NCBI GenBank assembly: GCA_031404695.1
Contig: JANNIB010000313.1
Coordinates: 1 to 54,007, forward strand
From: Acidobacteriota bacterium
GTDB taxonomy: Bacteria; Acidobacteriota; Vicinamibacteria; Vicinamibacterales; UBA2999
DNA length: 54,007 nucleotides
Direction: 5' to 3'
In this document: in pieces, positions 1-54,007 of the stretch
How the letters are laid out: each line of letters starts with the position of its first letter
How positions within the stretch are numbered: position 1 is the stretch's first letter
Made by a program: the position numbers and the translations under genes
The notes under the pieces: model-generated
Database searches by the model: none
What the model was told of the DNA's origin: nothing
What the model saw: the letters and a program-made list of their open reading frames with translations, nothing else

Positions 1-2
1 TG

Positions 3-728
3 CGCGCTGGCGACGAGGAGGAGGATGGTTTCGGCCTCGGCGCGTCGACCATGACCGACACGATGCAGGGCGAGTTCGGTCTGGCGCTCAGCCGCGCCGG
101 CGGGCTCGGCCTCGGCGAGATGCTCGCCGTGGCCCTCCTGAAGAAGGCCGACGATTCACGCGTCATGGCGACGGCCACGGCCGCTTCGGTCCCCACGACC
201 GGCGCGGCATCCACCCCGGCAGGTCCGGTCATCGCCGGCCACGACCATGACCATGCCCCGGCCCCTGCGACCACCGCCGTCCCCGCCGGCGCGGGTCTCG
301 GCGGGGTGGTGACATCGCCGGTGCCGGTCTCGTCGGCCTTCGGCTGGCGCAGTGACCCGTTCACCGGCCAGGCCACCTTCCACAAGGGCGTCGATCTGGC
401 GGCGGCCTACGGCACCGAAGTGCGCGCCTTCGACGGGGGTGTCGTCCGGACGGCCGGGGAGCGTTCGGGCTACGGTCTGACGGTCGTGGTCGACCACGGC
501 GGCGGCCGCGAGACGCTCTACGCGCACCTGTCCTCGCTGGCCGTGACCCCTGGCGATCGGATCGAGGCTGGTCAGCCGATTGCACGGTCAGGGAACAGTG
601 GGCGCGCGACCGGCGCACATCTGCACTTCGAGGCACGGGAATTCGGCCGGCCGGTGGATGCAGGGCGGCTCGCAGCGGTCTGGAACGGCCGGGCGTCCGA
701 CACCGGTGTCGGCGCATCGGACCAATGA
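3..728 (+). CDS. flgJ: FlgJ-like flagellar rod protein: rod-binding segment fused to an M23 (LytM-type) metallopeptidase domain; 5' end runs off the window
   Basis: The frame is open from the window edge. The segment QGEFGLALSRAGGLGLGEMLAVALLKK resembles the end of a FlgJ rod-binding domain. The C-terminal part carries M23 zinc motifs: FHKGVD (HxxxD) and GAHLHFE (HxH). It lies directly upstream of flgM. Confidence 0.7.
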   Translation, partial: RAGDEEEDGFGLGASTMTDTMQGEFGLALSRAGGLGLGEMLAVALLKKADDSRVMATATAASVPTTGAASTPAGPVIAGHDHDHAPAPATTAVPAGAGLGGVVTSPVPVSSAFGWRSDPFTGQATFHKGVDLAAAYGTEVRAFDGGVVRTAGERSGYGLTVVVDHGGGRETLYAHLSSLAVTPGDRIEAGQPIARSGNSGRATGAHLHFEAREFGRPVDAGRLAAVWNGRASDTGVGASDQ

Positions 729-740
729 CGGCTGCGGTAC

Positions 741-767
741 TAATGGAGTCGCCGGCATTGCCGATTG
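741..767 (+). promoter_or_regulatory. sigma-28 (FliA)-type promoter upstream of flgM
   Basis: TAAT (741-744), a 15 nt spacer, then GCCGATTG (760-767), versus the consensus TAAA-N15-GCCGATAA. It lies about 50 nt upstream of the flgM ATG. Confidence 0.55.
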
Positions 768-818
768 GATGGGGGAACAACCCGCGGGCGTGGGGCCCGG
801 CAGGGGAGGGACACGACG

Positions 819-1121
819 ATGAAGATTGATCAGAACCGCGCCAACCTCGACACGGTCGCCAATTCCCGCGCTGATGCGGTGCGCGATGAACGCGCGGCGG
901 CGGCCGAGAAGGCGGCCCAGGACGACCTATCGGCCGACCAGGTGCGGGTGTCCACGACCGGCCAGCTGGCGGCGGCGGCGGCCGCCAAGGCCAACGAGGC
1001 CTCCGACATCCGGCCCGACGCGGTTGCCCGCGGCCGCGACCTGCTCGAACGCGGCGAGCTCGGACGCGACGCCGGCCGGCTGGCCGACAAGCTCATCGAC
1101 AGCCTGCTCGACAAGGGCTGA
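819..1121 (+). CDS. flgM: anti-sigma-28 factor FlgM
   Basis: Small protein beginning MKIDQNRANLD. The C-terminal RPDAVARGRDLLERGELGRDAGRLADKLIDSLL is FlgM-like. A GGAGGG Shine-Dalgarno lies 8 nt upstream of the ATG at 819. The position before flgN/flgK fits. Confidence 0.8.
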   Translation: MKIDQNRANLDTVANSRADAVRDERAAAAEKAAQDDLSADQVRVSTTGQLAAAAAAKANEASDIRPDAVARGRDLLERGELGRDAGRLADKLIDSLLDKG

Positions 1122-1495
1122 TGACCGTGACGCCGATCCGACACGCGGCGGATGTGCTCGGCCAGGTCCGCGCGCTGCGCTCCGCGCTCGAGGACCTCGC
1201 TGGCGCTTTGTCGCGAGGCGACGCTCCGGGGGTGCTGGCCGCGGAGCCGACGCTGCAGGCGGCACTGGCCGCCGTGGATCCCGCCGGAGCGGGCACTCCC
1301 GAGGATCGGGACGCGGCCGCCATCGAACTGGCCGCCGCCCGGGCCGCGCTGGCACGCTGCCGGGCGGTCGGCGCGGCCAATGCCGAACTCACCGGCGTGA
1401 CCCTCGATGTCCTCGGGCGCACCGGTCCGTACAGCCGGCACGGCGCCAACCAGCCGCGCGGACCGCGCGGCCGTGACCTGCACGCGAGGGTGTGA
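1121..1495 (+). CDS. putative FlgN-like export chaperone for FlgK/FlgL
   Basis: Called mainly on position, between flgM and flgK. It has a TGATG overlap with flgM, a small Ala/Leu-rich helical sequence and no diagnostic motif. Confidence 0.45.
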   Translation: MTVTPIRHAADVLGQVRALRSALEDLAGALSRGDAPGVLAAEPTLQAALAAVDPAGAGTPEDRDAAAIELAAARAALARCRAVGAANAELTGVTLDVLGRTGPYSRHGANQPRGPRGRDLHARV

Positions 1496-2862
1496 TGGCG
1501 GGACTCTTCTCCAGTCTGTCGATGGCGGCCAGGTCGCTCGAGGCGCAACGCGCCGGGCTCGATACGGCCGGCCGGAACATCGCCAACCTGAACACGCCTG
1601 GCTACGCCCGCCGCCGACTCGACCTCGCCGAGGTGACCAATGGGACCGGCGGTGTCGAGGTGCTCGGCACCCGCGCGATGCGTGATGTGGTGCTCGACAC
1701 TCGCGCCCGCACCGCCATTCCAGACGAGGCCCGCGAAGGCGCCATCGTCGACACGCTGTCGCTGGTCGAGACCTCGATCGGGGCGCCCGGGCAGGGCATC
1801 GACGGCCGTCTGGCCGCCTTCTTCGACTCGGTCTCGGCGTTGGCGGTCGATCCCACCTCGGCCGTCGCCCGCGACGGCGTGGTGCTGCAGGGACGCCAGC
1901 TGGCAGCGTCGTTCGCCGATGTCGCCCGACAACTGGCCGACAGCGCCCGTCTCGCCGACAACGGCGTGCGCAACGCCGTGAGTGAAGTCAACGCGCTGAC
2001 CGCGCAGATCGCCGAGTTGAACGACGCCATCGCGACCTCCGGCGGCGGCGGCGACGTCGAGGCGCTGCGCGACCGCCAGCAGATCGCCCTCGAGTCGCTG
2101 TCGGCGCTGACCGCGGTGGCGGTGCAGACGCGCGCCGACGGCGGCGTGGACGTGTCGATTCCCTCGGGGCGCGCGCTCGTCATCGGCGGCTCGGCCTACG
2201 GCGTCACCGTCGGCACCGCGCCGTCGACCGGCTATGCCACGCTGACGCTGGGCAACGTCGACGTCACGAGCGAGATCACGAGCGGCCGGATCGGCGGGCT
2301 CTCGCATGCGCGCGACACGCTCATTCCAGGCTATCAGGCGCGCCTCGACGACATGGCCTACGGCGTGGCGCAGCAGGTCAACGCGCTCCACCAGTCGGGT
2401 TTCGACTTGAACGGCAACGCCGGCGTCGCGTTCTTCACGCCGCCGGCGACAGTCGCCGGCGCGGCCGCCAGCCTGGCCGTCAATCCGGCGCTCGCCGGCA
2501 ATCCGAGCCTGGTCGCGGCGTCGCAGAGCGGCGCGCCCGGCGACAACCAGATTGCGCGCCAGATTGCCGGCCTGCGCGACCAGAAGGTGCTGCTCGGCGG
2601 CACCGCCACCTTCACCCAGGGCTGGGCGCAGCTGGCTTACGGCGTCGGCGCCGACGTCGATGCCGCGCGGGCGCAGCAGCAGAGCAAACAGGACGTCGCC
2701 GACCAGGTCGCGCGCCTGCGCGACCAGGTATCGGGCGTCTCGCTCGACGAAGAAGCGGCGTCGATGATCAAGTTCCAGCGGGCCTACGAGGCCAACGCAA
2801 AGTACTTCACGGTCGTCGACGAGATGCTCATGACGCTCATGCGCACCGTGGGAGGCGTGTAA
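1495..2862 (+). CDS. flgK: flagellar hook-associated protein 1 (FlgK)
   Basis: The N-terminus MAGLFSSLSMAARSLEAQRAGLDTAGRNIANLNTPGYARRR is FlgK-like. The C-terminus VSLDEEAASMIKFQRAYEANAKYF is a flagellar rod/hook family terminus. A GTG at 1492 is an alternative start. Confidence 0.93.
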   Translation: MAGLFSSLSMAARSLEAQRAGLDTAGRNIANLNTPGYARRRLDLAEVTNGTGGVEVLGTRAMRDVVLDTRARTAIPDEAREGAIVDTLSLVETSIGAPGQGIDGRLAAFFDSVSALAVDPTSAVARDGVVLQGRQLAASFADVARQLADSARLADNGVRNAVSEVNALTAQIAELNDAIATSGGGGDVEALRDRQQIALESLSALTAVAVQTRADGGVDVSIPSGRALVIGGSAYGVTVGTAPSTGYATLTLGNVDVTSEITSGRIGGLSHARDTLIPGYQARLDDMAYGVAQQVNALHQSGFDLNGNAGVAFFTPPATVAGAAASLAVNPALAGNPSLVAASQSGAPGDNQIARQIAGLRDQKVLLGGTATFTQGWAQLAYGVGADVDAARAQQQSKQDVADQVARLRDQVSGVSLDEEAASMIKFQRAYEANAKYFTVVDEMLMTLMRTVGGV

Positions 2863-3749
2863 TGCGGGTGACCTTCCGGACCGCTTATGGCGGCAACGAA
2901 TACCTCGAAGCGCCGTCGAGCCAGATGGCCACGGCGCGCCAGCAGGTGATGACCGGCAAGCGCGTCCAGAAGGCCAGCGACGACCCGGCCGCCATGCAGC
3001 GCTCGGTCGAAGGCCGCGGCGAGATCGGCGGACTCGAGACCTATGCGCGCACCGCCGATTCGGCGCTCGCCAGGCTGACCACTATCGACACGGTGCTCTC
3101 CGCCGTCGTCGACAAGCTGACCCAGGCAAAGGTGTCGACCCTGTCGGTACAGGGCTCGATCGCCAACCAGCAGCAGCGCGAGGCCGCGGCGCTCACGCTC
3201 GAAGGCGTGCGCGACTCGCTGGTCGCCGACTTCAACACCTCGGTGCGCGGGTCCCATGTCTTCGCCGGCAGCCAGTCGACCACCGCGCCGTATGCGAGAG
3301 TCGCCGGGAGCTGGACCTACCAGGGCAATGCGACGCCGACGAGTGTCGACATCGGTCCGGGTCAGACGGTGGATGTCGCCCTCGACGGCCAGGCCCTCGC
3401 CCAGGGCAGCGACACCGCCAACATCCTGAACGAACTCGAGACGCTGATCGTGGCCGTGCGCGCCAACGACCAGCCGGGCATGGCTGCCGGCGTCGCCGCC
3501 ATCGACCGCGCCTTCGGGCGCGCGACCCGCGCGCAGAGCGGCGTCGGTGTCGACGAGCAGGGCATCAGCGAACGCCAGGTGCAGATCACCTCGGCGCGCC
3601 TGTCGGTGGTGACGCGGGTGTCGAAGGACGAAGATGCGGACCTGGCGATGGCGATCTCGGAGATGAACCGCGCGCAGACTGCGTATCAGGCGGCGCTCGG
3701 CGCCATCGGGGCCACCTCGCGCACGTCGCTGCTGGATTACCTGCGATGA
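2862..3749 (+). CDS. flgL: flagellar hook-associated protein 3 (FlgL)
   Basis: Flagellin-like termini: GKRVQKASDDPAAM at the N-terminal end and DLAMAISEMNRAQTAYQAALGA at the C-terminal end. TAATG overlap with flgK. Confidence 0.9.
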   Translation: MRVTFRTAYGGNEYLEAPSSQMATARQQVMTGKRVQKASDDPAAMQRSVEGRGEIGGLETYARTADSALARLTTIDTVLSAVVDKLTQAKVSTLSVQGSIANQQQREAAALTLEGVRDSLVADFNTSVRGSHVFAGSQSTTAPYARVAGSWTYQGNATPTSVDIGPGQTVDVALDGQALAQGSDTANILNELETLIVAVRANDQPGMAAGVAAIDRAFGRATRAQSGVGVDEQGISERQVQITSARLSVVTRVSKDEDADLAMAISEMNRAQTAYQAALGAIGATSRTSLLDYLR

Positions 3750-4189
3750 CCACGGCCCTCCTCGCCATGCCGGCCGACGTCGAGACGCGCTTCGGCACCT
3801 TCCCGGTGGCCGCGGCCGATGTCGTCCATTTCGCGCACGGCGTGCCGGGCTTCGAGCAGTGCCGGCGCTTCGTGGTCGTCACCGCGCCGGAGCTGGCGCC
3901 GTTCACCTGCCTCCACGGCATCGATGCGCCGGGGCCGTCGTTCCTGACGCTGGATCCGCATCAGGTCGTACCCGGGTTTCACACCACGCTCGGCGCCCCC
4001 GAACGCGCCCGCCTGGACGCCCGGCCCGACGAGCCGCTGCTGTGGCTGTCGATCGTGCACGTCGACGACCTCGCGATCACGGCCAACCTGCGGGCGCCGA
4101 TCGCCATCAACCCGCGGCGGATGCTCGGGCTGCAGGTGATGGGCGCCGACAGCGCCTACCCGACCGACCACCCGTTGACGGACGAGTAG
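3746..4189 (+). CDS. fliW: flagellar assembly factor FliW
   Basis: FGTFPVAAADVVHFAHGVPGFEQCRRFVVV and ANLRAPIAINP are FliW hallmarks. ATGA overlap with flgL; csrA follows immediately. Confidence 0.9.
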   Translation: MTTALLAMPADVETRFGTFPVAAADVVHFAHGVPGFEQCRRFVVVTAPELAPFTCLHGIDAPGPSFLTLDPHQVVPGFHTTLGAPERARLDARPDEPLLWLSIVHVDDLAITANLRAPIAINPRRMLGLQVMGADSAYPTDHPLTDE

Positions 4190-4193
4190 CGCG

Positions 4194-4445
4194 ATGCTGG
4201 TCTTCACGCGCAGACGCGACGAAGCGATCGTCATCGGCGATGGCATCGAGGTGCGCGTGCTGCGCACCGGCAAAGATGCCGTGCGGATTGGCGTGACCGC
4301 GCCGGCCGATGTGCTGGTGCACCGCCGCGAGGTCTACGACCTGGTGCGCGCCGCCAACCAGACGGCCGCCCAGGCGGTGCTGCCGCCGATGGCGCACCTG
4401 GCCGGACGGCTGCGTCTGCAGCCGCCGCTCGAGCGCGTGGAGTAG
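4194..4445 (+). CDS. csrA: carbon storage regulator CsrA (flagellar-type, FliW-partnered)
   Basis: MLVFTRRRDEAIVIGDGIEVRVLRTGKDAVRIGVTAPADVLVHRREVY is a canonical CsrA sequence. Confidence 0.95.
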   Translation: MLVFTRRRDEAIVIGDGIEVRVLRTGKDAVRIGVTAPADVLVHRREVYDLVRAANQTAAQAVLPPMAHLAGRLRLQPPLERVE

Positions 4446-4448
4446 GCC

Positions 4449-5387
4449 GTGCTTCGCTGCGAGCCCTGGGCGACGGCCCGCCCCGACGAGATGGCGGCGG
4501 TCTTCGCGGCCGAAGCGGTGCGCTGGCGGCAGTCGCTGGAGTGGGACACGGCGACCTTGTGGCCGGTGCTGGAGCAGGCCCGCGCGACCGCTGCCCTGCC
4601 GGGCCTGGTGTTGCGCGACGACACTGACCGGATCACCGGCTGGACCTACGCCGCCGCGCGCGAAGGCGAACTGCTCTGCGGCGCCTTGAGTGCCGCCGAG
4701 GCGGAGGGCACGGCGATGCTCGCCGACGGCCTGCTGGCATGGCCGGAGGCGGCGACGGCGTCGCGGCTGGTGTGCTTCGCCTACAGCGACGCCCCGGCGC
4801 TCGACGCCGTGCTGGCCGCCCGCGGCTTCCAGCTCGATCCGCACGAATACCTGGCGCGCCCGCTCGGCCGCGGGCCGTCCGCGCGCCGTCTCGGGCGCGC
4901 CTGGGATGTCCGCGATCTCGACGCCACCGCCGACCTGCTGCGCGCCAGCTATCCGGTCAGCGATCCGGGCCGCCCCTTTGCGCCGCACAGCCGCCCGGCC
5001 GAATGGCAGCGCTACGTCGCCGACCTGGTGCTGGGCCAGGGCTGCGGCCGCTTCCGGCCGTCGCTCTCGATTGCCGTGCCCGGCCCTGGCGGCACGCTCG
5101 ACGCAGTGGCGGTCGTGACCGACCTCGGCGCCGGCACCGCCCATCTGGCGCAGCTGGCCGTGCGTCCCGGCTTCCGCGGCGCCGGGCTCGGCGCCGACAT
5201 GCTGGCCGCCCTCTCGGCCTCGTGCGCCGGCGCCGGCTTCGCGCGCCTGACCCTGCTCGTCGGCGGCAGCAACACCACGGCGCGACGGCTCTACGCGCGG
5301 GCCGGCTTTACGCCTTCGGCGCGCTTCGTCTCGGGCACCAGGGCCGGCGTCGCCGGCGAGCAGCGGCGAAGCGCCCCGGCCGCCTGA
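4449..5387 (+). CDS. GNAT-family N-acetyltransferase (about twice normal GNAT length, possibly a tandem fold)
   Basis: The acetyl-CoA motif region QLAVRPGFRGAGLGADML...ARRLYARAGF sits in the C-terminal half. A GTG start lies 3 nt after the csrA stop. Confidence 0.75.
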   Translation: MLRCEPWATARPDEMAAVFAAEAVRWRQSLEWDTATLWPVLEQARATAALPGLVLRDDTDRITGWTYAAAREGELLCGALSAAEAEGTAMLADGLLAWPEAATASRLVCFAYSDAPALDAVLAARGFQLDPHEYLARPLGRGPSARRLGRAWDVRDLDATADLLRASYPVSDPGRPFAPHSRPAEWQRYVADLVLGQGCGRFRPSLSIAVPGPGGTLDAVAVVTDLGAGTAHLAQLAVRPGFRGAGLGADMLAALSASCAGAGFARLTLLVGGSNTTARRLYARAGFTPSARFVSGTRAGVAGEQRRSAPAA

Positions 5388-5449
5388 GCCGCCGGCACAC
5401 CCGCGCCGGCGCGCCGCATCTCGATTCCGGAAGTGGGGGAGGGCGGCGG

Positions 5450-5923
5450 CTAACCGCGGCGATCGACGAGTGAGGCGTGGCTGATCGACGGCGTGAGCAC
5501 GCGTCGGTAGGCGGCGAGCGTCGTCTCGCCCTGTTCGAGGCTGGCCACGGCCGCGCGGCGCGCCAGCTCCGCATCGGCCAGCGACTGCATCGACTCTTCA
5601 TCGGTGGCAAGAATTCGCGCCACCAGCGTCGAGGCCTTCTGACGCAGGCTCACCACGTCAGCATAGCCGCCGAGCGTGGCCACGCGGTCGCGGGCGACGG
5701 CCAGGCGGGCCCGCGCCGGCTGCAGGCCTTCTTCCACCGCGACCAGCGTGCGCGTCAGCCGATCGCGCTCGTCGCCTTCGATGCCGAGTTGCTCGAAGTC
5801 GCGCCGTGCGGTGACGCCGCGCTGGCGCGCGGCCACCACCGCCAGCTGCTCGAGCAGCGCGATCTCCGCGTCGAGGCCGGCGCGATACTCCGCGAGCGCG
5901 TCGGCGAGGGCGTGGTCGTTCAC
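5450..5923 (-). CDS. putative FliT/FlgN-like flagellar chaperone (hypothetical)
   Basis: Overlaps the fliS stop by 4 nt. It is a helical Ala/Leu/Arg-rich 157 aa protein. The call is positional only. Confidence 0.35.
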   Translation of the reverse strand: MNDHALADALAEYRAGLDAEIALLEQLAVVAARQRGVTARRDFEQLGIEGDERDRLTRTLVAVEEGLQPARARLAVARDRVATLGGYADVVSLRQKASTLVARILATDEESMQSLADAELARRAAVASLEQGETTLAAYRRVLTPSISHASLVDRRG

Positions 5924-6321
5924 GCGGCGCCCCGGACCGGCGCGTCGGCGGCGGGCGTGGCGATGGTCACCCAGCTGTCGCGCAGCACGCCGAGCACCCG
6001 GGACGCGTCGTCGATCGGGCCGACGGCGTTGTCGGCGGCGGCGCGCAGGATGCAGGCGTTGACGTAGCCGTAGAGTTCATCGAGGCGCTGGGCGAGCTCG
6101 CCGCCCTGCTCCATGTTGAGCGTGCTCTGCAGCTCCGCGATGATCGTGATCGCGCGCGACGAGGCGTCGCGGCGGGCGACGATGTCGCCGCGCTCGATGG
6201 CCTCGCGGGCCTGGTGCAGGAAGGTGAGGGCGCCGTCGTACAGCATCACCACCAGTTCGAGCGGGGTGCGCGATTGCACCTGGGTCTGGCGATAGGTTGT
6301 CAGGCCACGCTGAAAGGACAT
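5920..6321 (-). CDS. fliS: flagellin-specific chaperone FliS
   Basis: YRQTQVQSRTPLELVVMLYDGALTFL...IIAELQSTLNMEQGGELAQRLDELYGY is a typical FliS sequence. Confidence 0.93.
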   Translation of the reverse strand: MSFQRGLTTYRQTQVQSRTPLELVVMLYDGALTFLHQAREAIERGDIVARRDASSRAITIIAELQSTLNMEQGGELAQRLDELYGYVNACILRAAADNAVGPIDDASRVLGVLRDSWVTIATPAADAPVRGAA

Positions 6322-6342
6322 CCGCCGGATCTCCGTGAAGGT

Positions 6343-7707
6343 TTAGAGAGAGGTGCCGAAGTTCTTCAGCGACCCCGACTGGCCCTGCAACTGGCTCATG
6401 GCGGCATCGGCGGCGATGAACTCACGCTGCAGCGCCGCGCGCCGGAACGCCAGGCGGTCCTGCATGGCGGCGATCGAGTCGGTCAGGCGCGTCGCCTGCT
6501 CGGTCACTTGTTTGCGGGCGCCGGGAATGAGGCCGTCACTCTGCGTGAAGGCGTCGAGCTGGGTGTCGAGCGCCGCAAACGCGCCGGGCGTGCCGGTCGA
6601 CCCGGCGAAGAGCTTCTCGAGGTTCACGGTGCCGTTGGCCAGCGCGCTCGTGAGCATCGCTGCGTTCAGCGACATCGTGCCGGTGCGGGTGAACTCGATG
6701 CCCACCTGCGAGAGCGCGCTGAAGGCGCCGCCGGTGGAGTACTGGCCCACCAGCGACGCCCGGACCTGTTCCTTGATCTGGCGCAGCAGCGGGTCGCGGC
6801 CGATGCTGGACTGATCGCCCCGGGCGGCCGTCGCGCCCTGGTCGGCAACGAACTTCTGGAAGTCGTTGTACGCCTTCACGAAGTCTTCGACCTTGGTCTT
6901 GACGCCGGCCGTGTCGATGGCGACGTCCACCACGACCGGGTTGAGAGGGTCCTGTTTGAAGGCGGTGATGGTCACGCCGGGGACGGCCGTGCTGATGGTG
7001 TTGGTCGTGCTCGTGATGGCGACGTTGTTGACGAGCAGCGACGCGTCGCGGGCCTGCACGGCGTTGTCGGCGGGCGAGTCGCCGGACACCCCGTCGCTGT
7101 CGGCGTCGCCGAAGGCGATGCCGGTGCCGCCGGTGAGGCTGTTGGTGACGGTGAAGGCGTTGGCCTGGCCGGTGTCTTTGGCCGACAACACCAGCCGGTA
7201 GCTCGACGGACCCGACTGCACGACGCTTGCACGCGCCGGCGGATTGCCGGACGCGTTGATGGCGTCGGCCAACTGCCGGAGCGTCGTCGAGCCCGACAGA
7301 GTGACGGTCACGCCGCCGATTGTGATGGTGCCGCCCGACGCCACCACGGTGTCGGGGTCGGGCGCCGCGGTGGTCGAGGCCGTCACCTGCGCCTTGGCCA
7401 GTTCGTTCACGACCACGTCGTAGCGGCCGGGAATCGCCGACGAGGTGGCCGAGGCGGTCAGGGCGGTGGTGTTGCTGCTGGCCGCGGTGTAGCCGCTCAG
7501 CTGCGAGGTGTCGGCCAGCTTCGCGGCCGCCTGCTGCAGCGCGAGGGCGCGCGTGGTGAGCGTGCCGAATGTGTTGGCGCGCGACTGCAGGGCCGCTTGC
7601 CTGGTCTGCATCGCGACCAGCGGCTGGCTCTCCTGCGTCATGATGATCGTCAGGATCTGGTTGAAGTCGATCCCGTTGGCGCCGCTGAACGTGATAGGCG
7701 AACTCAC
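6343..7707 (-). CDS. fliD: flagellar filament cap protein FliD
   Basis: The N-terminal SSPITFSGANGIDFNQIL and the C-terminal RLAFRRAALQREFIAADAAMSQLQ are FliD-like. GTG start with an AAGGAGGG Shine-Dalgarno. Confidence 0.9.
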   Translation of the reverse strand: MSSPITFSGANGIDFNQILTIIMTQESQPLVAMQTRQAALQSRANTFGTLTTRALALQQAAAKLADTSQLSGYTAASSNTTALTASATSSAIPGRYDVVVNELAKAQVTASTTAAPDPDTVVASGGTITIGGVTVTLSGSTTLRQLADAINASGNPPARASVVQSGPSSYRLVLSAKDTGQANAFTVTNSLTGGTGIAFGDADSDGVSGDSPADNAVQARDASLLVNNVAITSTTNTISTAVPGVTITAFKQDPLNPVVVDVAIDTAGVKTKVEDFVKAYNDFQKFVADQGATAARGDQSSIGRDPLLRQIKEQVRASLVGQYSTGGAFSALSQVGIEFTRTGTMSLNAAMLTSALANGTVNLEKLFAGSTGTPGAFAALDTQLDAFTQSDGLIPGARKQVTEQATRLTDSIAAMQDRLAFRRAALQREFIAADAAMSQLQGQSGSLKNFGTSL

Positions 7708-7754
7708 ACGCCCTCCTTACGCCGGCCCGGACGCGGACCAGCCCCCGAGAACCA

Positions 7755-7772
7755 TTGCGAAATGTCTGCCAA
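7755..7772 (-). promoter_or_regulatory. sigma-54 (RpoN)-type promoter upstream of fliD-fliS
   Basis: The minus strand reads TTGGCAGACATTTCGCAA, i.e. TGGCAG-N5-TCGCA with the exact GG/GC spacing of TGGCAC-N5-TTGCA. It lies between the flagellin terminator hairpin and the fliD start. Confidence 0.5.
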
Positions 7773-7780
7773 CGTGAAAC

Positions 7781-7811
7781 GACGGGCAGGCGGTGGGGGC
7801 GCCCGCCCGTC
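7781..7811 (-). terminator. stem-loop downstream of the flagellin gene (putative terminator)
   Basis: The minus strand reads GACGGGCGGGCG-CCCCCAC-CGCCTGCCCGTC, a 12 bp stem with one G-T pair, followed by GTTTCA. A second 6 bp hairpin, CCCCGG-TTT-CCGGGG, lies at 7832-7846. The U-tract is weak. Confidence 0.5.
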
Positions 7812-7856
7812 GATCTCACTCGTGCGGTGGTCCCCGGAAACCGGGGGTCTCGCGGT

Positions 7857-8654
7857 TTAGCGCAGCAGCGCCAGCACCGACGAGCTCTGCTGGTTGGCCT
7901 GGGCGAGGGCGGCGATACCGCTCTGCGTCAGGATGTTGTAGCGCGCCAGGTTGGCCGACTCTTCCGCCACGTTGGCGTCACGAATGCGGCTCTCGGCGGC
8001 CTTGGTGTTGACCGACTGGTACTGCGCCAGGCCGATGGCGTACTGCAGGCGGTTCTGGAGCGAACCGACGCTGCCGACGACCGTGCCGACCGTCGCCACC
8101 GCGCTGCTGATGGCCGTGACCGCCGTGGCCGCGCCGGCGGCGGTGGCGACGCTGAGACTGGCGATCCCGAGCGTGGTCGTGTCGGCCGCGCCGACCGTGC
8201 CACCCACCGTGCCGCTGCCGCCGCCGCTCACGAACACCGAGAAGCCCTGCGCCGTGCCGAGGCCGGCCACCGAGACTTCACGGGCGATTTCCGCGACCAC
8301 GTCCGTGAACTCGTTGTTCAGGGTGGTGCGGTTGCCGGCGAAGCCGGCCGACGCCGACTGCGACGCCAGCGTCGCGAGACGGTCGAGGAGCGTGCTCACG
8401 TTGTCGAGCGCGCCGTTCTTGATCTGGAGCGTCGAGAGTCCGTCGTTGGCGTTGCGGATGCCCTGGTTGAGAACCGCCTGTTCCGACCGATACGCATTGG
8501 CCACCGCGAGGCCGGCCGCGTCGTCGCCAGCCTGGTTGATACGCAGACCACTCGACAGACGGGTCAACGTCCTCTGCAGGCCGATGCTGGTGGTGTTGAG
8601 GTTCGCCTGCGCGTTCTGCGCCGACACGTTGCTGACAACTGAGAATGAAGCCAT
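7857..8654 (-). CDS. fliC: flagellin (short, about 265 aa, no large outer domain)
   Basis: The N-terminus is MASFSVVSNVSAQNAQANLNTTSIGLQRTLTRLSSGLRINQAGDDAAGLAVAN. The C-terminus is ANLARYNILTQSGIAALAQANQQSSSVLALLR. The ATG at 8654 is preceded by GGAGGAG. The track ORF start at 8702 is an upstream extension. Confidence 0.95.
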   Translation of the reverse strand: MASFSVVSNVSAQNAQANLNTTSIGLQRTLTRLSSGLRINQAGDDAAGLAVANAYRSEQAVLNQGIRNANDGLSTLQIKNGALDNVSTLLDRLATLASQSASAGFAGNRTTLNNEFTDVVAEIAREVSVAGLGTAQGFSVFVSGGGSGTVGGTVGAADTTTLGIASLSVATAAGAATAVTAISSAVATVGTVVGSVGSLQNRLQYAIGLAQYQSVNTKAAESRIRDANVAEESANLARYNILTQSGIAALAQANQQSSSVLALLR

Positions 8655-8660
8655 CTGAAA

Positions 8661-8690
8661 TCTCCTCCGTGAGTCCGGGTCGGCGTCCCT
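8661..8690 (-). promoter_or_regulatory. candidate CsrA-binding GGA motifs in the flagellin 5' leader
   Basis: The leader reads ...CCGGC-AGGGAC-GCCG...CTCACGGAGGAGATTTCAG-ATG. One GGA sits in a hexaloop closed by 4 GC pairs (8681-8694). The second, ACGGAGGAG, overlaps the Shine-Dalgarno (8662-8670). Confidence 0.45.
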
Positions 8691-8736
8691 GCCGGCCGGC
8701 ACGCGGTGGCGGTGTGCCTGCCGCGCGTCGGGGAGG

Positions 8737-8763
8737 TAATCGGAGCCCGGTCGCGGAGCTTTA
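8737..8763 (-). promoter_or_regulatory. sigma-28 (FliA)-type promoter of the flagellin gene
   Basis: The minus strand reads TAAA (8763-8760), a 15 nt spacer, then TCCGATTA (8744-8737). It lies about 80 nt upstream of the flagellin ATG. Confidence 0.65.
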
Positions 8764-8781
8764 ATGGGGGTGTCGGCGGGT

Positions 8782-8797
8782 TGGCATGAATCCGGCT
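8782..8797 (+). promoter_or_regulatory. possible sigma-54-type promoter for the first glycosylation operon
   Basis: TGGCAT-GAATC-CGGCT has correct GG/GC spacing, but the -12 element is CGGC rather than TTGC. It lies 26 nt upstream of the ATG at 8823. Confidence 0.3.
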
Positions 8798-8822
8798 CTG
8801 GAGCAGGCCGGAGACACGCGAC

Positions 8823-9434
8823 ATGGCCGATTGCCTGGTCAACGACATACCGGAAACACTGGATTTCCGGCCAGAAACATGGGGTGAGTTGCTCGACCGG
8901 CTCGATCGCCGGCTCGCTGGCGACCGCCGGGTGGTGACGGCCGTGCGATTCGATGGTGTCGACCAGCCGTCATTCCGGCACCCGGCCATCGCCGGGACCA
9001 GCCTTGGTCGGGTGGCCCGGGTCGAGGTGGAAGCGGAAGACGCCGTGGCGCTGCTGCTGGCCGCCGTGGACGCCGCCAGCGACAGCCTGCCGGATCTGGT
9101 GGCTGGTGTGAGCCAGACGGCGGTGGCGCTGCGCAGCGATGCGCCGGATGCCCACGGGCAGCTCGGCTCGCTGGTCACGGCGCTGCAGTCGCTCGTGGCC
9201 CTGACCGTGGCCGCAGGCACCGCGGCCGACATCTCGTTCGGCTCCGACCCGGGCGCCGATGCGGCGGTCACCGGCGCCTGCGCGCGCATCGAAACGGCCC
9301 TCTCGACCGTGGTCGCCGGCCAGACCGACGGCGACCGGCGCGCGGTGGCCGACGCACTCGACCAGCACCTGGCCCCAGCCGTCGCCGGCTGGACCGACGT
9401 ATTGACTCCCATTCGCATGAGGGCCGCAGCATGA
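8823..9434 (+). CDS. hypothetical protein (no recognisable domain), first gene of the glycosylation operon
   Basis: 203 aa ORF with coding-like G/C third positions. It has an ATGA overlap with the next gene and is divergent from the flagellin promoter. Confidence 0.6.
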   Translation: MADCLVNDIPETLDFRPETWGELLDRLDRRLAGDRRVVTAVRFDGVDQPSFRHPAIAGTSLGRVARVEVEAEDAVALLLAAVDAASDSLPDLVAGVSQTAVALRSDAPDAHGQLGSLVTALQSLVALTVAAGTAADISFGSDPGADAAVTGACARIETALSTVVAGQTDGDRRAVADALDQHLAPAVAGWTDVLTPIRMRAAA

Positions 9435-9940
9435 GCGTCTCGTATCAGCATCCCGCTCCGGGCATGAGCACGATCTTCTTCGGCGCCACCGGACTCCATC
9501 TGCGCTACCGCTGCGACACCATCGGTCACCGCATCGTCGTCACCGACGAATCAGGCTCGGTCGTGCGCGTGTTCGGCGGCTTCGGCCGCAAGGCCGGCGC
9601 GCTCGATTCGCCGCTCGACGTGGTGTTCGTGCGGCCGGAGTTTGCCGGCGAACACCTGCCGGTGGATTCGGCCGATGCCGTCTGGGTGGCCGTAGCCGAC
9701 TACGGCAACCGCCGCGTGCAGGTGTTCGACCTCGACGGCAGCGTCGTCGGCGAGTTCGCCATCGACGCGCCGGGCGGCGAGCCGTGGACGCCGACCGGTC
9801 TGTCGTGGCGGTCGCCGGTGCTCGAGATCGAAGGCATCGAAGGCGCACACACCGCCGTGCATCTGAGCGCGGCGCTGCTGGCCGGCGCCGGTCGCACGGC
9901 TTACGGACGCACGGCGCCGGGCAGAGAGGCGCGGCACTGA
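9431..9940 (+). CDS. small NHL-repeat-like protein (two to three blades only)
   Basis: HRIVVTDESGSVVRVFGGFGRKAGALDSPLDVVFV and VWVAVADYGNRRVQVFDLDGSVVGEF match the NHL repeat pattern (aD.gN.RvqvFd..G). Confidence 0.6.
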   Translation: MSVSYQHPAPGMSTIFFGATGLHLRYRCDTIGHRIVVTDESGSVVRVFGGFGRKAGALDSPLDVVFVRPEFAGEHLPVDSADAVWVAVADYGNRRVQVFDLDGSVVGEFAIDAPGGEPWTPTGLSWRSPVLEIEGIEGAHTAVHLSAALLAGAGRTAYGRTAPGREARH

Positions 9941-11106
9941 TGGCGCCGACCACCACGACCGCGGTGCGTTTTGCGCCGCCGGTCATCGGCCGCGGCGAGA
10001 TCGACGAGGTCGTCGCCGCGCTCGAGTCGGGCTGGCTCTCGACCGGACCGCGGGTGCGGCAGTTCGAGGCGGCGTTTGCCGCCTACACCGGCGCGCCGCA
10101 CGCGCTGGCGCTGAACTCGTGCACCGCGGCCCTGCATCTGGCGCTGCTCGCCTTCGAGATCGGGCCGGGCGATGAGGTGGTCACGACGCCGCTCACCTTC
10201 TGCGCGACGGCCAACGTCGCCATCCACGCCGGCGCGACGCCGCGCTTTGCCGACATCGATCCCGACACCTGGAACCTGTCGCCGGCCGCGGCGGCGGCGG
10301 TGGTGACCTCACGCACGCGGGCGGTCGTGCCGGTGCACTTCGGCGGGCGTCCGGTCGACGTGCCGGCTTTCCGCGCACTTGCCGATCGTCATCGCCTGGC
10401 GCTCATCGAAGACGCCGCGCACGCGGTCGAAGCGGTGTCGGGCGGACGCAAGATCGGCGTCACGGCCGACGTCACCTGTTTCAGCTTCTACGCCACCAAG
10501 AACCTGACGACCGGTGAAGGCGGCATGCTCACGACCGCCGCCGACGCCGTCGCCCGCTTCGCCCGTACGGCGTCGCAGCACGGCATCAGCCGCGACGGCT
10601 GGGCGCGCTACAAGGAGATGGGCAGCCCGCACTACGACGTCCTGTTCCCCGGCTTCAAATACAACATGATGGATCTGCAGGCTGCCATCGGCCTGCACCA
10701 GCTCGCTGGTCTTGCCGCGCGTACAGCGCGCCGCGAGGCGGTGTGGCGGATCTATGACGAGGGTCTGGCCGACCTGCCGCTCGGGCGGCCGGCGCCGGTG
10801 CCCGACGGCGACGTCCACGCAAGGCACCTCTACTCGGTGCTGGTCGGTCCGGCCGCGGGCACCACGCGCGACGATCTCATTGCGCACCTCGCGGCGCGCG
10901 GCATCGCGACCAGCGTGCATTTCCGGGCGCTGCACCTGCATCCGTACTACCAGCAGCGGTATGGCTTCACGCGCGGGATGTTCCCCGAGGCCGAACGCGT
11001 CTCCGACCGCATTCTCTCGCTGCCGTTTGGCGGCGGCATGAGCGACGACGAGGCCTGGACGGTCGTCGAGGCGCTACGGCGTGCAATTCCGGGACGGACG
11101 CGCTGA
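9940..11106 (+). CDS. DegT/DnrJ/EryC1-family PLP aminotransferase (PseC/SpsC/LegC-type nucleotide-sugar 4-aminotransferase)
   Basis: RFAPPVIGRGEIDEVVAALESGWLSTGPRVRQFE is family-typical, and FSFYATKNLTTGEGGM contains the PLP lysine. TGATG overlap with the previous gene. The track start at 9784 is an extension. Confidence 0.9.
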   Translation: MAPTTTTAVRFAPPVIGRGEIDEVVAALESGWLSTGPRVRQFEAAFAAYTGAPHALALNSCTAALHLALLAFEIGPGDEVVTTPLTFCATANVAIHAGATPRFADIDPDTWNLSPAAAAAVVTSRTRAVVPVHFGGRPVDVPAFRALADRHRLALIEDAAHAVEAVSGGRKIGVTADVTCFSFYATKNLTTGEGGMLTTAADAVARFARTASQHGISRDGWARYKEMGSPHYDVLFPGFKYNMMDLQAAIGLHQLAGLAARTARREAVWRIYDEGLADLPLGRPAPVPDGDVHARHLYSVLVGPAAGTTRDDLIAHLAARGIATSVHFRALHLHPYYQQRYGFTRGMFPEAERVSDRILSLPFGGGMSDDEAWTVVEALRRAIPGRTR

Positions 11107-12083
11107 TGCCGATTATCCGACACGTGGCGGTCGTCTTTCGCGTTGCGGCAGGCCCGCGCCTCGGCTTTGGCCATCTCGTGCGGTGTCGCGCCATCGCCCG
11201 GGCGCTCGGGGTCGAGCCCTGCGTGTCGATCCGGGGCACGGCGGCGACCCGCCGCGCCGGCCAGCGGCTGGGCCTGCGGGTCGTGACCGGCGGCCGCGGC
11301 GTGCTCGACCGGGAAGATCCACAGGTGCTCGTCGTGGACGACCCGTCGGCGGCGGCGGCCCGTCCCTGGGTGGCGGCGGCCCGACGGCGCGGCGTCGCGG
11401 TGGTCTCGGTTCACGACGCCGGCCTGGCGCCGCTCGACGTCGACCTGGTCGTCGATGGCAGCGTGCGCGCGCCCGGCCCCGCATCGAAGACGCGGCTCTG
11501 CGGTCCGCGCTACGCGGTGCTCGACCCGCGCCTGACCTCACTGGCGGCCGGCCGGCGTCCGGCCGCCGGGCGGGTCTTGGTCGCCGTGGGCGGCGGCGCC
11601 CATGTGTTCTCGCGCGTGCCCGCGGTCGTCGCCGAGCTGGCGCGCCAGGTGCCCGGGGCCGACATCTGCGTGGCGCCCGGCTTCACCACCCGTCGCCGTC
11701 CGGCCCTGTCGTCGGGCCGCTGGCTGGCACCCGGACAACTCGCGGCGGCTCTTGCAGACTCGCAGCTGGCGCTGGTCGCCGGCGGCATCACCGCCTATGA
11801 GGCGTGCGCGCTCGGCGTCCCGGTGGTGGCCGTGTCGGTGGTACCGGCGCAGCAGCCGACCGTGCGTGCGCTGGCCCGTCGCGGCGCCGTGGTGGACGGC
11901 GGGCCGCTCAGCGCGGCCGGCGCCGCACGAAGGGTCGCCGGTCAGCTGGCGCACCTGCTCGCCGCGCCGGCGGCCCGGCGCCGCCTGGCGGTCGCGGGGC
12001 GCCGGCTCGTCGATGGGCGCGGTGCCGCCCGCGTCGCCACCGCCATCCGCGTCCTGGCGCGGCAGGGAGGGGCCCGTGGCTGA
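11106..12083 (+). CDS. PseG/SpsG-like UDP-sugar hydrolase (GT28 C-terminal-like fold)
   Basis: The N-terminal VVFRVAAGPRLGFGHLVRCRAIARALG matches the G-x-GH-x2-R motif of the PseG/SpsG family. The C-terminal LALVAGGITAYEACALGVPVVAV is GT-B-like. Confidence 0.7.
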   Translation: MPIIRHVAVVFRVAAGPRLGFGHLVRCRAIARALGVEPCVSIRGTAATRRAGQRLGLRVVTGGRGVLDREDPQVLVVDDPSAAAARPWVAAARRRGVAVVSVHDAGLAPLDVDLVVDGSVRAPGPASKTRLCGPRYAVLDPRLTSLAAGRRPAAGRVLVAVGGGAHVFSRVPAVVAELARQVPGADICVAPGFTTRRRPALSSGRWLAPGQLAAALADSQLALVAGGITAYEACALGVPVVAVSVVPAQQPTVRALARRGAVVDGGPLSAAGAARRVAGQLAHLLAAPAARRRLAVAGRRLVDGRGAARVATAIRVLARQGGARG

Positions 12084-12774
12084 GACCCGCGCCATCCTGT
12101 TCGATCTCGACGACACGCTCCATCCGCTCACGCGTTTCGTGATGAGCGGCTTTGCCGCCGTCGCCGATGTGGTCGAGGCACAGTGGCGGGTGCCGCGCGC
12201 GACCGTGCTCGCGACGCTCGTCAGCGCGATGGAGTCGGCCCGCGGCCGTGAACTGCAGGTGCTCGCCGAACGCCACGGCCTGCCCGGCGACGTCGTGCCG
12301 CAGCTGGTGGACGTGATCCGCCAGCACCTGCCGGTGCTGCGCCTGCCTGATCTGAGCGCCGGCGTCCTGGTGGCCCTGCGCCCGCACTGGCGCATCGGCG
12401 TCGTCACCAACGGGCGGCCCGACATCCAAGCGCGCAAGGTGCAGGCGCTGGGGCTGCACCGCTTCGTGGACGCGGTCGTCTATGCGTCGGAATGGGGCAG
12501 CGGCGCGGGCAAGCCCGAACCAGCGTCGTTTCACGAGGCCTGCCGCCAGCTCGACGTGCCGGAAGCGCGCACCGTGTTCGTCGGCGACGACCCCGACTGC
12601 GATATCGCCGGCGCCCGCGGCGTCGGCATGAAGACCATCTGGCTGCCTGCCCGTGTCGCACCGCCCACGGCGCGTGCCGCGGAGCTGGCGGATGTGACCG
12701 TGGCGTCGCTGGCCGACGTGCCTGCGGCGGCCACTCGACTGCTCGTGCCCGAATGGAGGGCTCATGTTGCCTGA
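12076..12774 (+). CDS. HAD-superfamily hydrolase/phosphatase
   Basis: Motif I is ILFDLDDTL, motif II is VVTNG, and motif IV is FVGDDPDCDIAGARGVGM. A GTG start follows GGGAGGGG. The start is inferred. Confidence 0.75.
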   Translation: MAETRAILFDLDDTLHPLTRFVMSGFAAVADVVEAQWRVPRATVLATLVSAMESARGRELQVLAERHGLPGDVVPQLVDVIRQHLPVLRLPDLSAGVLVALRPHWRIGVVTNGRPDIQARKVQALGLHRFVDAVVYASEWGSGAGKPEPASFHEACRQLDVPEARTVFVGDDPDCDIAGARGVGMKTIWLPARVAPPTARAAELADVTVASLADVPAAATRLLVPEWRAHVA

Positions 12775-13840
12775 CGCCACCCAGGTGCGCATCGGCGGCC
12801 GCGTGGCCGGTGATGGCGCGCCGTTGTTCGTGATTGCCGAGATCGGCCTGAACCACGACGGCTCGATCGAGCGCGCGCTGGCGCTGGTGGATGCGGCGGC
12901 CGTGGCCGGCGCCTCCGCCGTGAAAGTACAGGCGCTTTTCGCCGACGAGCTGGTCGCGCCGGGTGCACCGGCGCCGATGCACGTCGAGGCCGCGTCGCTG
13001 GCCGACTTCTTTCGGCGCTTCGAACTGGACGAGGCCGGCTACGCCCGGCTGGCGGTGCGGGCCCGCGAGCGCGGCCTGGCCTTCATCGCCACCCCGTTCT
13101 CCGAGCGCGCGGTCGACATGCTGGAGCGCGTGGGCGTGGACGCCTGGAAGATCGCCAGCGGCGACATCACCTTCGAGCGCCTCATCGAGCGCTGCGGCGC
13201 GACTGGGAAGCCGGTCATCATCTCGACCGGCATGGCGTCGCTGCCCGAGGCGCAGCGCGCGCTCTTCTGGGCCGAGCGCGCCGGCGCCGGCGGGGTGGCG
13301 CTGCTGCACTGCGTGTCGGCGTATCCGGTGCCCAAGGGCAGCGAGAACCTGCGCGCCATCGCCACGCTCGGCATGGCCTGCCGGGCTGTCGTCGGCTTCT
13401 CGGATCACGGCGCCGACGGCTTCTCGGTGCCGCTGGCAGTGGCCATGGGCGCCGCCATCTACGAGCGCCACCTCGTGCTGCGGGCCGGCGACGACAGCAT
13501 CGACGCCGAGGTGTCGAGCACGCCGGGCGAACTGGCGGCCCTGGTACGCGCCGCGGCGCGGGCGCAGGCCGCGCTCGGCACCGGCGTCAAGGCCTGTCTT
13601 CCGGCAGAGAAGGGGAACAGTGATCCCAGCCGTCGCGCGCTCTACGCCCGGCGCCGGCTGCCGGCCGGTCACGTGGTCGCGGCCACCGACCTCATCGCCT
13701 TGCGACCGGCCTGCGGACTGGGCGCCGATCGCCAGCGCGAGCTGGTCGGGCAGCGGCTGGGCCGCAACGTCGATGCCGGCGCGCCGTTCCAGCCCTCCGA
13801 CCTGCACGCGCATGACAAGGGGACCGAACATGTCGCTTAA
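12764..13840 (+). CDS. NeuB-family nonulosonic acid synthase (PseI/LegI/SpsE-type) with C-terminal SAF domain
   Basis: PLFVIAEIGLNHDGSIERALALVDAAAVAGASAVKVQ, AWKIASGDITF and HCVSAYP are NeuB-family motifs. A SAF-like tail is present. Confidence 0.9.
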   Translation: MLPDATQVRIGGRVAGDGAPLFVIAEIGLNHDGSIERALALVDAAAVAGASAVKVQALFADELVAPGAPAPMHVEAASLADFFRRFELDEAGYARLAVRARERGLAFIATPFSERAVDMLERVGVDAWKIASGDITFERLIERCGATGKPVIISTGMASLPEAQRALFWAERAGAGGVALLHCVSAYPVPKGSENLRAIATLGMACRAVVGFSDHGADGFSVPLAVAMGAAIYERHLVLRAGDDSIDAEVSSTPGELAALVRAAARAQAALGTGVKACLPAEKGNSDPSRRALYARRRLPAGHVVAATDLIALRPACGLGADRQRELVGQRLGRNVDAGAPFQPSDLHAHDKGTEHVA

Positions 13841-14834
13841 CGTGCTCATCACGGCCGGCTCGCGGCGGGTGCCGCTGGTGCGCGCGTTTCAGCGGGCGGT
13901 GGCCCATCACCGCGGCGGCAGCGTCGTGGTCACCGACGTGAACCCGTTGTCGCCGGCCGTGCACGCCGCCAACCGCGCCTACCGGGTGCCGCTCTCCACC
14001 GCCCCCGACTACATCGACGCCATCCTCGAGATCTGCGTCGGCGAACGGATCGGGCTGGTGGTGCCGACCATCGACGACGAGCTGGTGATCTTCGGCCGTG
14101 CCGCCGGCCGCTTCCTCGAGCATGGCGTGCGGGTGGCAGTGTCGCCGGCGGCGACCTCCGAGCTGTGCGAGGACAAGTACGCGACCTGCCGGTATCTGAA
14201 TGCCCGCGGCATTCCGGCCGCCGACTCGTGGCTGCCATCGGCGCTGCCCGAGACCCCGGCGTTCCCGCTCTTCATCAAGCCGCGACGCGGCCGGGGCAGC
14301 GTCGGCGCCTACCCGGTGCGCACCCGGCGCGAACTCGACTTCTTCGTCGACTACGTGCCTGACGCGGTCGTCCAGGCCTACCTCGATGGCCCCGAGTTCA
14401 CCATCGACCTGCTCTGCGACTTCTCCGGCCAGCCGCTCAGCATCGTGCCGCGCCGCCGCGACGTGATCCGCGCCGGCGTGAGCGACCGCGGCCGCACCGT
14501 GAACGACCCGGCGCTCATCCAGGTGGCGCGCACCTGCGCGGCCACCCTGCAGTTTGCCGGCGCCGTGAACATCCAGTGCCGCCTCGTGGACGGACGGCCG
14601 GTGGTGTTCGAGATCAACCCGCGCTTCTCCGGCGGCATTCCGCTGACCATTCACGCCGGCGCCGATTTCCCGCGCATGCTGGTCGATCTCACCGCCGGCG
14701 TGCGCGTGGCGCCGTCGATCGGCCGCTTCCGAGACAACCTCTGGATGGCCAGCTACGAGACCTCGGTCTTCCTCGACGGCACCCGCATCACCCTCCCCGA
14801 ATTCGCCCCGACCTGTGTAGAGGACGTCGCATGA
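13830..14834 (+). CDS. ATP-grasp family ligase
   Basis: LFIKPRRGRGSVGAY...VQAYLDGPEFTIDLL...NIQCRLVDGRPVVFEINPRFSGG is an ATP-grasp signature. Confidence 0.8.
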   Translation: MSLNVLITAGSRRVPLVRAFQRAVAHHRGGSVVVTDVNPLSPAVHAANRAYRVPLSTAPDYIDAILEICVGERIGLVVPTIDDELVIFGRAAGRFLEHGVRVAVSPAATSELCEDKYATCRYLNARGIPAADSWLPSALPETPAFPLFIKPRRGRGSVGAYPVRTRRELDFFVDYVPDAVVQAYLDGPEFTIDLLCDFSGQPLSIVPRRRDVIRAGVSDRGRTVNDPALIQVARTCAATLQFAGAVNIQCRLVDGRPVVFEINPRFSGGIPLTIHAGADFPRMLVDLTAGVRVAPSIGRFRDNLWMASYETSVFLDGTRITLPEFAPTCVEDVA

Positions 14835-15550
14835 GTGCCCGCGCTGCCATCGTCGTTCAGGCCCGCATGGGCTCCACCCGTCTGCCCGGCAAGTCGCTGT
14901 CGCCGATCGCCGGCCGGACGCTGCTGGCGCGCGTGGTGGAGCGTCTGCTCCATCAGGGCGAGCTGCCGGTCGTGCTCGCGACCACCACCCTGCTCGAAGA
15001 CGACCTGCTCTGTGAGGAAGCCGAGCGGCTCGGCGTCGCGGTGCTGCGTGGCTCGGCTGACGACGTGCTGGGCCGCTACGCCTTCGCGGCGTCGCTGCTC
15101 GACGTGCCGGCCATCATCCGGGCGACCGCGGACAACCCGGCCATCGACCTCGCCGCCGCGGTGCGCACGCTCGACATCCTGCAACGCTCGGGGGCCGACT
15201 ACGTCGTCGACTACGGCCTGCCGGTGGGCGCCACAGTCGAGGCGATGAGCGTGGCCGCGCTCGTGCGCGCGGCGGCGCTGGCGACCGACGCCTACGACCG
15301 CGAACACGTGACGCCCTTCATCCGCCGCGACGGCCGTTCGCGGGCGGTGGACGCGCTGGCGCCGACCGACCTGCGCCGGCCCGACCTGCGCTTCACGGTC
15401 GATACGGCCGACGACCTCGACTACATGCGGCGCGTGTATCTCGAGGCCGGGCCGTCCGACCAGCCGTGGCCGCTGGCCGCGCTCATCGAGGCCGCGGACC
15501 GCGTGCGCGTGCGGACCGAGCTCGAACAGACAGGAGCGGATGCACGGTGA
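14831..15550 (+). CDS. SpsF/PseF-type cytidylyltransferase (CMP-nonulosonic acid synthetase candidate)
   Basis: AAIVVQARMGSTRLPGKSL is the SpsF-like cytidylyltransferase N-terminal motif. ATGA overlap with the ATP-grasp gene. Confidence 0.8.
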   Translation: MSARAAIVVQARMGSTRLPGKSLSPIAGRTLLARVVERLLHQGELPVVLATTTLLEDDLLCEEAERLGVAVLRGSADDVLGRYAFAASLLDVPAIIRATADNPAIDLAAAVRTLDILQRSGADYVVDYGLPVGATVEAMSVAALVRAAALATDAYDREHVTPFIRRDGRSRAVDALAPTDLRRPDLRFTVDTADDLDYMRRVYLEAGPSDQPWPLAALIEAADRVRVRTELEQTGADAR

Positions 15551-16377
15551 CCACCCCACGACGCGTCTCCGACGCCGCGTTCCTCTTCAGCGTGCCGCTG
15601 ATGGTGGCGCTGGTCGTGGGCGCCCAGTCGCTCGACGGCGGCACCATCAGCACGCTGCTGCAGCCGGCGGCGGCGCTGGTCGTCTTCGGCGGCACCGCGG
15701 CGGCGGTGCTCTTCAGCTTCCCGCTGGCGCTGCTGGCCCGCACCGGCCGGGCGCTGGCGGCGGCCTTCGGGCGCCGTCCGGAATCCGACACGGCGCTGCT
15801 GACGCGGATGGGCGAATACGCCACCCGCGCCCGGACCCGCGGCACCTTGTCGCTCGAGAACGAGCTGTCGCGCAGCGACGATCCGTTCCTCATCCGCGCC
15901 CTGTCGCTGGTCGTCGACGGAGTGCCGGCCGCCGACGTGCGCCATACGCTCAAGACCTTCAGCCAGGTGCGTGAGGAAGCCGACGCCGAGTGCGCGCTCG
16001 TGCTCGAGGCCGCCGGCGGCTACGCGCCGACGCTCGGCATCCTCGGCGCCGTGCTCGGCCTGATCCAGGCGATGGAGCACCTGACCTCGCCGGCCAGCGT
16101 GGGGCCCGGGATCGCCGTCGCGTTCGTGGCCACCGTCTACGGCGTCGGCGCCGCCAATCTCGTATTCCTGCCGCTGGCGACGCGGCTGCGCAGCCTCGGC
16201 CGGCAGGCGGCACTCAGCCGCGAAGTGGTCATCGAAGGCGCGGTGGCGATTCAGCAGGGCATCCATCCGACGCTGGTGGACGGCCACCTGCGCAGTCTGC
16301 TCACGGCCTGGCACGGCGCGCCGCGCTACGCCGTGCCCACGGAGGGCGGGACGCGGGCGCGTCTCGTGAAGTCATGA
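15547..16377 (+). CDS. motA: flagellar stator protein MotA/PomA-type (copy 1)
   Basis: Multi-TM protein. IAVAFVATVYGVGAANLVFLPLATRL is the MotA/TolQ/ExbB channel motif. It is paired with an OmpA-domain MotB. GTGA overlap with the cytidylyltransferase stop. Confidence 0.85.
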   Translation: MTTPRRVSDAAFLFSVPLMVALVVGAQSLDGGTISTLLQPAAALVVFGGTAAAVLFSFPLALLARTGRALAAAFGRRPESDTALLTRMGEYATRARTRGTLSLENELSRSDDPFLIRALSLVVDGVPAADVRHTLKTFSQVREEADAECALVLEAAGGYAPTLGILGAVLGLIQAMEHLTSPASVGPGIAVAFVATVYGVGAANLVFLPLATRLRSLGRQAALSREVVIEGAVAIQQGIHPTLVDGHLRSLLTAWHGAPRYAVPTEGGTRARLVKS

Positions 16378-17063
16378 ACATCCGGCTCTCAGCCACGCAG
16401 GTGTCGCGCGATCGGTGGCTCATCTCCTACGCCGACTTCATGACGCTGCTGGTGGCGTTCTTCGCGACGCTGTATGCCGCGTCGCTGACCGAGACCGCGG
16501 TGACGACCGCACCGGCTCCGACCGAGACCGCCGCGCCGGCTACCGCGCCGCCGGAGGCGCCACCGCCCCCTGATCCGGCCGTGGCCCTGCGGGCCGAGGT
16601 CGAACGTGCGCTGGCGCCGGAACTCGCCGCCGGTTACCTGCAGCTCATCGAAGATCCGCGCGGGCTCGTCATCGAAGTGCCCGAAGCCGGCGCCTTCGAC
16701 GTCGGGCAGGCGGACCTGGCGCCGGAGGCGGCCCAGATGCTGACCCGTGTGGCGACGATGCTGACGACGCTGCCCAACGCGGTGCGCATCGAAGGCCACT
16801 CCGACACCACCCCGATCCGCACCTCGCAGTACGCCTCGAACTGGGAGCTCTCGACCGCGCGGGCGACCTGCGTGGTCGAGTTCCTGGTGACGACCGCCGG
16901 CCTGGCGCCGTCGCGGCTCTCGGCCGCCGGCTACGCGGAGTTCAAGCCGCGCGCCGCCAACGACACGCCAGCCGGGCGGGCCCGCAATCGGCGCGTCGAT
17001 CTGGTGCTGCTGAACGAGCGGACGACGCGGGCCGAGGAACCCGCAGGGAGCGCCCGTCCATGA
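16374..17063 (+). CDS. motB: flagellar stator protein MotB-type (copy 1), OmpA-like C-terminal domain
   Basis: WLISYADFMTLLVAFF has the conserved TM Asp. VRIEGHSDTTPI...NWELSTARA...NRRVDLVLL is an OmpA/MotB peptidoglycan-binding domain. Confidence 0.85.
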   Translation: MNIRLSATQVSRDRWLISYADFMTLLVAFFATLYAASLTETAVTTAPAPTETAAPATAPPEAPPPPDPAVALRAEVERALAPELAAGYLQLIEDPRGLVIEVPEAGAFDVGQADLAPEAAQMLTRVATMLTTLPNAVRIEGHSDTTPIRTSQYASNWELSTARATCVVEFLVTTAGLAPSRLSAAGYAEFKPRAANDTPAGRARNRRVDLVLLNERTTRAEEPAGSARP

Positions 17064-18208
17064 GATGCCCCTTTTCGCCCGACGAGCTCGAGCGTCTGCT
17101 CGATCGGCCGGTGCGTCATCTGCTCGGCCCCGCCGACCGCAAACGCTACGCCGGACAGCGTCTGCTCATCACCGGGGCCGGCGGCTCGGTGGGCTCCGAG
17201 CTCTCGCGTCAGCTGGCCGACTGCGGGCCCGATGTGCTGACGCTGGTCGATCACTCGGAGCTGCATCTGTTCGAGATCATGAAGGAGCTGGCGGATCGCG
17301 CGCCGGGGCTGGTGGTCGAGCCGGTGCTGGCCGACATCTGCCAGCAGCCGCTCGTCCGCCGCGCTGTCGCGCAGGCCGCCCCTGACGTCGTCTTCCATGC
17401 CGCCGCCTACAAACACGTGTCGATGATGGAACGCGACGTCTGCGCGGCCGTCGGCGCCAACGTCGTCGGCACCGCCAACGTCGTGGCGGCGAGCCGCGAG
17501 GCCGGGGCGCGCTTCGTGCTCATCTCGTCCGACAAGGCCGCCGCGCCGCGCAGCGTCATGGGAGCGACCAAGCGGCTGGCCGAACTGGTCACGCTTGCCG
17601 CCACCCCTGGCGACGCGCGGCCGATTGTCGTGCGCTTCGGCAACATCCTCGGCAGCAGCGGCAGCCTGCTGACGATCTTCCGCGATCGCATCCGCCGCGG
17701 CCTGCCGCTGGCGCTGACCGACCCGCTGGCCACCCGCTACGTGATGACGGCAGGGGAAGCGGTCGCCCTCGTGATGAAGGCGGACCTGCTGGCCCGGCGG
17801 CCCGAGACCTACTGGCTCGACATGGGCGAGCCGGTCGGCATCGGCGATCTCGCAGGCCGCCTGCTGGCGATTGAGGCCGAGGCGGGATTTGCGCGCGTGC
17901 CGATCGAGGTCGTTGGCCTCGGCCCCGGCGAGAAGCGCCGCGAGGAGCTGACGACCCAGGGGCTGCGGATGTGTCCGACGGCGCACCGCCGCATCTGGGT
18001 GGCGCGCCAGAAAGCCAACGACGGCGCGGCGGTGACGCGCGCCGTCGAACGGCTGCGGCGGCTGGTGGAGCAGGGCGAGGCCGAGGCCACGCTCGACCTG
18101 CTGGTCGCGGCGGTGCCCGACTTCGCGGCCAGCGACGAGGCGTGGGCGAGCGCCCGCCGCCGGGGTGCCCGAGGCCTGCGGCGCCCCGTGCTGCCTTGCA
18201 GCGCGTAA
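17060..18208 (+). CDS. CapD/WbpM/PglF-type nucleotide-sugar 4,6-dehydratase (soluble form)
   Basis: LLITGAGGSVGSEL is a Rossmann motif. FHAAAYKHVSMME contains YxxxK. ATGA overlap with motB. Confidence 0.85.
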   Translation: MRCPFSPDELERLLDRPVRHLLGPADRKRYAGQRLLITGAGGSVGSELSRQLADCGPDVLTLVDHSELHLFEIMKELADRAPGLVVEPVLADICQQPLVRRAVAQAAPDVVFHAAAYKHVSMMERDVCAAVGANVVGTANVVAASREAGARFVLISSDKAAAPRSVMGATKRLAELVTLAATPGDARPIVVRFGNILGSSGSLLTIFRDRIRRGLPLALTDPLATRYVMTAGEAVALVMKADLLARRPETYWLDMGEPVGIGDLAGRLLAIEAEAGFARVPIEVVGLGPGEKRREELTTQGLRMCPTAHRRIWVARQKANDGAAVTRAVERLRRLVEQGEAEATLDLLVAAVPDFAASDEAWASARRRGARGLRRPVLPCSA

Positions 18209-18216
18209 CGGAGGCC

Positions 18217-19344
18217 ATGGTGCGCATTCTCCATCTCCTCTCGTTCGTCAGCGGTGCGGCCGGCAACACCGTGACCGAGCTGGCCGTCGGTCAGAAGCGC
18301 GCCAGCCATCAGGTGACGGTCGTCACGTCGAAGACGCCGGTCGGCGGACTGATGAACGTCGCGCCGCTGATGCGCAAGCTCACCGACTCTGGCGTCACAG
18401 TGCATGAGATCGACTCGCTGGCCGCCCGGCAGATGGGGCCCAACGCCGCGGTCGTGCAATGCATCCACGATCAACTGGGCTCTGCCGCGGCCTTCGACGT
18501 GCTGCACACGCATGGCACCGTGCCGAGCGTCATCGCGATTGCGGCGGCCAAGCGGGTGAGTACACGGGTGCCGATCCTGCAGACCTCCCACGAATGGACC
18601 GTATCGCGGCCCGGCACCGGCCGTCAGGCCTACGACCTGGAAGTGATGAACCTCGTGGACCGTGCGGTGGTGCCGACGTGGGCGGTGGCGGAGCACTTCG
18701 TGGCGCGCGGCGTGGTGCCCCGCCAGTTGGCGGTCGTGCCCTACGGGGTGCTGCCCGATCCACCGCCCGCCTCGGGTGATCATCTGGAACTCGAGATGCG
18801 CGCCTGGCGCCAGGCCGGCGGCCTGGTGCTGTGCTACGTGAGCGCCACCACGACCGCGCACGACCAGCGGCTGCTGCTGCACGCGCTGCCGTTCGTGGAT
18901 CCCCGGCTCCACATCCTGTGCGTCTTCTTCGGCGGATCCGAAGCGCGCGAGACCGCGCCATGGCCGCACGAAGGGCCGGTCACCGTGCGGGTCGCGGCGC
19001 CCGATGCGGCCGTGCGGCAGTACTCCCACGAAGCGGACTTCCTGGTGCTGCCGTCGGGCGACGGCGACCAGCCGCTGGCCGTGCTCGAGGCGTTCTGCGA
19101 TCAGGTGCCGGTGGTGGCCAGCCGCGTGCCGGAGCTGGTCGAGTTCATCGACGACGGCCAGACCGGCTGGCTGTTCGACCCGACCGACACACGCGCTCTC
19201 GCCGAGACGCTGAACCTCGCCCGGACCACGGCGCCGAATGCGCTGCGGGCGCTCTGCCAGCGGGCGCGCGTGCGTTACCAGACCGAGTTCACCATCGACC
19301 GGATGGTGAGCGGCTACATGCGCGAGTACACGCGGCTGTCGTGA
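18217..19344 (+). CDS. glycosyltransferase, GT-B fold (GT4/GT1-like)
   Basis: The N-terminus is RILHLLSFVSGAAGN. The C-terminus LVLPSGDGDQPLAVLEAFCDQVPVVASRVPELVEFIDDGQTGWL has the E-x7-E region. A GGAGG Shine-Dalgarno is present. Confidence 0.8.
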   Translation: MVRILHLLSFVSGAAGNTVTELAVGQKRASHQVTVVTSKTPVGGLMNVAPLMRKLTDSGVTVHEIDSLAARQMGPNAAVVQCIHDQLGSAAAFDVLHTHGTVPSVIAIAAAKRVSTRVPILQTSHEWTVSRPGTGRQAYDLEVMNLVDRAVVPTWAVAEHFVARGVVPRQLAVVPYGVLPDPPPASGDHLELEMRAWRQAGGLVLCYVSATTTAHDQRLLLHALPFVDPRLHILCVFFGGSEARETAPWPHEGPVTVRVAAPDAAVRQYSHEADFLVLPSGDGDQPLAVLEAFCDQVPVVASRVPELVEFIDDGQTGWLFDPTDTRALAETLNLARTTAPNALRALCQRARVRYQTEFTIDRMVSGYMREYTRLS

Positions 19345-19458
19345 CTCCGGCCGGCGTGTCGGCGTGGCGTCCGCCGCCGCCCGGCCCACCGTCGGCCCGC
19401 CGACACCCGGCTTCGACGGATTGCACAGGATCGCCGGGCCTCGCCAGCCCCGCCGGCG

Positions 19459-19474
19459 CGGCACACACGTTGCT
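19459..19474 (+). promoter_or_regulatory. sigma-54-type promoter upstream of the second glycosylation operon
   Basis: CGGCAC-ACACG-TTGCT, versus the consensus TGGCAC-N5-TTGCW. The predicted start site is only about 2 nt before the ATG at 19487, which is a caveat. Confidence 0.45.
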
Positions 19475-19486
19475 GATACGGCGGGC

Positions 19487-21145
19487 ATGGTTTCCCCGAC
19501 CGTCCGCCTCGAATCCACGCCCACCGGCAGCGATGCCGGACACCAGCGGCGTCCTGCTCCGGCCGCAAGCCCACTGGCCGTCGGCCTCTTCAACGACAGC
19601 GCCGATGACGCGCAGGTCGTGAGCCTGGCCGTCTCGCACGCCCACCGCCGCATGCTGCAGCGGGCCGGGGCCCACGTGCGCCACGCCTACTTCCGCGGCG
19701 ACTGGCAGGAACTCGGCACCGGCACCCTCGACGAGGCGGTGGCTGCGGCCCTCGCCTCGCAGGAACTGCGACGCGTCTTCGCCGACATCGACGTGGTCGT
19801 CGTGGCCGGCGATACCTTGCGGGCGCAGCGTCACCGCCACCTGCTGGCCATTCTCGGCGCCGCGCAGCACCTCGACCTGCCGACCTACCTCGTGAACGCG
19901 ACCGTCGGCCCGCTCGACGAAGGCCACGACATCCTGCGCGGGCTCGCCGATTGCACCGTGCGCGACGCCGCCAGTGCCCGCGTCCTCAAGGCCCTCGGCG
20001 TGGCCCATCGTCGCGTCGCCGACTCGGTGTTCGGCGCCCCGTTTGGCGTCACCGCCCGGCGCGACTTCTCCGATCATCTGGTGGTCACCGATTGCCATCC
20101 GTCGCGCCGGGTGGAGTTCACGGCGGACCTGGCGGTCGTGCGCGGCGCCTGGCCAGGCATGGTGGCCGACTATCCGCTCGATGCGCCCGGAGGTTCGCTT
20201 GACTGGACCTCGGCGGTGGCCGACCTCGGCACCGCCTCGGCCGTCCTGACCGGCGGACGCGACGGCGCCAGCCTGGCGCTGCGGGCCGGGGTGCCATTTG
20301 TCGCGCTCGGCCTCGAGGGCGAGGCCATCGACTTCATCGAGACGCTCGACGGCTACCCGGCGGCGGCCGCCGATCCGGCGCGCCCGCTCGACGCGCGGCT
20401 CGCCTCGGCCATCGAGGCGCGGGCGTGGTTCGTCGAGACCGCGGCCCGCTGCCAGACCCGCGGCCCCGCCGAGGCCTTCTCGCGCCTGCGGCCGAGCATG
20501 GTGCCGAGCGGCCGCGACGATGCCTGGACCGGCGCCATCGAGGGGGTCATGGACGTCGTGTGCGGGCTGACCGCGGCCGGCGGCAGCGTGCTGCATGCGG
20601 GTGCCGGTCAGGGGCAGCTGGTCGAAGCGCTTGCCCGGAGCGGCTTGCGTGCCTGGGGCACCGACGTCGCCCGCCGGCTCGATCGTCCCGACCGCAACCG
20701 CTACTCCAGGGCGACGCCGATGGCGCTGCCATTTGCCGATCACGTCTTCTCGACGGTGGTCGTCTCGGCCGACTGGCTCGAACACCTCGAAGCCGATGAC
20801 CTCGACGCCGCGGTCGGCGAGCTCGCGCGCGTCGGCCGCGACACGCTGGTCGTCGAAGTGTCGGGACGTCCGGTGCGCGCCGAGCGCGCCTTCGAAGAGC
20901 GCCTGACTGACGACTGGTGGCGCCGCCGCCTGTCGATGCTCGGACTGCGGCTGCACGATCTCGCCGACACGCTCGTCACCCATGGCGCCGGCCCCACTGG
21001 CGGCACCTTGCTCGTCATGTCGGCGCAGGCGCAGCTCTGCCCGAGCTGCCGGCGCGTTCACGCGCCGGCCGACGCCATCGAGCCGGTGCATCCCGGGGTG
21101 CTGATGGCCGCCGCCGACGCGCGCGCCACGGCCCTGCGCCGGTGA
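19487..21145 (+). CDS. fusion protein: polysaccharide pyruvyl-transferase-like N-terminal domain plus class I SAM methyltransferase domain
   Basis: The N-terminal part has VGLFNDSADD...DVVVVAGDTL...YLVNATVGPL...VRDAASARVLKALGV, which is PS-pyruvyl-transferase-like. The C-terminal part has VLHAGAGQGQLVEALARSGLRAWGTD...FADHVFSTVVVSADWLEHL, a methyltransferase motif I/post-I pattern. The start is uncertain; the track ORF begins at 19364. Confidence 0.6.
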   Translation: MVSPTVRLESTPTGSDAGHQRRPAPAASPLAVGLFNDSADDAQVVSLAVSHAHRRMLQRAGAHVRHAYFRGDWQELGTGTLDEAVAAALASQELRRVFADIDVVVVAGDTLRAQRHRHLLAILGAAQHLDLPTYLVNATVGPLDEGHDILRGLADCTVRDAASARVLKALGVAHRRVADSVFGAPFGVTARRDFSDHLVVTDCHPSRRVEFTADLAVVRGAWPGMVADYPLDAPGGSLDWTSAVADLGTASAVLTGGRDGASLALRAGVPFVALGLEGEAIDFIETLDGYPAAAADPARPLDARLASAIEARAWFVETAARCQTRGPAEAFSRLRPSMVPSGRDDAWTGAIEGVMDVVCGLTAAGGSVLHAGAGQGQLVEALARSGLRAWGTDVARRLDRPDRNRYSRATPMALPFADHVFSTVVVSADWLEHLEADDLDAAVGELARVGRDTLVVEVSGRPVRAERAFEERLTDDWWRRRLSMLGLRLHDLADTLVTHGAGPTGGTLLVMSAQAQLCPSCRRVHAPADAIEPVHPGVLMAAADARATALRR

Positions 21146-21150
21146 ACGCC

Positions 21151-23061
21151 ATGGCCACCCGCGAACCCCTCTTCGACCTGCCGCGCCTGCGGCCGCGCTC
21201 CGCCGCGGCCCGCCAGCCCCTGCGCCTCCTCCACGTCACGGTCGGCCACAGCCCCCCGGGGCCGTCACTGGCCGAGGCGATCCACGCCGCCAGCCGTGGC
21301 GCTATCCGTGTCGACACCGCCCTCGGTCTCGGTCGTGCGCTCGACCATCTGCGTGCTCATCCCGCCGCTCTGGTGCTGCTGCAGGCGGAAGACGCCGACC
21401 TGGCCCGGGTCGCGCTGGCCGAAATCAAGCGCACCCACCCGGCGCTCCCGGTGGTGCTGCTCACCGATGCCGACGACGCGGCCGCCGTGGCGGCGGTGCG
21501 CGCCGGCGCCGAAGACTGCCTGTCACGCGCGGCGGCTACCGGGCCCCGGGTCGTGCGGGCGCTGCTGTGCGCCCTCGAGCGCACCAGCCACGCGGCGACG
21601 CTGCGCACGCAGGCGGTGACCGATCCGCTCACCGGGCTGCCGAACCGGCACGCGCTGCAGAAGGCGATCGATCATGCCATCGCGATGGCCCGCCGCAAGA
21701 GCCGCGCGCTGGCCGTGCTGTTTGTCGACCTCGACGGCTTCAAGGACATCAACGACGCCTGCGGCCACGAGCAGGGCGATCGCGTGCTTCAGGAGATCGC
21801 GCGCCGCTTTGCCGGCCGCACCCGCAGCATGGACACGGTGGCCCGCATCGGCGGCGACGAGTTCGTGGTGGTGATGGAAGATCTCGACGACAGCCGGTTC
21901 GCGTCCACGCTCGCCGGCAAGCTGCTCACGGCGGCCGCCGCGCCGATCGTGGTCGAGGGCCGCGTGACCGAGCTCACCGCCAGCGTCGGCATCAGCGTGT
22001 TCCCGGGGGATGGCGACGACGCCGCGGCACTCATCCGTCATGCCGACACCGCGATGTACGCGGCCAAGGCGGCGGGGAAGAACCAATACCGCTACTACCG
22101 CGCGCAGATGAACGAGCACTCGCGCGCCCGCACCGTGCTCGATGCGGCGCTCGCACGCGCGTTCGAGGGCGGCGAGTTCGAGCTGCACTACCAGCCCGTG
22201 TGGCAGTCTTCGGCGCGGCGCATCTCGTCGTGCGAAGCGCTGCTGCGCTGGCGCCGGCCCGGGCACGGCCTGATGCTGCCGGGGGCCTTCCTTGCGGCGG
22301 CTGACGAATCCGGCCTCGCGGGACGCCTCGCCCAGTGGGTGCTGACACGCGGTGGCGCCACCGCCCGGCGGATGCGCGAGGCCGGGTTCGACGTGCCGGT
22401 GTCGATCAACCTGTCGCGCCGGCAGCTGGTCGAAGGCGACATCGTGTCGTGCCTGGGGCGCGTGCTCGCAGACGGCACCGACGCCGCCGCGCTGCGCGTC
22501 GAGATCGCCGAGTCGGTGCTCGTCGCCGACGACCCGCGGGTGCACCAGGTGCTGGCCGACCTGGCCGGGCTCGGCATCGGCGTCATCGTCGACGACTTCG
22601 GCAGCGGCGTGTCGTCGCTGCGGGCGCTGCGCCGGGTACGCCCGCACAGCATCAAGATCGACGGCGCGCTGGCGCGTGAGCTGCCCGACGGGCACGACGC
22701 GGCGGCGCTGGTCAGCGCGGTCGTCTCGCTCGGCAAGACGCTCGGCGTGCACGTGGTGGCCGAAGGGGTCGAGACCGAGGCGCAGTCACGCCGTCTGCGG
22801 ACGCTCGGCTGCGACGACCTGCAGGGCTACTATTTCGGGCACGCGCTGCCCGATGACGAGTGGCTCGCGTATCTGCGCTGGGCGTGCACGGCGGTGGTAG
22901 GAACCGACGGGCCGGCCCCGGCGCTCGTGGTGCGGCGTCCTGGCCGTAGCCGCCGGGCCGCTGCGACCCCGTTCGCTGACGGCGCCGGCATGCCGGGCAT
23001 TCCCGGCGCGCCGCGCCTGACCAGGACCGGGCAGGTCGTGTTCGGCCGCTTCACGGATTGA
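21151..23061 (+). CDS. receiver-like domain plus GGDEF plus EAL protein (c-di-GMP turnover)
   Basis: RSMDTVARIGGDEFVV has the RxxD I-site and an intact GGDEF. The EAL side shows EALLRW, NLS, EIAES, DDFGSG, KIDGAL, EGVET and QGYYF. The N-terminal receiver-like fold has LVLLQAED where the acceptor Asp is expected. Confidence 0.9.
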   Translation: MATREPLFDLPRLRPRSAAARQPLRLLHVTVGHSPPGPSLAEAIHAASRGAIRVDTALGLGRALDHLRAHPAALVLLQAEDADLARVALAEIKRTHPALPVVLLTDADDAAAVAAVRAGAEDCLSRAAATGPRVVRALLCALERTSHAATLRTQAVTDPLTGLPNRHALQKAIDHAIAMARRKSRALAVLFVDLDGFKDINDACGHEQGDRVLQEIARRFAGRTRSMDTVARIGGDEFVVVMEDLDDSRFASTLAGKLLTAAAAPIVVEGRVTELTASVGISVFPGDGDDAAALIRHADTAMYAAKAAGKNQYRYYRAQMNEHSRARTVLDAALARAFEGGEFELHYQPVWQSSARRISSCEALLRWRRPGHGLMLPGAFLAAADESGLAGRLAQWVLTRGGATARRMREAGFDVPVSINLSRRQLVEGDIVSCLGRVLADGTDAAALRVEIAESVLVADDPRVHQVLADLAGLGIGVIVDDFGSGVSSLRALRRVRPHSIKIDGALARELPDGHDAAALVSAVVSLGKTLGVHVVAEGVETEAQSRRLRTLGCDDLQGYYFGHALPDDEWLAYLRWACTAVVGTDGPAPALVVRRPGRSRRAAATPFADGAGMPGIPGAPRLTRTGQVVFGRFTD

Positions 23062-23068
23062 GCCGCGC

Positions 23069-24118
23069 ATGTCCACGACCCGGCCGCGGCCAGCCACGGG
23101 ACCAGTGCCAGGCACCGCGACGACGGCCGAGGCGCCGGCGGCGGGTGCGGTGCCGTATGACTTCGGCCACGGGCTGTCGGAGGCGTTCCCCTCACAGGTC
23201 ATCATCGACGCGACCGAACTCTGCAACCTGTCGTGCACCCACTGTCCGCATCCGGCGTTCAAGCGGTCGTCGCACTACGGCGGACGATCGCTCAGCGTCG
23301 AGATGTGCGCCAAGGCGATCGGCGAAGTGGCGGATGCGGGTCGGGGGCACGTGCAATACGTCCGCTTCGCCAGCGACGGCGAGCCGCTGCTGCATCGATC
23401 GATCTTCACGATGCTGGCCGACGCCGTGCGGCGGTCCGGCACGTTCGTCTCGCTGACCACCAACGGCACCCTGCTCACGGAGTCGCGCATCGAGGCGCTG
23501 CTCGCGACCGGCGTCAACCTGGTGGACGTCAGCATCGACGCCTGGTCGGCGGAGACCTACGCGAAGATCCGGGTGCGGGGTGACCTCGCGGTCACCCGCG
23601 CCAACGTGATGCGGCTCATCAACCGGGCGCGGGAGACGGGCGCCGGCCTGCGCGTCGCCGTCAGCTTCATCGAACAGCCCGGCAACGCGCACGAGACCGG
23701 CGACTTCCAGCGGTTCTGGACCGACGCCGGCGCACACTCGGTCGCCATCCGCCGGCTCCACTCGGCCTCGGGCGCCGTCATCGGCGTCGCCGAGGTGATG
23801 CGGGGCAAGGCCGCGCAGCAGCCGCGTCGCCCGTGCGTGTATCCGTGGGATCGCGTGGTCGTGACGCCGCGGGCCACGCTCGCATTCTGTCCGTCGGACT
23901 GGACCGGTGGCTCATCGCTCGTGGACTACCACACGACCACGATCGCCGAGCTCTGGCGGAGCCAGGGCTACGCGGCGCTGCGCACCGCCCACCTGACCGG
24001 CGACTACAGTCACCACGCCTTTTGCGGGCAGTGCCCCGACTGGCAGGAGACCCGCTGGCCGGGTCAGGGCGCGACCTACGCCACCCTGGTCAGCAACCTG
24101 AAGGAGACGGCCGCATGA
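23069..24118 (+). CDS. radical SAM enzyme with Cys-rich SPASM/twitch-like C-terminal extension
   Basis: CNLSCTHCPH is the CxxxCxxC cluster motif. C-terminal cysteines occur in PCVYPW...FCPSDW...FCGQCPDW. Confidence 0.85.
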   Translation: MSTTRPRPATGPVPGTATTAEAPAAGAVPYDFGHGLSEAFPSQVIIDATELCNLSCTHCPHPAFKRSSHYGGRSLSVEMCAKAIGEVADAGRGHVQYVRFASDGEPLLHRSIFTMLADAVRRSGTFVSLTTNGTLLTESRIEALLATGVNLVDVSIDAWSAETYAKIRVRGDLAVTRANVMRLINRARETGAGLRVAVSFIEQPGNAHETGDFQRFWTDAGAHSVAIRRLHSASGAVIGVAEVMRGKAAQQPRRPCVYPWDRVVVTPRATLAFCPSDWTGGSSLVDYHTTTIAELWRSQGYAALRTAHLTGDYSHHAFCGQCPDWQETRWPGQGATYATLVSNLKETAA

Positions 24119-24849
24119 CGCCCGCCCGTGTCGTGACGCCGCTGGTCACCGAGATCGAGACCCTGGTGGACGGCGTGCCCGGATGGTCGCCCATCGACGA
24201 ACTGTTCACGCTCTCGACCCTGGTCTACGCGACCGCACACCTGCCGGGCGACGTGGTGGAAGTGGGGTCGTGGTTCGGTCGATCGGCGATCGCCCTCGGA
24301 GCGGCGGTGCGTGACACGCACGGACTGGTGCACTGCATCGATCCGTTTCCGGCCCGCGACGACTGGCGCCAGAACGCCGACGGCACCTACTCCTTCGAGG
24401 TCGACATCGACGGCCGGCGCCATGCCGGCTATCAGGAGCAGACCGTGTGGAGCGCTCCGTTCGAAGAGTCCCTGGCGCCGGTGTACGCGCGGCAGGGCAG
24501 CGTCTTTGAGGGGTTCCAGGCCAACATCCGCAGCCGCGGTCTCGAGGCGGTCGTGCGGCCGCACCGCGGCACCACGGCGACGTTTGCCGCTCAGGCGCCG
24601 CCCGGCTTCCGATGCCGGCTGATCTTCCTCGACGGCGATCACGGCGCCAGCGCGGTTGACGACGACCTGACGCGGTTGCTGCCCTGTCTGGTCGAGGGCG
24701 GCTGGATCTGCTTCGACGACGCGTTTTCGGTCTACGAGGGCGTGGACCGGGCCATCACGACGCACATCATCGAGAGCCCGGCCTTCGACATCAAGCGGCA
24801 GATGACCCGCAAATGTTTTGCGGCCCGCAAGGCCGCACGCGCGCAGTGA
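24115..24849 (+). CDS. class I SAM-dependent methyltransferase (Methyltransf_24-like)
   Basis: VVEVGSWFGRSAIALG and LIFLDGDHGASAVDDDL...GGWICFDD are family-typical. ATGA overlap with the radical SAM gene. Confidence 0.7.
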   Translation: MTPARVVTPLVTEIETLVDGVPGWSPIDELFTLSTLVYATAHLPGDVVEVGSWFGRSAIALGAAVRDTHGLVHCIDPFPARDDWRQNADGTYSFEVDIDGRRHAGYQEQTVWSAPFEESLAPVYARQGSVFEGFQANIRSRGLEAVVRPHRGTTATFAAQAPPGFRCRLIFLDGDHGASAVDDDLTRLLPCLVEGGWICFDDAFSVYEGVDRAITTHIIESPAFDIKRQMTRKCFAARKAARAQ

Positions 24850-24874
24850 GCGGCGGCGAGGAGCAACGCGCGTC

Positions 24875-25585
24875 ATGACACGGGTCGGCATCATTCAATC
24901 GAACTACATCCCGTGGAAGGGCTACTTCGACATCATCCACGACGTCGACCTGTTCGTCTTCTACGACGACGTGCAGTACACGAAGAACGACTGGCGCAAC
25001 CGCAACCGCATCAAGACCGAGCACGGCGAGCGGTGGCTGACGATCCCGGTCGGCAAACGCGAGTCGCGGCGTATCTGCGACGTCGCGCTGCCGTCGAGCC
25101 CGTGGGCCCTCGACCACTGGCGGCGGCTCGAAGCGGCCTATCGCCGGGCCCCGTACTTCGAGGTCTACCGCGCCTACTTCGAGGAGTTCTACCTCAGGCG
25201 GCCATGGTCGACGCTCTCGGAGTTCAACCAGGCGCTGGTGACCGGCATCGCCCGTGACCTGCTCGGAATCACGACGCCCTATGTGGACTCGCGCACGTTC
25301 CACCTCACGCAGAGCAAGGGCGGCCGCGTGGTGGAACTGCTGCAGCACGTCGGCGCGTCCATGTATGTGTCGGGCCCATCCGCCAAGGCCTACATCACCG
25401 ACGAGGGCTTTCTCGCCGCGGGCATCAGGGTGGAGTGGAAAGACTACCGGGGCTATCCCGAATACGACCAGTTCCATGGCCCGTTCGTCCACGCGGTGAC
25501 GATCCTCGACCTGTTGTTCCACACCGGGCCCCTGGCGCCGTACTACATCTGGGGCTGGCGGGCTGCCGGCCGGGTCGCGGCGTGA
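24875..25585 (+). CDS. WbqC-family protein
   Basis: VGIIQSNYIPWKGYFDIIHDVDLFVFYDDVQYTKNDWRNRNRIK is the characteristic WbqC N-terminus. Confidence 0.8.
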   Translation: MTRVGIIQSNYIPWKGYFDIIHDVDLFVFYDDVQYTKNDWRNRNRIKTEHGERWLTIPVGKRESRRICDVALPSSPWALDHWRRLEAAYRRAPYFEVYRAYFEEFYLRRPWSTLSEFNQALVTGIARDLLGITTPYVDSRTFHLTQSKGGRVVELLQHVGASMYVSGPSAKAYITDEGFLAAGIRVEWKDYRGYPEYDQFHGPFVHAVTILDLLFHTGPLAPYYIWGWRAAGRVAA

Positions 25586-28230
25586 GCGGGTCGCCGGAAG
25601 TCACCGCCGACGCCGACCGCTGGCTGGACGGCGCGGCCATCGATCAGTCGGCGGTGCTGTTCGTGATCGGCCTGGGTGACGGGCAACTGCTGGCGGCGCT
25701 GGCTGGTCGCGGCTGGCGGGGGCAGGTCGTCGCGCTCGAGCCTGGCGGCACGTCGCCGCTGACGCCGTCTGCGGCCCTGACCATCCTGACCGGCCCCGGC
25801 TACGACGGGCTCGACGACGTGGTCAGAACGCTCGACCCCGATCGTGACCAACCAGTGGTCGTCGGCGATCCGGCGGTGATGCGGGCCTATCGCGACGAGG
25901 CGGTGAGGGTCAGCCGGCTGGTGGTGCGCGCGTGGTTCGGCGCCCGCGCGAATCAGGAGGCGCGGCGCAAGTACGCGGGGCCGTACCTGCTGAACACGCT
26001 CAGAAATCTTCCAGCGATTGCTGCCGCTGAGGATGCGGGCGCACTCGTACACGCGTTGCCAGGGCTGCCGGCCGTGTTGGTTGCCGCCGGGCCGTCACTC
26101 GACGTCAACCTGCCGGAGATCGTCGCTCATCGCGACAAGGTCGTCCTCATCGCGGTGGACACGGCCGTGCGGCCGCTGCTCACTGCCGGTGTGGAGCCTG
26201 ACTTCGTCGTCGCGCTCGATCCCAGTGACGTCAACGCGAGTCATCTCGTCGATCTGCCGGCGTGTCCGCGGACCTGGCTGGTGGGCGAGGGGAGCCTCGA
26301 TCCGGTCGCCTTCGATGCCTTCGCGGGTCGCACATTCGTGTTCCGGGTGGCCGACCATCACCCCTGGCCGTGGCTGCGCCGGATCGGCCTGGATCGGCAG
26401 CCGCTGCGAGCGTGGGGGTCGGTGCTCACCACGGCCTTCGATCTCGCGCTGCAGATGGGCTGCGACCCGATCGCGTTCACCGGCGCGGATCTGGCCTTCT
26501 CGGGCGGGAGGCCCTACGCGCGCGACACCACCTTCGAGGAAGAATGGCGCCGGGCGCGGGCATGGGGCGACTCGCTCGAGACCAGCTGGGCGCAACGCCT
26601 CGCGGCGTGGCCCGAGACGTTCGAACCCGGCGTCGACGGCACCCGCGCGCGCACGGCCCCGCACCTGTGCGCCTTTCGCGACTGGATTACCGCCGAAGCC
26701 GCCCGTGTCCCCGGTCGCGTGGTCGTCAATGCCACCGGCGCCGGCATCCTGGCCGGACCGGCCGTGCGGCAGGTGACGCTGACCGAGGCCCTTCGCGGCC
26801 GCGAGCCGCTGGCGGTCTCCGCGTCGGAGGTGATGCGGCGACGGCAGGCGAGTGGCCAGCGACGCGCCCACATCGCGGTGCCGCCGGTGAACGACGACGT
26901 GCGCCATGACTGGCAGACGTTTGTCGGCGTGAGCGCCGAGGCCATCGACGACGCCCTGCGGGCGCCGGCGCCCGCTGACGAGTCGGCCCCTGCCGCGCTG
27001 CCTGGCTCGGCGGAGGCGGCCACCCAAACCGACGCCGACGAACGTTATCTGCAGGGCCTTGCGGGCACGACGTCGCTGCGGCGCTACCGCGTCACCCGTC
27101 CCGACCAGGACCTGCTCGGCGAACTGCGTGCACTGACGCGCGGGCTCAGCGCCTCCGACGCGATCGTCGTCGTGGACGAGATCGGCGTGGGCGCCGGCGC
27201 GCAGGTGCGGCAGGCCGTCGACGTGCTTCTCTGCGAGCGGCCCGACCTCTGGCTCGAGTACCGACGGTTCGTCGATCACGCTTCGCGTCTCACGATCCTC
27301 CGCGGTAAGGCGTCGCGCCTCACGCCGCCGGCGCACCAAGCCGATCGGGCCAAGTGGGACCCGCAGCACGCGGCGGTCGCGTCGGAGCTCGTGCCGCTTC
27401 TGGCACGTCAACTTGGTCCCCGCAGCGTCGTCGACCTCGGGAGCGGCGCCGGCTACTGGCTGCGCGCCTTCGAAGCCGCCGGGGTGACCGACGTGCTGGG
27501 CGTCTCCGCCCGCACGACGCCGCTTGGCGCGGTGCCCGATCCGGGCCGGCGCTTCGACCTGTGTCTGTGTCTCGAGGTGGCGCAGGAGCTGTCGCCCGGC
27601 GATCAGCAGGCACTCGTCGGCGCCTGCGCGCGAGCCAGCGACGTGGTCGTGTTCTCGTCGCGGCTGCCGGGGGCGCCCGGGTCGAGTCCACACGATCGTC
27701 CCCTGCAGTATTGGGCGGAGCTGTTCTGGCGCCACGGCTACGTCCTCGACGACACGCTGCGACAGGTGCTCGAGCGGCAGGCGGACATCCCGCGCTCGGT
27801 GTTCGAGGTGATGGTCACGTTTCGCCGTGCTCGTCAGGCGCCGTTGGTTGCCGACGCGGACGGCGCCGAGGCGACGTTGCGGGAGCTGGCGCTGGCGTCG
27901 GCCGCACGCCTGAACGATCTCTACACGCAGAAGATCTGGTGGGCAGTGGCGGCGCTCGACCTGCGGCAGGCAGCGCAGATCGAGGTCCCGCGGCCGGAAG
28001 ACCAGCCCTGGCACATTCCCGCCTCACGCCTCCTGACGTCGACCGATGGCGCGCGCGTATTCCGCTTCCGCACCGGCGCGGCACGCTGGTACGTGACGCA
28101 CCCGGCGTCGACCCTGCGGGTGCTGGAGGACGGGCGTCCGCTGCCAGCCCTCGGCCCCCGGCACGCGGCCGACCGGACCTGGCGGCGGCTGGACGCGCTG
28201 GCGCGACGAGATCCGCGTGTGGTCGAGTGA
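25582..28230 (+). CDS. maf: motility-associated factor (Maf, DUF115/MptE-like) fused to a C-terminal class I methyltransferase-like domain
   Basis: VLVAAGPSLDVNLPEIVAHRDKVVLIAVDTAVRPLLTAGVEPDFVVALDP and AFDLALQMGCDPIAFTGADLAF form the DUF115 core. The C-terminal VVDLGSGAGYWLRAFEAAGV...FDLCLCLEVAQEL is methyltransferase-like. GTGA overlap with wbqC. Confidence 0.8.
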   Translation: MSGSPEVTADADRWLDGAAIDQSAVLFVIGLGDGQLLAALAGRGWRGQVVALEPGGTSPLTPSAALTILTGPGYDGLDDVVRTLDPDRDQPVVVGDPAVMRAYRDEAVRVSRLVVRAWFGARANQEARRKYAGPYLLNTLRNLPAIAAAEDAGALVHALPGLPAVLVAAGPSLDVNLPEIVAHRDKVVLIAVDTAVRPLLTAGVEPDFVVALDPSDVNASHLVDLPACPRTWLVGEGSLDPVAFDAFAGRTFVFRVADHHPWPWLRRIGLDRQPLRAWGSVLTTAFDLALQMGCDPIAFTGADLAFSGGRPYARDTTFEEEWRRARAWGDSLETSWAQRLAAWPETFEPGVDGTRARTAPHLCAFRDWITAEAARVPGRVVVNATGAGILAGPAVRQVTLTEALRGREPLAVSASEVMRRRQASGQRRAHIAVPPVNDDVRHDWQTFVGVSAEAIDDALRAPAPADESAPAALPGSAEAATQTDADERYLQGLAGTTSLRRYRVTRPDQDLLGELRALTRGLSASDAIVVVDEIGVGAGAQVRQAVDVLLCERPDLWLEYRRFVDHASRLTILRGKASRLTPPAHQADRAKWDPQHAAVASELVPLLARQLGPRSVVDLGSGAGYWLRAFEAAGVTDVLGVSARTTPLGAVPDPGRRFDLCLCLEVAQELSPGDQQALVGACARASDVVVFSSRLPGAPGSSPHDRPLQYWAELFWRHGYVLDDTLRQVLERQADIPRSVFEVMVTFRRARQAPLVADADGAEATLRELALASAARLNDLYTQKIWWAVAALDLRQAAQIEVPRPEDQPWHIPASRLLTSTDGARVFRFRTGAARWYVTHPASTLRVLEDGRPLPALGPRHAADRTWRRLDALARRDPRVVE

Positions 28231-28401
28231 TGGCTCCGATCCCCGGACCAACCGCCGCTACAGCGTCGTGCTGCCGGGGCACGTCGCCTGGGCCGAGAGC
28301 CAGCCGCTCGGCGACGTGCTCCGCGACGACCTCTGACGCGGCGTCCGGTTGGTGCTCATGCCGACCGCGCCAAGGCCAGCGTGCCGCCGCCACGCGAGCC
28401 G

Positions 28402-29691
28402 TCAGCGGCTGGCGAGGGCGCCGGCGGCGAGCAGGCGTTCTGCCGTCGCGCGTCCGGCCACGATTCGCAGCAAGCGCGTGAGCTGGTGCTCGCGATCGTG
28501 ATGGGTCGTCACGTAGCGGTCGTTAGCTCGCGCCATCTCCGTCGTCCGAGCGGGATCGTCGAGCAGTGCGGCGACAGCCGCGCAGACCTGCGGCACGCCG
28601 AAGGGCCGCAGCCGATGGACTGACAGTCCTCGCTCGCCTTCGAGGGCATAGGACGCCTGGTCCGCCACCACCACGGCGCTGCCGCAGGCCACTGCCTGCT
28701 GCACGCTCCAGGACACCGGTTCGAGCGTGCCGACCAGCGAGAGCGAGACATCGGCCACCGACATCAGCTCCGCCACCGTGGCGAGCGGCGCGTTGCCGCG
28801 CACGAACGTGACGCGATCGGCGAGGCCCCGCCCGCGGGCCTCGACTTCGGCTGCCGCGATGTCCCCATCGCTGCCAGATCCGCCGAGGACGACGAGATGG
28901 AGCGCGGGGCGCGCCTGGGCCAGGGCCACCATCGCCGGCCACGCCACACCACTGCCCCAGTGGGGCAGGACGCGGCGGACGTTCATCAGCACCGGCGCCC
29001 CGGCAGTGATGCCGTGCTTGTGCCGCACCCGGGCGTCGTCGGCCCCGGTAGCGCGGCGGAACATCCGCCGATCGACACCGTACGAGATGCGGGCGATGCG
29101 CGCACGTGGCAGGTCGAACCGCTCGTGGATGGCGTCTTCCATCGTCGAGGTGTTGGTCAGCACGTAGTGCACGTCGTGCAGCGCCTGGCGCACCAGCGCG
29201 TGCGCGACGTCGGTCATCGGCGCGTACTGCAGCACGTCGGCGCCCCACGCCATCAGCGCCCGTCGCGGGGCCGCGCAGCAACTGGTGGCCAGGCCGTGCG
29301 CGAAGGCCTCGTGGCCGAAGACGCAGGCCGGGTCGAGGGCGTCGGCGGCCGCCGCGATGAGCAGCGCGTCGTGCGCCGGCGGCGCAACCGACGGCGGCAC
29401 GGCCGTGTGAGCCCAGGCCTGCAGGGCGGTGCGGACGCGGGCCGGATCCAGCGCCAGGCTGCTGGTGTTGACGGCATCGAGGAACGAGTAGACGGCACGG
29501 GCGGCCGACACCGCCCACGCCGGCGCCAGCGACTCGGCGGAGACGACCGGCAGGTCACCGTCAACCGTGTGCCCGCCTTGCCAGCGCGCGGCCAGGATGA
29601 CGGCGTCGACGCCGCGCTCCCGCCAGAAACGCACCGGCGTCTGCACGAAGACCGAGGCCGGATCCCCGATGACGACCACACGATCTCTCAT
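28402..29691 (-). CDS. glycosyltransferase, GT-B fold (GT1/GT4-like), divergent from the third operon
   Basis: The C-terminal half LHLVVLGGSGS...ADRVTFVRGNAP...MSVADVSLSLV...SVQQAVACGSAVVVAD is GT1-like. The N-terminal half is atypical. Confidence 0.7.
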   Translation of the reverse strand: MRDRVVVIGDPASVFVQTPVRFWRERGVDAVILAARWQGGHTVDGDLPVVSAESLAPAWAVSAARAVYSFLDAVNTSSLALDPARVRTALQAWAHTAVPPSVAPPAHDALLIAAAADALDPACVFGHEAFAHGLATSCCAAPRRALMAWGADVLQYAPMTDVAHALVRQALHDVHYVLTNTSTMEDAIHERFDLPRARIARISYGVDRRMFRRATGADDARVRHKHGITAGAPVLMNVRRVLPHWGSGVAWPAMVALAQARPALHLVVLGGSGSDGDIAAAEVEARGRGLADRVTFVRGNAPLATVAELMSVADVSLSLVGTLEPVSWSVQQAVACGSAVVVADQASYALEGERGLSVHRLRPFGVPQVCAAVAALLDDPARTTEMARANDRYVTTHHDREHQLTRLLRIVAGRATAERLLAAGALASR

Positions 29692-29777
29692 GGCGATGCC
29701 GGACGGGAAGAAGCAAGACAGGCGCCATCGGTGGCGCGGTTGGCGCCGCGCGCCTCACTGTCTCCCGGCCAGTCGAC

Positions 29778-29793
29778 TGGTACCGAACTTGCC
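29778..29793 (+). promoter_or_regulatory. sigma-54-type promoter upstream of the third glycosylation operon
   Basis: TGGTAC-CGAAC-TTGCC has exact GG/GC spacing and a TTGC -12 element. It lies in the 273 bp divergent gap, about 170 nt upstream of the ATG at 29965. Confidence 0.55.
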
Positions 29794-29964
29794 ATTCAGC
29801 AGGCCGTGCGGTGACGCCATGCACGGCCCGGCGTCACTGGCGCGCAGATCACGGCAGAAAAGGCCGCCAGCGGCCGAGCCGCGGTGAGGCGTCATCGGAC
29901 GCCCGACACCGGTGTCGGCAGACCGGCAGACCGTCCGGTGAGCGGACGGTGGAACGAGCGGACG

Positions 29965-31656
29965 ATGACGATGACCACGGCTGACACGGCATGTGAGGTG
30001 ACCACCGACGCTCCGGCGTGGGCGGCCTCACCGCGTGTGCTGATGTTCCGGTCGTGCCGCATGCCGCAGTTCGCCGCGACGCTGGCCTGGGTCCGCGCCC
30101 GCTGGCCCTCGGCGGCGATCGACGTCGTCACCTCGTCCGGCTTCGACGAGTCGCTGCGCGCCGAAGGCGTGTCGAGGCTCTTCCACTACGACGGCGCGGC
30201 CCTGGGCCTGCTCAGGCACGCAGCACTGGTGAGACGCCTGCGGGCCGAGCACTTCGACCACATCGTCATTCCCCAGGCGAACAACGCCGCCGTGCGCCAC
30301 GCCAATCTGTATCGGGCGGCGCGTGCCATCGGCGCCGCGCGTTTTGTCGTCGCGGCGGCCGATACGGCCCCCGTGGTGCTCGAGCCGCGCGCCTTCGGCC
30401 GGCTGACGCTGCTGGCGTCGTTCGGCCGCCTGCTCGATGCCATCGATGTGCCGCTGCTGCTGGCGCAGCTGGCCCTCGCCTGGATGTGGCCCCGGGCCGC
30501 GCTCACGCCCGGCCGGACTCGCCGGCGCGTCCTGCACGTCATCAGCTCGCTCGGCGTCGGCGGGGCCCAGGTGCAGCTCGCCGAGTTGCTCAGCCGCACC
30601 GAACGCGCCGCCTACGATGTCGAGGTCCTGGTACTCGGCCGCCAGGACGGCGAGTTCTCGCGCCAGTGGCTGACGCGCGACGACATCACGTTTCACTACG
30701 CCGCGGGATGGCCGCGCCGCTCACAGGTGGTCGTCGAGATCGCGCGACTGTGCCGCCGAGAGCGCTACGACCTCGTGCACACGTGGCTGTTCATGGCCAA
30801 CGTCGTTGGTGCCGCCGGCGCCCGGCTGGGCGGTGTGCCACGGCTCATCGGCTCGGTGCGCAACCTGAGTCTGTGGAAGCGCACTTGGTACGCGCAGTGG
30901 TGGTTCCGCATCGCCGATGCCCTGGCGACCCGGCTGGCGGACCGTGTCACGGTGAACGCCACGCCGCTGGTGGCCGACCACGCTGCCTGGACGTGGCTGC
31001 GGCCCGAACGCCTCGCCGTCGTGCACAACGGGCTGGATCCTGCGCGGGTCGTCGCGCACGGTGCCGACGCGCGCGCATGGCTGCGCCAGATGCTGCAGCT
31101 GCCGGCGGAGACGCCGGTGGTCGGCACGGTCGGGCGCCTGGCGCCCGAGAAGGACCAGGCGATGTTCGTGCGCGCAGTGGCACTGGCCGGTGCCGACCGC
31201 CCCGATCTGCATGCCGTCATCGTCGGAGAGGGCCAGATGCGCGAGCCGCTGGAGCGCCAGGTGCGTGAGCTAGGACTCAGTGGCCGTGTGCACCTGCTCG
31301 GCGAACGGGCCGACTCGCGCCGGATCATCGCTGGGCTCGACGTCTTCGTGCTCACCTCGCACATCGAAGGGTTCGCCAACGTGTTGCTCGAAGCCGCCTT
31401 CCTCGGTGTGCCAGCCCTGTCCACGCGGGTGGGTGGGGCGGTGGACCTGCTCGACGACGACGATCTCGTGATGCCCGACGACGCCGGCGGCACCTGCCGC
31501 GGCATCCTCGAGCGGCTGGCCCGTCCCGAGCGGAGCGAGCGCCAGGCCGCGACGACGCGCCAGCGGGCGTTCGAACGATTCACCACCGACCATTCCACGT
31601 CGCAGTGGTTTGCGCTGTACGACCAGGTGTTGTCCGACAAAGGAGAAGGCCAGTGA
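29965..31656 (+). CDS. two-domain protein: uncharacterised N-terminal domain of about 190 aa plus a GT1/GT4 glycosyltransferase
   Basis: The GT part has VLHVISSLGVGGAQ...VGRLAPEKDQ...VFVLTSHIEGFANVLLEAAFLGVPALSTRVGG. The N-terminal part (RVLMFRSCRMPQFAATLAWV...) is paralogous to the free-standing ORF at 34888-35403. Confidence 0.75.
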   Translation: MTMTTADTACEVTTDAPAWAASPRVLMFRSCRMPQFAATLAWVRARWPSAAIDVVTSSGFDESLRAEGVSRLFHYDGAALGLLRHAALVRRLRAEHFDHIVIPQANNAAVRHANLYRAARAIGAARFVVAAADTAPVVLEPRAFGRLTLLASFGRLLDAIDVPLLLAQLALAWMWPRAALTPGRTRRRVLHVISSLGVGGAQVQLAELLSRTERAAYDVEVLVLGRQDGEFSRQWLTRDDITFHYAAGWPRRSQVVVEIARLCRRERYDLVHTWLFMANVVGAAGARLGGVPRLIGSVRNLSLWKRTWYAQWWFRIADALATRLADRVTVNATPLVADHAAWTWLRPERLAVVHNGLDPARVVAHGADARAWLRQMLQLPAETPVVGTVGRLAPEKDQAMFVRAVALAGADRPDLHAVIVGEGQMREPLERQVRELGLSGRVHLLGERADSRRIIAGLDVFVLTSHIEGFANVLLEAAFLGVPALSTRVGGAVDLLDDDDLVMPDDAGGTCRGILERLARPERSERQAATTRQRAFERFTTDHSTSQWFALYDQVLSDKGEGQ

Positions 31657-32981
31657 AGAGTGACCTGCTGCAGTGGATCTGCTGCCCGGCCTGCAAGGGC
31701 GGCCTGGCGCTCGAGGTGGCGGCCGGTGACGCGTTGTCGGTGACGGAGGGCACCTTGACGTGCCGGCCGTGCGCCCACACCTACCCGATTGTTCGCGGCG
31801 TGCCACGGTTCGTCGCGCACGACGGCTACGTCAAGACCTTCTCGTACGAGTGGAACAAGTGGGGCCGGGTGCAGTTCGACCCGGCGAACGGCCGCACCGA
31901 GTCGGAAGAAACCTTCACCGAGAAGACCGGCTTCACGCCGGCGGATCTCGAAGGCAAGCTGGTGCTCGACGTCGGTTGCGGCGCCGGCCGGTTCCTCGAC
32001 ATCGCGTCGCGCTGGGGGGCACGAGCCATCGGGATCGACTTCTCATTCGCGGTGGAAGCCTCGCACGACAATCTCGGCCAGCGCCCGAAAGTGGACGTCA
32101 TCCAGGCCGATGTGTTCAACCTCCCGTTTCGCGACGAGGTGTTCGACGTCATCTTCTCGATCGGCGTGCTGCACCACACGCGCGACACGCGCGAGGCCTT
32201 CCTCCGGCTCCCGCGTCACCTGAAAAACAGCGGCCACATCGCCGTGTGGCTCTACTACTACACCGACCAGCTCTACAATCGCGCCAGCGACTTCTGGCGG
32301 CGGGTCGTACGCGGCTGGCCGAACGGCGCCATCTATGCGTTCTGCTGGACGCTGTGTCTGCTGTTCTCCCGCCTCTACAGCCAGCCCTTCATGTCGCGCC
32401 GGCCGTGGGGACATCTGCGGCGCGTGCTGCCGGTCAACACCCATCCCGACTGGCACTGGCGCGTCCTCGACACCTTCGACTGGTACTCACCGCTGTATCA
32501 GGACAAAGACTGCTCGCCCGAGCGGGTCGCCTCGTGGTGCCGTGAAGGGCGGCTGCACGATGTCGAGATCCTCAGCTTCCCGACCTCGATTCGCGCCGTC
32601 AAAGACGTGGAGAACACGCGGCCGCTCATCAAGACCCTGCCGGACCTGCACAACCGGCGTCTGGTGGTGTTCGGCGCCGGCGCGGCCGGCGTGCTGGCCT
32701 TCGAGGAGCTCCGCAAGATCGGCCTCGCGCACCAGGTGGTCGCCGTCTGCGACAACGACCCGGCCAAGACGGGGAAGACCTTCGAGGGCTGCACAGTCAC
32801 GCCGTTTGCGGCGCTGCCGCGTGACAGCTACGACCACATCGTGATCGCCTCGCAGTACGGCCTGCCCGCCATCTCGGCGCAGCTGCGCGAGTCGGGTCTG
32901 GTCGACAAGCAGGACTTCTTCTCGATCGGCTTCGTCGAGAACCTGGGGCCGCTGCTGCGGCTGGCCAGGCAGGACGCGTAG
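31653..32981 (+). CDS. Trm112-like zinc-ribbon plus class I SAM methyltransferase plus C-terminal Rossmann-like domain
   Basis: CCPACKGGL...CRPCAHTYPIVRGVPRF is the zinc ribbon. VLDVGCGAGRFLD...VFDVIFSIGVLHH is the methyltransferase. RLVVFGAGAAGVLAFEEL...VAVCDNDPAK resembles a NeuD/PglD N-terminal nucleotide-binding fold. GTGA overlap with the previous gene. Confidence 0.8.
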   Translation: MKSDLLQWICCPACKGGLALEVAAGDALSVTEGTLTCRPCAHTYPIVRGVPRFVAHDGYVKTFSYEWNKWGRVQFDPANGRTESEETFTEKTGFTPADLEGKLVLDVGCGAGRFLDIASRWGARAIGIDFSFAVEASHDNLGQRPKVDVIQADVFNLPFRDEVFDVIFSIGVLHHTRDTREAFLRLPRHLKNSGHIAVWLYYYTDQLYNRASDFWRRVVRGWPNGAIYAFCWTLCLLFSRLYSQPFMSRRPWGHLRRVLPVNTHPDWHWRVLDTFDWYSPLYQDKDCSPERVASWCREGRLHDVEILSFPTSIRAVKDVENTRPLIKTLPDLHNRRLVVFGAGAAGVLAFEELRKIGLAHQVVAVCDNDPAKTGKTFEGCTVTPFAALPRDSYDHIVIASQYGLPAISAQLRESGLVDKQDFFSIGFVENLGPLLRLARQDA

Positions 32982-32984
32982 GGT

Positions 32985-34904
32985 ATGTGTGGCATCTGCG
33001 GCATGGTGGGACGCCCCGAGCGGGACACGCTCGGGCGGATGGCGGCCGCCATGACGCACCGCGGGCCCGACGACGACGGGTTCCACCTCGATGCCACGGC
33101 CGGCCTGGGCTTCCGGCGTCTGTCGATCATCGACGTGGCGGGCGGGCACCAGCCGCTCACGAACGAAGACCAGACGCTGCACCTGGTCTTCAACGGCGAG
33201 ATCTACAACCATCGTGAGTTGCGCGCCGGGCTCGAGGCCCGCGGGCACCGCTTTCGTACGCGCGCCGACGGCGAGGTGATCCTGCACCTCTACGAAGAAG
33301 AGGGCGCGGCGTGCGTCGCCAGGCTCAACGGGATCTTCGCGTTCGCGCTGTGGCATCCGGGCGCCGGTGAACTGGTGCTGGCGCGCGACCATCACGGCGT
33401 CAAGCCGCTCTACTACGCCGAGGCGCCCGGCCGACTCCTGTTCGCGTCCGAGATCAAGGCCCTTCTGGCCAGCGGCCAGGTCTCGCGCGATCTCGACCCG
33501 GAAGCGGTGTCGCAGTACCTGATCTATCAGGCGGTGCCGCCGCCGCTGTCGATCCTCCGCGACGTGCGGCAGCTTCCGCCCGGCAGCCTGCTGGTGCGCC
33601 GCCACGGCAACAGCCGCGTCACGCGCTACTGGTCGCCGCCACCGGAGGTGACCACCCCGGTGACCTCCGAGGCCGAGGCCTGCGAGATCACGCTCTCGGG
33701 GCTGCGCGCTTCGGTCGGCCGGCAGATGATGTCGGAACGGCCGCTGGGTGTGTTCCTGTCGGGCGGCGTGGACTCGAGTGCGCTCGTGGCATTGGCTGCC
33801 GAGCGTGTCTCGCACCCCCTCAAGACGTTTTCGGTCGGCTTCGTCGGGCCCGACGAACAAGTGCTCAGCGAGTGGCCGTGGGCCCGCATCGTGGCCGAGC
33901 GCTACGGCACCGACCATCAGGAGTTCGTGCTGACCGAGGCGATGTTCCGCGACCGGCTGCCGCATGCCTTCGCCGCGATGGACCAGCCGACCTCCGACGC
34001 CATCAACTCCTACTGGGTGTCGTACGCGGCCGCGCAGCACGTGACGGTGGCGCTCTCGGGCACCGGCGGCGACGAGCTGCTGCTCGGCTACAGCCGCGAC
34101 GCCCATCTGCTGCGCCGCTACGAACAGGGCCGGCCGCTCGGGCGTCTGCCGGCCGCTTACGTGCAGCGCATCGCGTCGGTGGTCGCCGGCGTGGCCAGCG
34201 ACCGGCTCTGGCAGTCGGTTGGCGGAATGCTCGAGACGGTCAAGGCGTTCGCGCTGCTCGACGAAGAATACCTGTCGCCCGCGGGCATCGCCATCTACAC
34301 GCCGTCACAGCGCGACGAGGTGCTGTCGGCGGCGATGCGCGCCGCCCGCGGCGCCGGGCAGAACGCCGCGGACTACCTGCGGGCCGACGTCGCGGCCGAC
34401 CTCGACCGCCCCGGCGACTGGCTGCTGCGGATGGAGCAGCGCGCCTACCTGTCGTCGGTGCTGCTGCGCGATATCGACGCGATGTCGATGGCCCATTCAC
34501 TCGAAGTGCGCGTCCCGTTCCTCGACCCGGAGTACGGCGCCGAGCTGGCGCGCATTCCGTGGCAGATGAAGTGCAAGGACGGCGTCGGCAAGTGGGTGCT
34601 CAAGCAGGCGCTCACGCCGCTGCTGCCCGACGAGATCCTGTTCCGTCCGAAGATGGGCTTCGGTCTGCCGTATCCGGTGTGGATGCGCCGCTCGCTGCAG
34701 CCGATGGTGCGCGATCTGCTGAGTCCGTCGCGGATCGCGCGACGCGGCGTCTTCGACCCGGTGGCGACCGGGCGGCTCGTCGAGCGCTTCTTCGCGGGTG
34801 ACGACGGCGTGTGGCGGCTGGTGTGGACGCTGCTGGCCTTCGAGGGCTGGGCCACCGAGGTGCTGGACCGCGGTGCGGAGGGGGGCCATGCGCGGGCGGC
34901 CTGA
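32985..34904 (+). CDS. asnB: asparagine synthase (glutamine-hydrolysing) family amidotransferase
   Basis: MCGICG is the N-terminal nucleophile motif. FLSGGVDSSALVAL is the PP-loop. Confidence 0.92.
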   Translation: MCGICGMVGRPERDTLGRMAAAMTHRGPDDDGFHLDATAGLGFRRLSIIDVAGGHQPLTNEDQTLHLVFNGEIYNHRELRAGLEARGHRFRTRADGEVILHLYEEEGAACVARLNGIFAFALWHPGAGELVLARDHHGVKPLYYAEAPGRLLFASEIKALLASGQVSRDLDPEAVSQYLIYQAVPPPLSILRDVRQLPPGSLLVRRHGNSRVTRYWSPPPEVTTPVTSEAEACEITLSGLRASVGRQMMSERPLGVFLSGGVDSSALVALAAERVSHPLKTFSVGFVGPDEQVLSEWPWARIVAERYGTDHQEFVLTEAMFRDRLPHAFAAMDQPTSDAINSYWVSYAAAQHVTVALSGTGGDELLLGYSRDAHLLRRYEQGRPLGRLPAAYVQRIASVVAGVASDRLWQSVGGMLETVKAFALLDEEYLSPAGIAIYTPSQRDEVLSAAMRAARGAGQNAADYLRADVAADLDRPGDWLLRMEQRAYLSSVLLRDIDAMSMAHSLEVRVPFLDPEYGAELARIPWQMKCKDGVGKWVLKQALTPLLPDEILFRPKMGFGLPYPVWMRRSLQPMVRDLLSPSRIARRGVFDPVATGRLVERFFAGDDGVWRLVWTLLAFEGWATEVLDRGAEGGHARAA

Positions 34905-35403
34905 ACGCATCCTGGTGTTCCGCTCGGGCCGGCACCTGCAGGTGGCACTGGCCGCACTGCGCGCCGCCTCGCCGGCGTGCGAGGTCACGGTGGTGGCGCG
35001 GCCCGACGCCGCCGTCGCGCTCGACCAGGCCGGAATCGATGACGCCCATCGCATCCCCTACGATCGCACGCCGTTCTTTCAGCCGCTGGCGTTCATCACG
35101 AGCCACGCCGGACGGCGTGCCGTCGCGGGGCGCTTCGACCGCGTGTGTGTGTTGTGGAACGGCCCGGACGGCGCCGGCCAGGCCAATGTCGACTACACGG
35201 CGCTGACGGTGTCGCCGCTGGGGTTCACCGCCATCACGCCAGACGGGACGCTGCTGGCGCTGCGCACCAGCGCGAACCTCGGTCGCGAGGCGGCGCGCGC
35301 CGTCTCGTCGGTGACGGTGGCGGCGTTTCTCGGGCTGACGTTGTACCTGCCGGCCCGGGTGCTCGCCCTGCGGCGCGGCGTCGCCGGGAGGGCGCCGGCG
35401 TGA
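34888..35403 (+). CDS. hypothetical protein, free-standing copy of the N-terminal domain of the 29965-31656 product
   Basis: RILVFRSGRHLQVALAALRAASPACEVTVV aligns with RVLMFRSCRMPQFAATLAWVRARWPSAAIDVV. It has a hydrophobic C-terminal segment. It overlaps asnB by 17 nt and the next GT by GTGA. Confidence 0.55.
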   Translation: MRGRPERILVFRSGRHLQVALAALRAASPACEVTVVARPDAAVALDQAGIDDAHRIPYDRTPFFQPLAFITSHAGRRAVAGRFDRVCVLWNGPDGAGQANVDYTALTVSPLGFTAITPDGTLLALRTSANLGREAARAVSSVTVAAFLGLTLYLPARVLALRRGVAGRAPA

Positions 35404-36470
35404 TCCGCGCGTTGCACGTCGTCGAGTCGCTGGCCGCCGGCGGCATCGAGACCACGTTCCTGAACGTCCTGCGCGCGTGGCGAGAGACGTCACCGTGGGC
35501 GACGCACGACGTCCTGGCGTGGGCCGGCGGGGCCCTCGAGGATGCCTACCGGATCGCCGCGGATGCGGTGACGATCGCCGCCGCGCCTGAGGTGCAGGCG
35601 GCGACGGTGATCGGGCCCTACGATGTCATCTACTTCACCTTCGAGCGCTGTGCCCATCGGCTGCTGCCCGTCGCCGTCTCGCGCAGCCGCGCCGCGGTCG
35701 TCTACGGCAAAGGCTACGACATGGGCGGCATGTTCCGCCTGAACGACGGGTTCAGGTGGCAGCCCGACGAGTCGATGATGTGGGCTGCCGATCACGTCAC
35801 CTTCACGACCGGGCGTCTGGCGGCCGGTTTCGCGGTGCCGGCGGGGCGGGCCACCGTCCTCGGCAAGGCGGCCGATGTGCGGCGCTTCGCTGACCTGCCG
35901 CCGGCCGACGCCTCGACCCCGAACCGCATCGTCTGTGTCGCCAATCTCCACGCCCGTAAACGCCTCGGCGATCTCATCCGCGCCGTCGCGCGGCTGCGGC
36001 CCGAGATCGACGGCCTCTCGCTGCGCCTGGTGGGCGCCGACAGCGGCGGGGAAGCGGACCACCTGGCGGCCCTCGCGGCGTCGCTGGGCATGGCTGAGGC
36101 GTGCGAGATGGTGGGGCGCCGGGTGGATGTGGCCGACGACCTGGCGGCGTCGCGTGTCTTCGCGTTGCCGTCGGGGTGTGAAGGCGTGCCGACGGCGATG
36201 CTCGAAGCCATGGCGGCGGCGCGTCCGGTGGTGATGACCGACGTCGGGCACGTCACGAGCGTCGTGACCGACGGCGTCGAGGGCTATGTCGTCACCGCCG
36301 GGGACGTCGAGGCCCTGAGCGATCGGCTGCGCACGCTGCTTGTCGACCCGGCGCGGGCACGCCGCATGGGGCTCGATGGGCGCTCGCGCGCGGCCGGACA
36401 CGACGTGCTGGCCGTGGCGTCGCGACTGCGTGCGGTCCTCGAAGGGGTCTGCGGAGTGCACGCGGCATGA
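35400..36470 (+). CDS. glycosyltransferase GT1/GT4-like
   Basis: IRALHVVESLAAGGIE at the N-terminus, plus VANLHARKR...VFALPSGCEGVPTAMLEAMAAARPVVMTDVG. Confidence 0.8.
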   Translation: MIRALHVVESLAAGGIETTFLNVLRAWRETSPWATHDVLAWAGGALEDAYRIAADAVTIAAAPEVQAATVIGPYDVIYFTFERCAHRLLPVAVSRSRAAVVYGKGYDMGGMFRLNDGFRWQPDESMMWAADHVTFTTGRLAAGFAVPAGRATVLGKAADVRRFADLPPADASTPNRIVCVANLHARKRLGDLIRAVARLRPEIDGLSLRLVGADSGGEADHLAALAASLGMAEACEMVGRRVDVADDLAASRVFALPSGCEGVPTAMLEAMAAARPVVMTDVGHVTSVVTDGVEGYVVTAGDVEALSDRLRTLLVDPARARRMGLDGRSRAAGHDVLAVASRLRAVLEGVCGVHAA

Positions 36471-37675
36471 ACCTCGTCGCCTCGCCTGGCCGGTCGGCGT
36501 CGATGACGCCCGTGCTCGATCTCGTCGAGCATATCGGGAGCGATCACGCGATGACGCAGGCCGACCTCGATCCGCTGCCGCCGGACGCCGCCGCGGCGTT
36601 GCCGGCGCTCTGGGCGGCCTATCAGCAGCACTGGGGCGGCTTCTGCGGCACACGGCTCGATCCGATGTTCTGGTCGCTCACACATCCGGCGCGGCTCACC
36701 GGCGCCGTGCGGGTCACGGACCGGGCATCGAGCGTCGTCGTCGGCACCGGGCCGTCGCTGGCGGCGGCGCTGCCCGCCCTTCAACGCCTGCGACCGGCCC
36801 TGCATCTCATCACCTCACCGCGAGGCGCGGAGGTGCTGGCGATGGCCGGCCTCGTGCCCGACCTCGTGGTCGTCGAACATCAGACCGCGCTCGACGCGCA
36901 GTTCTCCGCCAGCGACCAGTCGCATCGCCGCTCGTACGCGCTGGCGGCCGTGCCGCTGGTCGCCGCCGACGTGCGGACGCCGGCGGGCCTGCTGGCGTCG
37001 GTATCGGCCGAGCGTCTTTTCGTCCCCGACCCCTGGCCGTCGTGGGGCCTGTGGCCGGCCACGGCCGTGGCGCTGGCCCTGCGCGCCGGCGCTGGACGCG
37101 TCTGTCTCGTCGGCATCGACCTCGGCACCGTCGCGCACCCCGACCCCGCGCATGCCACGCTTCGCGATCTGCTGGCCGTGCTGGCCCGCCACGCGCCGGT
37201 GGCGTGTCTCGACCTCGGCGCCGGTGGCGCGCGGAAGCCGCACTGGACACTCTCGACGGTCGAGACCGTCGCGTCAGATCGCGCGGTCGAGCCAATGCGC
37301 CTCGACGCGCGGCCCTGGTTGACACCGGCCGAGCGCCGTTGCCGCGCCACCGAGCTCTGGCAGCGCCTGCGTCCGCTCGGCACGCGTGCCCAGGCGACGC
37401 TGGCCGCGGCGGGCGCCGTGCGCGACGGTGACCGGTCGGTGGGCATCGTCCAACGCATGTCCGACGCGCTCGGGGAGCTGCTCGCGGCCCGGCAAGAGCT
37501 GAACACGCGCATCGACGTACAGGACGGGCTCGGCGTGTCGTTTCTGCCGCGGCTGTGGCGCACGCCGCCGGACCTCGGGTTGGGCCCGCAGCTCTGGCGC
37601 GTCGCGGCGCTCGCGAGCCACGAATTCGTGGCGCAACATCGCACGCTCGGCCATCGCCTGGAGCACGGCACATGA
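36467..37675 (+). CDS. second, shorter Maf/DUF115 (MptE-like) family protein
   Basis: VVVGTGPSLAAALPALQRLRPALHLITSPRGAEVLAMAGLVPDLVVVEH and ATAVALALRAGAGRVCLVGIDLG follow the DUF115 core pattern. Confidence 0.55.
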   Translation: MNLVASPGRSASMTPVLDLVEHIGSDHAMTQADLDPLPPDAAAALPALWAAYQQHWGGFCGTRLDPMFWSLTHPARLTGAVRVTDRASSVVVGTGPSLAAALPALQRLRPALHLITSPRGAEVLAMAGLVPDLVVVEHQTALDAQFSASDQSHRRSYALAAVPLVAADVRTPAGLLASVSAERLFVPDPWPSWGLWPATAVALALRAGAGRVCLVGIDLGTVAHPDPAHATLRDLLAVLARHAPVACLDLGAGGARKPHWTLSTVETVASDRAVEPMRLDARPWLTPAERRCRATELWQRLRPLGTRAQATLAAAGAVRDGDRSVGIVQRMSDALGELLAARQELNTRIDVQDGLGVSFLPRLWRTPPDLGLGPQLWRVAALASHEFVAQHRTLGHRLEHGT

Positions 37676-38688
37676 CATCCGCAGCGTCGCCTGCGGTGTC
37701 GGTGCTGCTGCCGGTGAGAAACGGGATGCCGTATCTGCCGGCGGCCATCGGCAGCGTGTTGCGGCAGACGTTCCGCGATTTCGAACTGCTGGTCATCGAC
37801 GACGGCAGCAACGACGGCACCGCGTCGTATCTCACCGGCGTGACCGACGCGCGTATGCGCGTGGTAACGGCGCCGACGGCCGGACTGGCCTCGGCGCTCA
37901 CCGCCGGTCTGGCGGAGGCGCGTGGACGCTACGTGGCCCGGCAGGACGCCGACGATTGGTCGGCGCTCGACCGCCTCGCCCGGCAGGTGGCGTGGCTCGA
38001 CCGACGGCCGGACGTCGACGTCCTGGCCACCCCTGCCTCGTTCGTGGACGAGCGGGATGCGCCCGTGGAGTCGGCATGGACACAGGCGGTACGCGCCCGG
38101 TGGGACGCCGCGGTCACGCCGGACGAGATCGCGGCGCTGATGCCGCTCACGTGCTGCATCTTCCATGCGACGGTGATGGCGAGGACGGCGATTCTGCGCG
38201 ACGCGGGTGGCTACGACCAGGCCACCGTGCCGGCGGAAGACTACGACCTGTGGCTGCGGCTGTTGCCCGCGCACCGCTTCGCGCGCCTCGCCGAGCCGCT
38301 CTACACGGTGCGGGTTCACGCCGCCAGTTCCAGCGCCATTGGCCGCGCCACGCAGCTCGAACGCGTGATCGAGGCCAAGCTCCGTTACCTCCGTCGGCAG
38401 GTGCCGGAGCTGCCGTGGCCGGTGCGGCTGGTGCTGCCGGGGCACGACCGTGGCGCCGAGGTCTTCCGCCGTGTCGGTCGCGCGCTCGGCTTCGATGCCG
38501 CGATGCCGTCTGAGGGCGATGCGAGCGGCGTCGAGGTGGTGGCGGTCACCGACTTCACCGCGCTTCCGGCGTTTGCCGCTGCGGTGGCTGCCTCGGGAGG
38601 CGTCGCGCGCTACGGCAACCTGTTCGTGCGCGGTCCGCTTGCGCACGGCACCAGCGCGCCAGCGGCTCTCGGGGACCGGGCCTCGTGA
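37672..38688 (+). CDS. family 2 glycosyltransferase (GT-A)
   Basis: VSVLLPVRNGMPYLPAAIGSVLRQTFRDFELLVIDDGSNDGT and RQDADDW (DxD). Confidence 0.88.
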   Translation: MTSAASPAVSVLLPVRNGMPYLPAAIGSVLRQTFRDFELLVIDDGSNDGTASYLTGVTDARMRVVTAPTAGLASALTAGLAEARGRYVARQDADDWSALDRLARQVAWLDRRPDVDVLATPASFVDERDAPVESAWTQAVRARWDAAVTPDEIAALMPLTCCIFHATVMARTAILRDAGGYDQATVPAEDYDLWLRLLPAHRFARLAEPLYTVRVHAASSSAIGRATQLERVIEAKLRYLRRQVPELPWPVRLVLPGHDRGAEVFRRVGRALGFDAAMPSEGDASGVEVVAVTDFTALPAFAAAVAASGGVARYGNLFVRGPLAHGTSAPAALGDRAS

Positions 38689-38690
38689 GG

Positions 38691-39800
38691 TCAGCGCGTC
38701 GAGCGGTACAGCCCGTCGAAGGCGCCGACCATCTTCGTCCAGTCGTAGCGCGCCTCGACCATCGCCCGGGCGCGCTGCACGATGCGCGCCCGCCGTCGAT
38801 CGGTGAGCGCGGCGCCGAGCACGGCGGCGGTGGCAGCGGTGCCCCGGCACGGCACCGTCCACCCGGTGCGGCCGTCCAGCAGGAAGTCTTCGATGCCGGC
38901 CACGGCGCGGGCAGCCACCGGCACGCCGAGGGCCATCGCTTCGAGCACGGCGAGCCCCTGGCCTTCGTCGGCCGAGAGCGACACGAAGAGCGACCACCGG
39001 CGCACCAGCCGGCTCACATCACGGACTTGCCCGGCCACGTGCACGGCGTGGCCCAGTTGCAGGCGCGCGATGGTGTCGGTGAGCTGACGGGCGTAGGCGG
39101 CATCGGCGACCGGGCCGACGAGTTCGAGGCGCGCCTCGGGCACGGACGGCCGCAGCCGCGCGAAGGCCTCGACGAGCGCCACCTGGTTCTTGCGCGGCTC
39201 GATGCGGCCGACACAGCCCAGCACCGGCGCCCCGGTCGGCTGGTCCGTGGTGGTCCGGCAGGGAAGCGTCGCGAGATCGAGCCCCCAGGGCAAGTAGCTG
39301 AGACGGCGCGCCGTGACGCCGCCGGCGCGCAGCAGCCGGCTGTAGGCGTGCGCCGAACTGACCACCACGTCCGCCTGGCGAAACGCCCACAGGTCCTGCG
39401 TGTTCATCCACGCGGGCCGATCGGGACCCCAGCTGTACATCTGGCCCACGAGGCGCACGCGGCTGCCGGCGATGTCACGGGCCAGGGCGGCCAGACCGGT
39501 GGGCGTCCCGGCGTGCGCGTGGATGACCCCGGGCCGCAGCTCGTCGATGAGGGCCGCCAGACGCGCGGCGCTGGTCCAGTAAGTCGCGGCATCGCGCTGG
39601 AACGTGTCGATGTCGACGTGTCTGACGCCGGCGCGCGCCAGCTGGCGGCGATAGGACGGCCAGTCTGACAGCCCGTCGTGTCGAGCCGTCGTCACGAGCA
39701 CCACCGGCCTGTGCCGGACCTGTGCGGCGCACAGCGCCGAGATGACGCGACCGGCGCCACTCCAGAGAAAGGGCGCGACATGCAGGATGGGCGCAGACAT
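38691..39800 (-). CDS. glycosyltransferase GT1/GT4-like
   Basis: ILHVAPFLWSGAGRV at the N-terminus, plus VGRIEPRKNQ...LFVSLSADEGQGLAVLEAMALGVPVAARAVAGIEDFLLDGRTG. Confidence 0.8.
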   Translation of the reverse strand: MSAPILHVAPFLWSGAGRVISALCAAQVRHRPVVLVTTARHDGLSDWPSYRRQLARAGVRHVDIDTFQRDAATYWTSAARLAALIDELRPGVIHAHAGTPTGLAALARDIAGSRVRLVGQMYSWGPDRPAWMNTQDLWAFRQADVVVSSAHAYSRLLRAGGVTARRLSYLPWGLDLATLPCRTTTDQPTGAPVLGCVGRIEPRKNQVALVEAFARLRPSVPEARLELVGPVADAAYARQLTDTIARLQLGHAVHVAGQVRDVSRLVRRWSLFVSLSADEGQGLAVLEAMALGVPVAARAVAGIEDFLLDGRTGWTVPCRGTAATAAVLGAALTDRRRARIVQRARAMVEARYDWTKMVGAFDGLYRSTR

Positions 39801-39814
39801 CGAGGCGACGGCCG

Positions 39815-39820
39815 ATTATA
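39815..39820 (-). promoter_or_regulatory. possible sigma-70 -10 box (TATAAT) for the minus-strand glycosyltransferase
   Basis: The minus strand reads CTCTATAATCGGCC, 14 nt upstream of the ATG at 39800. A perfect TATAAT is rare at this GC content. No convincing -35 is present, and the mRNA would be nearly leaderless. Confidence 0.3.
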
Positions 39821-39866
39821 GAGCCGCGGTCACCGCGCCACCGCATCCATCCGGGCGCCGCCCCGG

Positions 39867-39893
39867 TCAAGAAATCCTCCGGCACGCCGATTG
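39867..39893 (+). promoter_or_regulatory. sigma-28-type promoter upstream of motA2-motB2
   Basis: TCAA (39867-39870), a 15 nt spacer, then GCCGATTG (39886-39893). The -10 octamer is the same as at flgM and at 41701. Confidence 0.5.
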
Positions 39894-39935
39894 CTCCAGT
39901 GGTCACGGGCCTCACGCCCGCGCCGCACACACGAC

Positions 39936-40808
39936 ATGTTCGTCATCATCGGGCTTCTCATCGTCATCGGATCGGTGCTTGGCGGCTACGTCATGCACCA
40001 CGGCAAGATCGCGCTGCTGAACCAGCCGAACGAGTTCCTCATCATCTTCGGCGCCGCCATCGGCGCCATGCTCATCAGCACGCCGCTGCCGGTCGTCACC
40101 AAGATGGCCAGGCAGATCGCCGGCGTGATGTCGCCGGGGCTGACCAAGAAGGACTACTCGGAGCTGCTGGCGATGCTCTATCAGCTGTTCCGGTTGTCGC
40201 AGCAGACCGGCATCATGGCCCTCGAGGCGCACTTCGAGAATCCGAAGGAGAGCACAGTGCTCTCGAAGTATCCGAAGTTCCTCGCCCGCCACGAATCGCT
40301 CGACTTCCTGTCGGATTCCATCAAGGTCATCATCGTCGGCGGTATGGCGCCGCACGACCTCGAGGCGCTGATGGACGAAGACATCTACGTGCACCACACC
40401 GAAGCACGGGCGCCCTCGGCGGCACTGGCCAAAGTGGCCGACGCGTTCCCGGGCCTGGGCATCGTCGCCGCCGTGCTCGGCGTCGTCATCACCATGCAGG
40501 CGATCGACGGGCCGCCGTCGGAAATCGGCGAGAAGGTCGGCGCCGCGCTGGTCGGCACGTTCCTCGGCATTCTGCTCTCCTACGGCATGTTCGGCCCGCT
40601 TGCGACCAATCTCGAAACGCGGGTCGACGACGAGGGCAACTACGAGAAGTGCATCAAGGCCGGCGTGCTGGCGACCTTCAAGGGGCTGCCCCCCGCCATC
40701 GCCATCGAGTTCGCGCGCCGCGTGCTGCCGCACGAAGTGCGACCGAGCTTCGAGGAGACCGAGAAGTTCTGCAAAGCGGCGGGCAAGCCCGAAGCGATGG
40801 CGGCGTAA
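39936..40808 (+). CDS. motA: flagellar stator protein MotA (copy 2, enterobacterial-like)
   Basis: MFVIIGLLIVIGSVLGGYVMHHGKI and ALVGTFLGILLSYGMFGPLATNLE closely follow the classical MotA pattern. Confidence 0.93.
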   Translation: MFVIIGLLIVIGSVLGGYVMHHGKIALLNQPNEFLIIFGAAIGAMLISTPLPVVTKMARQIAGVMSPGLTKKDYSELLAMLYQLFRLSQQTGIMALEAHFENPKESTVLSKYPKFLARHESLDFLSDSIKVIIVGGMAPHDLEALMDEDIYVHHTEARAPSAALAKVADAFPGLGIVAAVLGVVITMQAIDGPPSEIGEKVGAALVGTFLGILLSYGMFGPLATNLETRVDDEGNYEKCIKAGVLATFKGLPPAIAIEFARRVLPHEVRPSFEETEKFCKAAGKPEAMAA

Positions 40809-40811
40809 GCG

Positions 40812-41684
40812 ATGAAGCCGACCCAACCCATCATCATCATCAAGAAGAACCGCGGCGGCCATGCCGGGCACCACGGCGGCGCCTGGAAGGTGGCCTACGC
40901 CGACTTCGTCACGGCGATGATGGCCTTCTTCCTCGTCATGTGGCTGGTCAGCTCCAGCCCCGAGGTGAAGAAGTCGGTGGCCGGCTACTTCCGCGATCCC
41001 GGCGTCTTCGACTACGAGAAGTCCACCGGCATGATGGCCGGCGGCATGACCGGCATCGACGAGGGCCGCGCGCCCGAGGTGGCGACGCTGCCCGATGCGG
41101 CCGCGCTCACCGTCGAGCGCCAGCGCATGGAGCAGGCCGCCGAACACATCCGCGACAGCCTGGCCGAGACCGGCGGGCTCGAGCAGCTGCGTGACCAGAT
41201 CGAATTCTCGGTGACCGAAGAGGGGCTGCGCATCGAGCTGCTCGAGAAAGACGGCTCCAGCTTCTTCGACAGCGGCAGCGCCGTGCTGCGCGGCGAAAGC
41301 GAACGCATCCTCAGCATCATCGGACGCGAGCTCGGCACGATGAGCAATGACGTCGTCGTCGAGGGCCATACCGACAGCCGGCCGTTCGGGGCCGGACGGA
41401 CCTACTCGAACTGGGAGCTGTCGGCCGATCGCGCCAACGCGGCACGGCGGGTCATGGAGGCCGTGGGGCTCAACCCCGGCCAGGTGCAGAGCGTGCGCGG
41501 CTTTGCCGCCACGCAACTTCGTCTCCGGGAGGCCCCGATGGACCCACGCAACCGGCGCATCTCGATCGTCGTCCGCAGCCAATCGCGGACCCGTCTCGAG
41601 GAGTCGCTTCGTCCGACCGCCGACCCTGCCGCGGCCCCGCCGGCCGGGAGCGCGCCACCCCCGGCCGCGCCGCCGGTCCACTAA
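40812..41684 (+). CDS. motB: flagellar stator protein MotB (copy 2)
   Basis: HGGAWKVAYADFVTAMMAFFLVMWL has the TM Asp. VVVEGHTDSRPF...SNWELSADRANAARR...NRRISIVV is the OmpA-like domain. Confidence 0.92.
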   Translation: MKPTQPIIIIKKNRGGHAGHHGGAWKVAYADFVTAMMAFFLVMWLVSSSPEVKKSVAGYFRDPGVFDYEKSTGMMAGGMTGIDEGRAPEVATLPDAAALTVERQRMEQAAEHIRDSLAETGGLEQLRDQIEFSVTEEGLRIELLEKDGSSFFDSGSAVLRGESERILSIIGRELGTMSNDVVVEGHTDSRPFGAGRTYSNWELSADRANAARRVMEAVGLNPGQVQSVRGFAATQLRLREAPMDPRNRRISIVVRSQSRTRLEESLRPTADPAAAPPAGSAPPPAAPPVH

Positions 41685-41708
41685 AGCTTTCGCCCCGGCG
41701 GCCGATTG
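41682..41708 (+). promoter_or_regulatory. sigma-28-type promoter overlapping the motB2 stop codon
   Basis: TAAA (41682-41685, includes the TAA stop), a 15 nt spacer, then GCCGATTG (41701-41708). It lies about 90 nt upstream of the kinase-like gene. Confidence 0.6.
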
Positions 41709-41725
41709 GCCCACCGGGGAACAAC

Positions 41726-41745
41726 CGCCGGCCCGGAGGCCGGCG
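41726..41745 (+). terminator. GC hairpin, either a motB2 terminator or a leader structure of the downstream operon
   Basis: CGCCGGCC-CGGA-GGCCGGCG is a perfect 8 bp stem. There is no U-tract. It lies downstream of the sigma-28 match. Confidence 0.4.
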
Positions 41746-41794
41746 CCGGCTGGCGGACGACCGCTGCCGGGTGCCCGTTCCCGCGAGGTATTCG

Positions 41795-43360
41795 ATGCCA
41801 GCCCCGCTCTCTGCCGCTTCCGTGTTTCCGACGCCCCTCGCGCCCGCCGCTGATGCCGGCGCGCCCGTCGCCGAGCTGGTCGTGTCGCCGGACGGTCGCA
41901 TCCTCGAATGTGGCGCCGCCGCCGCCCGCGTGCTCGGCCTGGCCGACCCGCGCGAGGCGATGGGCGTGCATCTGAGCCTGTTCTGCCGCGACGCCGACCG
42001 TCTGGCCGAGGCGCTGGGGGCCGCCGCCGTCACCGGGCGCCTGGAGCGCTGGGACGCCGACTTCGTGAAGCTCGACGGCAAGGCCCTGCCGGCGGTCGTG
42101 GACCTCGTGGCATCGTTCGAGGCGCCGCGCACGCTCACATCGCTGCGCGTGTCGATCAAACCTGTCACGGCCTGGCCCACGCCGGCACCGGGACCGACCG
42201 CCGTGCCCACCCGGCGCGACGAGGCCAGCCAGCTCTCGCACGAACTGAACAACCTGCTCGCCATTATCAGCGGTCACGCCGAGTGCCTCGTGACGCCCGG
42301 CGCCGGCGCCGCCGATGCGGGCGCCGTCGAAGCCATCCGCCGCGCCGTCGCCGCCGCCGCGCAGGTGTCGGCCCGCGTGCGCGGCCTGAGCCAGCGCCGC
42401 GCCCAGGCCACGCGGGCGGTCGACATCGATGCGTTGCTCGCCGCCGTGCAGGACGACCTGCGGCGGACCTTCGGCCATCGCTTGTCGGTGGCCGTGCAGC
42501 CGGCGCCCCATCCATGGACGGTCTCGGTCGACCGCGCGGTCGTGCACCATGCGCTGGCGGCCCTGGCCGCCGAGGCCATCGAATCGATGCCGCACGGGGG
42601 CACGCTGAGCTTCCGCACGATGAACGTCGAGGTGGGTCTGCGCCGGCCGATGTCGCCGGTGTCGGCGCGTCCGGGCCGCTACGTGCGCGTCGAGGTCAGC
42701 TACCTGACGACCGAGATGCCGGCCGAGAGCACGCCGCAGCGGCGCGACAGCGACGAAGCCGGCATGGCGGCCATCGAAGCGCTGCGCCGCGCCGGCGGCC
42801 GCGTCATGGTCGATACCGACGGTCATCGCGTGGCCAGCGTCGTGCTGCTGCTGCCGTCGGACGGGGTGACGGTGCTGCGTCCGCGCAACACCGAGGCCCG
42901 ACGCGAGTCGGGCCAGACCGTGGTGCTGGTCGAAGGCGATCCGACCCATCGCCGCCTGCTGCAGGCGGTGCTGCGCGGGCAGGGGCACGACGTGGAGACG
43001 GCGGCCACGGCCGCGGAGGCCGACCGGATCACGGGCCTGCAGGGTGATGCGGTGCTCGTGACCGACCGGCTGCCGGGCGCGTCGCCGGCCGAAGCCGCCG
43101 CGTGGCTGGCCGCGCGGCCGGCGCTCAAGGTGCTGGGCACCTCCGACGAGGTGGCGCGAGCCCTGGCGCTGCTGACCGAACCGCGTCAGGCGCTGGCGAT
43201 TTCGCGCCCGCTCGCGGCCCTGCAGATCACCGAAGCCGTGAAGGCGCTGTTTGACGGACAGGCGGCCCTCGACGGGCCCGAGAGCGGTGCCGACGTGCTC
43301 GCACCGCTGTGGTTCAAGCGCGACGGTAGTGAGCCGATTCATCCATTGGAGGCGTCCTGA
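41795..43360 (+). CDS. hybrid sensor histidine-kinase-like protein (PAS-like, HisKA, degenerate catalytic domain, receiver)
   Basis: The H-box is EASQLSHELNNLLAIISGHAE. The region where the N/G1/G2 boxes should lie reads ALAAEAIESMP...VEVSYLTTEMP...EAGMAAIEAL, with no NxxxN, DxGxG or GxGxG. The C-terminal receiver is VVLVEGDP...AVLVTDRLPG. ATG at 41795 with a GAGG Shine-Dalgarno; the GTG at 41771 is an alternative start. Confidence 0.8.
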   Translation: MPAPLSAASVFPTPLAPAADAGAPVAELVVSPDGRILECGAAAARVLGLADPREAMGVHLSLFCRDADRLAEALGAAAVTGRLERWDADFVKLDGKALPAVVDLVASFEAPRTLTSLRVSIKPVTAWPTPAPGPTAVPTRRDEASQLSHELNNLLAIISGHAECLVTPGAGAADAGAVEAIRRAVAAAAQVSARVRGLSQRRAQATRAVDIDALLAAVQDDLRRTFGHRLSVAVQPAPHPWTVSVDRAVVHHALAALAAEAIESMPHGGTLSFRTMNVEVGLRRPMSPVSARPGRYVRVEVSYLTTEMPAESTPQRRDSDEAGMAAIEALRRAGGRVMVDTDGHRVASVVLLLPSDGVTVLRPRNTEARRESGQTVVLVEGDPTHRRLLQAVLRGQGHDVETAATAAEADRITGLQGDAVLVTDRLPGASPAEAAAWLAARPALKVLGTSDEVARALALLTEPRQALAISRPLAALQITEAVKALFDGQAALDGPESGADVLAPLWFKRDGSEPIHPLEAS

Positions 43361-43365
43361 GGCGC

Positions 43366-44472
43366 ATGCCCCTGGGGACAGCGCGCGAGGGATTCATGAC
43401 GAACAACGCGGTTATCTCGCTCGATCTCAGACGTCGCGGACAGGAAAGCAACGAAGCGCTGGTGACGCGCCTGCTCGACGAGGTGCTGGCCTGGGCGCGA
43501 GACTTCCTCGCCGCCGACGAAGAAACCAGCTGGGGCGCCCTGGCGCTGCGCTTCGAGTCCTGCCGCACGGCCATTGCCGGCGGCGCCCCGTCCACCGACG
43601 TAGAGGCGCTGGCCGCGGCCTGTCTCACCGAGGGACGCGAGCTCATCCAGCACCTCCAGCAACTGCGCAAACAGCGCGTCGAAGAATCGTTCGCCGTCGT
43701 CGAGGCGTTGCGCGATGTGATGACGACCATGGGTGCCGAGATGAGCACCATGCACACCAGCCTCACGCAGTCGACCGAGCGCTTCGAGGCGATCGGCCAG
43801 CTGAACGACGCGCGCCAGATGAAGGTGCGACTGATGGCCGAAGTGCTCACGCTGAAGCAGGTCGCCGCCCGGCGCCGCAGCGCGTGGGAAGAGACAGCCC
43901 GCACGTTGTCGCAGAAGGTGGCGGCGCTCGAGCGCGACTTGTCGGTGGTGAAGGGCGAGGCCTCGACCGACTCGCTGACCGGCGTCGCCAACCGGCGCGG
44001 CTTCGACGAGACGCTCGAGCGCTGGCTGACCAAGGCGGGCTCCGGCTTCGTGCTGGCGGTGCTCGACATCGACGACTTCAAGCGCATCAACGACGCGCAT
44101 GGGCACGCGGTGGGCGACGAGGTGCTGCGCTACGTGGCGAAGTGCCTGATGCAGTCGTTCCGCAGCGACGACCTGGTGGCGCGCGTCGGCGGCGACGAGT
44201 TCGCGGTGCTGGCCGCCGGCTTGACCTCGCGCCAGGCGGAACACCGCCTGGCGGGCGTGGTGACGCGCATCGCGGCCGGTAATCCGGGGGACGAAGGACG
44301 TCCGGCCTGCGTGCCGACGCTCAGCTGCGGTCTGTCGGAGTGCGCGGCCGGGGATACGCCGGCCAGTCTCTACGAACGCGCCGACGGCGCGCAGTACATC
44401 GCCAAGCGGCAGGGCAAGAACCGCGTCGTTGCCAAGGACGCCAGGTTGCTGCGCGACCTCGGAAAGCACTGA
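43366..44472 (+). CDS. diguanylate cyclase (coiled-coil N-terminus plus GGDEF)
   Basis: DSLTGVANRRGF, LDIDDFKRINDAHGHAVGDEVL and RSDDLVARVGGDEFAV (I-site plus intact GGDEF). The ATG at 43396 is an alternative start. Confidence 0.9.
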   Translation: MPLGTAREGFMTNNAVISLDLRRRGQESNEALVTRLLDEVLAWARDFLAADEETSWGALALRFESCRTAIAGGAPSTDVEALAAACLTEGRELIQHLQQLRKQRVEESFAVVEALRDVMTTMGAEMSTMHTSLTQSTERFEAIGQLNDARQMKVRLMAEVLTLKQVAARRRSAWEETARTLSQKVAALERDLSVVKGEASTDSLTGVANRRGFDETLERWLTKAGSGFVLAVLDIDDFKRINDAHGHAVGDEVLRYVAKCLMQSFRSDDLVARVGGDEFAVLAAGLTSRQAEHRLAGVVTRIAAGNPGDEGRPACVPTLSCGLSECAAGDTPASLYERADGAQYIAKRQGKNRVVAKDARLLRDLGKH

Positions 44473-44480
44473 GGCGGGAC

Positions 44481-45560
44481 ATGCGGGATACCGGGGCGCG
44501 CCGCGTTCTCATCGTCGACGACTCGCCCGCGTTCACCGATGCGCTCAAGCGCCTGCTGACCGCCGAGGGTTTCGTCGCCGACGTGCTGCACGACAGCGAA
44601 GGCGTGATCGGCGCCGTGGCGCAGTTTGCGCCCGATGTGGTGCTGCTCGACGTGGACCTGCCGGGGGCCAGCGGCTTCGAGGTCTGCCGCCGGTTGAAGC
44701 GCTACGAGGCCACCCGACTCATCCCGGTCGTGCTGCTGACGGGTCTCGTGGGCCGCGAGCACCGCCTGGCCGGGATCGAGGCCGGTGCCGACGACTTCCT
44801 GACCAAGCCGTTCGATTCCTCCGAACTCACCGCCCGCGTGCGATCGCTGTCGCGCCTCAAGCGCTACACCGACGAACTCGAGTCGGCCGAGTCGGTCATC
44901 GTGAGCCTGGCACTCACCGTGGAAGCGCGCGACGCCTACACGGAGGGCCACTGCGACCGTCTGTCGAGTTATGCGGTGGCGCTCGGCCGGGCGATCGGCC
45001 TGTCGGCCGACGACCTGTGGGCGCTGCAGAAGGGCGGCCTGCTGCACGACGTGGGCAAGGTGGGCATCCCCGATGCCATCCTGCTGAAGCAGGGGCGGCT
45101 GACGCCGGAGGAATACGAGATCGTCAAGTCGCACACCGTCATCGGCGAACGGCTCTGTTCGGGCCTGCGATCGCTGACCTCGGTGCGGCCGATCATCCGG
45201 CAGCATCACGAGCGCCTCGATGGGCGCGGTTATCCGGATGGCTTGAAGGGCAGTGAGGTGTCGCTGCTGGCGCAGATTATCGGCGTCGTCGACGCCTTCG
45301 ATGCGATGACGACCGACCGGCCCTACCGCCGCTCGCTGGGCATCGACCGCGCCTTCGACGAGCTGCGTGGCGACGTGACGAACGGCGCGATGGACGCCAT
45401 GCTGGTCGAGCGCTTCATCGACCTGGCACCGGCCATCCACGCCGTGGCACCGATGCGCGGCGGGTGGGACGACGCGCATGCGGCACGCACCGTAGAGACG
45501 TCGCCCTCAGCCGAGCCGCCCAGGCCAGTGACGCACCTGGAGGCAGTCGCTGGCCGCTAG
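44481..45560 (+). CDS. response regulator with HD-GYP domain (RpfG-type c-di-GMP phosphodiesterase)
   Basis: The receiver is VLIVDDSP...VVLLDVDLPGASG...TKPF. The HD-GYP part has EGHCDRL, LLHDVGKVGIPD and HHERLDGRGYPDGL. Confidence 0.9.
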   Translation: MRDTGARRVLIVDDSPAFTDALKRLLTAEGFVADVLHDSEGVIGAVAQFAPDVVLLDVDLPGASGFEVCRRLKRYEATRLIPVVLLTGLVGREHRLAGIEAGADDFLTKPFDSSELTARVRSLSRLKRYTDELESAESVIVSLALTVEARDAYTEGHCDRLSSYAVALGRAIGLSADDLWALQKGGLLHDVGKVGIPDAILLKQGRLTPEEYEIVKSHTVIGERLCSGLRSLTSVRPIIRQHHERLDGRGYPDGLKGSEVSLLAQIIGVVDAFDAMTTDRPYRRSLGIDRAFDELRGDVTNGAMDAMLVERFIDLAPAIHAVAPMRGGWDDAHAARTVETSPSAEPPRPVTHLEAVAGR

Positions 45561-46816
45561 AACTCGCCCCCGGGACCGCGTGGCACCGCCATGCGGTCGC
45601 CACCGCCCCCGCCGCCGCCCGAGTAGCCCGAGCCGCTGACGCCGCTCGAACCGCTCGAACCCGGGTTGTCGCCGCCACTCATGCCGCTGCTGCGGCCGCC
45701 GTCGCCGCCTGACGAGAACGTCGTCTCGATCGGCCGCACCTGCGTGTAGCCGCGGCCGTTGACCAGACGGCCCTCGGCCACCGGTTCGGTGGGCGTCGAG
45801 GGGCCGCCGGTGCCCGGCTGCGTCGCGACCCAGTCGGGCCCGTAGGGACCCCAGTAGCCGTAGTAGTAGCCGGGATAGCGCGAATACATCAGCGGGTCGT
45901 AGCCGGCGCAGCTGCCCCAGTAACTCGACGACGCCCAGCCCAGATTGGAATAGCAGTTGAAGAGCGCCGCCGGACCGACCAACGGCGAGAAGAACGGATC
46001 GGTCATCGACGAGATGCCGATGCCGCCGCCGCCCCCGCCGAAGCCGCCGGAGGTGGCGCGACGCACTTCGAACTTCGCCGGATAGGTGACGCCCACCATC
46101 AGGTCGATGACGCGGTCGCCGACGCCGGCGTCGGCCATGGCGATGAGGGCCTTGGCGTTGAGGCGGTACGGCGTCGGCGCTTCGGAAATCGCCGCCTGCA
46201 CGCCGTCGGCGGGCAACGCGCCGCTCAGATCGATGACGTCGGCCACGGTGAACGGCGCCATCGACTCGGCCGACGGCCCGCGCGTGCCGGCGGCGCGGGT
46301 GAGGGTGGTGCCGTCGGGCAGTTGCTGGTTCGACGCGCGCACGAGGCGGCTGACGCGCACGTTGGTGGTGCCGTCGGCTTCCACGGTTTCCACGTCCACC
46401 ATCGCCTGGCCGGCGACGAAGAACGACGCGGTGGCGAGTGTACGCGGCGCGCCGCCGTCGCAGGCCACGGTCGCGCGGCGATACAGGCGGTGGCCGGTGG
46501 CCGACCAGCGCGCCGTTTCGGTGCCTCGGCAGCCGTCAGCATCGACCGGGCGCGCCGAGCCGTCGGCCACCCGGGTGTCTTCGCCGACGCGCTGGCCGCC
46601 GACGATGGTCGTGACCGTCACGCCCGTCCCCGCCGGCGCGATGCAGATGCGGGAGCCGGTGCCGGCCGGATCGTCCACCGCGCGCCAGCAGCCGAGGAAG
46701 GGGTTCCAGCGGGCATCAATGAGCGAGGGCGTGGTGGCGGCTGGCGACTGCGCCTGTGCGGGGGCCGCGACGGCGGCGAGTGAGAGCAGGGATGCAGCGA
46801 AGATGGCTCGGGTCAT
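45557..46816 (-). CDS. secreted hypothetical protein with Gly/Tyr/Ser-rich low-complexity C-terminus
   Basis: The signal peptide is MTRAIFAASLLSLAAVAAPAQAQ. The C-terminal part includes YPGYYYGYWGPYGPDW and GSSGSSGVSGSGYSGGGGGGG. Confidence 0.6.
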   Translation of the reverse strand: MTRAIFAASLLSLAAVAAPAQAQSPAATTPSLIDARWNPFLGCWRAVDDPAGTGSRICIAPAGTGVTVTTIVGGQRVGEDTRVADGSARPVDADGCRGTETARWSATGHRLYRRATVACDGGAPRTLATASFFVAGQAMVDVETVEADGTTNVRVSRLVRASNQQLPDGTTLTRAAGTRGPSAESMAPFTVADVIDLSGALPADGVQAAISEAPTPYRLNAKALIAMADAGVGDRVIDLMVGVTYPAKFEVRRATSGGFGGGGGGIGISSMTDPFFSPLVGPAALFNCYSNLGWASSSYWGSCAGYDPLMYSRYPGYYYGYWGPYGPDWVATQPGTGGPSTPTEPVAEGRLVNGRGYTQVRPIETTFSSGGDGGRSSGMSGGDNPGSSGSSGVSGSGYSGGGGGGGDRMAVPRGPGGEF

Positions 46817-46850
46817 GGCAGTGTCTCCCGGACGAGCGGTGGCTCCCGGA

Positions 46851-47639
46851 CTAGAAGACCAGCTTCAGGCTGGCGCCGAGTCGGGCGCCGGCCAGATCGA
46901 TTGGTTCGAAGTCCACGAAGTCGGCGCTGAGCGGGGCCGAACTCCAGGTGTAACGCGCTTCGCCGGTGACGTAGAGCCGGCGATAGACGCGCAGGTCGGC
47001 GCCGGCGAGCACGTGCGCGCTCGGCGCCCATCCCGTCGACCGGAAGGTGTCGTTGAAGACGCGCAGCGTCTGGAAGTCGACGAAGCTGCCGTGCTGCTCG
47101 AACTGGTACTTGATGGCGCCGGCGCCGGCGCCGACAAACGGGGTGACGGCGCGCGGCACCCAGGCGAAGCGGCTGATGCGGCGGCCGGAGGGCAGCAGCG
47201 ACCAGCGCACGGTGCCGGCAATCTGATGATCCTGCCGCATCGTGGTCTGCGTGATCGGCAATCCGGCGTTGTCGATGAAGTCGCGATACTCCGACGCCGT
47301 CTGTGACTTGGCGTTCTCGTAGAGGACGGCGACTTCGACGCGCGGCGAGATGGCGACGCCGATGCGCCCGCCGACGATCGGCGTGTTGAAGTTCTTCCGC
47401 TCGAGCGTCAACTGCTCGGTGAGGAAGTCGTAGAGGTCGCTGCCGGCGCTGGCGAAGAGGAAGCCGCCATCCACCGACACGAAGCCTCGGGGCCGGCCGA
47501 GCATGAAGTCGGACGGGGCCGATGGCGTGATGACGGGCGTGGGCGCCGACTGGGCGCGGGCGCCGGGGACGCTGGCGACGAGCACCGCGAGCGCGATGAG
47601 GACTGCGCGAAGGAACAGGACCGACCGCCCGTGGTTCAT
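46851..47639 (-). CDS. small outer-membrane beta-barrel protein
   Basis: The signal peptide is MNHGRSVLFLRAVLIALAVLVASVPGARAQS. The sequence has alternating hydrophobic strands and a terminal LKLVF (C-terminal Phe). A GGGAGG Shine-Dalgarno precedes the ATG at 47639. Confidence 0.7.
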   Translation of the reverse strand: MNHGRSVLFLRAVLIALAVLVASVPGARAQSAPTPVITPSAPSDFMLGRPRGFVSVDGGFLFASAGSDLYDFLTEQLTLERKNFNTPIVGGRIGVAISPRVEVAVLYENAKSQTASEYRDFIDNAGLPITQTTMRQDHQIAGTVRWSLLPSGRRISRFAWVPRAVTPFVGAGAGAIKYQFEQHGSFVDFQTLRVFNDTFRSTGWAPSAHVLAGADLRVYRRLYVTGEARYTWSSAPLSADFVDFEPIDLAGARLGASLKLVF

Positions 47640-47728
47640 GTTGCGCCTCCCGACAGACACGGCACTCGGTTACCAAGCTAGCACGGAGACCGGCAGGTCG
47701 AGCGGAATTCGCCGGGGAGGGGGCGAAC

Positions 47729-47804
47729 TGGAGCCGGCGATAGGACTTGAACCTACGACCTGCTGATTACGAATCAGCTGCTCTACCAACTGAGCTACGC
47801 CGGC
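47729..47804 (-). tRNA. tRNA-Thr (anticodon CGU), CCA encoded
   Basis: A manual cloverleaf fits. The acceptor stem is GCCGGCG/CGCCGGC. The D arm is GCTC-AGTTGGTA-GAGC. The anticodon arm is GCTGA-TTCGTAA-TCAGC. The T arm is GTAGG-TTCAAGT-CCTAT. Discriminator T, then CCA. Confidence 0.95.
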
Positions 47805-47862
47805 TCGGCGTGGGTGCCTGACGCATCGGGAACCCGATGGCCAAGACAGGCGATTCTACCAC

Positions 47863-47879
47863 CCCCGGCACAGCCGGGG
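47863..47879 (-). terminator. hairpin after the PAS-GGDEF-EAL gene, followed on the minus strand by a TAGAAT -10-like box for the tRNA
   Basis: CCCCGGC-TGT-GCCGGGG is a 7 bp stem. TAGAAT lies at 47858-47853, about 45 nt upstream of the tRNA 5' end. No clear -35 is present. Confidence 0.35.
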
Positions 47880-47900
47880 AAGGCGGAAGCGCCGCGGCGC

Positions 47901-49667
47901 TCAGGTGGCGGCAACGGCGGTGTCGGAGCCGCGACGCCGTCGGGCCGAGCCCGGGGCGGCCCCGGCCCACCAGTCGGTGCCGCCGGTAGCGTCGAGTTCC
48001 AGCAGCCGCAGCAACTCGTCGGCCGGCACGGCCCGCGAGAACAGGAAGCCCTGGCCGAGCGGGCAGCTCAGCTTCTTGAGCGCCAGCAGCTCCGACGGCG
48101 TCTCGATGCCCTCGGCGACCGCCTCGATGCCGAGGATGGCGGCCACTTCGATGGCGTACTGCACGATGGCGGCGCTGCCGCCGTGTTGCGGGTTGCCGCC
48201 CAGGTAGCTGCGGTCGATCTTGAGCGTGTGGACGCCGAGCGCGCGCAGGTGTTCGGTGGCGGCCAGGCCGAGGCCGAAGTCGTCGAGCGCGAGCTTGAAC
48301 TCGGCCTGCCGCAGCGCCTGCGCCACCTCGACCGCGCGTTCGAAGTTCGACATCACATCGAGCTCCGACAGCTCGAGTTCGAGGTCGCCGGGCTGCACGC
48401 CGGCCTCGGTCACGGCGTTGGTGAGCCGGGCGACCAGGTCCGGCGCCAGGAACTGCGAACTCGAGAGGTTGACCGAGATACGCATGGCCTGCGCCGGCGC
48501 ATGCACCGTCCGCCACTGCGCCAGGGCCCGGCACGCATCGCGGATGGTGCGCCAGCCGAGCGGCACGAGCTGCCCGGCCTGCTCGAGCAGCGGCACGAAG
48601 ATGTTGGGACGCAGCAGCCCGCGCGCCGGATGCCGCCAGCGCAGCAGCGCCTCGGCCCGCACGATTGAGCCGTCACCCAGGTGCACGGTGGGCTGGAACC
48701 ACATCTCGAACTGCCGGTCGCGGATGCCGAGGTCGAGGTCGTTGGCAAACTCCATGAACTCCGAGGCGGCGGCCCGCGCCGAGTCGTCGAAGAGCTGCGT
48801 TTCGGCGGGACCGCGGGCCTTGGCGCGCACCAGCGCCGAGTAGGCGTCGCGCAGCAGGTCGTCCACCGAGTCGTGCCCGGCGCTGTTGATGGCGATGCCG
48901 ACGCAGGCCGAGGCGAACAGCCGATGGCCGGCGATTGGAAAGGCCGCCGCCAGCGCGTCGTGCAGCCGGGCCGCGACGCGCAGCGCATCACGGGCGTCGA
49001 CGAGGTTCGAGATGACCAGCGCGCACTCGTCGCCGCCAAGCGGCGGCAGCGCGACGTCGCCGGCGACCGCGTGGGTGTCGTGGACGCCGATGCGGGCCAC
49101 GAGATCGCCCTCACGCAGGCACCGCGCCAGGCGCCGCAGCGCCTCGCGCAGCAGCAGGTCGCCGCCGTCGTGGCCGAGCAGCTCGTTGAGCGCCCCGAAG
49201 CGGTCGAAGTCCACCAGCAGCAGCGCAAAGCGCGCCGCCGGCGTCTCGCGCGCCGATGTGATCAGGCGATCGACGTGCGCCCTCAGAGCGAAGAGGCCCG
49301 GTAGTCCGGCCAGGGTGTCGGTGCGGTTGCGCTCCTGCACGTCGGCCAGGGTGCCGGCCAGACGCACGGCGCGGCCGGCGGGATCGCGGTCGGCCACGCC
49401 TTCGGCGACCACCCAGCGAAAAGCGCCGCCGTGCGCGCGCAGCCGGTGTTCGCAGCGGAAGGCCGGCGCGGCGCCGCTCAGGTGGCGGTCGAGCGCGTGC
49501 ATGACCGAGGCGACATCATCCGGGTGCACGCGGCCGAGCCACGCATGCAGTGACTCGACGGTGTTGCCTTTGGCATCACCCAGCAGGCCATGCCACGCCG
49601 CCGAATAGGCGACGCGATCGGAGGTGACGGTCCACTCCCACGTTGCGCTCAGGGGCGCGTCAGGCAT
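47901..49667 (-). CDS. PAS, degenerate GGDEF, and EAL protein (probable c-di-GMP phosphodiesterase)
   Basis: The PAS part is WEWTVTSDRVAYSAAWHGLLG...VHPDD. The GGDEF site reads ARIGVHDTHAVAGDVALPPLGGDECALV, i.e. an insertion plus GGDEC. The EAL side is intact: EALLRW, NLS, ELSE, DDFGLG, KIDRSY, EGIET and QGFLF. Confidence 0.88.
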   Translation of the reverse strand: MPDAPLSATWEWTVTSDRVAYSAAWHGLLGDAKGNTVESLHAWLGRVHPDDVASVMHALDRHLSGAAPAFRCEHRLRAHGGAFRWVVAEGVADRDPAGRAVRLAGTLADVQERNRTDTLAGLPGLFALRAHVDRLITSARETPAARFALLLVDFDRFGALNELLGHDGGDLLLREALRRLARCLREGDLVARIGVHDTHAVAGDVALPPLGGDECALVISNLVDARDALRVAARLHDALAAAFPIAGHRLFASACVGIAINSAGHDSVDDLLRDAYSALVRAKARGPAETQLFDDSARAAASEFMEFANDLDLGIRDRQFEMWFQPTVHLGDGSIVRAEALLRWRHPARGLLRPNIFVPLLEQAGQLVPLGWRTIRDACRALAQWRTVHAPAQAMRISVNLSSSQFLAPDLVARLTNAVTEAGVQPGDLELELSELDVMSNFERAVEVAQALRQAEFKLALDDFGLGLAATEHLRALGVHTLKIDRSYLGGNPQHGGSAAIVQYAIEVAAILGIEAVAEGIETPSELLALKKLSCPLGQGFLFSRAVPADELLRLLELDATGGTDWWAGAAPGSARRRRGSDTAVAAT

Positions 49668-49752
49668 CCCGGAAGGGAGAGGTGTCCCAGCCACCACGGT
49701 GGAGCGATGGTAGCCTCGCGGCGGCCGCAGGCCAAGAGGGAAGCTGGCGCCG

Positions 49753-50151
49753 TCAGGCCGGCAGCAGCTTTTCGACGCTCCGCACGAGGTGTTCGACGTC
49801 CACGGGCTTCGCCTCGAAGGCATCGCAGCCCACCCGCATCGCCATGTTGCGGGAGTCGGTCTGGGTGTTCTCCGAGAGCGCCACGACGAGGATGTGACGG
49901 GTGACCGGGTCGGCTTTCAGCCGGCGCGCCGACTCCCAGCCCTCGAGGGCCGGCGGATCCATGTCCATGAGAATCACGTCGGGCTTGTCGGTGCGGACCG
50001 CTTCGAGCGCCTCGCGTCCGGACCGGGCAAAGCGCGTCCGGAAGCCGCGGGCGAGCAGTGAGCGCACCATGGTCTGGCGTACCGTCTCCTGGTCGTTGAC
50101 GACGAGAACGCTCCTGCCGGCGGCGCTGTGTGGTGTGGGGCCCATCCTCAT
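49753..50151 (-). CDS. single-domain CheY-like response regulator
   Basis: VLVVNDQE, DVILMDMDPPALEG, LVVALSE and EAKPV are receiver motifs. The start is uncertain: ATG at 50151 or GTG at 50193. Confidence 0.8.
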   Translation of the reverse strand: MRMGPTPHSAAGRSVLVVNDQETVRQTMVRSLLARGFRTRFARSGREALEAVRTDKPDVILMDMDPPALEGWESARRLKADPVTRHILVVALSENTQTDSRNMAMRVGCDAFEAKPVDVEHLVRSVEKLLPA

Positions 50152-50379
50152 CGTCCTGCGGGCTTCAGGAATCGTGCCAGACCGCGGTCCCACGCAGTTA
50201 TGGGCCGTAGCGTGTCAGGCAGACGCCGAAATTGTGCGTGGCGGCGAAACTATGGAGGCTGACGACAAGAATTGCTGTCGGCCGGATGACAGCCGCATGA
50301 GGGCGGGCGGCAGCGACCCGGCAGTTGCACGTCGTTGCCCATCGGCGGGAGGTCTGCGCTACCATCAATGGTTCCGCCC

Positions 50380-53283
<2,904 letters not shown>

Positions 53284-53295
53284 GCGGCGCCGGCC

Positions 53296-54006
53296 GTGAG
53301 GCCTGACCGCCCGCACGCCGTGGTGATGTCGTCGCGCAGCGAGCGCGTGCTCTCCGCCGGCTTCTACGCTCGGCCGACGCTGGTGGTGGCCCGTGAGATC
53401 CTGGGCGCGACGCTCGTGCACGAGACGCCCGAGGGCCTCGTGGCGGGGCGGATCGTCGAGGTCGAGGCCTATATCGGCGAGTCGGATCCCGGCTGCCATG
53501 CCGCCGCCGGCATGACGCCGCGCAACCAGCCCCTCTACGAGGCGCCGGGTCAGGCGTACGTGTATCTCAACTACGGTGTCCATTGTCTGCTGAACGCGGT
53601 GACCGAGGCGCCGGGCGTTCCCGCGGCGGTGCTGCTGCGGGCCGTCGAGCCGCTCGAAGGCTTCGCGCTCATGCGGCGCCGGCGCACCCGTGACGGCCAG
53701 ACGCCGCCGGCCGACATGGCGCTTTGTCGCGGTCCCGGCAACCTCGCCAGGGCGTTCGGCATCGACCTGACGCACAACCGCGCGCCGCTCGACGGCGGCG
53801 CGCTGCGCATCGTGGTCGGCGCGGCCCCGGCGGCCGACGTGCAGTGGACGCGCCGCATCGGGCTGTCGCGGGGCGGCGATCGCTACTGGCGGCCGATCGC
53901 GACGGGGAGCGCCGCGGTGTCGGGCGCGCGCCGCTGGAATGCCGACCGGCGCATGGCGCCGTGGCCCGGGCGGGCGACAGCGCGCGTCGGGCCGCGCGGC
54001 GGCTAG
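53296..54006 (+). CDS. mpg: DNA-3-methyladenine glycosylase (Mpg/AAG family) with an Arg/Gly-rich C-terminal tail
   Basis: ARPTLVVAREILGATLVH...GRIVEVEAYIGESDPGCHAA...YVYLNYGVHCLLNAVTE...GPGNLARAFGID is the AAG-family core. Confidence 0.9.
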   Translation: MRPDRPHAVVMSSRSERVLSAGFYARPTLVVAREILGATLVHETPEGLVAGRIVEVEAYIGESDPGCHAAAGMTPRNQPLYEAPGQAYVYLNYGVHCLLNAVTEAPGVPAAVLLRAVEPLEGFALMRRRRTRDGQTPPADMALCRGPGNLARAFGIDLTHNRAPLDGGALRIVVGAAPAADVQWTRRIGLSRGGDRYWRPIATGSAAVSGARRWNADRRMAPWPGRATARVGPRGG

Positions 54007-54007
54007 C

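Follow-up and report, generated by a model that had tools for sequence, protein, structure and literature searches.

What kind of system is encoded by the ~31 kb of mostly sugar-related genes that lie between the flagellin gene (left neighbour) and motAB (right neighbour) in an uncultured soil Vicinamibacterales (Acidobacteriota) bacterium? The 54-kb stretch of DNA analysed here (54,007 nucleotides; referred to as the window) points with good probability to a Maf-type flagellin O-glycosylation island in which every step would be cytoplasmic and which would follow the decorated pathway proposed below.

Gene content and flagellar context of the island

Since the window has a G+C content of 72% and is full of spurious ORFs, gene calling was based on a codon-usage model. 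This yielded 27 genes within positions 8823–39800, all of them intact and with good codon-usage scores (Table 1); an earlier sequence-only reading had counted 26 over the same span. Three of the 27, the MotCD-like stator pair and the GGDEF-EAL gene, are not glycosylation genes. The gene inventory of the sequence-only reading was matched nearly item for item by Pfam annotation. The matches covered the nonulosonic-acid core (DegT, NeuB, CTP_transf_3, Polysacc_synt_2), two Maf/DUF115 proteins (MptE-like/Maf, 112.8 and 41.4 bits; cut-off 34.6), and the radical-SAM/SPASM, ATP-grasp, HAD, WbqC and AsnB proteins. The five GT-B (GT4/GT1) glycosyltransferases were located at 18217, 28402(-), 30037, 35400 and 38691(-), in addition to a PseG-like hydrolase of the GT-B fold, the single GT-A (GT2) enzyme at 37696, and the four SAM-methyltransferase domains at 19487, 24115, 25582 and 31653. 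The same gene order, from motA1 to GT2, was found in a 22.6-kb stretch of a 2.2-Mb contig of another MAG (locus L001; protein identity 88–99%), which excludes an assembly artefact.

Table 1. Features of the island and its flanks (positions in the window)
Feature	Position	Strand	Evidence or remark
GNAT acetyltransferase, 312 aa	4449..5387	+	Pfam Acetyltransf_1, E=2.8e-10; adjoins csrA
Flagellin	7857..8654	-	Flagellin_N 84 bits, Flagellin_C 71 bits
Sigma-28 (FliA)-like promoter, TAAAG-N15-CCGATTA	8737..8763	-	upstream of flagellin gene
Unknown 203-aa Ala/Leu-rich protein	8823..9434	+	first gene of sugar operon
Unknown 169-aa protein	9431..9940	+	faint NHL-repeat similarity
PLP sugar 4-aminotransferase (DegT family)	9940..11106	+	Pfam 416 bits
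Divergent PseG-type UDP-sugar hydrolase, GT-B fold	11106..12083	+	NCBIfam PseG
HAD-IA hydrolase	12076..12774	+	Pfam Hydrolase 70.6 bits
NeuB-family nonulosonic acid synthase	12764..13840	+	Pfam NeuB 208.5 bits + SAF
ATP-grasp ligase	13830..14834	+	Pfam ATPgrasp_Ter 95.5 bits, PylC-like_N 78 bits
CMP-sugar cytidylyltransferase	14831..15550	+	Pfam CTP_transf_3 87.4 bits
MotC/MotD-like stator pair (MotA1/B1)	15547..17063	+	NCBIfam PRK09109 226 bits, MotD PRK09038 184 bits
[quoted passage not shown]
GT4 glycosyltransferase	18217..19344	+	Glyco_trans_1_4 59 bits, Glyco_transf_4 57 bits
Two-domain protein	19487..21145	+	N-terminal GT-B/pyruvyl-transferase-like (weak); C-terminal class-I methyltransferase
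GGDEF-EAL c-di-GMP enzyme, degenerate receiver domain	21142..23061	+	EAL 209 bits, GGDEF 160 bits
Radical-SAM/SPASM + Methyltransf_24 (TylF-like) + WbqC cassette	23105..25585	+	Pfam
Maf fused to class-I SAM methyltransferase + C-terminal module, 882 aa	25582..28230	+	MptE-like 112.8 bits
GT1/GT4 glycosyltransferase	28402..29691	-	Pfam Glycos_transf_1 28 bits
Large GT4 (TviE/stp2-like) + Trm112-methyltransferase fusion + AsnB-type glutamine amidotransferase	30037..34904	+	Pfam
171-aa protein, Pfam-less small family	34888..35403	+	134 homologues at E<=1e-3
GT1 glycosyltransferase + short Maf (402 aa) + GT2 (GT-A)	35400..38688	+	Pfam
GT4 glycosyltransferase, conserved right border	38691..39800	-	Glycos_transf_1 94.8 bits; divergent from motA
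Canonical motA/motB, right flank	39891..41684	+	MotB_plug + OmpA (Pfam)

The flanks consist of flagellar genes, namely flgM-flgK-flgL-fliW-csrA, fliS-fliD-flagellin and motAB (MotA: TIGR03818, 357 bits, above the cut-off of 303.8); the fliW-csrA layout is one associated with Firmicutes. The flagellin comprises 265 aa if translation starts at MASFSVV, and is composed of D0/D1 only, with a centre rich in Ser, Thr, Gly and Ala. It contains only 2 Lys, which makes lysine methylation an unlikely role for the methyltransferases. The promoter site is the sole match in the window to the sigma-28-like pattern (0 expected from 100 shuffles), the textbook consensus having been loosened after inspection of the sequence. 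The acetyltransferase gene next to csrA lies outside the span considered in the sequence-only reading; a homologue also follows csrA in L013.

Nonulosonic-acid core

The aminotransferase scored similarly against the PseC (339.8 bits; cut-off 423.5) and ArnB (336 bits) families of NCBIfam, and its closest relative among PDB sequences was ArnB (290 bits; 150 for PseC, 2FN6). For the synthase, NeuB (258.9 bits) and PseI (223.4 bits) were both below cut-off in NCBIfam, and N. meningitidis NeuB (149 bits) and PseI 8H2C (132 bits) were the PDB matches. The hydrolase matched PseG below cut-off (60.7 bits, E=1.6e-16), and a profile of four orthologues aligned over nearly its full length with C. jejuni PseG (3HBM, E=2e-5), including the GFGH motif, as against E=0.29 only for the NeuC-type 3DZC; NeuC/LegG is absent from the island. 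The dehydratase was closest to PglF/WlaL among PDB sequences (190 bits; PseB 2GN4, 81), and its motif SDKAAAPRSVMGATK, conserved across 12 loci, was assigned by the published class signature, in which Mx3K denotes retaining enzymes (PMC8987622, Table 1). The core is mixed in its signature, combining a PglF/WbpM-type retaining dehydratase with a PseG-type hydrolase, and because these two belong to different canonical pathways the stereochemistry of the sugar is not assignable. The "Pse/Leg" frame used in the sequence-only reading therefore needs a qualification: the nonulosonic core is there, but it is not a clean fit to either pathway.

It also counts against the flagellin-glycosylation reading that each core enzyme falls below its NCBIfam equivalog cut-off and that no PseH-type acetyltransferase was found within 8823–39800. 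The N-acetyltransferase step that the island lacks may be carried out by the GNAT protein at 4449, a candidate with weak NCBIfam similarity to the WecD/RffC 4-amino-4,6-dideoxy-sugar acyltransferase (E=1.9e-6).

The core has been kept at 45–70% protein identity in six related loci (L006, L016, L024, L030, L036, L045), in all of which the stator pair likewise lies between the cytidylyltransferase and the dehydratase. In the window, the stator coding sequences overlap the neighbouring CMP-sugar genes by 4 bp (start/stop codons). The ATP-grasp ligase (present in 10 related loci; sole PDB relative 2PN1, a structural-genomics entry) and the HAD-IA hydrolase (TIGR02253, 109 bits, below cut-off; kept in L016, L030, L036 and L045) are members of this conserved core. 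As for the two small proteins at its start, the 203-aa protein had no match in Pfam or NCBIfam and a 28%-identical homologue in the same position in L016; that it could be a candidate Maf specificity factor is speculative. The 169-aa protein matched only the NHL stretch of NCBIfam ScyF (E=3.5e-6) and has a 30%-identical homologue, again in the same position, in L045.

Exchangeable cassettes, Maf proteins and the right-hand module

The two-domain protein at 19487 had no relative among PDB sequences. Its N-terminal similarity to pyruvyl transferases, noted in the sequence-only reading, was recovered (E=1.4e-4), but at 22.4 bits it did not reach the PS_pyruv_trans cut-off of 25.3; the C-terminus matched Methyltransf_11 (31 bits). 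The GGDEF-EAL protein has both motifs intact, and its gene is replaced by a second DegT gene in L006, L008 and L009. In the adjoining cassette, the radical-SAM/SPASM enzyme retains its CxxxCxxC motif (residues 40–47), and WbqC (Pfam, 249 bits) may be a counterpart of PtmG (Cj1324).

The larger Maf protein may have its true start further upstream, since its homologues are ~916–920 aa long. Its AF2 model (pLDDT 81) had Maf 5MU5 as the top Foldseek match (E=5e-14), with a C-terminal domain resembling SAM methyltransferases, among them KijD1, which C-methylates a sugar, and the methyltransferase GxGxG motif was invariant among the homologues. A WbqC homologue was encoded within two genes upstream of all 11 homologues with available upstream DNA (directly adjacent in 10), compared with 2 of 33 other Maf loci. 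Such a Maf-methyltransferase fusion is a rare architecture, and its place is always beside a radical-SAM/WbqC cassette. The central part of the island is hypervariable, and lineages exchange its cassettes: between the same flanks, L022 and L024 carry other ones (GT99, GT1, MT24, a true pyruvyl transferase and a methyltransferase-less Maf).

The right-hand GT/AsnB/short-Maf module is kept in L001, L002, L006, L008, L010 and L014. Its large GT4 (NCBIfam: stp2 149 bits, TviE 104 bits), Trm112-methyltransferase and AsnB (Pfam 278 bits; asn_synth_AEB 460 bits, above the cut-off of 267) occur together in 11 related loci, and the order GT1-short Maf-GT2 is kept in L001, L002, L006 and L014. None of the 134 homologues of the 171-aa protein contained a Pfam domain, and the three listed matches with an organism name were all from Vicinamibacterales. 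Its AF2 model, a Rossmann-like domain with a long C-terminal helix, yielded nothing in Foldseek at E<=1e-3. The reverse-strand glycosyltransferase at 28402 is kept in L001, L002 and L006, and the one at 38691 directly adjoins motA2 in L022 and L024, both genes being present also in L029 and L041.

Proposed pathway, alternatives and known systems

In a scheme built from the enzyme families, with substrates that we infer, the PglF/WbpM-class dehydratase (17111) and the DegT aminotransferase (9940) would convert UDP-GlcNAc to a 4-amino-4,6-dideoxy-HexNAc, whose amine would be acylated; the GNAT protein (4449), the ATP-grasp ligase (13830, by aminoacylation) or both may act here. The PseG-type hydrolase (11106) would release the free sugar, which the NeuB-type synthase (12764) would condense with PEP to a 5,7-diamino-tetradeoxy-nonulosonic acid for activation to the CMP-sugar by the cytidylyltransferase (14831). 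The donor could be tailored by the radical-SAM/MT24/WbqC cassette (e.g. amidino formation, methylation, epimerisation). The Maf-methyltransferase fusion would then attach it to Ser/Thr residues of the exposed flagellin centre and methylate the sugar. The short Maf, the soluble GT4/GT1/GT2 enzymes, the Trm112-methyltransferase and AsnB may modify other sites or extend and decorate the glycan. That the flagellin bears a nonulosonic acid with heavy decoration, a chain of several sugars, or both is a plausible prediction, with precedents in Pse-linked oligosaccharides and two-Maf systems (PMC7874193; bioRxiv 10.1101/2023.12.03.569772). That the glycan would be new to the literature is likely on almost trivial grounds, since none of the papers searched contains both "flagellin glycosylation" and "Acidobacteria".

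The locus could also be composite, with the nonulosonic core and the Maf-methyltransferase alone serving flagellin and the right-hand enzymes (large GT4, Trm112-methyltransferase, AsnB, GT1, GT2 and reverse-strand GT4) building a nearby exopolysaccharide, capsule or LPS glycan, which we regard as unlikely. The large GT4, the GT1, the reverse-strand GT4 and AsnB found their best NCBIfam matches in PEP-CTERM/XrtA exopolysaccharide families (stp2, eps_aminotran_1), TviE and EpsE, which counts against a role of the whole island in flagellin glycosylation, and in A. caviae a single island serves both flagellin and O-antigen (PMC7874193). However, these matches are far under the curated cut-offs (e.g. 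149 vs 409 and 494 vs 817). Pfam detected no Wzx, Wzy, ABC-transporter or priming-GT domain among the island proteins, and the window contains no gene for a priming GT, flippase, polymerase, ABC transporter or outer-membrane export. At a Kyte-Doolittle threshold of 1.6, convincing transmembrane segments were confined to MotA1/B1, the other island proteins having none or 1–2 marginal hydrophobic windows (1.62–1.84). Moreover, the second Maf lies inside the right-hand module, and in at least 13 diverged MAGs this module, whole or in part, is no more than 10 kb away from a Maf gene; at least 12 contigs with a homologue of the 171-aa protein equal Maf-methyltransferase contigs exactly in length and, by length alone, would be the same contigs. 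In many related MAGs the island modules retain their linkage to Maf, although this linkage is partly biased by ascertainment, as the loci were retrieved via Maf.

It is quite improbable that the modification is a simple monosaccharide, with the surplus genes for glycosyltransferases and methyltransferases being mere cargo, redundant or in decay, of a hypervariable region. Exchange of the island middle among relatives would fit such cargo, as would the L001 AsnB homologue, which appears as two ORFs, but no gene of the island is disrupted, the checked catalytic motifs (methyltransferase GxGxG, radical-SAM CxxxCxxC) are intact, and the extended set is kept in order in L002 and L006 at a Maf identity of only 47–71%, which argues for purifying selection. 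Least probable of all, and hardly to be expected, is that the island O-glycosylates proteins in general or sialylates the cell surface (pili, S-layer, LPS), flagellin being one of several targets at most. In other phyla, LPS, capsules and S-layers do carry nonulosonic acids; against this, the island is set within the late flagellar gene cluster, its stator genes overlap CMP-sugar genes, and a membrane-segment scan found no PglL/PglB/WaaL-like oligosaccharyltransferase or ligase. Maf-family transferases are, besides, known so far solely as flagellin glycosyltransferases (bioRxiv 10.1101/2023.12.03.569772). The assignment to flagellin glycosylation made in the sequence-only reading was thus borne out by the two Mafs, the nonulosonic core, the position between flagellin/fliD/fliS and motAB, the lack of export genes and the Maf-linked modules.

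The island belongs to a known kind of system and its size is not exceptional: it had been called unusually large, but published islands of Geobacillus (13.4–30.4 kb, 11–23 CDS; PMC5109656) and C. jejuni equal or surpass it. Four features are distinctive, namely the mixed core, the ATP-grasp and HAD genes within it, the Maf-methyltransferase fusion and the Pfam-less 171-aa family. The cj1293-cj1342 locus of C. jejuni NCTC11168 similarly surrounds flagellin genes and combines nonulosonic biosynthesis with several Mafs (two pathways, seven maf genes; PMC13130089); it too has tailoring enzymes, PtmG/PtmH for amidino and N-methyl groups, and further genes of the methyltransferase and HAD families (PMC13130089, PMC13317340). 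That locus is larger (~50 genes) and has a full canonical pathway each for Pse and for Leg, whereas the present island has one non-canonical core, the Maf-methyltransferase fusion, five soluble GT-B and one GT-A enzymes, AsnB and the radical-SAM protein.

Aeromonas group II islands also carry many glycosyltransferases, making a heptasaccharide on a Pse derivative, and in A. piscicola AH-3 the pse-type core genes lie on both sides of a variable block that encodes glycosyltransferases and modifying enzymes; the product is a heterogeneous, methylated and phosphorylated oligosaccharide linked to flagellin through nonulosonic acid (PMC7874193). The Aeromonas islands contain fatty-acid/luxC genes and canonical pseBCFGHI, in contrast to the PglF-type dehydratase, ATP-grasp, radical-SAM/WbqC, AsnB, two Mafs and embedded stator genes found here. 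The Geobacillus and Clostridium islands are likewise hypervariable regions of 13–30 kb between flagellar genes, with Maf, nonulosonic genes, glycosyltransferases and several methyltransferases (PMC5109656), share the fliW-csrA layout, and in C. beijerinckii include motA/motB (PMC13317340). They are low in G+C and seemingly horizontally acquired, whereas the acidobacterial island has the G+C content of its own genome, and its stator pair is MotCD-like, overlaps CMP-sugar genes and keeps the same position throughout the related MAGs examined. Finally, Shewanella oneidensis (Maf-1/Maf-2-GlfM), for whose GlfM no counterpart could be identified here, also combines, in one cluster, a long Maf bearing a C-terminal accessory domain with a short Maf of ~400–440 aa (bioRxiv 10.1101/2023.12.03.569772), but the C-terminal domain of Maf-1 is a flagellin-binding TPR domain, and that of the island protein is a SAM methyltransferase with a coiled-coil/C-terminal module.

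Anatomy and conservation of the island

Because of the high G+C content of the window (72%), raw ORF lists were overcrowded, with 159 ORFs of 90 aa or longer in the region. Genes were therefore called with a codon-usage log-likelihood model in place of plain ORF listing, which is useless at this G+C; a GC3 filter was too strict, missing half of the genes, and was dropped. The model returned 50 non-overlapping genes in the window, 27 of them between positions 8823 and 39800. Pfam annotation of their products bore out the inventory of the sequence-only reading almost item for item: we identified (i) a DegT aminotransferase, NeuB, a cytidylyltransferase and a Polysacc_synt_2 dehydratase, (ii) two MptE-like (Maf) proteins, (iii) five GT-B glycosyltransferases and one GT-A, besides a PseG-like GT-B hydrolase, (iv) four SAM-methyltransferase domains, and (v) an ATP-grasp ligase, a HAD hydrolase, WbqC and AsnB. 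The radical-SAM/SPASM enzyme is likewise present, with its CxxxCxxC motif. The pyruvyl-transferase-like domain of that inventory fell below the Pfam threshold (22.4 versus 25.3 bits), and the pyruvyl-like/methyltransferase protein found nothing in a PDB sequence search. Two entries had to be added, since both a MotC/MotD-like stator pair and an intact GGDEF-EAL protein are encoded inside the island (see the table).

The island comprises four transcription units, and many genes of the long plus-strand unit overlap by 4 bp. It lies among flagellar genes: the left flank carries flgM, flgK, flgL, fliW, csrA and a GNAT gene, followed by fliS, fliD and the flagellin gene (265 aa if the start is taken at MASFSVV), which is divergent from the island and situated 168 bp upstream of it, while the right flank carries the canonical motAB genes and then genes of c-di-GMP signalling. 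A sigma-28-like sequence, TAAAG-N15-CCGATTA, is placed directly upstream of the flagellin gene; it is the sole match in the window, with none expected by chance, for a pattern that was relaxed from the textbook consensus after the sequence had been inspected. A sigma-54-like TGGCAT-N7-GC (8782-8797) before the sugar operon occurred at chance frequency (2 found, 2.35 expected) and was discarded. The Rfam scan of the window identified a single tRNA gene and no riboswitch or other RNA element in the island. The G+C content gave no clear sign of horizontal acquisition: it drops to 0.68-0.69 in two places (23-25 kb and 31-33 kb), but just as far over the flagellar genes.

Features of the island, its flanks and two related loci (window coordinates unless a locus is named)
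Feature	Position	Strand	Remark
fliW-csrA pair and GNAT gene	3746-5387		GNAT (312 aa) at 4449-5387, outside the island
Long transcription unit	8823-28230	+	
MotC/MotD-like stator pair (motA1, motB1)	15547-17063		inside the island
GGDEF-EAL protein	21142-23061		intact, inside the island
Maf-methyltransferase fusion (long Maf)	25582-28230	+	
Trm112 zinc-ribbon fused to class-I methyltransferase	31653-32981		Pfam
171-aa orphan	34888-35403		
GT4	38691-39800	-	right border
Canonical MotA/MotB	39891-41684		right border
Signalling genes	41822-45560, 47901-50193		around the island
tRNA gene	47732-47804	-	Rfam, 73.8 bits; unrelated to the island
UvrA-like ABC ATPase (982 aa), then methylpurine-DNA glycosylase	50335-54006		unrelated to the island
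GT99-family (ulosonic-acid transferase-like) N-terminal domain protein and pyruvyl transferase	L022 13290-14795		
GT99-family (ulosonic-acid transferase-like) N-terminal domain protein and pyruvyl transferase	L024 12943-14532		same place in island as in L022

A one-genome-per-species scan yielded 45 related loci, all but four of which are titled Acidobacteriota or Vicinamibacterales MAGs, the four exceptions bearing generic or Bifidobacteriaceae titles. In the closest relative (L001, from a 2.2-Mb contig), the 22.6 kb compared, from motA1 to GT2, showed identical gene order and proteins 88-99% identical, so that an assembly artefact does not account for the arrangement of the island.

Comparison with the 45 loci defined the modules of the island. 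A conserved core (DegT, PseG-like, HAD, NeuB, ATP-grasp, cytidylyltransferase, MotC, MotD and dehydratase) was found in L006, L016, L024, L030, L036 and L045 at 45-70% identity, and in L030 it directly adjoins the flagellin gene. The tailoring cassette has the order (DegT)-radical-SAM-MT24-WbqC (MT24, Methyltransf_24). A further module comprises GT4, Trm112-methyltransferase, AsnB, the 171-aa orphan, GT1, the short Maf and GT2, and the minus-strand GT4 gene with motA forms a conserved right border. L022 and L024 share these borders, but the cassettes between them are different and encode a true pyruvyl transferase, an enzyme of family GT99, GT1s, an MT24 and a long Maf devoid of methyltransferase, which shows that the centre of the island is hypervariable, as in the islands of Clostridium, Geobacillus and Aeromonas. 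The GT99 and pyruvyl transferase genes of these two loci are alternative glycan-extension cassettes.

The cytidylyltransferase gene, which extends to 15550, overlaps by 4 bp with motA1, which begins at 15547; motB1 begins at 16374. The position of this stator pair beside the CMP-sugar genes is kept in at least six diverged MAGs. The canonical pair is the other stator set of the window, and the presence of two sets suggests a motor with dual stators, one of them expressed together with the glycosylation of the filament. Genes of c-di-GMP and other signalling are densely packed both inside the island and near it; besides the GGDEF-EAL gene within, they include those of PAS-HisKA, GGDEF, REC-HD(GYP-like) and PAS-GGDEF-EAL proteins and a lone receiver domain.

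A nonulosonic acid core of apparently mixed type

Both NeuB (208.5 bits) and CTP_transf_3 (87.4 bits) exceeded the Pfam cut-offs, so that the cluster encodes a synthase and a CMP-activating enzyme; every core enzyme scored below its NCBIfam equivalog cut-off. The dehydratase is closer to C. jejuni PglF (190 bits) than to PseB (81 bits), and its score with the NCBIfam PseB model was 105 against a cut-off of 408. Its motif, SDKx7Mx3K, has Met where the catalytic Tyr is expected and is kept in all 12 orthologues examined. According to a published review, Mx3K marks C5-retaining enzymes of the WbpM/PglF class, versus Yx3K in the inverting PseB (PMC8987622); the enzyme is thus of the C5-retaining 4,6-dehydratase type of the legionaminic acid (Leg) pathway and not that of the pseudaminic acid (Pse) pathway.

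The hydrolase, judged from sequence comparisons, appears to be of the PseG type. It matched the NCBIfam PseG model with 60.7 bits (E=1.6e-16; cut-off 153.6), and a four-sequence profile aligned over the full length of C. jejuni PseG (3HBM; E=2e-5), including the GFGH motif, versus only E=0.29 for the NeuC-type epimerase 3DZC; as a single sequence the protein found no match in the PDB sequence search. The aminotransferase most resembles ArnB and PseC (PseC model 339.8, below 423.5), its closest PDB sequence being ArnB. The synthase scored slightly higher with the NeuB model (258.9) than with PseI (223.4; cut-off 340.3), and its closest PDB sequence is N. meningitidis NeuB.

No acetyltransferase domain was detected by Pfam between 8823 and 39800, and the core is not a canonical Pse pathway, because it has neither PseB nor PseH. 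Nor is it, within this locus, a canonical Leg pathway, since no island protein matched Epimerase_2/NeuC (the LegG-type hydrolysing 2-epimerase). The two pathway signatures might be reconciled by the radical-SAM enzyme, or by an epimerase whose gene lies at another place in the genome. The core invariably includes the ATP-grasp ligase and the HAD hydrolase, and the nonulosonate may accordingly bear a non-acetyl N-acyl or aminoacyl substituent. The GNAT protein encoded after the fliW-csrA pair is a possible N-acetyltransferase of the sugar pathway, or else a flagellar regulator; the csrA-GNAT adjacency also occurs in L013, ahead of a Maf gene.

Maf-methyltransferase fusion and other proteins of the locus

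The two Maf proteins scored 112.8 and 41.4 bits with Pfam PF01973 (cut-off 34.6). All named homologues of the long one are from Vicinamibacterales or Acidobacteriota. Its AlphaFold2 model (pLDDT 81, from 21 homologues) gave the Magnetospirillum Maf 5MU5 as the best Foldseek match (E=5.4e-14). In the C-terminal domain, the model corresponds to class-I SAM methyltransferases, among them the NDP-sugar C-methyltransferase KijD1, and neither the GxGxG SAM motif (residues 620-624) nor its acidic partners vary. A search with the C-terminal 402 residues against 1.84 billion representative proteins retrieved only 15 clusters at E<=1e-30. Roughly 25 of the 150 matches listed cover most of the module, in most cases at residues 500-1040 of proteins of 860-1100 aa; the remaining listed matches are generic 250-aa methyltransferases. 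The fusion appears to be rare among the proteins searched. The literature search retrieved no text pairing 'motility associated factor' with 'methyltransferase domain', and a study of Shewanella Mafs described only TPR-bearing, bare and GlfM-dependent types. Lysine is scarce in the flagellin (two residues), which would make the sugar the likelier acceptor of the methyl group.

Of the 11 full-length homologues for which upstream sequence was available, 10 have the WbqC gene directly before that of the Maf-methyltransferase, and the eleventh has it one gene further upstream; it occurs in just two of the 33 loci with other Maf types. The protein had no match in the PDB sequence search. C. jejuni PtmG/Cj1324 is a candidate WbqC-family protein; literature searches for WbqC and Cj1324 found no statement placing it in this family.

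Of 5.8 billion proteins searched, only 134 are homologous to the 171-aa orphan; no Pfam domain occurs in any of them, and the three with an organism name are all from Vicinamibacterales. GlfM is a small four-helix bundle encoded beside a short Maf in the GlfM-Maf-2 tripartite system; the AlphaFold2 model of the orphan is not a helix bundle, being Rossmann-like with a long hydrophobic C-terminal helix. Foldseek gave no match to this model at E<=1e-3. The predicted fold faintly resembles the N-terminal half of GT-B enzymes, but the best matches are their generic Rossmann half-domains, so that an 'Alg14-like half-GT' remains speculation. Judged by sequence, two other proteins (encoded at 8823 and 5450) appear to be helical. 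In the Trm112-methyltransferase, the C-terminal extra part (about residues 340-442) matched no Pfam family and by eye resembles a Rossmann-type nucleotide-binding domain.

Flagellin as the probable target and comparison with known islands

Several glycosyltransferases and AsnB had exopolysaccharide families as their best NCBIfam matches, as might be expected if the glycosyltransferases served EPS or LPS rather than flagellin, but all of these matches were far below the cut-offs, for which reason we regard this explanation as distinctly improbable. Pfam searches of the scanned gene products across the 54 kb found no priming glycosyltransferase, flippase, polymerase, ABC transporter or exporter domain, and a hydropathy scan identified MotA1/B1 as the only clear membrane proteins of the island, the others having no hydrophobic window or one to two marginal ones just above the threshold. 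The island therefore does not have the make-up of a lipid-carrier EPS, capsule or O-antigen cluster. Moreover, the second Maf sits within the glycosyltransferase module, and at least 12 of the longer contigs with a homologue of the 171-aa orphan agree exactly in length with contigs that have Maf-methyltransferase homologues and are, as we infer, the same. It is thus probable that the island glycosylates flagellin, as the sequence-only reading had proposed; the chances are about even that the predicted product is larger than a single decorated nonulosonate. The organism is known from MAGs only.

The same reading had called the island unusually large, which comparison with published islands does not sustain: with 31 kb and about 24 sugar-related genes it lies at the upper end of their range. 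In Geobacillus, such islands measure 13.4-30.4 kb and have 11-23 CDS, with as many as three kinds of methyltransferase (PMC5109656); those of Aeromonas group II specify a heptasaccharide, methylated and phosphorylated, that is built on a derivative of Pse (PMC7874193); seven maf genes lie in the locus of C. jejuni NCTC11168 (cj1293-cj1342; PMC13130089); and a Clostridium island includes motAB (PMC13317340). Large, enzyme-rich flagellin glycosylation islands are therefore well documented, and this one is of a familiar type. What the island adds is (i) a system of Acidobacteriota undescribed in the searched literature, where 'flagellin glycosylation' and 'Acidobacteria' did not occur together in any text, with a non-canonical nonulosonic acid core, (ii) the rare Maf-methyltransferase fusion tied to the radical-SAM/WbqC cassette, (iii) a small family devoid of Pfam domains, whose named members are only from Vicinamibacterales, and (iv) stator genes overlapping CMP-sugar genes in a position conserved among related MAGs.

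Few bacterial groups are more abundant in soil than the Acidobacteriota, and the locus shows a conserved, modular, predicted flagellin glycosylation system in flagellated Vicinamibacterales. The fusion, the core that appears to mix Pse-type and Leg-type enzymes, the radical-SAM/WbqC cassette and the family so far seen only in this lineage are targets for enzymology, and such enzymes could broaden the known chemistry of bacterial sialic-acid-like sugars. A joint reading, which we consider unlikely to hold as a whole, is that the related Vicinamibacterales MAGs examined encode the synthesis of a nonulosonate neither pseudaminic nor legionaminic, in which an unprecedented pairing of a C5-retaining PglF/WbpM dehydratase with a non-epimerising PseG-type hydrolase would be combined with constitutive aminoacylation by the core ATP-grasp ligase; a new class of Maf, performing transfer and SAM methylation in one polypeptide, would be fed by the dedicated radical-SAM/WbqC cassette, and the conserved MotCD/CMP-sugar gene overlap would tie glycosylation to stator choice.

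Two observations concern the related MAGs themselves. The AsnB homologue of L001 (about 17400-19500) appears in the gene model as two ORFs of 88% and 96% identity; this long-read MAG could have a pseudogene, a frameshift or a sequencing error at this point. Three loci (L018, L028 and L034) are titled 'uncultured Bifidobacteriaceae/Bifidobacterium' yet carry an Acidobacteria-type Maf and stator context, and the taxonomy labels of these bins look wrong.

Follow-up and report, generated by a model that had tools for sequence, protein, structure and literature searches.

Flagellar stator genes internal to a packed run of nonulosonic-acid biosynthesis genes in an Acidobacteriota lineage

Gene content of the locus

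Analysis of the window (the whole 54,007-nt stretch of contig JANNIB010000313.1, from a Vicinamibacterales bacterium) revealed 12 tightly packed genes on the plus strand, spanning 10.5 kb (8823–19344), in which adjacent genes overlap by 1–11 nt and the sole gap, of 8 nt (18209–18216), precedes the last gene. Two starts were corrected, to GTG at 12076 for a HAD-family gene and to ATG at 13830 for an ATP-grasp gene; the minus-strand ORFs of the region, which had much lower coding scores, are high-GC shadow ORFs. The junction sequences bore out the initial annotation, which had described a run of 12 ORFs with no gap larger than 8 nt and three short overlaps around a stator gene pair: the GTG start of motA1 (15547) overlaps the TGA stop of a cytidylyltransferase gene (15548–15550) in GTGA, the ATG of motB1 (16374) overlaps the motA1 stop in ATGA, and the ATG of a dehydratase gene (17060) overlaps the motB1 stop, again in ATGA. 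A Shine-Dalgarno sequence of motA1's own, AGGAG, was also read. Overlaps of 4 nt make up 13 of the 41 same-strand junctions in the window; they are the default junction type in this genome and by themselves not beyond chance.

The run begins with unkA (8823–9434), a lineage-restricted gene with 152 homologues, all unnamed, whose product had no match in the Pfam search; its AF2 model (pLDDT 82), a small beta domain with a helical bundle, matched no known fold in the PDB at E ≤ 0.001. The next gene, unkB (9431–9940), encodes a conserved hypothetical protein kept in relatives, likewise with no match in the Pfam search. These are followed by genes for a DegT/PseC-like sugar aminotransferase (9940–11106; DegT_DnrJ_EryC1, 416 bits; PseC model, 340 bits, below its cutoff of 423), a PseG-like UDP-sugar hydrolase with a weak match (11106–12083; TIGR03590 PseG, 60.7 bits, cutoff 153.55), a HAD-family hydrolase (12076–12774; Hydrolase and HAD_2 domains), a NeuB-family nonulosonic acid synthase (12764–13840; NeuB, 208 bits, plus SAF; NeuB_NnaB, 259 bits, and PseI, 223 bits, below their cutoffs of 400 and 340), a sugar-modifying ATP-grasp enzyme (13830–14834; ATPgrasp_Ter, PylC-like_N and ATP-grasp_3 domains) and a CTP_transf_3 cytidylyltransferase for CMP-sugar activation (14831–15550; PF02348, 87 bits). 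The stator pair lies between this cytidylyltransferase gene, on its 5' side, and the gene for a CapD/Polysacc_synt_2-type sugar-nucleotide 4,6-dehydratase on its 3' side (17060–18208; PF02719, 261 bits), an enzyme resembling that of the PseB first pathway step (PseB model, only 105 bits, cutoff 408). A GT4 glycosyltransferase gene (18217–19344; Glyco_transf_4 and Glycos_transf_1) is the last of the packed run. A NeuB synthase, a CMP-transferase, an aminotransferase and a 4,6-dehydratase are clustered here beside flagellin, and the Pfam search of the window also detected a Maf-type transferase (MptE-like, 113 bits), as in a flagellin glycosylation island. A canonical pseudaminic acid pathway was not recognised, PseB, PseC, PseG and PseI all scoring below the NCBIfam equivalog cutoffs; the predicted product of the run is a nonulosonic acid, to which the profiles assign no specific type.

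Both members of the stator pair, motA1 (15547–16377, plus strand) and motB1 (16374–17063, plus strand), had been called a complete motA/motB pair, and profile and structure matches confirmed this. MotA1 matched MotA_ExbB (PF01618) at 85.4 bits and MotA_N (PF20560) at 27.0 bits, just below the cutoff of 27.3; among NCBIfam models it scored 226 bits with PRK09109, 181 with MotA, 147 with MotP and 135 with PomA, versus 21.8 with TolQ. All ten of its PDB matches are MotA or PomA (including MotA 9lu9 at 1e-48, 6ysl and 8bri), and the alignment with solved MotA spans residues 17–254, with the ARxxGxLxLE and YAPTLG motifs aligned. Across 14 homologues E104, G99, P161 and P209 do not vary, and R96 agrees with the consensus; we take the conserved residues to map to E. 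coli R90/E98/P173/P222. MotB1 contains MotB_plug (38.4 bits) and, at its C-terminus, an OmpA-like peptidoglycan-binding domain (OmpA, 68.4 bits), matched PRK09038 MotD among NCBIfam models and MotB, MotS and PomB in the PDB, and has a single transmembrane helix, WLISYAD21FMTLL, which aligns to the MotB transmembrane segment and carries the conserved Asp, D21, presumably equivalent to E. coli D32. The equivalog cutoffs of the named stator models were not reached (MotA1, 226.4 bits versus 237 for PRK09109; MotB1, 183.9 versus 283); membership is therefore at family level and the subtype name follows the best match. These comparisons identify the pair as a true flagellar stator, of MotC/MotD-PomAB type, MotA1 being assigned to MotC/PomA (TGI4) and MotB1 to MotD/PomB. 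The dN/dS ratios (0.10–0.25 for motA1 and 0.17–0.49 for motB1) were similar to those of neighbour genes, indicating purifying selection.

An ExbB/TolQ identity for MotA1, the outcome that the initial annotation had set against its own reading, was rejected, since the TolQ score was very low, the best profiles and all PDB matches were flagellar, and no ExbB/TolQ structure matched at E ≤ 0.001 in the PDB search.

Two further sets of flagellar genes flank or follow the run, making the window a late flagellar locus. The flagellin gene fliC (7857–8654, minus strand; Flagellin_N and Flagellin_C), whose start, as read from the sequence, is ATG 8654 (MASFSVVSN...), is divergent from it, and a second stator pair of the E. 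coli MotA/MotB (TGI5) type, motA2-motB2 (39936–41684, plus strand), was identified by Pfam, by TIGR03818 MotA (MotA2, 357 bits, above cutoff) and by PRK09041 MotB (MotB2, 236 bits).

Promoter-like and terminator-like elements

The sole match in the window to the sigma-28 pattern of this lineage was TAAAG-N15-TCCGATTA before fliC (8737–8763, minus strand), where 0.09 matches are expected per shuffled window, and the same pattern occurs 5' of fliC in 13 related (Type I) loci and precedes flbD in seven other loci. In neither the window nor 15 Type I loci does a plus-strand sigma-28-like motif precede motA1, and a search for the late-operon type, TAAA-N15-GCCGATAA, gave none before motA1 or unkA; a relaxed scan of the window returned just 9/12 matches, at 12921 and 17011. 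A variant sigma-28-like motif, TCAAG-N15-GCCGATTG (39867–39893, plus strand), lies upstream of motA2, and TCAAG-type variants are also present 5' of motA2 in L002/L010 and L019.

A sigma-54-like −24/−12 element, TGGCATGAATCCGGCT (TGGCATGAATCCGGC at 8782; 8782–8797, plus strand), lies 41 nt 5' of unkA and has, as a motif, the −24 GG and −12 GC at the fixed spacing of a candidate sigma-54 promoter. The match in the window alone was not significant (1.1 matches of a stricter pattern expected by chance), and support for the element comes from its positional conservation: TGGCA-N7-(C/G)GC occurs 39–43 nt 5' of unkA in 12 of the 13 loci examined, standing out as conserved within a spacer that varies elsewhere. 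Neither an RpoN gene nor one for an enhancer-binding protein was seen among the genes of the 54-kb window, where Pfam detected no Sigma54_activat protein.

Internal promoters or terminators that uncouple the stator genes from their neighbours had been named as evidence against a shared transcript. Motif scans of the window and 15 related loci revealed no terminator-like, sigma-70-like or sigma-28-like site separating motA1B1 from its neighbours, the sigma-70 scan being uninformative at the window's 72% G+C, where promoters inside coding sequence are possible; terminator-like sites were not found beyond chance in the window, and none lay within 14.8–18.2 kb.

Arrangement in related genomes

Comparison with relatives revealed the same stator-in-sugar-operon order, 4-nt overlaps included, in Vicinamibacterales/Acidobacteriota genomes of about 16 species, with MotA identities of 46–92%; all comparison genomes are MAGs, with errors in L001 and L011 and doubtful taxon labels for L015 and L045. 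The directly coupled loci are L006–L010, L012–L018, L020, L034, L045 and L073, and the same order and overlaps were present on contigs reached via P0005, P0035 and P0052; in P0048, CTP_transf_3 and MotA were called as a single protein. Conservation of gene order and overlaps across these independent species-representative genomes is beyond chance. The arrangement, which absence from every relative would have marked as a recent insertion, is not accidental, since it recurs with identical overlaps.

In other loci an flbD gene (PF06289, 68–91 bits) intervenes between the cytidylyltransferase gene and motA1 (L019, L023, L026, L032, L033, L041 and L065), its start overlapping the cytidylyltransferase stop. 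Sister lineages thus have the order CTP-transferase-flbD-motA-motB, in which flbD is often preceded by a sigma-28-like motif that in L023, L026 and L033 is embedded in the cytidylyltransferase coding sequence, whereas deeper lineages have a true spacer carrying such a motif; L043, L046 and L052 share TAAGG-N15-TGACGATATA in a noncoding spacer before flbD. The module also occurs without sugar genes in L028, L061, L031 and other phyla. In the window, flbD was found neither at the motA1 position nor anywhere else in the 54 kb.

The surrounding sugar genes are variable: PseB is deleted in L006 and missing from the downstream position in L023, L026, L032 and L041, and L028 lacks the sugar block altogether, although unkA is retained there beside flbD-motAB. 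The stator genes had been described as spliced into a sugar operon; the comparison does not support this, as what stays constant in Acidobacteriota and in other phyla is flbD-motA-motB near fliC, and the fusion would have come about through loss of flbD and the sigma-28-like motif. A quick neighbour-joining tree of one protein grouped every directly coupled locus within a single derived clade, with L073 slightly apart; the direction of some events, such as the sugar-gene loss in L028, rests on this tree.

Proposed history, alternatives and significance

Taken together, motifs and relatives are best explained, with a probability of about 0.65, if motA1B1 are internal cistrons of a 12-gene CMP-nonulosonic-acid operon serving flagellin glycosylation and divergent from fliC, which arose by flbD/sigma-28 motif loss and are expressed by read-through. 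The ancestral state would have been flbD-motA-motB with its own sigma-28-type promoter, adjoining fliC, around which sugar genes then gathered both upstream and downstream; the window's clade presumably then lost flbD together with the motif, so that the cytidylyltransferase stop came to overlap the motA1 start. Stator 1 would then be expressed from the operon promoter, probably the sigma-54-type element at 8782, while fliC and motA2B2 retain sigma-28-type motifs. A transcript shared by stator 1 and the sugar genes is plausible because no promoter-like or terminator-like site separates them and a conserved sigma-54-like element lies 5' of the operon; like the sigma-factor assignment and the order of events, it is deduced from motifs and relatives. 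The functional sense may simply be co-expression of two functions that a working filament and motor need. The proposal that stator production is stoichiometrically locked to sugar supply, perhaps as a checkpoint, finds no footing, the 4-nt overlaps being the default in this genome and nothing pointing to a checkpoint; the other suggestion of the initial annotation, a stator dedicated to a glycosylated flagellar state, is hypothetical.

It is possible, if on balance unlikely, that motA1B1 are transcribed independently by an unrecognised internal promoter, sigma-70-like or degenerate sigma-28, within the ATP-grasp or cytidylyltransferase coding sequence. The embedded motifs of sister loci L023, L026 and L033 suggest that internal promoters are habitual here, consensus scans are weak at this G+C content, and motA1 has its own Shine-Dalgarno sequence; yet the pattern that detects the fliC promoter in 13 loci found nothing before motA1 in the window or the 15 Type I loci, the relaxed scan gave just the two poor matches, and the 4-nt overlaps are conserved on both sides.

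A more far-reaching version, which we consider rather doubtful, is that the MotCD-type stator was rewired from sigma-28 to sigma-54 and coupled to flagellin-glycan synthesis, the MotAB-type pair staying under sigma-28, so that the two would be deployed at different stages or conditions and stator choice tied to filament glycosylation, and through it to the filament's load or surface properties. Still less probable in our judgement is a neutral by-product, in which flbD and the promoter were deleted, read-through sufficed and coupling was kept by inertia with no adaptive link; this differs from the best explanation in adaptive value, the mechanism being the same. The prevalence of 4-nt overlaps, the variability of the surrounding sugar genes (L006, L023, L026, L032, L041 and L028) and a second stator pair that could buffer any change accord with it, but the fused state persists with intact overlaps though MotA identity within the clade falls to 46–56%. 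Recruitment of MotA1B1 to a non-flagellar glycan-linked task (for example export energising or a surface process), as in non-flagellar MotAB-like motors, is very improbable: the genes are embedded among those of the sugar pathway, the flbD that serves as a stator accessory gene in relatives was lost, and MotA1 falls just below the PRK09109 cutoff, but every profile and structure match is a flagellar stator, the plug and transmembrane Asp, OmpA-like domain and conserved MotA residues are retained, and sister-lineage orthologues sit in classic flbD-motAB units beside fliC.

The layout with internal cistrons is assembled from familiar parts and does not amount to a novel type of system. Classical sigma-28 late operons contain motAB, as in E. 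coli motAB-cheAW; motA2 with its sigma-28-like motif resembles these, whereas motA1B1 lack the motif and have sugar-nucleotide enzymes, not chemotaxis genes, as partners. Pseudomonas motCD sits among che and flagellar genes. Two stator pairs per organism are found also in Pseudomonas (MotAB and MotCD; described for P. aeruginosa in PMC11633141) and Bacillus (MotAB and MotPS), but the MotCD-type pair of the window is internal to a sugar-biosynthesis operon with no sigma-28-like motif; the TGI4 and TGI5 FIT subclades have both been reported in Acidobacteria (PMC12505986). The FlbD/SwrD family (PF06289; 2018 work as cited in PMC9195833) lies directly 5' of the MotA1 orthologue in sister and outgroup loci, in contrast to the window and its clade. 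In H. pylori flaB-jhp0106, a flagellar gene and a flagellin-glycosylation gene share a sigma-54 promoter whose RpoN dependence was established experimentally (PMC5368276); the window's operon similarly follows a conserved sigma-54-like element, but its partner is a stator pair in place of a flagellin gene, and its promoter is predicted. The initial annotation did not recognise the arrangement from described flagellar systems, which holds in part: MotA and MotB were reported for Clostridium beijerinckii NCIMB 8052 within its flagellar glycosylation island, which like the window has pathway genes beside flagellin with motAB included, the window having nonulosonic-acid genes and Maf (MptE-like) transferases. 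The report mentions motAB in passing and describes no operon-level fusion or start/stop overlap, and that Firmicute island carries transposase genes, whereas the interleaving here is conserved across an Acidobacteriota clade (PMC13317340). Stator genes internal to a flagellin-sugar operon are thus a conserved and apparently undescribed layout.

No new machine type is revealed, and existing models stand. Acidobacteriota are abundant soil bacteria; to our knowledge, their motility is essentially unstudied, and flagellar gene regulation is known almost solely from Proteobacteria, Firmicutes and spirochaetes. The comparative series, from a module with its own promoter through an overlap with flbD kept to full fusion with flbD and promoter lost, illustrates how a stator module may be absorbed into an adjacent metabolic operon. 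The locus predicts two stator sets in one cell under different sigma factors and, if co-transcription is confirmed, motor-force generation and filament glycosylation would be coupled at the operon level.

Gene organization of the run and identity of the stator pair

The gene map of the window (72% G+C) combined a codon-position score with Pfam domains; filtering of ORFs by GC3 only left the frames at 9.4–17.9 kb unresolved. Late flagellar genes fill the left part of the window (flgM, flgK, flgL-like, fliW and csrA, with fliS, fliD and flagellin on the minus strand), and a run of 12 plus-strand genes begins at 8823, encoding, in order, UnkA, UnkB, a DegT aminotransferase, a PseG-like protein, an HAD hydrolase, a NeuB synthase, an ATP-grasp enzyme, a CTP_transf_3 cytidylyltransferase, MotA1, MotB1, a Polysacc_synt_2 (CapD-type) dehydratase and a GT4 transferase. 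The three plus-strand junctions described in the initial annotation were exact on sequence check: the cytidylyltransferase gene overlaps motA1 by GTGA (15547–15550), and ATGA overlaps join motA1 to motB1 (16374–16377) and motB1 to the dehydratase gene (17060–17063). The remaining junctions of the run are overlaps of 1–11 nt, save one 8-nt gap ahead of the GT4 gene. Since 13 of the 41 same-strand junctions in the whole window are 4-nt overlaps, the overlaps are in themselves unremarkable; the proposal that they lock stator production stoichiometrically to sugar supply goes beyond this evidence, as does that of a checkpoint. Further glycosylation genes, including those for two MptE-like (Maf) proteins, a GGDEF-EAL protein gene and motA2–motB2 (39936–41684) lie downstream of the run. 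The sugar enzymes scored below the NCBIfam equivalog cutoffs of PseB, PseC, PseG and PseI, so that the correct label for the sugar is nonulosonic acid, with no finer type.

MotA1 matched Pfam MotA_ExbB (85 bits) and, marginally, MotA_N, and MotB1 contained MotB_plug and OmpA domains. The top NCBIfam model for MotA1 was PRK09109, "flagellar motor protein" (226 bits against a cutoff of 237), followed by MotA, MotP and PomA, whereas the TolQ model reached only 21.8 bits; the top model for MotB1 was MotD (184 bits). Against all PDB sequences, MotA1 matched only MotA/PomA chains (best 1e-48), and MotB/MotS/PomB ranked first for MotB1. On these scores and matches, the ExbB/TolQ-type or otherwise non-flagellar reading, which the initial annotation had named as an outcome that would refute its own, was rejected. 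MotB1 contains the transmembrane Asp of MotB (YAD21FMT), and MotA1 the ARxxGxLxLE and YAPTLG motifs and the TM4 proline of MotA, all of which are invariant among the homologues. dN/dS values of 0.10–0.25 for motA1 and 0.17–0.49 for motB1, near those of the flanking sugar genes, indicate that the pair is under purifying selection. MotA2/MotB2 belong to the E. coli type by their TIGR03818 match (357 bits, which exceeds the cutoff), and the two stator types of the window fit the published division into TGI4 (PomAB-like) and TGI5 (E. coli-like) stators, both reported in Acidobacteria (PMC12505986).

Conservation of the arrangement and the position of flbD

The closest MotA1 homologues (identity up to 94%) were found in metagenome-assembled genomes (MAGs) of Vicinamibacterales/Acidobacteriota, and the gene order and 4-nt overlaps of the window were repeated in contigs with MotA1 homologues at 87%, 75% and 61% identity. 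A scan of GTDB species representatives yielded 80 loci; in tblastn of the window's proteins against these loci and in junction analysis, about 16 (L006–L010, L012–L018, L020, L034, L045 and L073) showed direct overlap of the cytidylyltransferase stop and the motA1 start (Type I). Conservation of this order and these overlaps across many species argues that the arrangement is neither chance nor the recent accidental insertion that absence from all related genomes would have indicated. MotA1 homologues of Desulfobacterota, Myxococcota, Nitrospirota, Thiobacillus and other groups had no sugar genes around them. Two of the Type I loci (L015 and L045) come from MAGs labelled "Ilumatobacteraceae" and "Bifidobacterium sp.", yet carry the full gene order of the acidobacterial locus; these contigs are probably mis-binned or mislabelled. 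One homologue (P0048) was annotated as one 463-aa protein that combines CTP_transf_3 and MotA_ExbB domains, and an apparent MotB–dehydratase fusion at L001 (2993–4824) is interrupted by several frame breaks of the kind that assembly indels produce. In neither case is a true fusion likely; errors of assembly or gene calling at the tight junctions are the probable cause of both.

In seven loci (L019, L023, L026, L032, L033, L041 and L065), the 190–290 nt "spacer" ahead of motA1 proved to be a small gene, flbD (PF06289, 68–91 bits), the start of which overlaps the cytidylyltransferase stop; the association of FlbD/SwrD with stators is known. Three deeper Acidobacteriota loci (L043, L046 and L052) have a spacer ahead of flbD that is truly noncoding. 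Sister lineages and many other phyla have flbD immediately ahead of the MotA1 orthologue, and flbD–motA–motB without sugar genes, which adjoins fliC in L061 (Terriglobales), is also present in several other phyla. No flbD was found in the window or at any directly coupled locus. In a quick neighbour-joining (NJ) tree of one protein, MotA, all Type I loci fell within one derived clade, and flbD-retaining loci formed its sister clade. L028, with the layout fliC/unkA–flbD–motA1–motB1 and no sugar genes, could be taken for the ancestral state; however, it is nested within the flbD-retaining, sugar-bearing clade, and secondary loss of its sugar genes is therefore more likely.

In the nearest species representative (L006, with MotA at 92% identity), the CapD-type dehydratase gene (11511–11684) is internally deleted, so that no more than its start and final ~50 codons remain between motB1 and the GT4 gene, and the dehydratase is absent downstream in several loci. 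From these comparisons, the stator module appears to be the constant element and the sugar genes the variable part, and loss of flbD at this locus would have produced the present state of the window. The description of the stator pair as spliced into a sugar operon thus exceeds what the comparison supports.

Predicted promoters and expression of the two stator sets

A lineage-specific sigma-28–like pattern, which chance produces very seldom (0.09 matches per shuffled window), has one match in the window, ahead of fliC at 8763 (minus strand), and occurs at the same fliC position in 13 Type I loci. It was absent from the plus strand before motA1 in every Type I locus. In the flbD-bearing relatives, the pattern precedes flbD within the cytidylyltransferase coding sequence (L023, L026 and L033), in an intergenic position (L028) or in the spacer (L043, L046 and L052); the spacers of the last three loci share a sigma-28–like TAAGG-N15-TGACGATATA motif. 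A variant, TCAAG-N15-GCCGATTG, lies upstream of motA2 in the window and three relatives. A further sigma-28–like sequence, TAAAG-N15-GCCGATTG (41682–41708, plus strand), overlaps the end of motB2, ~115 nt upstream of a PAS/HisKA kinase gene (41822–43360).

Upstream of the operon, TGGCATGAATCCGGC at 8782 constitutes a sigma-54–type −24/−12 element, the match of which is not significant within the window alone; the same element recurs 39–43 nt ahead of unkA in 12 of 13 loci, where it stands out as conserved within otherwise variable sequence. Another good sigma-54–like element, TGGCAGACATTTCGCA, is located at 7756–7771 on the minus strand in the fliC–fliD intergenic region, ~64 nt upstream of fliD. 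Terminator-like sites did not exceed chance in the window and were entirely absent from 14.8–18.2 kb; a sigma-70 promoter scan of the window gave 0 matches against 0.3 expected and is uninformative at 72% G+C.

These motifs suggest that, in the Type I clade, the late promoter that motA1B1 once had is gone and the pair depends on read-through from the operon promoter, which is probably sigma-54–dependent, and that fliC and motA2B2 would remain of the sigma-28 type. H. pylori provides a demonstrated case of sigma-54 control over a gene for flagellin glycosylation that shares its transcript with a flagellar gene (PMC5368276). Given the flagellar identity of the pair, its recurrence in relatives and the absence of terminator-like and sigma-28–like sites that would uncouple it, the co-expression with sugar genes proposed in the initial annotation is plausible as a reading of motifs.

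Flagellin leader, neighbouring genes and relation to described systems

The fliC 5′ leader (8655–8735, minus strand) contains a strictly conserved GCCGGCAGGGACGCC element with GGA in a predicted hairpin loop, as well as the Shine-Dalgarno sequence GGAGGAG; the overall fold of the leader is not statistically distinctive (z = −1.41). This element and Shine-Dalgarno sequence, with fliW (3746–4189) and csrA (4194–4445) in the same window, suggest that flagellin translation is under FliW/CsrA control. At the operon head, unkA (8823–9434) and unkB (9431–9940) encode conserved hypothetical proteins. A homologue search with UnkA returned 152 unnamed proteins confined to the lineage; its AF2 model was confident (pLDDT 82), with a small beta domain and a helical bundle, and a PDB fold search with this model gave generic helical bundles only, with no match at E ≤ 0.001. 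Since unkA stays with flbD–motAB in L028, where sugar genes are absent, it may encode a motility-associated factor.

Besides the two MptE-like proteins (25582–28230 and 36467–37675), the window encodes a radical-SAM enzyme, WbqC, an asparagine synthase, several methyltransferases and at least six glycosyltransferases, a combination that points to an elaborate glycan on the flagellin. c-di-GMP genes are abundant at the locus (21142–23061, 43462–44472, 44481–45560 and 47901–49529): the GGDEF-EAL protein sits in the glycosylation region, a placement conserved in L001, L002, L006, L008 and L011, and a GGDEF protein, a response-regulator–HD-GYP protein and a PAS-GGDEF-EAL protein are encoded near motA2B2. 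The gene content hints at c-di-GMP control of motility.

Dual stators (MotAB with MotCD or MotPS) are well known, and the window likewise has two pairs; flagellar glycosylation islands adjoining flagellin genes are also well known. The open-access literature yielded no account of Vicinamibacterales flagellar loci and no stator pair translationally interleaved among nonulosonic-acid pathway genes, in Acidobacteriota or otherwise. To this extent the arrangement is indeed unrecognized from described systems, but MotA and MotB have been reported in the flagellar glycosylation island of Clostridium beijerinckii NCIMB 8052 (PMC13317340). The arrangement is a new operon variant assembled from known modules, and the comparative series, together with the predicted sigma-factor split of the two stator sets, makes it a reasonable case in which to test how Acidobacteriota regulate their flagella.

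Follow-up and report, generated by a model that had tools for sequence, protein, structure and literature searches.

Why does a gene for a c-di-GMP enzyme lie among genes for the decoration of flagellin? This question is raised by a stretch of 54,007 nt (the window) from a soil acidobacterium of the order Vicinamibacterales, an organism known solely via metagenome bins. Here, a gene for a protein with a receiver fold, a GGDEF and an EAL domain is inserted between PyrMT, a fusion of a pyruvyl-transferase-like part and a methyltransferase, and a radical-SAM gene (Table 1). The upstream gene stops at 21145 (5 nt before the focal gene) and the radical-SAM ATG is at 23069 (7 nt behind it). These spacings and the identities of the neighbours had been given in a preliminary description of the locus, and ORF coordinates and domain searches agree with them. 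Our answer, to which we assign a probability of about 0.5, is that the protein acts as a diguanylate cyclase that needs no phosphorylation and is inhibited by its product, that most members of its family have phosphodiesterase activity as well, and that it is co-expressed with flagellin-modification genes within the sigma54 flagellar programme.

Table 1 Features of the locus, with positions in the window.
Feature	Position	Strand	Remarks
Flagellin gene (fliC)	7857..8654	-	265 aa; presumed glycosylation target
Upstream gene string	8823..19344	+	Overlapping or short junctions
Inverted repeat GTGTCGGCG...CGCCGACAC	19356..19406	.	Conserved; candidate activator-binding site
sigma54-type -24/-12 element CGGCACACACGTTGCT	19459..19474	+	12 nt before the PyrMT ATG
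PyrMT	19487..21145	+	Pyruvyl-transferase-like (weak match) and SAM methyltransferase; 552 aa as called; constant upstream partner
Focal gene (pseudo-receiver-GGDEF-EAL)	21151..23061	+	636 aa; ATG 21151, TGA 23061
Pseudo-receiver domain	21220..21540	+	Residues 24-130; from AF2, Foldseek, profile and pairwise alignments
alpha5 helix	21541..21621	+	Long receiver-to-GGDEF linker (AF2 model); mean column identity 0.84
GGDEF domain	21622..22095	+	RxxD I-site RSMD 21823-21834; GGDEF motif 21850-21864
EAL domain	22144..22893	+	Every catalytic residue present; aligned to MorA
C-terminal tail	22894..23058	+	Predicted disordered, pLDDT <55; conserved end motif PG...VVFGRF
Radical SAM/SPASM gene	23069..24118	+	Pfam; also in related loci L001 and L003
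Methyltransf_24 gene	24115..24849	+	Pfam
WbqC-like gene	24875..25585	+	Pfam, 8.8e-74
Maf gene (MptE-like, PF01973)	25582..28230	+	2.1e-32; candidate flagellin glycosyltransferase with C-terminal methyltransferase
Second Maf copy (PF01973)	36467-37675		3.1e-10

Catalytic domains of the encoded protein

The gene product is a soluble protein of three domains whose start methionine is common to its orthologues; a look-up of the exact sequence gave no record. Pfam placed the GGDEF domain at residues 155-312 (E = 5.3e-47, 160 bits at a cut-off of 23.8) and the EAL domain at residues 332-564 (E = 7.8e-62, 209 bits at a cut-off of 31.3), and the NCBIfam model TIGR00254 scored 154 bits (cut-off 37.4). 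The AF2 model of the full-length protein has a pLDDT of 83.4, and the best solved relative is MorA (4RNH), which matches residues 155-571 with E = 1.4e-96. Together with 48 homologues that are 57-88% identical to it, the protein forms a lineage-specific family; all family counts of 49 refer to this alignment. In the disordered tail, G632 and F634 are invariant throughout the alignment, and conservation reaches at least 90% at P618, G619, V630 and R635.

Both catalytic signatures and the RxxD site had been reported as intact, and this is confirmed by the position of the motifs and by comparison of the residues with MorA. The metal and substrate residues of the GGDEF domain (D193, D195, N201, D210 and K306) are present and invariant in 49/49 sequences. 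The same holds for R225 and D228 of the I-site, which is located five residues before the GGDEF motif (RSMD-TVARI-GGDEF). The EAL domain contains EALLRW (22234-22251), DDFGSG (22591-22608) and EGVET (22762-22776) and has E362, R366, N420, E451, E454, D481, D482, K502, E538, E541 and Q558 in place. Across the family, 17 of the 49 sequences carry at least one substitution in the EAL catalytic site, and mean column identity is 0.83 for GGDEF, 0.73 for EAL and 0.70 for the receiver. Judged from these residues, c-di-GMP synthesis is most likely the conserved core activity of the family, and phosphodiesterase activity of the EAL domain is probably present in about two thirds of it, including the focal protein.

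The net direction of the reaction could nevertheless be degradation, since the EAL site of the focal protein is fully intact and most of its closest characterised relatives in NCBIfam and the PDB (MorA; NCBIfam models of the DibA and PdeR type) either act as net phosphodiesterases or have both activities. The protein would then be a flagellar-regulon phosphodiesterase like PdeH (YhjH) of E. coli, in which the EAL domain keeps c-di-GMP low during assembly and use of the flagellum and the GGDEF domain serves mainly as a GTP-sensing allosteric activator; the co-location with motAB would fit a relief of the motor brake. We consider this doubtful, because it is the EAL site that decays in the family, up to complete degeneration in the receiver-less versions encoded at loci L088 and L089, with GGDEF and RxxD still present, whereas the GGDEF metal, substrate and I-site residues never vary. 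In a purely allosteric GGDEF domain, changes of the active site are usually expected to be tolerated.

The pseudo-receiver domain

The N-terminal domain had been described as a receiver fold with Gln in LVLLQAED (21370-21393) where the phospho-acceptor Asp is expected and without the N-terminal acidic pair; both observations stand. An alignment with known receivers, called for in the preliminary description, upholds the loss of the Asp: in profile-versus-PDB alignments Gln78 (codon 21382-21384) falls on the phospho-Asp of the NtrX, NtrC and 6oap receivers, and the residue is Gln in 48/49 family sequences. The acidic pair after beta1 is replaced by Val31-Gly32, of which the Gly is invariant in the family. 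Arg126 occupies the position of the conserved Lys after beta5 (Leu, Arg or Ala across the family), and Thr105 is retained at the Thr/Ser position. As Gln is fixed at this site, the receiver lacks the canonical Asp that would accept the phosphoryl group, and with the acidic pair and the Lys gone as well, input from a kinase is impossible.

That the domain belongs with the receivers is not evident from simple searches. Pfam Response_reg (PF00072) stayed below its cut-off (21.2 versus 30.2 bits, residues 88-126 only), hhalign of the N-terminal family profile with single approximate CheY and Spo0F sequences gave a partial or weak match, and a word-indexed search with the domain alone returned one match. 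The kinship was seen only by an exhaustive search, which yielded 623 representative proteins at E <= 0.001, headed by three members of the family. Pairwise comparison was made with the best 143 non-family matches among these 623: residue 78 lies opposite Asp in 92/143, residue 105 opposite Thr/Ser in 125/143 and residue 126 opposite Lys in 121/143, and the counts at 105 and 126 fit receiver domains. The AF2 model of the domain (pLDDT 84.9) has the (beta-alpha)5 CheY-like topology with five strand-helix units. Its best Foldseek matches are the TadZ atypical receiver and the receivers of NtrX, RssB and DgcR, with the TadZ/CpaE receiver 4lda on top (E = 1.2e-5), and the family profile matched the NtrX (4.5e-7) and NtrC (2.3e-5) receivers in the PDB.

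None of the relatives compared here has the same combination of features. The receiver of TadZ also works without phosphorylation chemistry, but its partner within the protein is a ParA/MinD-type ATPase, and its role is in localisation of the pilus machinery, whereas the domain described here is joined to c-di-GMP domains. PleD, WspR and DgcR share with the focal protein the receiver fold, the helix and a GGDEF domain with RxxD I-site, and DgcR and PleD are among its sequence and fold matches; however, they are activated by phosphorylation of an Asp, in contrast to the fixed Gln, the missing acidic pair and Lys and the attached EAL domain found here. PleD has in addition a second receiver without phospho-acceptor. 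MorA, a motility regulator of Pseudomonas, has the same tandem GGDEF-EAL arrangement with both active sites intact and a link to flagellar motility, but it resides in the membrane, carries PAS sensor domains in place of a pseudo-receiver and is not known to be part of a glycosylation island. FimX, a c-di-GMP receptor that serves the type IV pilus and is also among the sequence matches, has an N-terminal receiver without acceptor Asp before GGDEF-EAL; it differs in its REC-PAS-GGDEF-EAL architecture and its degenerate GGDEF and EAL motifs, whereas the focal protein has no PAS domain and both motifs intact.

The glycosylation island and its predicted sigma54 unit

By its predicted gene content, the island is a Maf-type flagellin glycosylation island. 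The upstream string begins with two unknown ORFs, followed by PseC-like, PseG-like, HAD, NeuB, ATP-grasp and CMP-transferase genes, and ends with motA (15547-16377), motB (16374-17063), a PseB-like gene and GT4. NeuB, the DegT/PseC-like, PseG-like and PseB-like proteins and the CMP-transferase belong to a nonulosonic-acid pathway, but all of these sugar genes, like the focal protein, are below the NCBIfam equivalog cut-offs. Flagellin, fliD and fliS adjoin the island, and the Maf gene overlaps the WbqC-like gene by 4 nt. A second motAB pair and three further c-di-GMP genes are found near the island. Among the window ORFs scanned, no Pfam match to PilZ or any other c-di-GMP receptor was obtained.

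The preliminary description had placed the focal gene in a single operon. Its tight embedding among glycan-tailoring genes is indeed evident, but a conserved gap of 142 nt upstream of PyrMT carries a sigma54-type promoter, which divides the gene string into at least two units. CGGCACACACGTTGCT differs at one position from the consensus TGGCAC-N5-TTGCW (GG-N10-GC). The element CGGCAC-N5-TTGCT is invariant in a 9-locus alignment and lies upstream of PyrMT in 14/14 related loci; this exact pattern occurs twice in the window, with 0.24 expected. An earlier start of PyrMT at 19364 was not upheld, and the most likely start is 19487. As the -12 element is so close to this ATG, the mRNA would be nearly leaderless, or another start codon is used. 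The predicted sigma54 unit consists of PyrMT, the focal gene as the second gene, radical SAM, methyltransferase, WbqC and Maf. Within the gene string, neither sigma70 promoters nor intrinsic terminators were found above chance, and the window contains no rpoN or sigma54 activator gene. The motif GTGTCGGC, considered as a general operator of the island, has 17 sites (7.1 expected), most of them within genes. A riboswitch or structured RNA in the 142-nt gap was also considered: Rfam at gathering thresholds gave only a tRNA in the whole window, the predicted folding energy of the gap does not stand out (z = 0.06), and a promoter is therefore preferred.

In 14/14 related loci (15/15 counting the window) the GGDEF-EAL gene directly follows PyrMT. 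This count is inflated by shared ancestry because all loci are from one order, the Vicinamibacterales. The adjacency persists down to 43-45% protein identity, and the genes downstream of the pair are reshuffled between the loci (Maf, GT4 or radical SAM). As a control, 75 unrelated GGDEF-EAL loci were inspected, and Maf or NeuB was within 10 kb in none of them. Co-transcription with Maf, claimed before as almost certain, is predicted in the window and in 7/14 relatives, where Maf is part of the PyrMT/focal-gene unit; four relatives are short or fragmented loci, and in 3/14 Maf is on the opposite strand.

Proposed function of the enzyme in the flagellar programme

Only glycan-related genes accompany the focal gene in its predicted sigma54 unit, PyrMT is its invariant immediate neighbour, and the junction between the two ranges in the receiver-bearing family from a 4-nt overlap to a 5-nt gap. 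In addition, the disordered N- and C-terminal tails have conserved short motifs that are potential docking sites. It is therefore tempting to speculate that signalling is coupled to glycosylation, with the pseudo-receiver or the tails binding PyrMT, Maf or a CMP-sugar and c-di-GMP reporting the flux or gating an enzyme. There is a precedent for this in the exopolysaccharide synthases that are gated by c-di-GMP, such as BcsA, Alg44, PelD and PgaCD. However, the neighbouring genes gave no match to a receptor domain or an I-site-like module. Maf lies on the opposite strand in three loci, about 6 kb (L082, L083) or about 7 kb (L088) from the GGDEF-EAL gene, and in L088 a second copy of the promoter lies between PyrMT and the GGDEF-EAL gene, directly upstream of the latter. 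A published link of c-di-GMP to flagellin glycosylation, or c-di-GMP control of any protein glycosylation, was not found in our literature search. We regard coupling to glycosylation as unlikely. The claim that c-di-GMP from the operon-embedded cyclase directly gates flagellin glycosylation by binding to PyrMT, Maf or another island enzyme, or that the pseudo-receiver reads the glycosylation flux, appears quite unlikely to us. The protein might act directly on the glycosylation enzymes, though none of the observations points to this. Simple membership in the sigma54 flagellar regulon explains the arrangement as well or better, given the motAB genes in the same string and the second motAB and the c-di-GMP genes nearby.

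Membership of c-di-GMP turnover genes in flagellar programmes is not without example. PdeH and CdgD have architectures that differ from that of the focal protein, and we know of no placement of either in a flagellin-glycosylation operon and of no described sigma54-type control of them beside glycan-tailoring genes. CdgD of V. cholerae is a c-di-GMP enzyme under control of the flagellar regulon (Syed et al. 2009, as cited in PMC9303241), and PMC9303241 describes PdeH and YcgR of E. coli as c-di-GMP proteins of the flagellar regulon.

According to the cyclase model that we prefer, the protein would be made only once the sigma54 flagellar programme turns on the flagellin-modification genes. The GGDEF domain would then produce c-di-GMP under product inhibition via the RxxD I-site, and the EAL domain would also hydrolyse it, so that one bifunctional protein would supply a local c-di-GMP signal and keep it in check. 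Together with its conserved alpha5 helix, the pseudo-receiver is probably a phosphorylation-independent module for dimerisation or partner docking that sets the cyclase activity, much as in PleD, WspR or DgcR except that no kinase takes part. Through this signal, late construction of the flagellum may be coupled to the behaviour of the motor or stator, or the expression of flagellar genes may receive feedback.

Two further explanations carry little weight. A catalytically silent protein that, like FimX or LapD, binds c-di-GMP as a receptor or scaffold and localises or regulates a flagellar or glycosylation component would fit the degenerate, FimX-like receiver, the TadZ/CpaE receiver as top fold match and the degenerate EAL domain of distant versions; it is very improbable, since the GGDEF and EAL motifs of FimX and LapD are both degenerate and the focal protein has all catalytic residues in both domains, with a GGDEF site that is invariant family-wide. 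That the gene is a mere passenger, which landed in an ancestral island and is kept by synteny without a functional tie, is suggested by the common ancestry of the loci and the several other c-di-GMP genes of the region, but is hardly credible in view of an adjacency that survives such sequence divergence, the reshuffling downstream and domain gain and loss in the protein itself, with junctions that overlap or are a few nt long.

The preliminary description could not place the arrangement among described systems. Our literature search likewise revealed no paper that pairs a GGDEF/EAL gene with a flagellin glycosylation island; the co-occurrences inspected in PMC5835511, PMC7970052 and PMC7996900 are incidental, and PMC5109656 has none of the terms. 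Within the literature searched, the PyrMT-linked REC*-GGDEF-EAL arrangement behind a putative sigma54-type promoter appears to be new.

Apparently, an abundant, uncultured lineage of soil Acidobacteriota keeps a predicted cyclase, usually with phosphodiesterase, behind a glycan-tailoring gene and a sigma54-type promoter. This is an entry point to two questions: is decoration of the filament under second-messenger control, and how does a receiver with a fixed Gln work without phosphorylation? Known targets of c-di-GMP control are the expression of flagellar genes, the braking of the motor and exopolysaccharide synthases. If gating of glycosylation were true, a second messenger would decide on the sugar coating of the filament, and the principle that a glycan synthase is served by a cyclase of its own would extend from exopolysaccharides to protein glycosylation. 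If the protein is merely an enzyme of the flagellar regulon, the value of the finding is smaller: the Acidobacteriota would then be seen to run their flagellar programme in sigma54 and sigma28 tiers, with c-di-GMP enzymes as an integral part of it.

The pseudo-receiver and the catalytic domains

The gene directly 3′ of PyrMT, a pyruvyl-transferase-like/methyltransferase gene, encodes a protein with GGDEF (5.3e-47) and EAL (7.8e-62) domains in Pfam, and among solved structures the best match is MorA, a motility regulator of Pseudomonas (4RNH, 1.4e-96). The Response_reg match is sub-threshold, with 21.2 bits versus a cut-off of 30.2. An AF2 model of the N-terminal domain, built from 37 aligned sequences (mean pLDDT 84.9), has five strand-helix units that lead into a long alpha5 helix. 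Its top structural matches are the receivers of TadZ (atypical), NtrX, RssB and DgcR, and the family profile of the domain matches the solved receivers of NtrX (4.5e-7) and NtrC (2.3e-5). In profile alignments to the NtrX, NtrC and 6oap receivers, Gln78 falls on the phospho-Asp, and Thr105 pairs with the conserved Thr. When 1.84 billion representatives were searched exhaustively, 623 matched at E <= 0.001, 3 of them from the own family. Among the best 143 non-family matches, position 78 is opposite Asp in 92 pairwise alignments, and the receiver hallmarks are found at the aligned positions (105 opposite Thr/Ser in 125, 126 opposite Lys in 121). In the family itself, the window protein and 48 homologues, Gln78 is present in 48/49 sequences, the acidic pair is replaced by Val and an invariant Gly, and Leu, Arg or Ala stands in place of the Lys. 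The preliminary description had proposed that Gln replaces the acceptor Asp and that the acidic pair is missing; the alignments bear out both. The domain is a receiver fold without its phosphorylation chemistry and, since the replacements are family-wide, the loss is a fixed state of the family and not recent decay.

No variation is seen in the 49 sequences at the GGDEF motif, at the I-site RxxD (R225, D228) or at the metal/substrate residues D193, D195, N201, D210 and K306. The window protein has the complete set of EAL catalytic residues; at least one substitution is found in 17 of the 49 sequences, most often D482N of the DDFG motif or a change of E538 in EGVE. The GGDEF, RxxD and EAL signatures that had been described as intact are so in the window protein, and every motif quoted earlier lies at the expected codons. 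Mean column identity is 0.84 in the alpha5 linker, 0.83 in GGDEF, 0.73 in EAL and 0.70 in the receiver.

The tails of the protein are otherwise disordered and contain conserved short motifs: FDLPRxRxR at the N terminus (L10 and R14 conserved to 90% or more) and, at the C terminus, WLAYLRWACTAVVGTD, a variable linker and the terminal PG...VVFGRF with invariant G632 and F634. These are possible docking peptides.

Gene neighbourhood and its conservation

The window (72% G+C), mapped by Pfam and NCBIfam scans, is summarized in the table. Junctions within both plus-strand strings are mostly 1-11 nt overlaps or gaps below 26 nt, and no terminator-like sites above chance were found along them. The focal gene itself is separated by 5 nt from the upstream gene end (21145) and by 7 nt from the downstream start (23069), and its start Met is the same in orthologues. 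With the second-motAB cluster and the PAS-GGDEF-EAL gene included, the window's genes for c-di-GMP turnover number four and its stator sets two; no PilZ or other c-di-GMP receptor was found in the window.

Features of the window and of two distant loci (L088, L089)
Feature	Position	Strand	Remark
flgM, flgK, flgL, fliW, GNAT gene	left end		fliW 3746-4189
89-codon frame	4179-4445		after fliW; coding-like composition
fliS, fliD, flagellin	flagellin 7857-8654	-	
Divergent promoter region	8730-8800	both	
sigma28-like element	8763 to 8737	-	TAAA-N15-TCCGATTA, 5′ of flagellin
sigma54-like element	8782-8797	+	TGGCAT-N5-CGGCT, 5′ of first string
First string	8823-19344	+	two unknown ORFs, PseC-like, PseG-like, HAD, NeuB, ATP-grasp, CMP-transferase, motA, motB, PseB-like, GT4
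ORFs with no Pfam match	8823-9434; 9431-9940	+	first two of first string
motA-motB	15547-17063	+	4-nt overlap each side
Inverted repeat	19356-19406		upstream of PyrMT promoter
-12 element to PyrMT ATG	19470-19489	+	12 nt
Second string	to 28230	+	PyrMT, focal gene, radical SAM/SPASM, Methyltransf_24, WbqC, Maf-methyltransferase fusion
Focal ORF	ATG 21151-TGA 23061	+	636 aa
Tail motifs of focal protein	21151-21219; 22861-23058	+	
Maf paralogues	25582-28230; 36467-37675		
Further glycosyl- and methyltransferases, AsnB, second Maf	beyond 28230 to ~39.8 kb		
sigma54-type element	39880-39895		CGGCACGCCGATTGCT, 5′ of second motAB
Second motAB	about 39936-41684		
PAS-HisKA	41351-43360		after second motAB
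GGDEF-only protein	43333-44472		
Receiver-HD_5 (HD-GYP-like) protein	44283-45560		
tRNA gene	47732-47804	-	only Rfam match at gathering thresholds
PAS-GGDEF-EAL gene	47901-49916	-	
Receiver-less GGDEF-EAL gene	L088 11766-13172; L089 11649-13076		468-475 aa
Extra sigma54-type element	L088 11740-11754		directly 5′ of GGDEF-EAL gene

The first motA-motB pair lies inside the nonulosonic-acid string, flanked by the CMP-transferase and PseB-like dehydratase genes. It is kept 3′ of the CMP-transferase in every relative with fetched sequence extending that far; the PseB-like gene is absent in some. ORFs of 202 and 172 aa in L089, again with no Pfam match, resemble the first two of the long string by size and position alone. 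The first Maf paralogue carries a SAM methyltransferase fused to its C terminus, as in L005, L081 and L087.

A full-length search with the focal protein gave about 50 clusters of 624-645 aa with 57-88% identity and full coverage, below which identity falls sharply to 42-47% for matches from other phyla in the GGDEF-EAL region only. The closest public relative of the window is L001, a metagenome bin of uncultured Acidobacteriota (98% protein identity); the label Vicinamibacterales is found on more distant relatives. Each of the 11 family loci that come with flanking sequence (L001-L005, L081-L087) has the gene directly 3′ of PyrMT. What follows differs: Maf directly in L004, L005, L081, L086 and L087, the genes from radical SAM through to Maf in the window, L001 and L003, and a GT4 in L082 and L083, with Maf ~6 kb off on the opposite strand. 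This comparison covers the loci with sequence downstream; in L002, L084 and L085 the contig ends at, or at most about 1 kb from, the gene. The distant PyrMT homologues of L088 and L089 (45-49% identity) likewise have a GGDEF-EAL gene behind them, whose product has intact GGDEF and RxxD and a catalytically degenerate EAL domain, from which the Arg, the Asn, DD, the Lys and the Glu of EGVE are gone. The pair has persisted through rearrangement of the genes downstream and through a change in the domain make-up of the GGDEF-EAL protein. Among 75 unrelated GGDEF-EAL loci with 10-kb flanks, Maf or NeuB was found in none and motAB in one; the positive loci all belong to a single order, and their count is thereby inflated by shared descent.

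Promoter-like elements

By the gene caller, PyrMT begins at 19487 (552 aa), leaving a gap of 142 nt after GT4 (140-192 nt in relatives). A nine-locus alignment of this gap revealed an invariant CGGCA(C/T)-N5-TTGCT, 11-13 nt before the ATG, which by sequence is of the sigma54 -24/-12 consensus type with GG-N10-GC spacing, and a conserved inverted repeat, TGTCGGC...GCCGACA, ~55-100 nt upstream. GGCAY-N5-TTGCW precedes PyrMT in 14/14 related loci and has 2 exact copies in the window versus 0.24 expected, the second 40 nt 5′ of the second motA start. The sigma54-like element before the first string and the sigma28-like element before flagellin are both found in outline in L089, as compared by eye, without statistics. 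From these elements, sigma54 appears to drive the island and sigma28 the flagellin gene.

The short distance of the -12 element from the PyrMT ATG implies either that the transcript has little or no leader or that another start codon is used; conservation is poor over the first 25-30 residues of PyrMT. The octamer GTGTCGGC, the building block of the inverted repeat, also occurs at 8770, just 5′ of the sigma54-like element; the window has 17 copies versus 7.1 expected, the majority intragenic. The flagellin 5′ region has a strong ribosome-binding site, GGAGGAGA, and flagellin translation may be under control of the FliW/CsrA type.

A predicted cyclase within a flagellin glycosylation unit

REC-GGDEF-EAL proteins, pseudo-receivers and c-di-GMP enzymes of flagellar regulons are already known kinds. 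What appears to be new is that such an enzyme is kept lineage-wide within a flagellin glycosylation unit and always paired with a single glycan-tailoring gene, and that its receiver has a fixed Gln. No account of a c-di-GMP gene within an island for flagellin glycosylation turned up in full-text searches of a collection that covers a minority of subscription journals.

The deeply conserved element is, to judge from its motifs, a product-inhibited diguanylate cyclase behind PyrMT under putative sigma54-type control; the receiver and a presumably active EAL domain are traits of the sub-lineage of the window. Because the cyclase core is conserved and these two are limited to the sub-lineage, we read the focal protein as a phosphorylation-independent cyclase that would be made together with the flagellin-modification genes. 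In PleD, WspR and DgcR, receiver-mediated dimerisation sets cyclase activity, and the strongly conserved alpha5 helix suggests that it still does so here. The idea of the preliminary description, a protein that senses or controls glycosylation, is a possibility whose one support is the gene linkage. The window protein probably also hydrolyses c-di-GMP and would then be self-limiting. Precedents for c-di-GMP enzymes under the flagellar hierarchy, CdgD of V. cholerae and PdeH with YcgR of E. coli, are described in PMC9303241. It is plausible that the signal would act on the two stator sets of the same region or feed back on flagellar gene expression.

Follow-up and report, generated by a model that had tools for sequence, protein, structure and literature searches.

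The stator operon motA2B2 and the three genes that follow it on contig JANNIB010000313.1 of a Vicinamibacterales-type soil Acidobacteriota bacterium would be members of the late sigma-28/FliA-type flagellar regulon, and we give somewhat better than even credence to the reading that the three genes turn over c-di-GMP as a late-flagellar module, their pseudo-kinase acting in phosphotransfer or as a phosphatase, and are served by three serial sigma-28-type promoters. These promoter-like elements, for which we propose the lineage motif T(A/C)AAG-N14-GCCGATT, lie upstream of motA2, over the motB2 stop codon, and in the final codons of the kinase-like gene ahead of the cyclase and phosphodiesterase genes (Table 1; positions refer to the window, the whole stretch of 54,007 nucleotides that was analysed). 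We infer from the sequence their promoter activity, their dependence on sigma-28 in vivo, and the transcription start sites.

Table 1. Features of the stator and c-di-GMP region, with two reference promoters, in window coordinates
Feature	Position	Strand	Details
Reference: sigma-28-type promoter of flgM	741..767	+	TAAT-N15-GCCGATTG; weight matrix 16.7
Reference: sigma-28-type promoter of flagellin gene	8737..8763	-	TAAAG-N14-TCCGATTA; consensus match
Sigma-28-type promoter of motA2B2	39867..39893	+	TCAAG-N14-GCCGATTG; 40 nt before motA2 ATG; weight matrix 28.4
motA2, MotA-type stator protein	39933..40808	+	TIGR03818 357.5 bits (cutoff 303.8); Pfam MotA_N, MotA_ExbB
motB2, MotB-type stator protein	40812..41684	+	Pfam MotB_plug, OmpA; PRK09041 235.7 bits
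Sigma-28-type promoter of kinase-like gene (predicted)	41682..41708	+	TAAAG-N14-GCCGATTG; -35 overlaps motB2 stop
Predicted 5' leader, ~79 nt, start inferred	41716..41794	+	contains GC hairpin 41726-41745
Kinase-like protein, 521 aa	41795..43360	+	PAS-DHp-CA-REC
PAS domain of kinase-like protein	residues ~23-125
DHp of kinase-like protein	residues 141-202		H149, HELNN
Pseudo-CA of kinase-like protein	residues 205-357
Atypical REC of kinase-like protein	residues 373-487		D424, T449, R471
Third sigma-28-type motif	43314..43340	+	TCAAG-N14-GCCGATTC; weight matrix 25.6
Diguanylate cyclase: helical N-terminus, long coiled-coil stalk, GGDEF	43396..44472	+	Pfam GGDEF E=1.9e-36
REC-HD-GYP phosphodiesterase	44481..45560	+	Pfam HD_5 3.6e-33, Response_reg 5e-26

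The element over the motB2 stop consists of TAAA (41682-41685), a 15-nt spacer and GCCGATTG (41701-41708), and the motB2 TAA (41682-41684) is part of its -35, as an earlier sequence-only reading had pointed out. That reading had also called it the best sigma-28 match in the window, which two scans bear out. A search of both strands of the 54 kb for TAAA-N15-GCCGATAA with at most 2 mismatches returned 2 matches compared with 0.17 in shuffled sequence (at least 2 were reached in 2 of 100 shuffles), the other match lying directly upstream of the flagellin gene. A weight matrix trained solely on sites of other genomes ranked the element first (30.4 bits), followed by the motA2 site, the motif at 43314, flgM and fliC, all further sites in the window scoring 12 or less.

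Phylogenetic footprinting strongly backs the predicted sigma-28 assignment of this element. T[A/G/C]AA[G/C]-N14-GCCGAT is found at the motB2 stop in 20/20 orthologous Vicinamibacterales/Acidobacteriota loci, with a spacer that is fixed in length and free to vary in sequence; the -35, which reads TGAAG in 5 loci, and the -10 are invariant or nearly so while the flanks and the 14-nt spacer diverge, and the invariant columns of the intergenic alignment are mainly these two elements, a GG at the predicted start, the SD and the ATG. The motB2 stop is TAA in 14 of the 20 orthologues, as compared with 7 of 38 genes in the window. The strict motif occurs 49 times in 236 kb of orthologous loci, always on the coding strand and at three syntenic positions, and only 3 times in 618 kb of unrelated loci. 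In loci L017-L020, which carry a short kinase-like gene without PAS, the motif overlaps or falls within the annotated N-terminal codons; there it could serve the short gene solely via a conserved ATG/GTG 12-14 nt past the -10, which would make the mRNA nearly leaderless.

The same motif is common to the upstream regions of fliC, flgM and motA2 in this genome. The fliC ATG, at 8653, follows its site by about 84 nt, the flgM gene (819-1121) passes the TIGR03824 cutoff, and 17 of 18 orthologous loci with sequence for the motA2 upstream region retain the motif there, again around a spacer that varies. No fliA gene was found within the window, and no sigma-70-like promoter and no terminator were found on the + strand between 39700 and 46000. 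With a sigma-28-type promoter ahead of motA2B2 and no terminator between motB2 and the module, any read-through would come from the same regulon.

The third motif falls within the final 16 codons of the kinase-like gene and precedes the GGDEF ATG by 55 nt; its strict form occurs in the window and is shared by 13 of the 16 loci that have a long kinase-like gene. Codon usage at this site points to selection on the nucleotide sequence: the -10 includes an Ile codon that is ATT in 16/16 loci, although ATT accounts for 8% of the Ile codons of window genes and for 17 of 166 in the remainder of the kinase-like gene; the Pro before it is encoded by CCG throughout, while all four codons occur for the Pro that follows; and the residue preceding Lys is F, L or V, yet its codon is always NTC. 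The motif forces a rare codon in all 16 orthologues, and as a predicted promoter it can drive the cyclase and phosphodiesterase genes separately. The earlier proposal that a sigma-28 promoter at the motB2 stop drives the module therefore stands as regards the element, and does not stand as regards a sole driver, since with the motA2 and 43314 motifs present the module is not under a single promoter.

The predicted leader contains the 8 bp GC hairpin without a U-tract that had been described in it, CGCCGGCC-CGGA-GGCCGGCG, but its fold is just 1.6 sd better than those of shuffled sequences, in DNA of 72% G+C. Its 5' GGGGAAC is able to pair with GUUCCC just ahead of the SD GAGGU. When 14 orthologous leaders were folded for minimum energy, most of them formed a closing stem and two hairpins, with C-G to U-A changes among orthologues in hairpin 1 and fold Z-scores from +0.36 to -2.8, and an Rfam search of the leader gave no match. 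The structure is suggestive at most.

The three genes are tightly spaced, as first described, with gaps of 35 nt (kinase-like/GGDEF) and 8 nt (GGDEF/REC-HD-GYP), and their attachment to a stator operon is upheld by synteny with motA2B2 in every orthologous locus. The order motA2-motB2-kinase-like-GGDEF is found in 17/17 loci spanning the region (L018 ends within the kinase-like gene), and the HD-GYP gene comes next in 15 of them. It is missing at this position in L011 and L016, which retain the kinase-like and cyclase genes, and a distant cyclase/HD-GYP pair adjoining motB is without the kinase-like gene; both observations argue against an obligatory partnership with the HD-GYP enzyme. The PRK09041 score of motB2 is below the curated cutoff of 277. 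Besides this MotA/MotB-like set (39933-41684), the window holds a MotC/MotD-like set at 15466-17063, and c-di-GMP enzymes adjoin both. The window ORFs that were scanned yielded neither a PilZ protein nor any other c-di-GMP effector, so that it is gene order alone that links the module to stator function.

Both enzymes are as the sequence-only reading had described them. In the cyclase, the Pfam GGDEF match covers profile positions 1-161 of 161, and GGDEF and an RSDD I-site five residues upstream of it are intact, the family alignment showing no variation in GGDEF or in the I-site Arg; it would be a coiled-coil, product-inhibited enzyme. Its AlphaFold2 model has a pLDDT of 80 and is matched best in Foldseek by DgcB, which combines a coiled coil with GGDEF, and by the SiaD-SiaC complex. 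The conserved start codon is that at 43396; an alternative ATG at 43366 is missing in L001. The phosphodiesterase would be controlled by its receiver, which is canonical (D13, D14, D57, T87, K109), and it carries the motifs HDVGK and HHERLDGRGYP; among solved structures, its HD-GYP part is closest to PmGH (4mcw) and V-cGAP3 (5z7c), and its receiver to PleD.

The kinase-like protein is aligned over its full length with genuine hybrid kinases by hhalign (probability 99.95%, E=3e-38), and its domain order is visible in an AlphaFold2 model, for which Foldseek returned PAS-kinases, ShkA and DivL; CckA-type kinases are the nearest named NCBIfam families. Pfam gives weak PAS, HisKA and REC matches to it, and no HATPase_c match even at E<=1; nor does any other family member have a HATPase_c hit. 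The H-box SHELNN is intact, with H149, N152, N153 and the HExxN motif invariant. The loss of the N, G1 and G2 ATP-binding boxes, noted earlier by eye, was confirmed by profile-profile alignment, which recovered no functional ATP-binding domain after the H-box and extended the loss to the F box: NLxxNA of the N box is replaced by ALAAEA, its Mg-binding Asn by a variable residue (E, D, G or S), DxGxG of G1 by SYLTx, GTGLGL is lost, and about 10 residues of the F box and ATP lid are deleted in every family member. The pseudo-CA is nonetheless invariant at 57 of 153 positions, and together with PAS it is the most conserved part of the protein, the receiver being the least conserved domain. The receiver keeps its Asp and Thr, has the invariant R471-P472 where KP is expected (the RP already remarked on), and is without one acidic residue, so that it may not be phosphorylated. 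The C-terminal tail PIHPLEAS is conserved, and short-form orthologues lack PAS, the tail and an RRxxD loop. The window ORFs that were scanned include no true kinase.

With every ATP-binding motif lost, the kinase-like protein could not autophosphorylate. It would instead be a PAS sensor, descended from a hybrid histidine kinase, that has kept the His and the HExxN phosphatase/transfer motif, and most likely it transfers phosphoryl groups to or from the HD-GYP receiver and perhaps its own atypical receiver. Retention of kinase activity through unconventional ATP binding is very improbable: the model keeps a Bergerat-like alpha/beta CA layout and an MPxGG segment past the N-box helix is conserved, but these stand against the box replacements, the family-wide lid deletion and the missing HATPase_c match described above. 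A more serious alternative, though still an unlikely one, is that the protein acts independently of phosphorylation, as a putative scaffold or allosteric regulator in the manner of DivL towards CckA and SiaC towards SiaD, and that its pseudo-CA or HPLEAS peptide would bind the cyclase stalk or the phosphodiesterase and gate activity by the PAS signal. SiaD is activated by partner binding to its stalk, and the cyclase here, which is without a sensor domain, has a helical N-terminus and stalk as in SiaD. The distribution of constraint among the domains, the presence of DivL among the structural matches, the two loci that pair the kinase-like and cyclase genes without an HD-GYP gene, and the tail, which is conserved as amino acids with synonymous sites free, are all consistent with such a role; a pure scaffold, however, would have no need of the (nearly) invariant His, HExxN and receiver Asp, and short-form orthologues do without the tail.

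By analogy with the action of c-di-GMP on the CckA CA domain and the ShkA pseudo-receiver, the protein might instead be a receptor for a nucleotide or c-di-GMP, via the pseudo-CA pocket or the atypical receiver, with feedback from the neighbouring cyclase. Histidine kinases that bind c-di-GMP are documented, for example RavS (PMC6707612), and strong constraint on a CA domain without catalytic boxes, the invariant R316, R317 and D320 (RxxD-like) in the loop that replaces the ATP lid, and the likeness to ShkA and CckA would fit; but the loop has low model confidence and is missing in short-form orthologues, and the case is one of analogy alone, so that we regard it as improbable. Slightly more doubtful still is that the motB2-stop motif is inactive, its conservation due to some other constraint, and that the module is read through from the motA2 promoter only. 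The lack of a terminator after motB2, the TGAAG variants and the overlap with coding sequence in L017-L020 speak for this, against the near-invariance of -35 and -10 at fixed spacing, the identical motif upstream of fliC, flgM and motA2, and the excess of TAA among motB2 stops. As the motA2 promoter is itself of the sigma-28 type, the module would fall in the sigma-28 regulon even then.

The module and the phosphotransfer or phosphatase hub that we favour have partial counterparts. In Xanthomonas RpfC/RpfG, a hybrid-kinase-type sensor is likewise encoded beside a REC-HD-GYP enzyme, and the activity of RpfG depends, as that of the enzyme here would, on receiver phosphorylation; RpfC, however, is an active kinase with an HPt, whereas the protein described here has lost its ATP site and is without an HPt, and a cyclase is part of the module. 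DivL, CckA and ShkA of Caulobacter share the PAS-DHp-CA(-REC) layout and non-canonical use of the CA or receiver domain, but CckA and ShkA are active kinases, and DivL is without the His and keeps a CA domain. In ChpT (Caulobacter), Spo0B (Bacillus) and PhyT/PhyP (Sphingomonas), as here, a DHp with a conserved His is joined to a CA-like fold without ATP motifs, and these kinase-derived proteins with degenerate CA domains work by phosphotransfer or as phosphatases rather than by autophosphorylation (PMC5898713, PMC5964349). Only the protein described here has an N-terminal PAS and a C-terminal atypical receiver (Lys to Arg), which make it a degenerate hybrid kinase, and it has no detectable kinship to them beyond the general kinase fold.

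Pseudomonas aeruginosa has dual stators, MotAB and MotCD, with c-di-GMP control via the PilZ protein FlgZ. The window likewise encodes both types of stator set, though no PilZ protein was identified, and we hypothesize by analogy that c-di-GMP may be linked to stator choice here.

That c-di-GMP enzymes can be FliA-dependent is already known in principle from E. coli, where FliA drives pdeH/yhjH and ycgR and where the FliA promoter of motAB-cheAW sits inside flhC (PMC4183435, PMC13031359). In E. coli and Salmonella, class 3 expression of these genes puts a c-di-GMP-degrading enzyme with motAB, fliC and flgM, so that the turnover of c-di-GMP is set by the building of the flagellum (PMC4183435, PMC13031359), and FliA promoters lie within the 3' part of an upstream gene; here the shared logic is predicted. 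The differences are that the phosphodiesterase is a receiver-controlled HD-GYP enzyme rather than a stand-alone EAL, that a cyclase and a pseudo-kinase would be co-transcribed with it, that the module is fused to a stator operon and conserved so, that three sigma-28-type motifs are nested in series, and that no YcgR-like effector was found nearby among the window ORFs scanned. Expression would be confined to the time after hook-basal-body completion, the PAS input would set c-di-GMP hydrolysis in cells with a newly built flagellum, and the module may control the motor or stator. It would thus add a variant to the coupling of flagellum assembly and c-di-GMP known from E. coli.

The putative sigma-28 promoter that the sequence-only reading had placed at the motB2 stop codon, ahead of a three-gene module (kinase-like gene, GGDEF cyclase, REC-HD-GYP phosphodiesterase), was tested against a sigma-28 (FliA/SigD) pattern with a -35 element TAAA(G), a -10 element GCCGATAA, and 15 nt from TAAA to GCCG. 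The site reads TAAAG-N14-GCCGATTG, with two mismatches to the consensus, both at the last two -10 positions; its TAAA (41682-41685) includes the motB2 TAA stop, and GCCGATTG follows after 15 nt at 41701-41708, in agreement with the coordinates first proposed. With up to two mismatches allowed, TAAA-N15-GCCGATAA occurs twice on the two strands of the window, against 0.17 expected from shuffles, and the other match (8737-8763) lies directly upstream of the flagellin gene fliC (ATG at 8653). Relaxed versions are present upstream of flgM (TAAT-N15-GCCGATTG, 741-767) and upstream of motA2 (TCAA-N15-GCCGATTG, 39867-39893), the latter kept in 17 of 18 loci. Flagellin, flgM, and motAB belong to the classical late class of FliA-dependent genes.

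Orthologues of the kinase-like gene were identified at 20 loci when one genome per species was scanned. Locus L001, from the MAG of an uncultured Acidobacteriota bacterium, is the nearest public relative of the window, with 98% protein identity across the studied region, and the remaining loci come from Vicinamibacterales and Acidobacteriota MAGs. All 20 carry T[A/G/C]AA[G/C]-N14-GCCGAT at the motB2 stop, the -35 element being TAAAG in 13, TGAAG in 5, and TAAAC and TCAAG in one each. The 14-nt spacer and the flanks diverge between loci while the elements and their spacing are kept, and the invariant columns of the intergenic alignment lie mainly in the -35 and -10 elements, the Shine-Dalgarno GAGGT, the ATG, and a GG where transcription is predicted to start. 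TAA serves as the motB2 stop in 14/20 loci, compared with 7/38 genes of the window. The orthologous loci (236 kb) contain 49 copies of a strict pattern, T[ACG]AAG-N14-GCCGAT, all of them on the coding strand and confined to three syntenic positions; 618 kb of unrelated loci contain three. As had been claimed, the site is the best sigma-28 match in the window: a weight matrix trained solely on other genomes puts 41682 first (30.4), followed by 39867 (28.4), 43314 (25.6), flgM (16.7), and fliC (12.9), and no other position in the window scores above 12. There is no fliA gene within the 54-kb window, while the anti-sigma factor FlgM passes its NCBIfam cutoff. These comparisons identify the motif as the predicted sigma-28-type promoter motif of the lineage and the site at the motB2 stop as a conserved instance of it, and we infer that such sites are active in vivo.

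In four of the loci (L017-L020) the kinase-like protein has a short form of 366–378 aa that lacks the PAS domain and the C-terminal tail. Their motif, TGAAG-N14-GCCGATTC (at about 6038, 2780, 5942, and 5987, respectively), overlaps the annotated start codons, and a conserved ATG or GTG lies 12–14 nt after the -10, which suggests that the kinase-like mRNA of this clade could be nearly leaderless.

The third syntenic position lies inside the kinase-like gene (see the table), where the window and 13/16 loci with a long kinase-like gene carry the strict motif. The Ile codon within its -10 is ATT in 16/16 loci, although ATT makes up only 8.2% of Ile codons in the window genes and 17/166 of those elsewhere in the same orthologues. 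CCG is the only codon found for the Pro before that Ile, while all four Pro codons occur at the next Pro, and the residue before the Lys varies among F, L, and V, yet its codon is always NTC, so that TCAAG is preserved. Such codon constraint reveals selection acting on the DNA itself. This predicted promoter neatly exemplifies how regulatory DNA can impose codon choice on a gene (ATT in 16/16 where about 8–10% is expected). Because the motif lies 5' of the GGDEF gene, the cyclase and the phosphodiesterase could be transcribed apart from the kinase-like gene. An ATG at 43366 was also considered as the GGDEF start, and was rejected, since even L001, 98% identical, does not share it.

The proposal of a single driving promoter therefore stands in part. 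The site at the motB2 stop is real and conserved, but the third motif would offer a second entry point, and since a scan of 39700-46000 found neither a sigma-70-like promoter nor an intrinsic terminator on the plus strand, transcripts from the motA2 promoter may also read through. Whichever route is used, it would belong to the same regulon, so transcription by read-through only would not alter the class of regulation.

The predicted leader of the kinase-like gene (41716-41794) contains the 8-bp GC hairpin noted earlier at 41726-41745, which has a 4-nt loop and indeed no U-tract. In minimum-energy folds of 14 orthologous leaders (L003-L016), a 5' GGGGAAC mostly pairs with GUUCCC just upstream of the Shine-Dalgarno, and this closing stem encloses two GC hairpins of lineage-variable sequence, including C-G to U-A changes, in a Y-shaped arrangement. 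On a MAFFT alignment of the intergenic regions, RNAalifold missed the hairpins owing to misalignment of the variable stems, and no Rfam family (e.g., the c-di-GMP-I or -II riboswitch) matched at E<=1 in 39700-46000. As the z-scores of the 14 leaders against shuffles range only from +0.36 to -2.8, we claim no structured RNA element; the folds are suggestive of a recurrent topology. The sequence GGGGAACAAC occurs exactly twice in the window, in the flgM leader (772-781) and in that of the kinase-like gene (41716-41725), each time a few nt downstream of a sigma-28-type -10 at the predicted start, and might be either a regulatory site or an initial transcribed sequence common to the two.

By Pfam and NCBIfam annotation the window, with a G+C content of 71.6%, is a flagellar region, whose features are collected in the table.

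Features of the flagellar region and of the three-gene module (strand in brackets where recorded)
Feature	Position	Remarks
flgM	819-1121	TIGR03824, above cutoff; anti-sigma-28 factor
flgK, flgL, fliW, csrA		
fliS, fliD, fliC	(-)	
Flagellin-glycosylation island		DegT, NeuB, PseB-like, Maf-like, many glycosyltransferases
MotC/MotD-like stator pair	15466-17063	PRK09109 226 bits, PRK09038 182 bits
GGDEF-EAL protein	20917-23061	with receiver remnant
motA2	39933-40808	MotA-like
motB2	40812-41684	MotB-like
Kinase-like gene	41795-43360	
RRxxD motif	42740-42754	kinase-like protein R316, R317, D320
Third sigma-28-type motif (predicted)	43314-43340	TCAAG-N14-GCCGATTC; last 16 codons of kinase-like gene; 55 nt before conserved GGDEF start
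PIHPLEAS peptide	43325-43357	kinase-like protein residues 511-521
GGDEF cyclase gene	43396-44472	
REC-HD-GYP gene	44481-45560	
Conserved syntenic divergent gene	45557-46816 (-)	no family match of product (Pfam, NCBIfam)
Conserved syntenic divergent gene	46851-47660 (-)	no family match of product (Pfam, NCBIfam)
PAS-GGDEF-EAL protein	47901-49823 (-)	syntenic in most orthologous loci
Single-domain receiver	49753-50193 (-)	precedes PAS-GGDEF-EAL gene

The MotC/MotD-type pair is embedded in the glycosylation island, with no sigma-28-type motif above threshold, and its presence in addition to motA2B2 makes this a dual stator organism, as is Pseudomonas aeruginosa. A fliW-csrA gene pair is found at 3746-4445, and the flagellin leader (8653-8730, minus strand) carries ACGGAGGAGA at its Shine-Dalgarno, which together suggest a FliW-CsrA-flagellin translational circuit such as that known from Bacillus and Campylobacter. 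No PilZ/YcgR-type c-di-GMP effector was seen among those ORFs of the window that were scanned with Pfam and NCBIfam.

Around the module, the order glycosyltransferase (minus strand), motA2, motB2, kinase-like gene, GGDEF gene, and the two minus-strand genes without family match holds in 17/17 loci that span the region, and an HD-GYP gene follows the GGDEF gene in 15 of these 17. In two MAGs, L011 (8637-8822) and L016 (8614-8821), the operon has retained its kinase-like and GGDEF genes but has no REC-HD-GYP gene, and the -35 of the intragenic motif is TCAAA. The product of the first minus-strand gene has a signal-peptide-like N-terminus and a Gly/Ser-rich C-terminus, and its stop overlaps that of the HD-GYP gene convergently by 4 nt. 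On a contig from JGI sample 3300041967 (P0129), a distant cyclase homologue (46% identity) is followed by a REC-HD-GYP gene about 6 kb from motB, and a true CHASE8-HAMP hybrid kinase with an HPt and two unknown proteins replace the kinase-like gene.

The three genes are tightly spaced, as first described. For the kinase-like protein, Pfam and NCBIfam gave a weak PAS match, HisKA (7e-4, below the gathering score), and REC (0.015), and there was no Pfam match to HATPase_c at E<=1 either in this protein or in any of about 48 family members. These homologues (39–93% identity) all come from metagenomes or Acidobacteriota MAGs; the next, distant matches (25–30% identity) are genuine PAS-HisKA-HATPase_c-REC kinases, with which the family aligns over its full length in a profile-profile comparison (probability 99.95%, E=3e-38). 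Read from this alignment, the H box is intact, with S-H149-E-L-N-N invariant; H149 and ELNN form HExxN, the phosphatase/transfer motif of HisKA proteins. The N box (NLxxNA with its Mg-binding Asn, within NLxxNARDAMPxGG) has become aLaalAA[E/D/G/S]AieaMPHGG in the family, the G1 box (DxGxG, here DTGxG) SYLTx, the F box and ATP lid (FEPFFTTK) fall in a 10-residue deletion, and the G2 box (GxGLGL, here GTGLGL) is lost, aligning to g-x-A-A-L-E. The alignment thus identifies a CA domain homologous to that of kinases, without a functional ATP site in it, which bears out the earlier failure to find N, G1, and G2 boxes. A search of solved structures with the family profile retrieved receivers (at about E=1e-6) and a partial match of the DHp and the N-terminal CA region to CckA (5idj); the rest of the CA domain, its C-terminal half, was located only by the profile-profile alignment.

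In an AlphaFold2 model (pLDDT 63), a PAS domain is followed by a two-helix DHp, a lidless CA-like domain of alpha/beta type, and a receiver, and Foldseek matches include PAS-kinases, plant phytochromes, ShkA, DivL, and LvrB. The protein thus combines a conserved-His DHp with a CA-like fold devoid of nucleotide-binding motifs, the hallmarks of a kinase-derived histidine phosphotransferase, likewise found in ChpT, Spo0B, and PhyT. A decaying pseudogene was considered and rejected: there are about 48 homologues sharing 60–98% identity, and the pseudo-CA (57/153 positions invariant) and the PAS domain (41/103) are the most conserved parts, so that simple decay is excluded. Among the domains, conservation is lowest in the receiver, in which D424 and T449 are nearly invariant, the acidic pair is reduced to D382, and an invariant Arg (R471) occupies the place of the conserved Lys, the RP-for-KP change already recognized. 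The loop standing in for the deleted ATP lid carries an invariant RRxxD motif. Near the C-terminus the peptide PIHPLEAS is nearly invariant, and since the synonymous sites of HPLEAS vary freely, the constraint is at the protein level; the peptide could be a docking or degradation tag.

Both enzymes of the module have the domains and motifs ascribed to them. The GGDEF domain is covered completely (PF00990, E=1.9e-36, positions 1-161 of 161), and in RSDD-LVARV-GGDEF the RxxD of the I-site lies five residues upstream of the GGDEF motif, which is invariant in the family together with the Arg. The N-terminal 190 residues of the cyclase are helical and form a long coiled-coil stalk (model pLDDT 80), and its best structural matches are DgcB and the SiaD-SiaC complex, an architecture typical of cyclases that a partner regulates through the stalk. 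The phosphodiesterase has a Response_reg domain (5e-26) and an HD_5 domain (3.6e-33) with the HD, HHE, and GYP motifs (HDVGK, HHERLDGRGYP). Its receiver is canonical (D13, D14, D57, T87, K109), and its nearest solved relatives are the active HD-GYP protein PmGH (4mcw; the closest) and V-cGAP3.

In the model we favor, late-flagellar transcription would supply a cyclase, a receiver-gated phosphodiesterase, and a PAS sensor unable to use ATP. The sensor would work through its DHp His as a phosphotransferase or phosphatase, in the manner of the kinase relics ChpT, Spo0B, and PhyT (PMC5898713; PMC5964349), and its likely target would be the receiver of the HD-GYP enzyme, the sole canonical receiver of the operon. 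Gene content provides caveats to this model: the HD-GYP gene is missing from two loci that keep the kinase-like gene, the P0129 cyclase/HD-GYP pair near motB goes without the kinase-like gene, and the short-form proteins of L017-L020 lack the PAS domain, with the motif lying over the annotated start. The kinase-like protein may instead be a scaffold, or it may be a c-di-GMP receptor, as its invariant RRxxD resembles a c-di-GMP I-site; this loop is modelled at low confidence and is absent from the short-form clade.

It is the conserved gene order that points to a possible effect on the stator. A far more specific scheme, which we regard as quite improbable, is a local c-di-GMP circuit dedicated to the stator. 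Here the kinase relic would be a PAS/nucleotide switch, with the RRxxD loop or the pseudo-receiver binding c-di-GMP. By dividing phosphoryl groups, or the binding of partners, between the HD-GYP enzyme and the stalk-regulated cyclase, it would pick the MotA2B2 or the MotCD-like stator for a newly finished flagellum. How much sensor is made relative to the enzymes would be set by the nested sigma-28 promoters, one of them within coding sequence.

In Escherichia coli, the c-di-GMP genes pdeH/yhjH and ycgR are expressed FliA-dependently, the FliA promoter of motAB is embedded in the upstream gene, and many FliA sites are intragenic (PMC4183435, PMC13031359), so the concept is not new. What is new is the composition of pseudo-kinase, cyclase, and HD-GYP enzyme, the uncharacterised pseudo-kinase family itself, and, in an Acidobacterium with two stator systems, the fusion of these genes to a stator operon together with three nested, predicted sigma-28-type promoters. 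As the linking of c-di-GMP turnover to flagellum completion by FliA is established in enterobacteria, the finding is of value for its breadth and for its variety of mechanism, and not as a new concept.

Vicinamibacteria are an abundant, mostly uncultured soil lineage, for which we know of no experimental work on c-di-GMP signalling or the regulation of flagella; searching the literature for this combination gave no result. For this lineage the comparative data supply a sigma-28 consensus, T(A/C)AAG-N14-GCCGATT, and offer a minimal regulon of fliC, flgM, motA2B2, and the three-gene module. The kinase-like family offers a clean natural case of a hybrid kinase that has lost the ATP site but keeps its His, its phosphatase motif, and a strongly constrained CA fold, and is useful for asking what a CA domain does once ATP binding has been lost.
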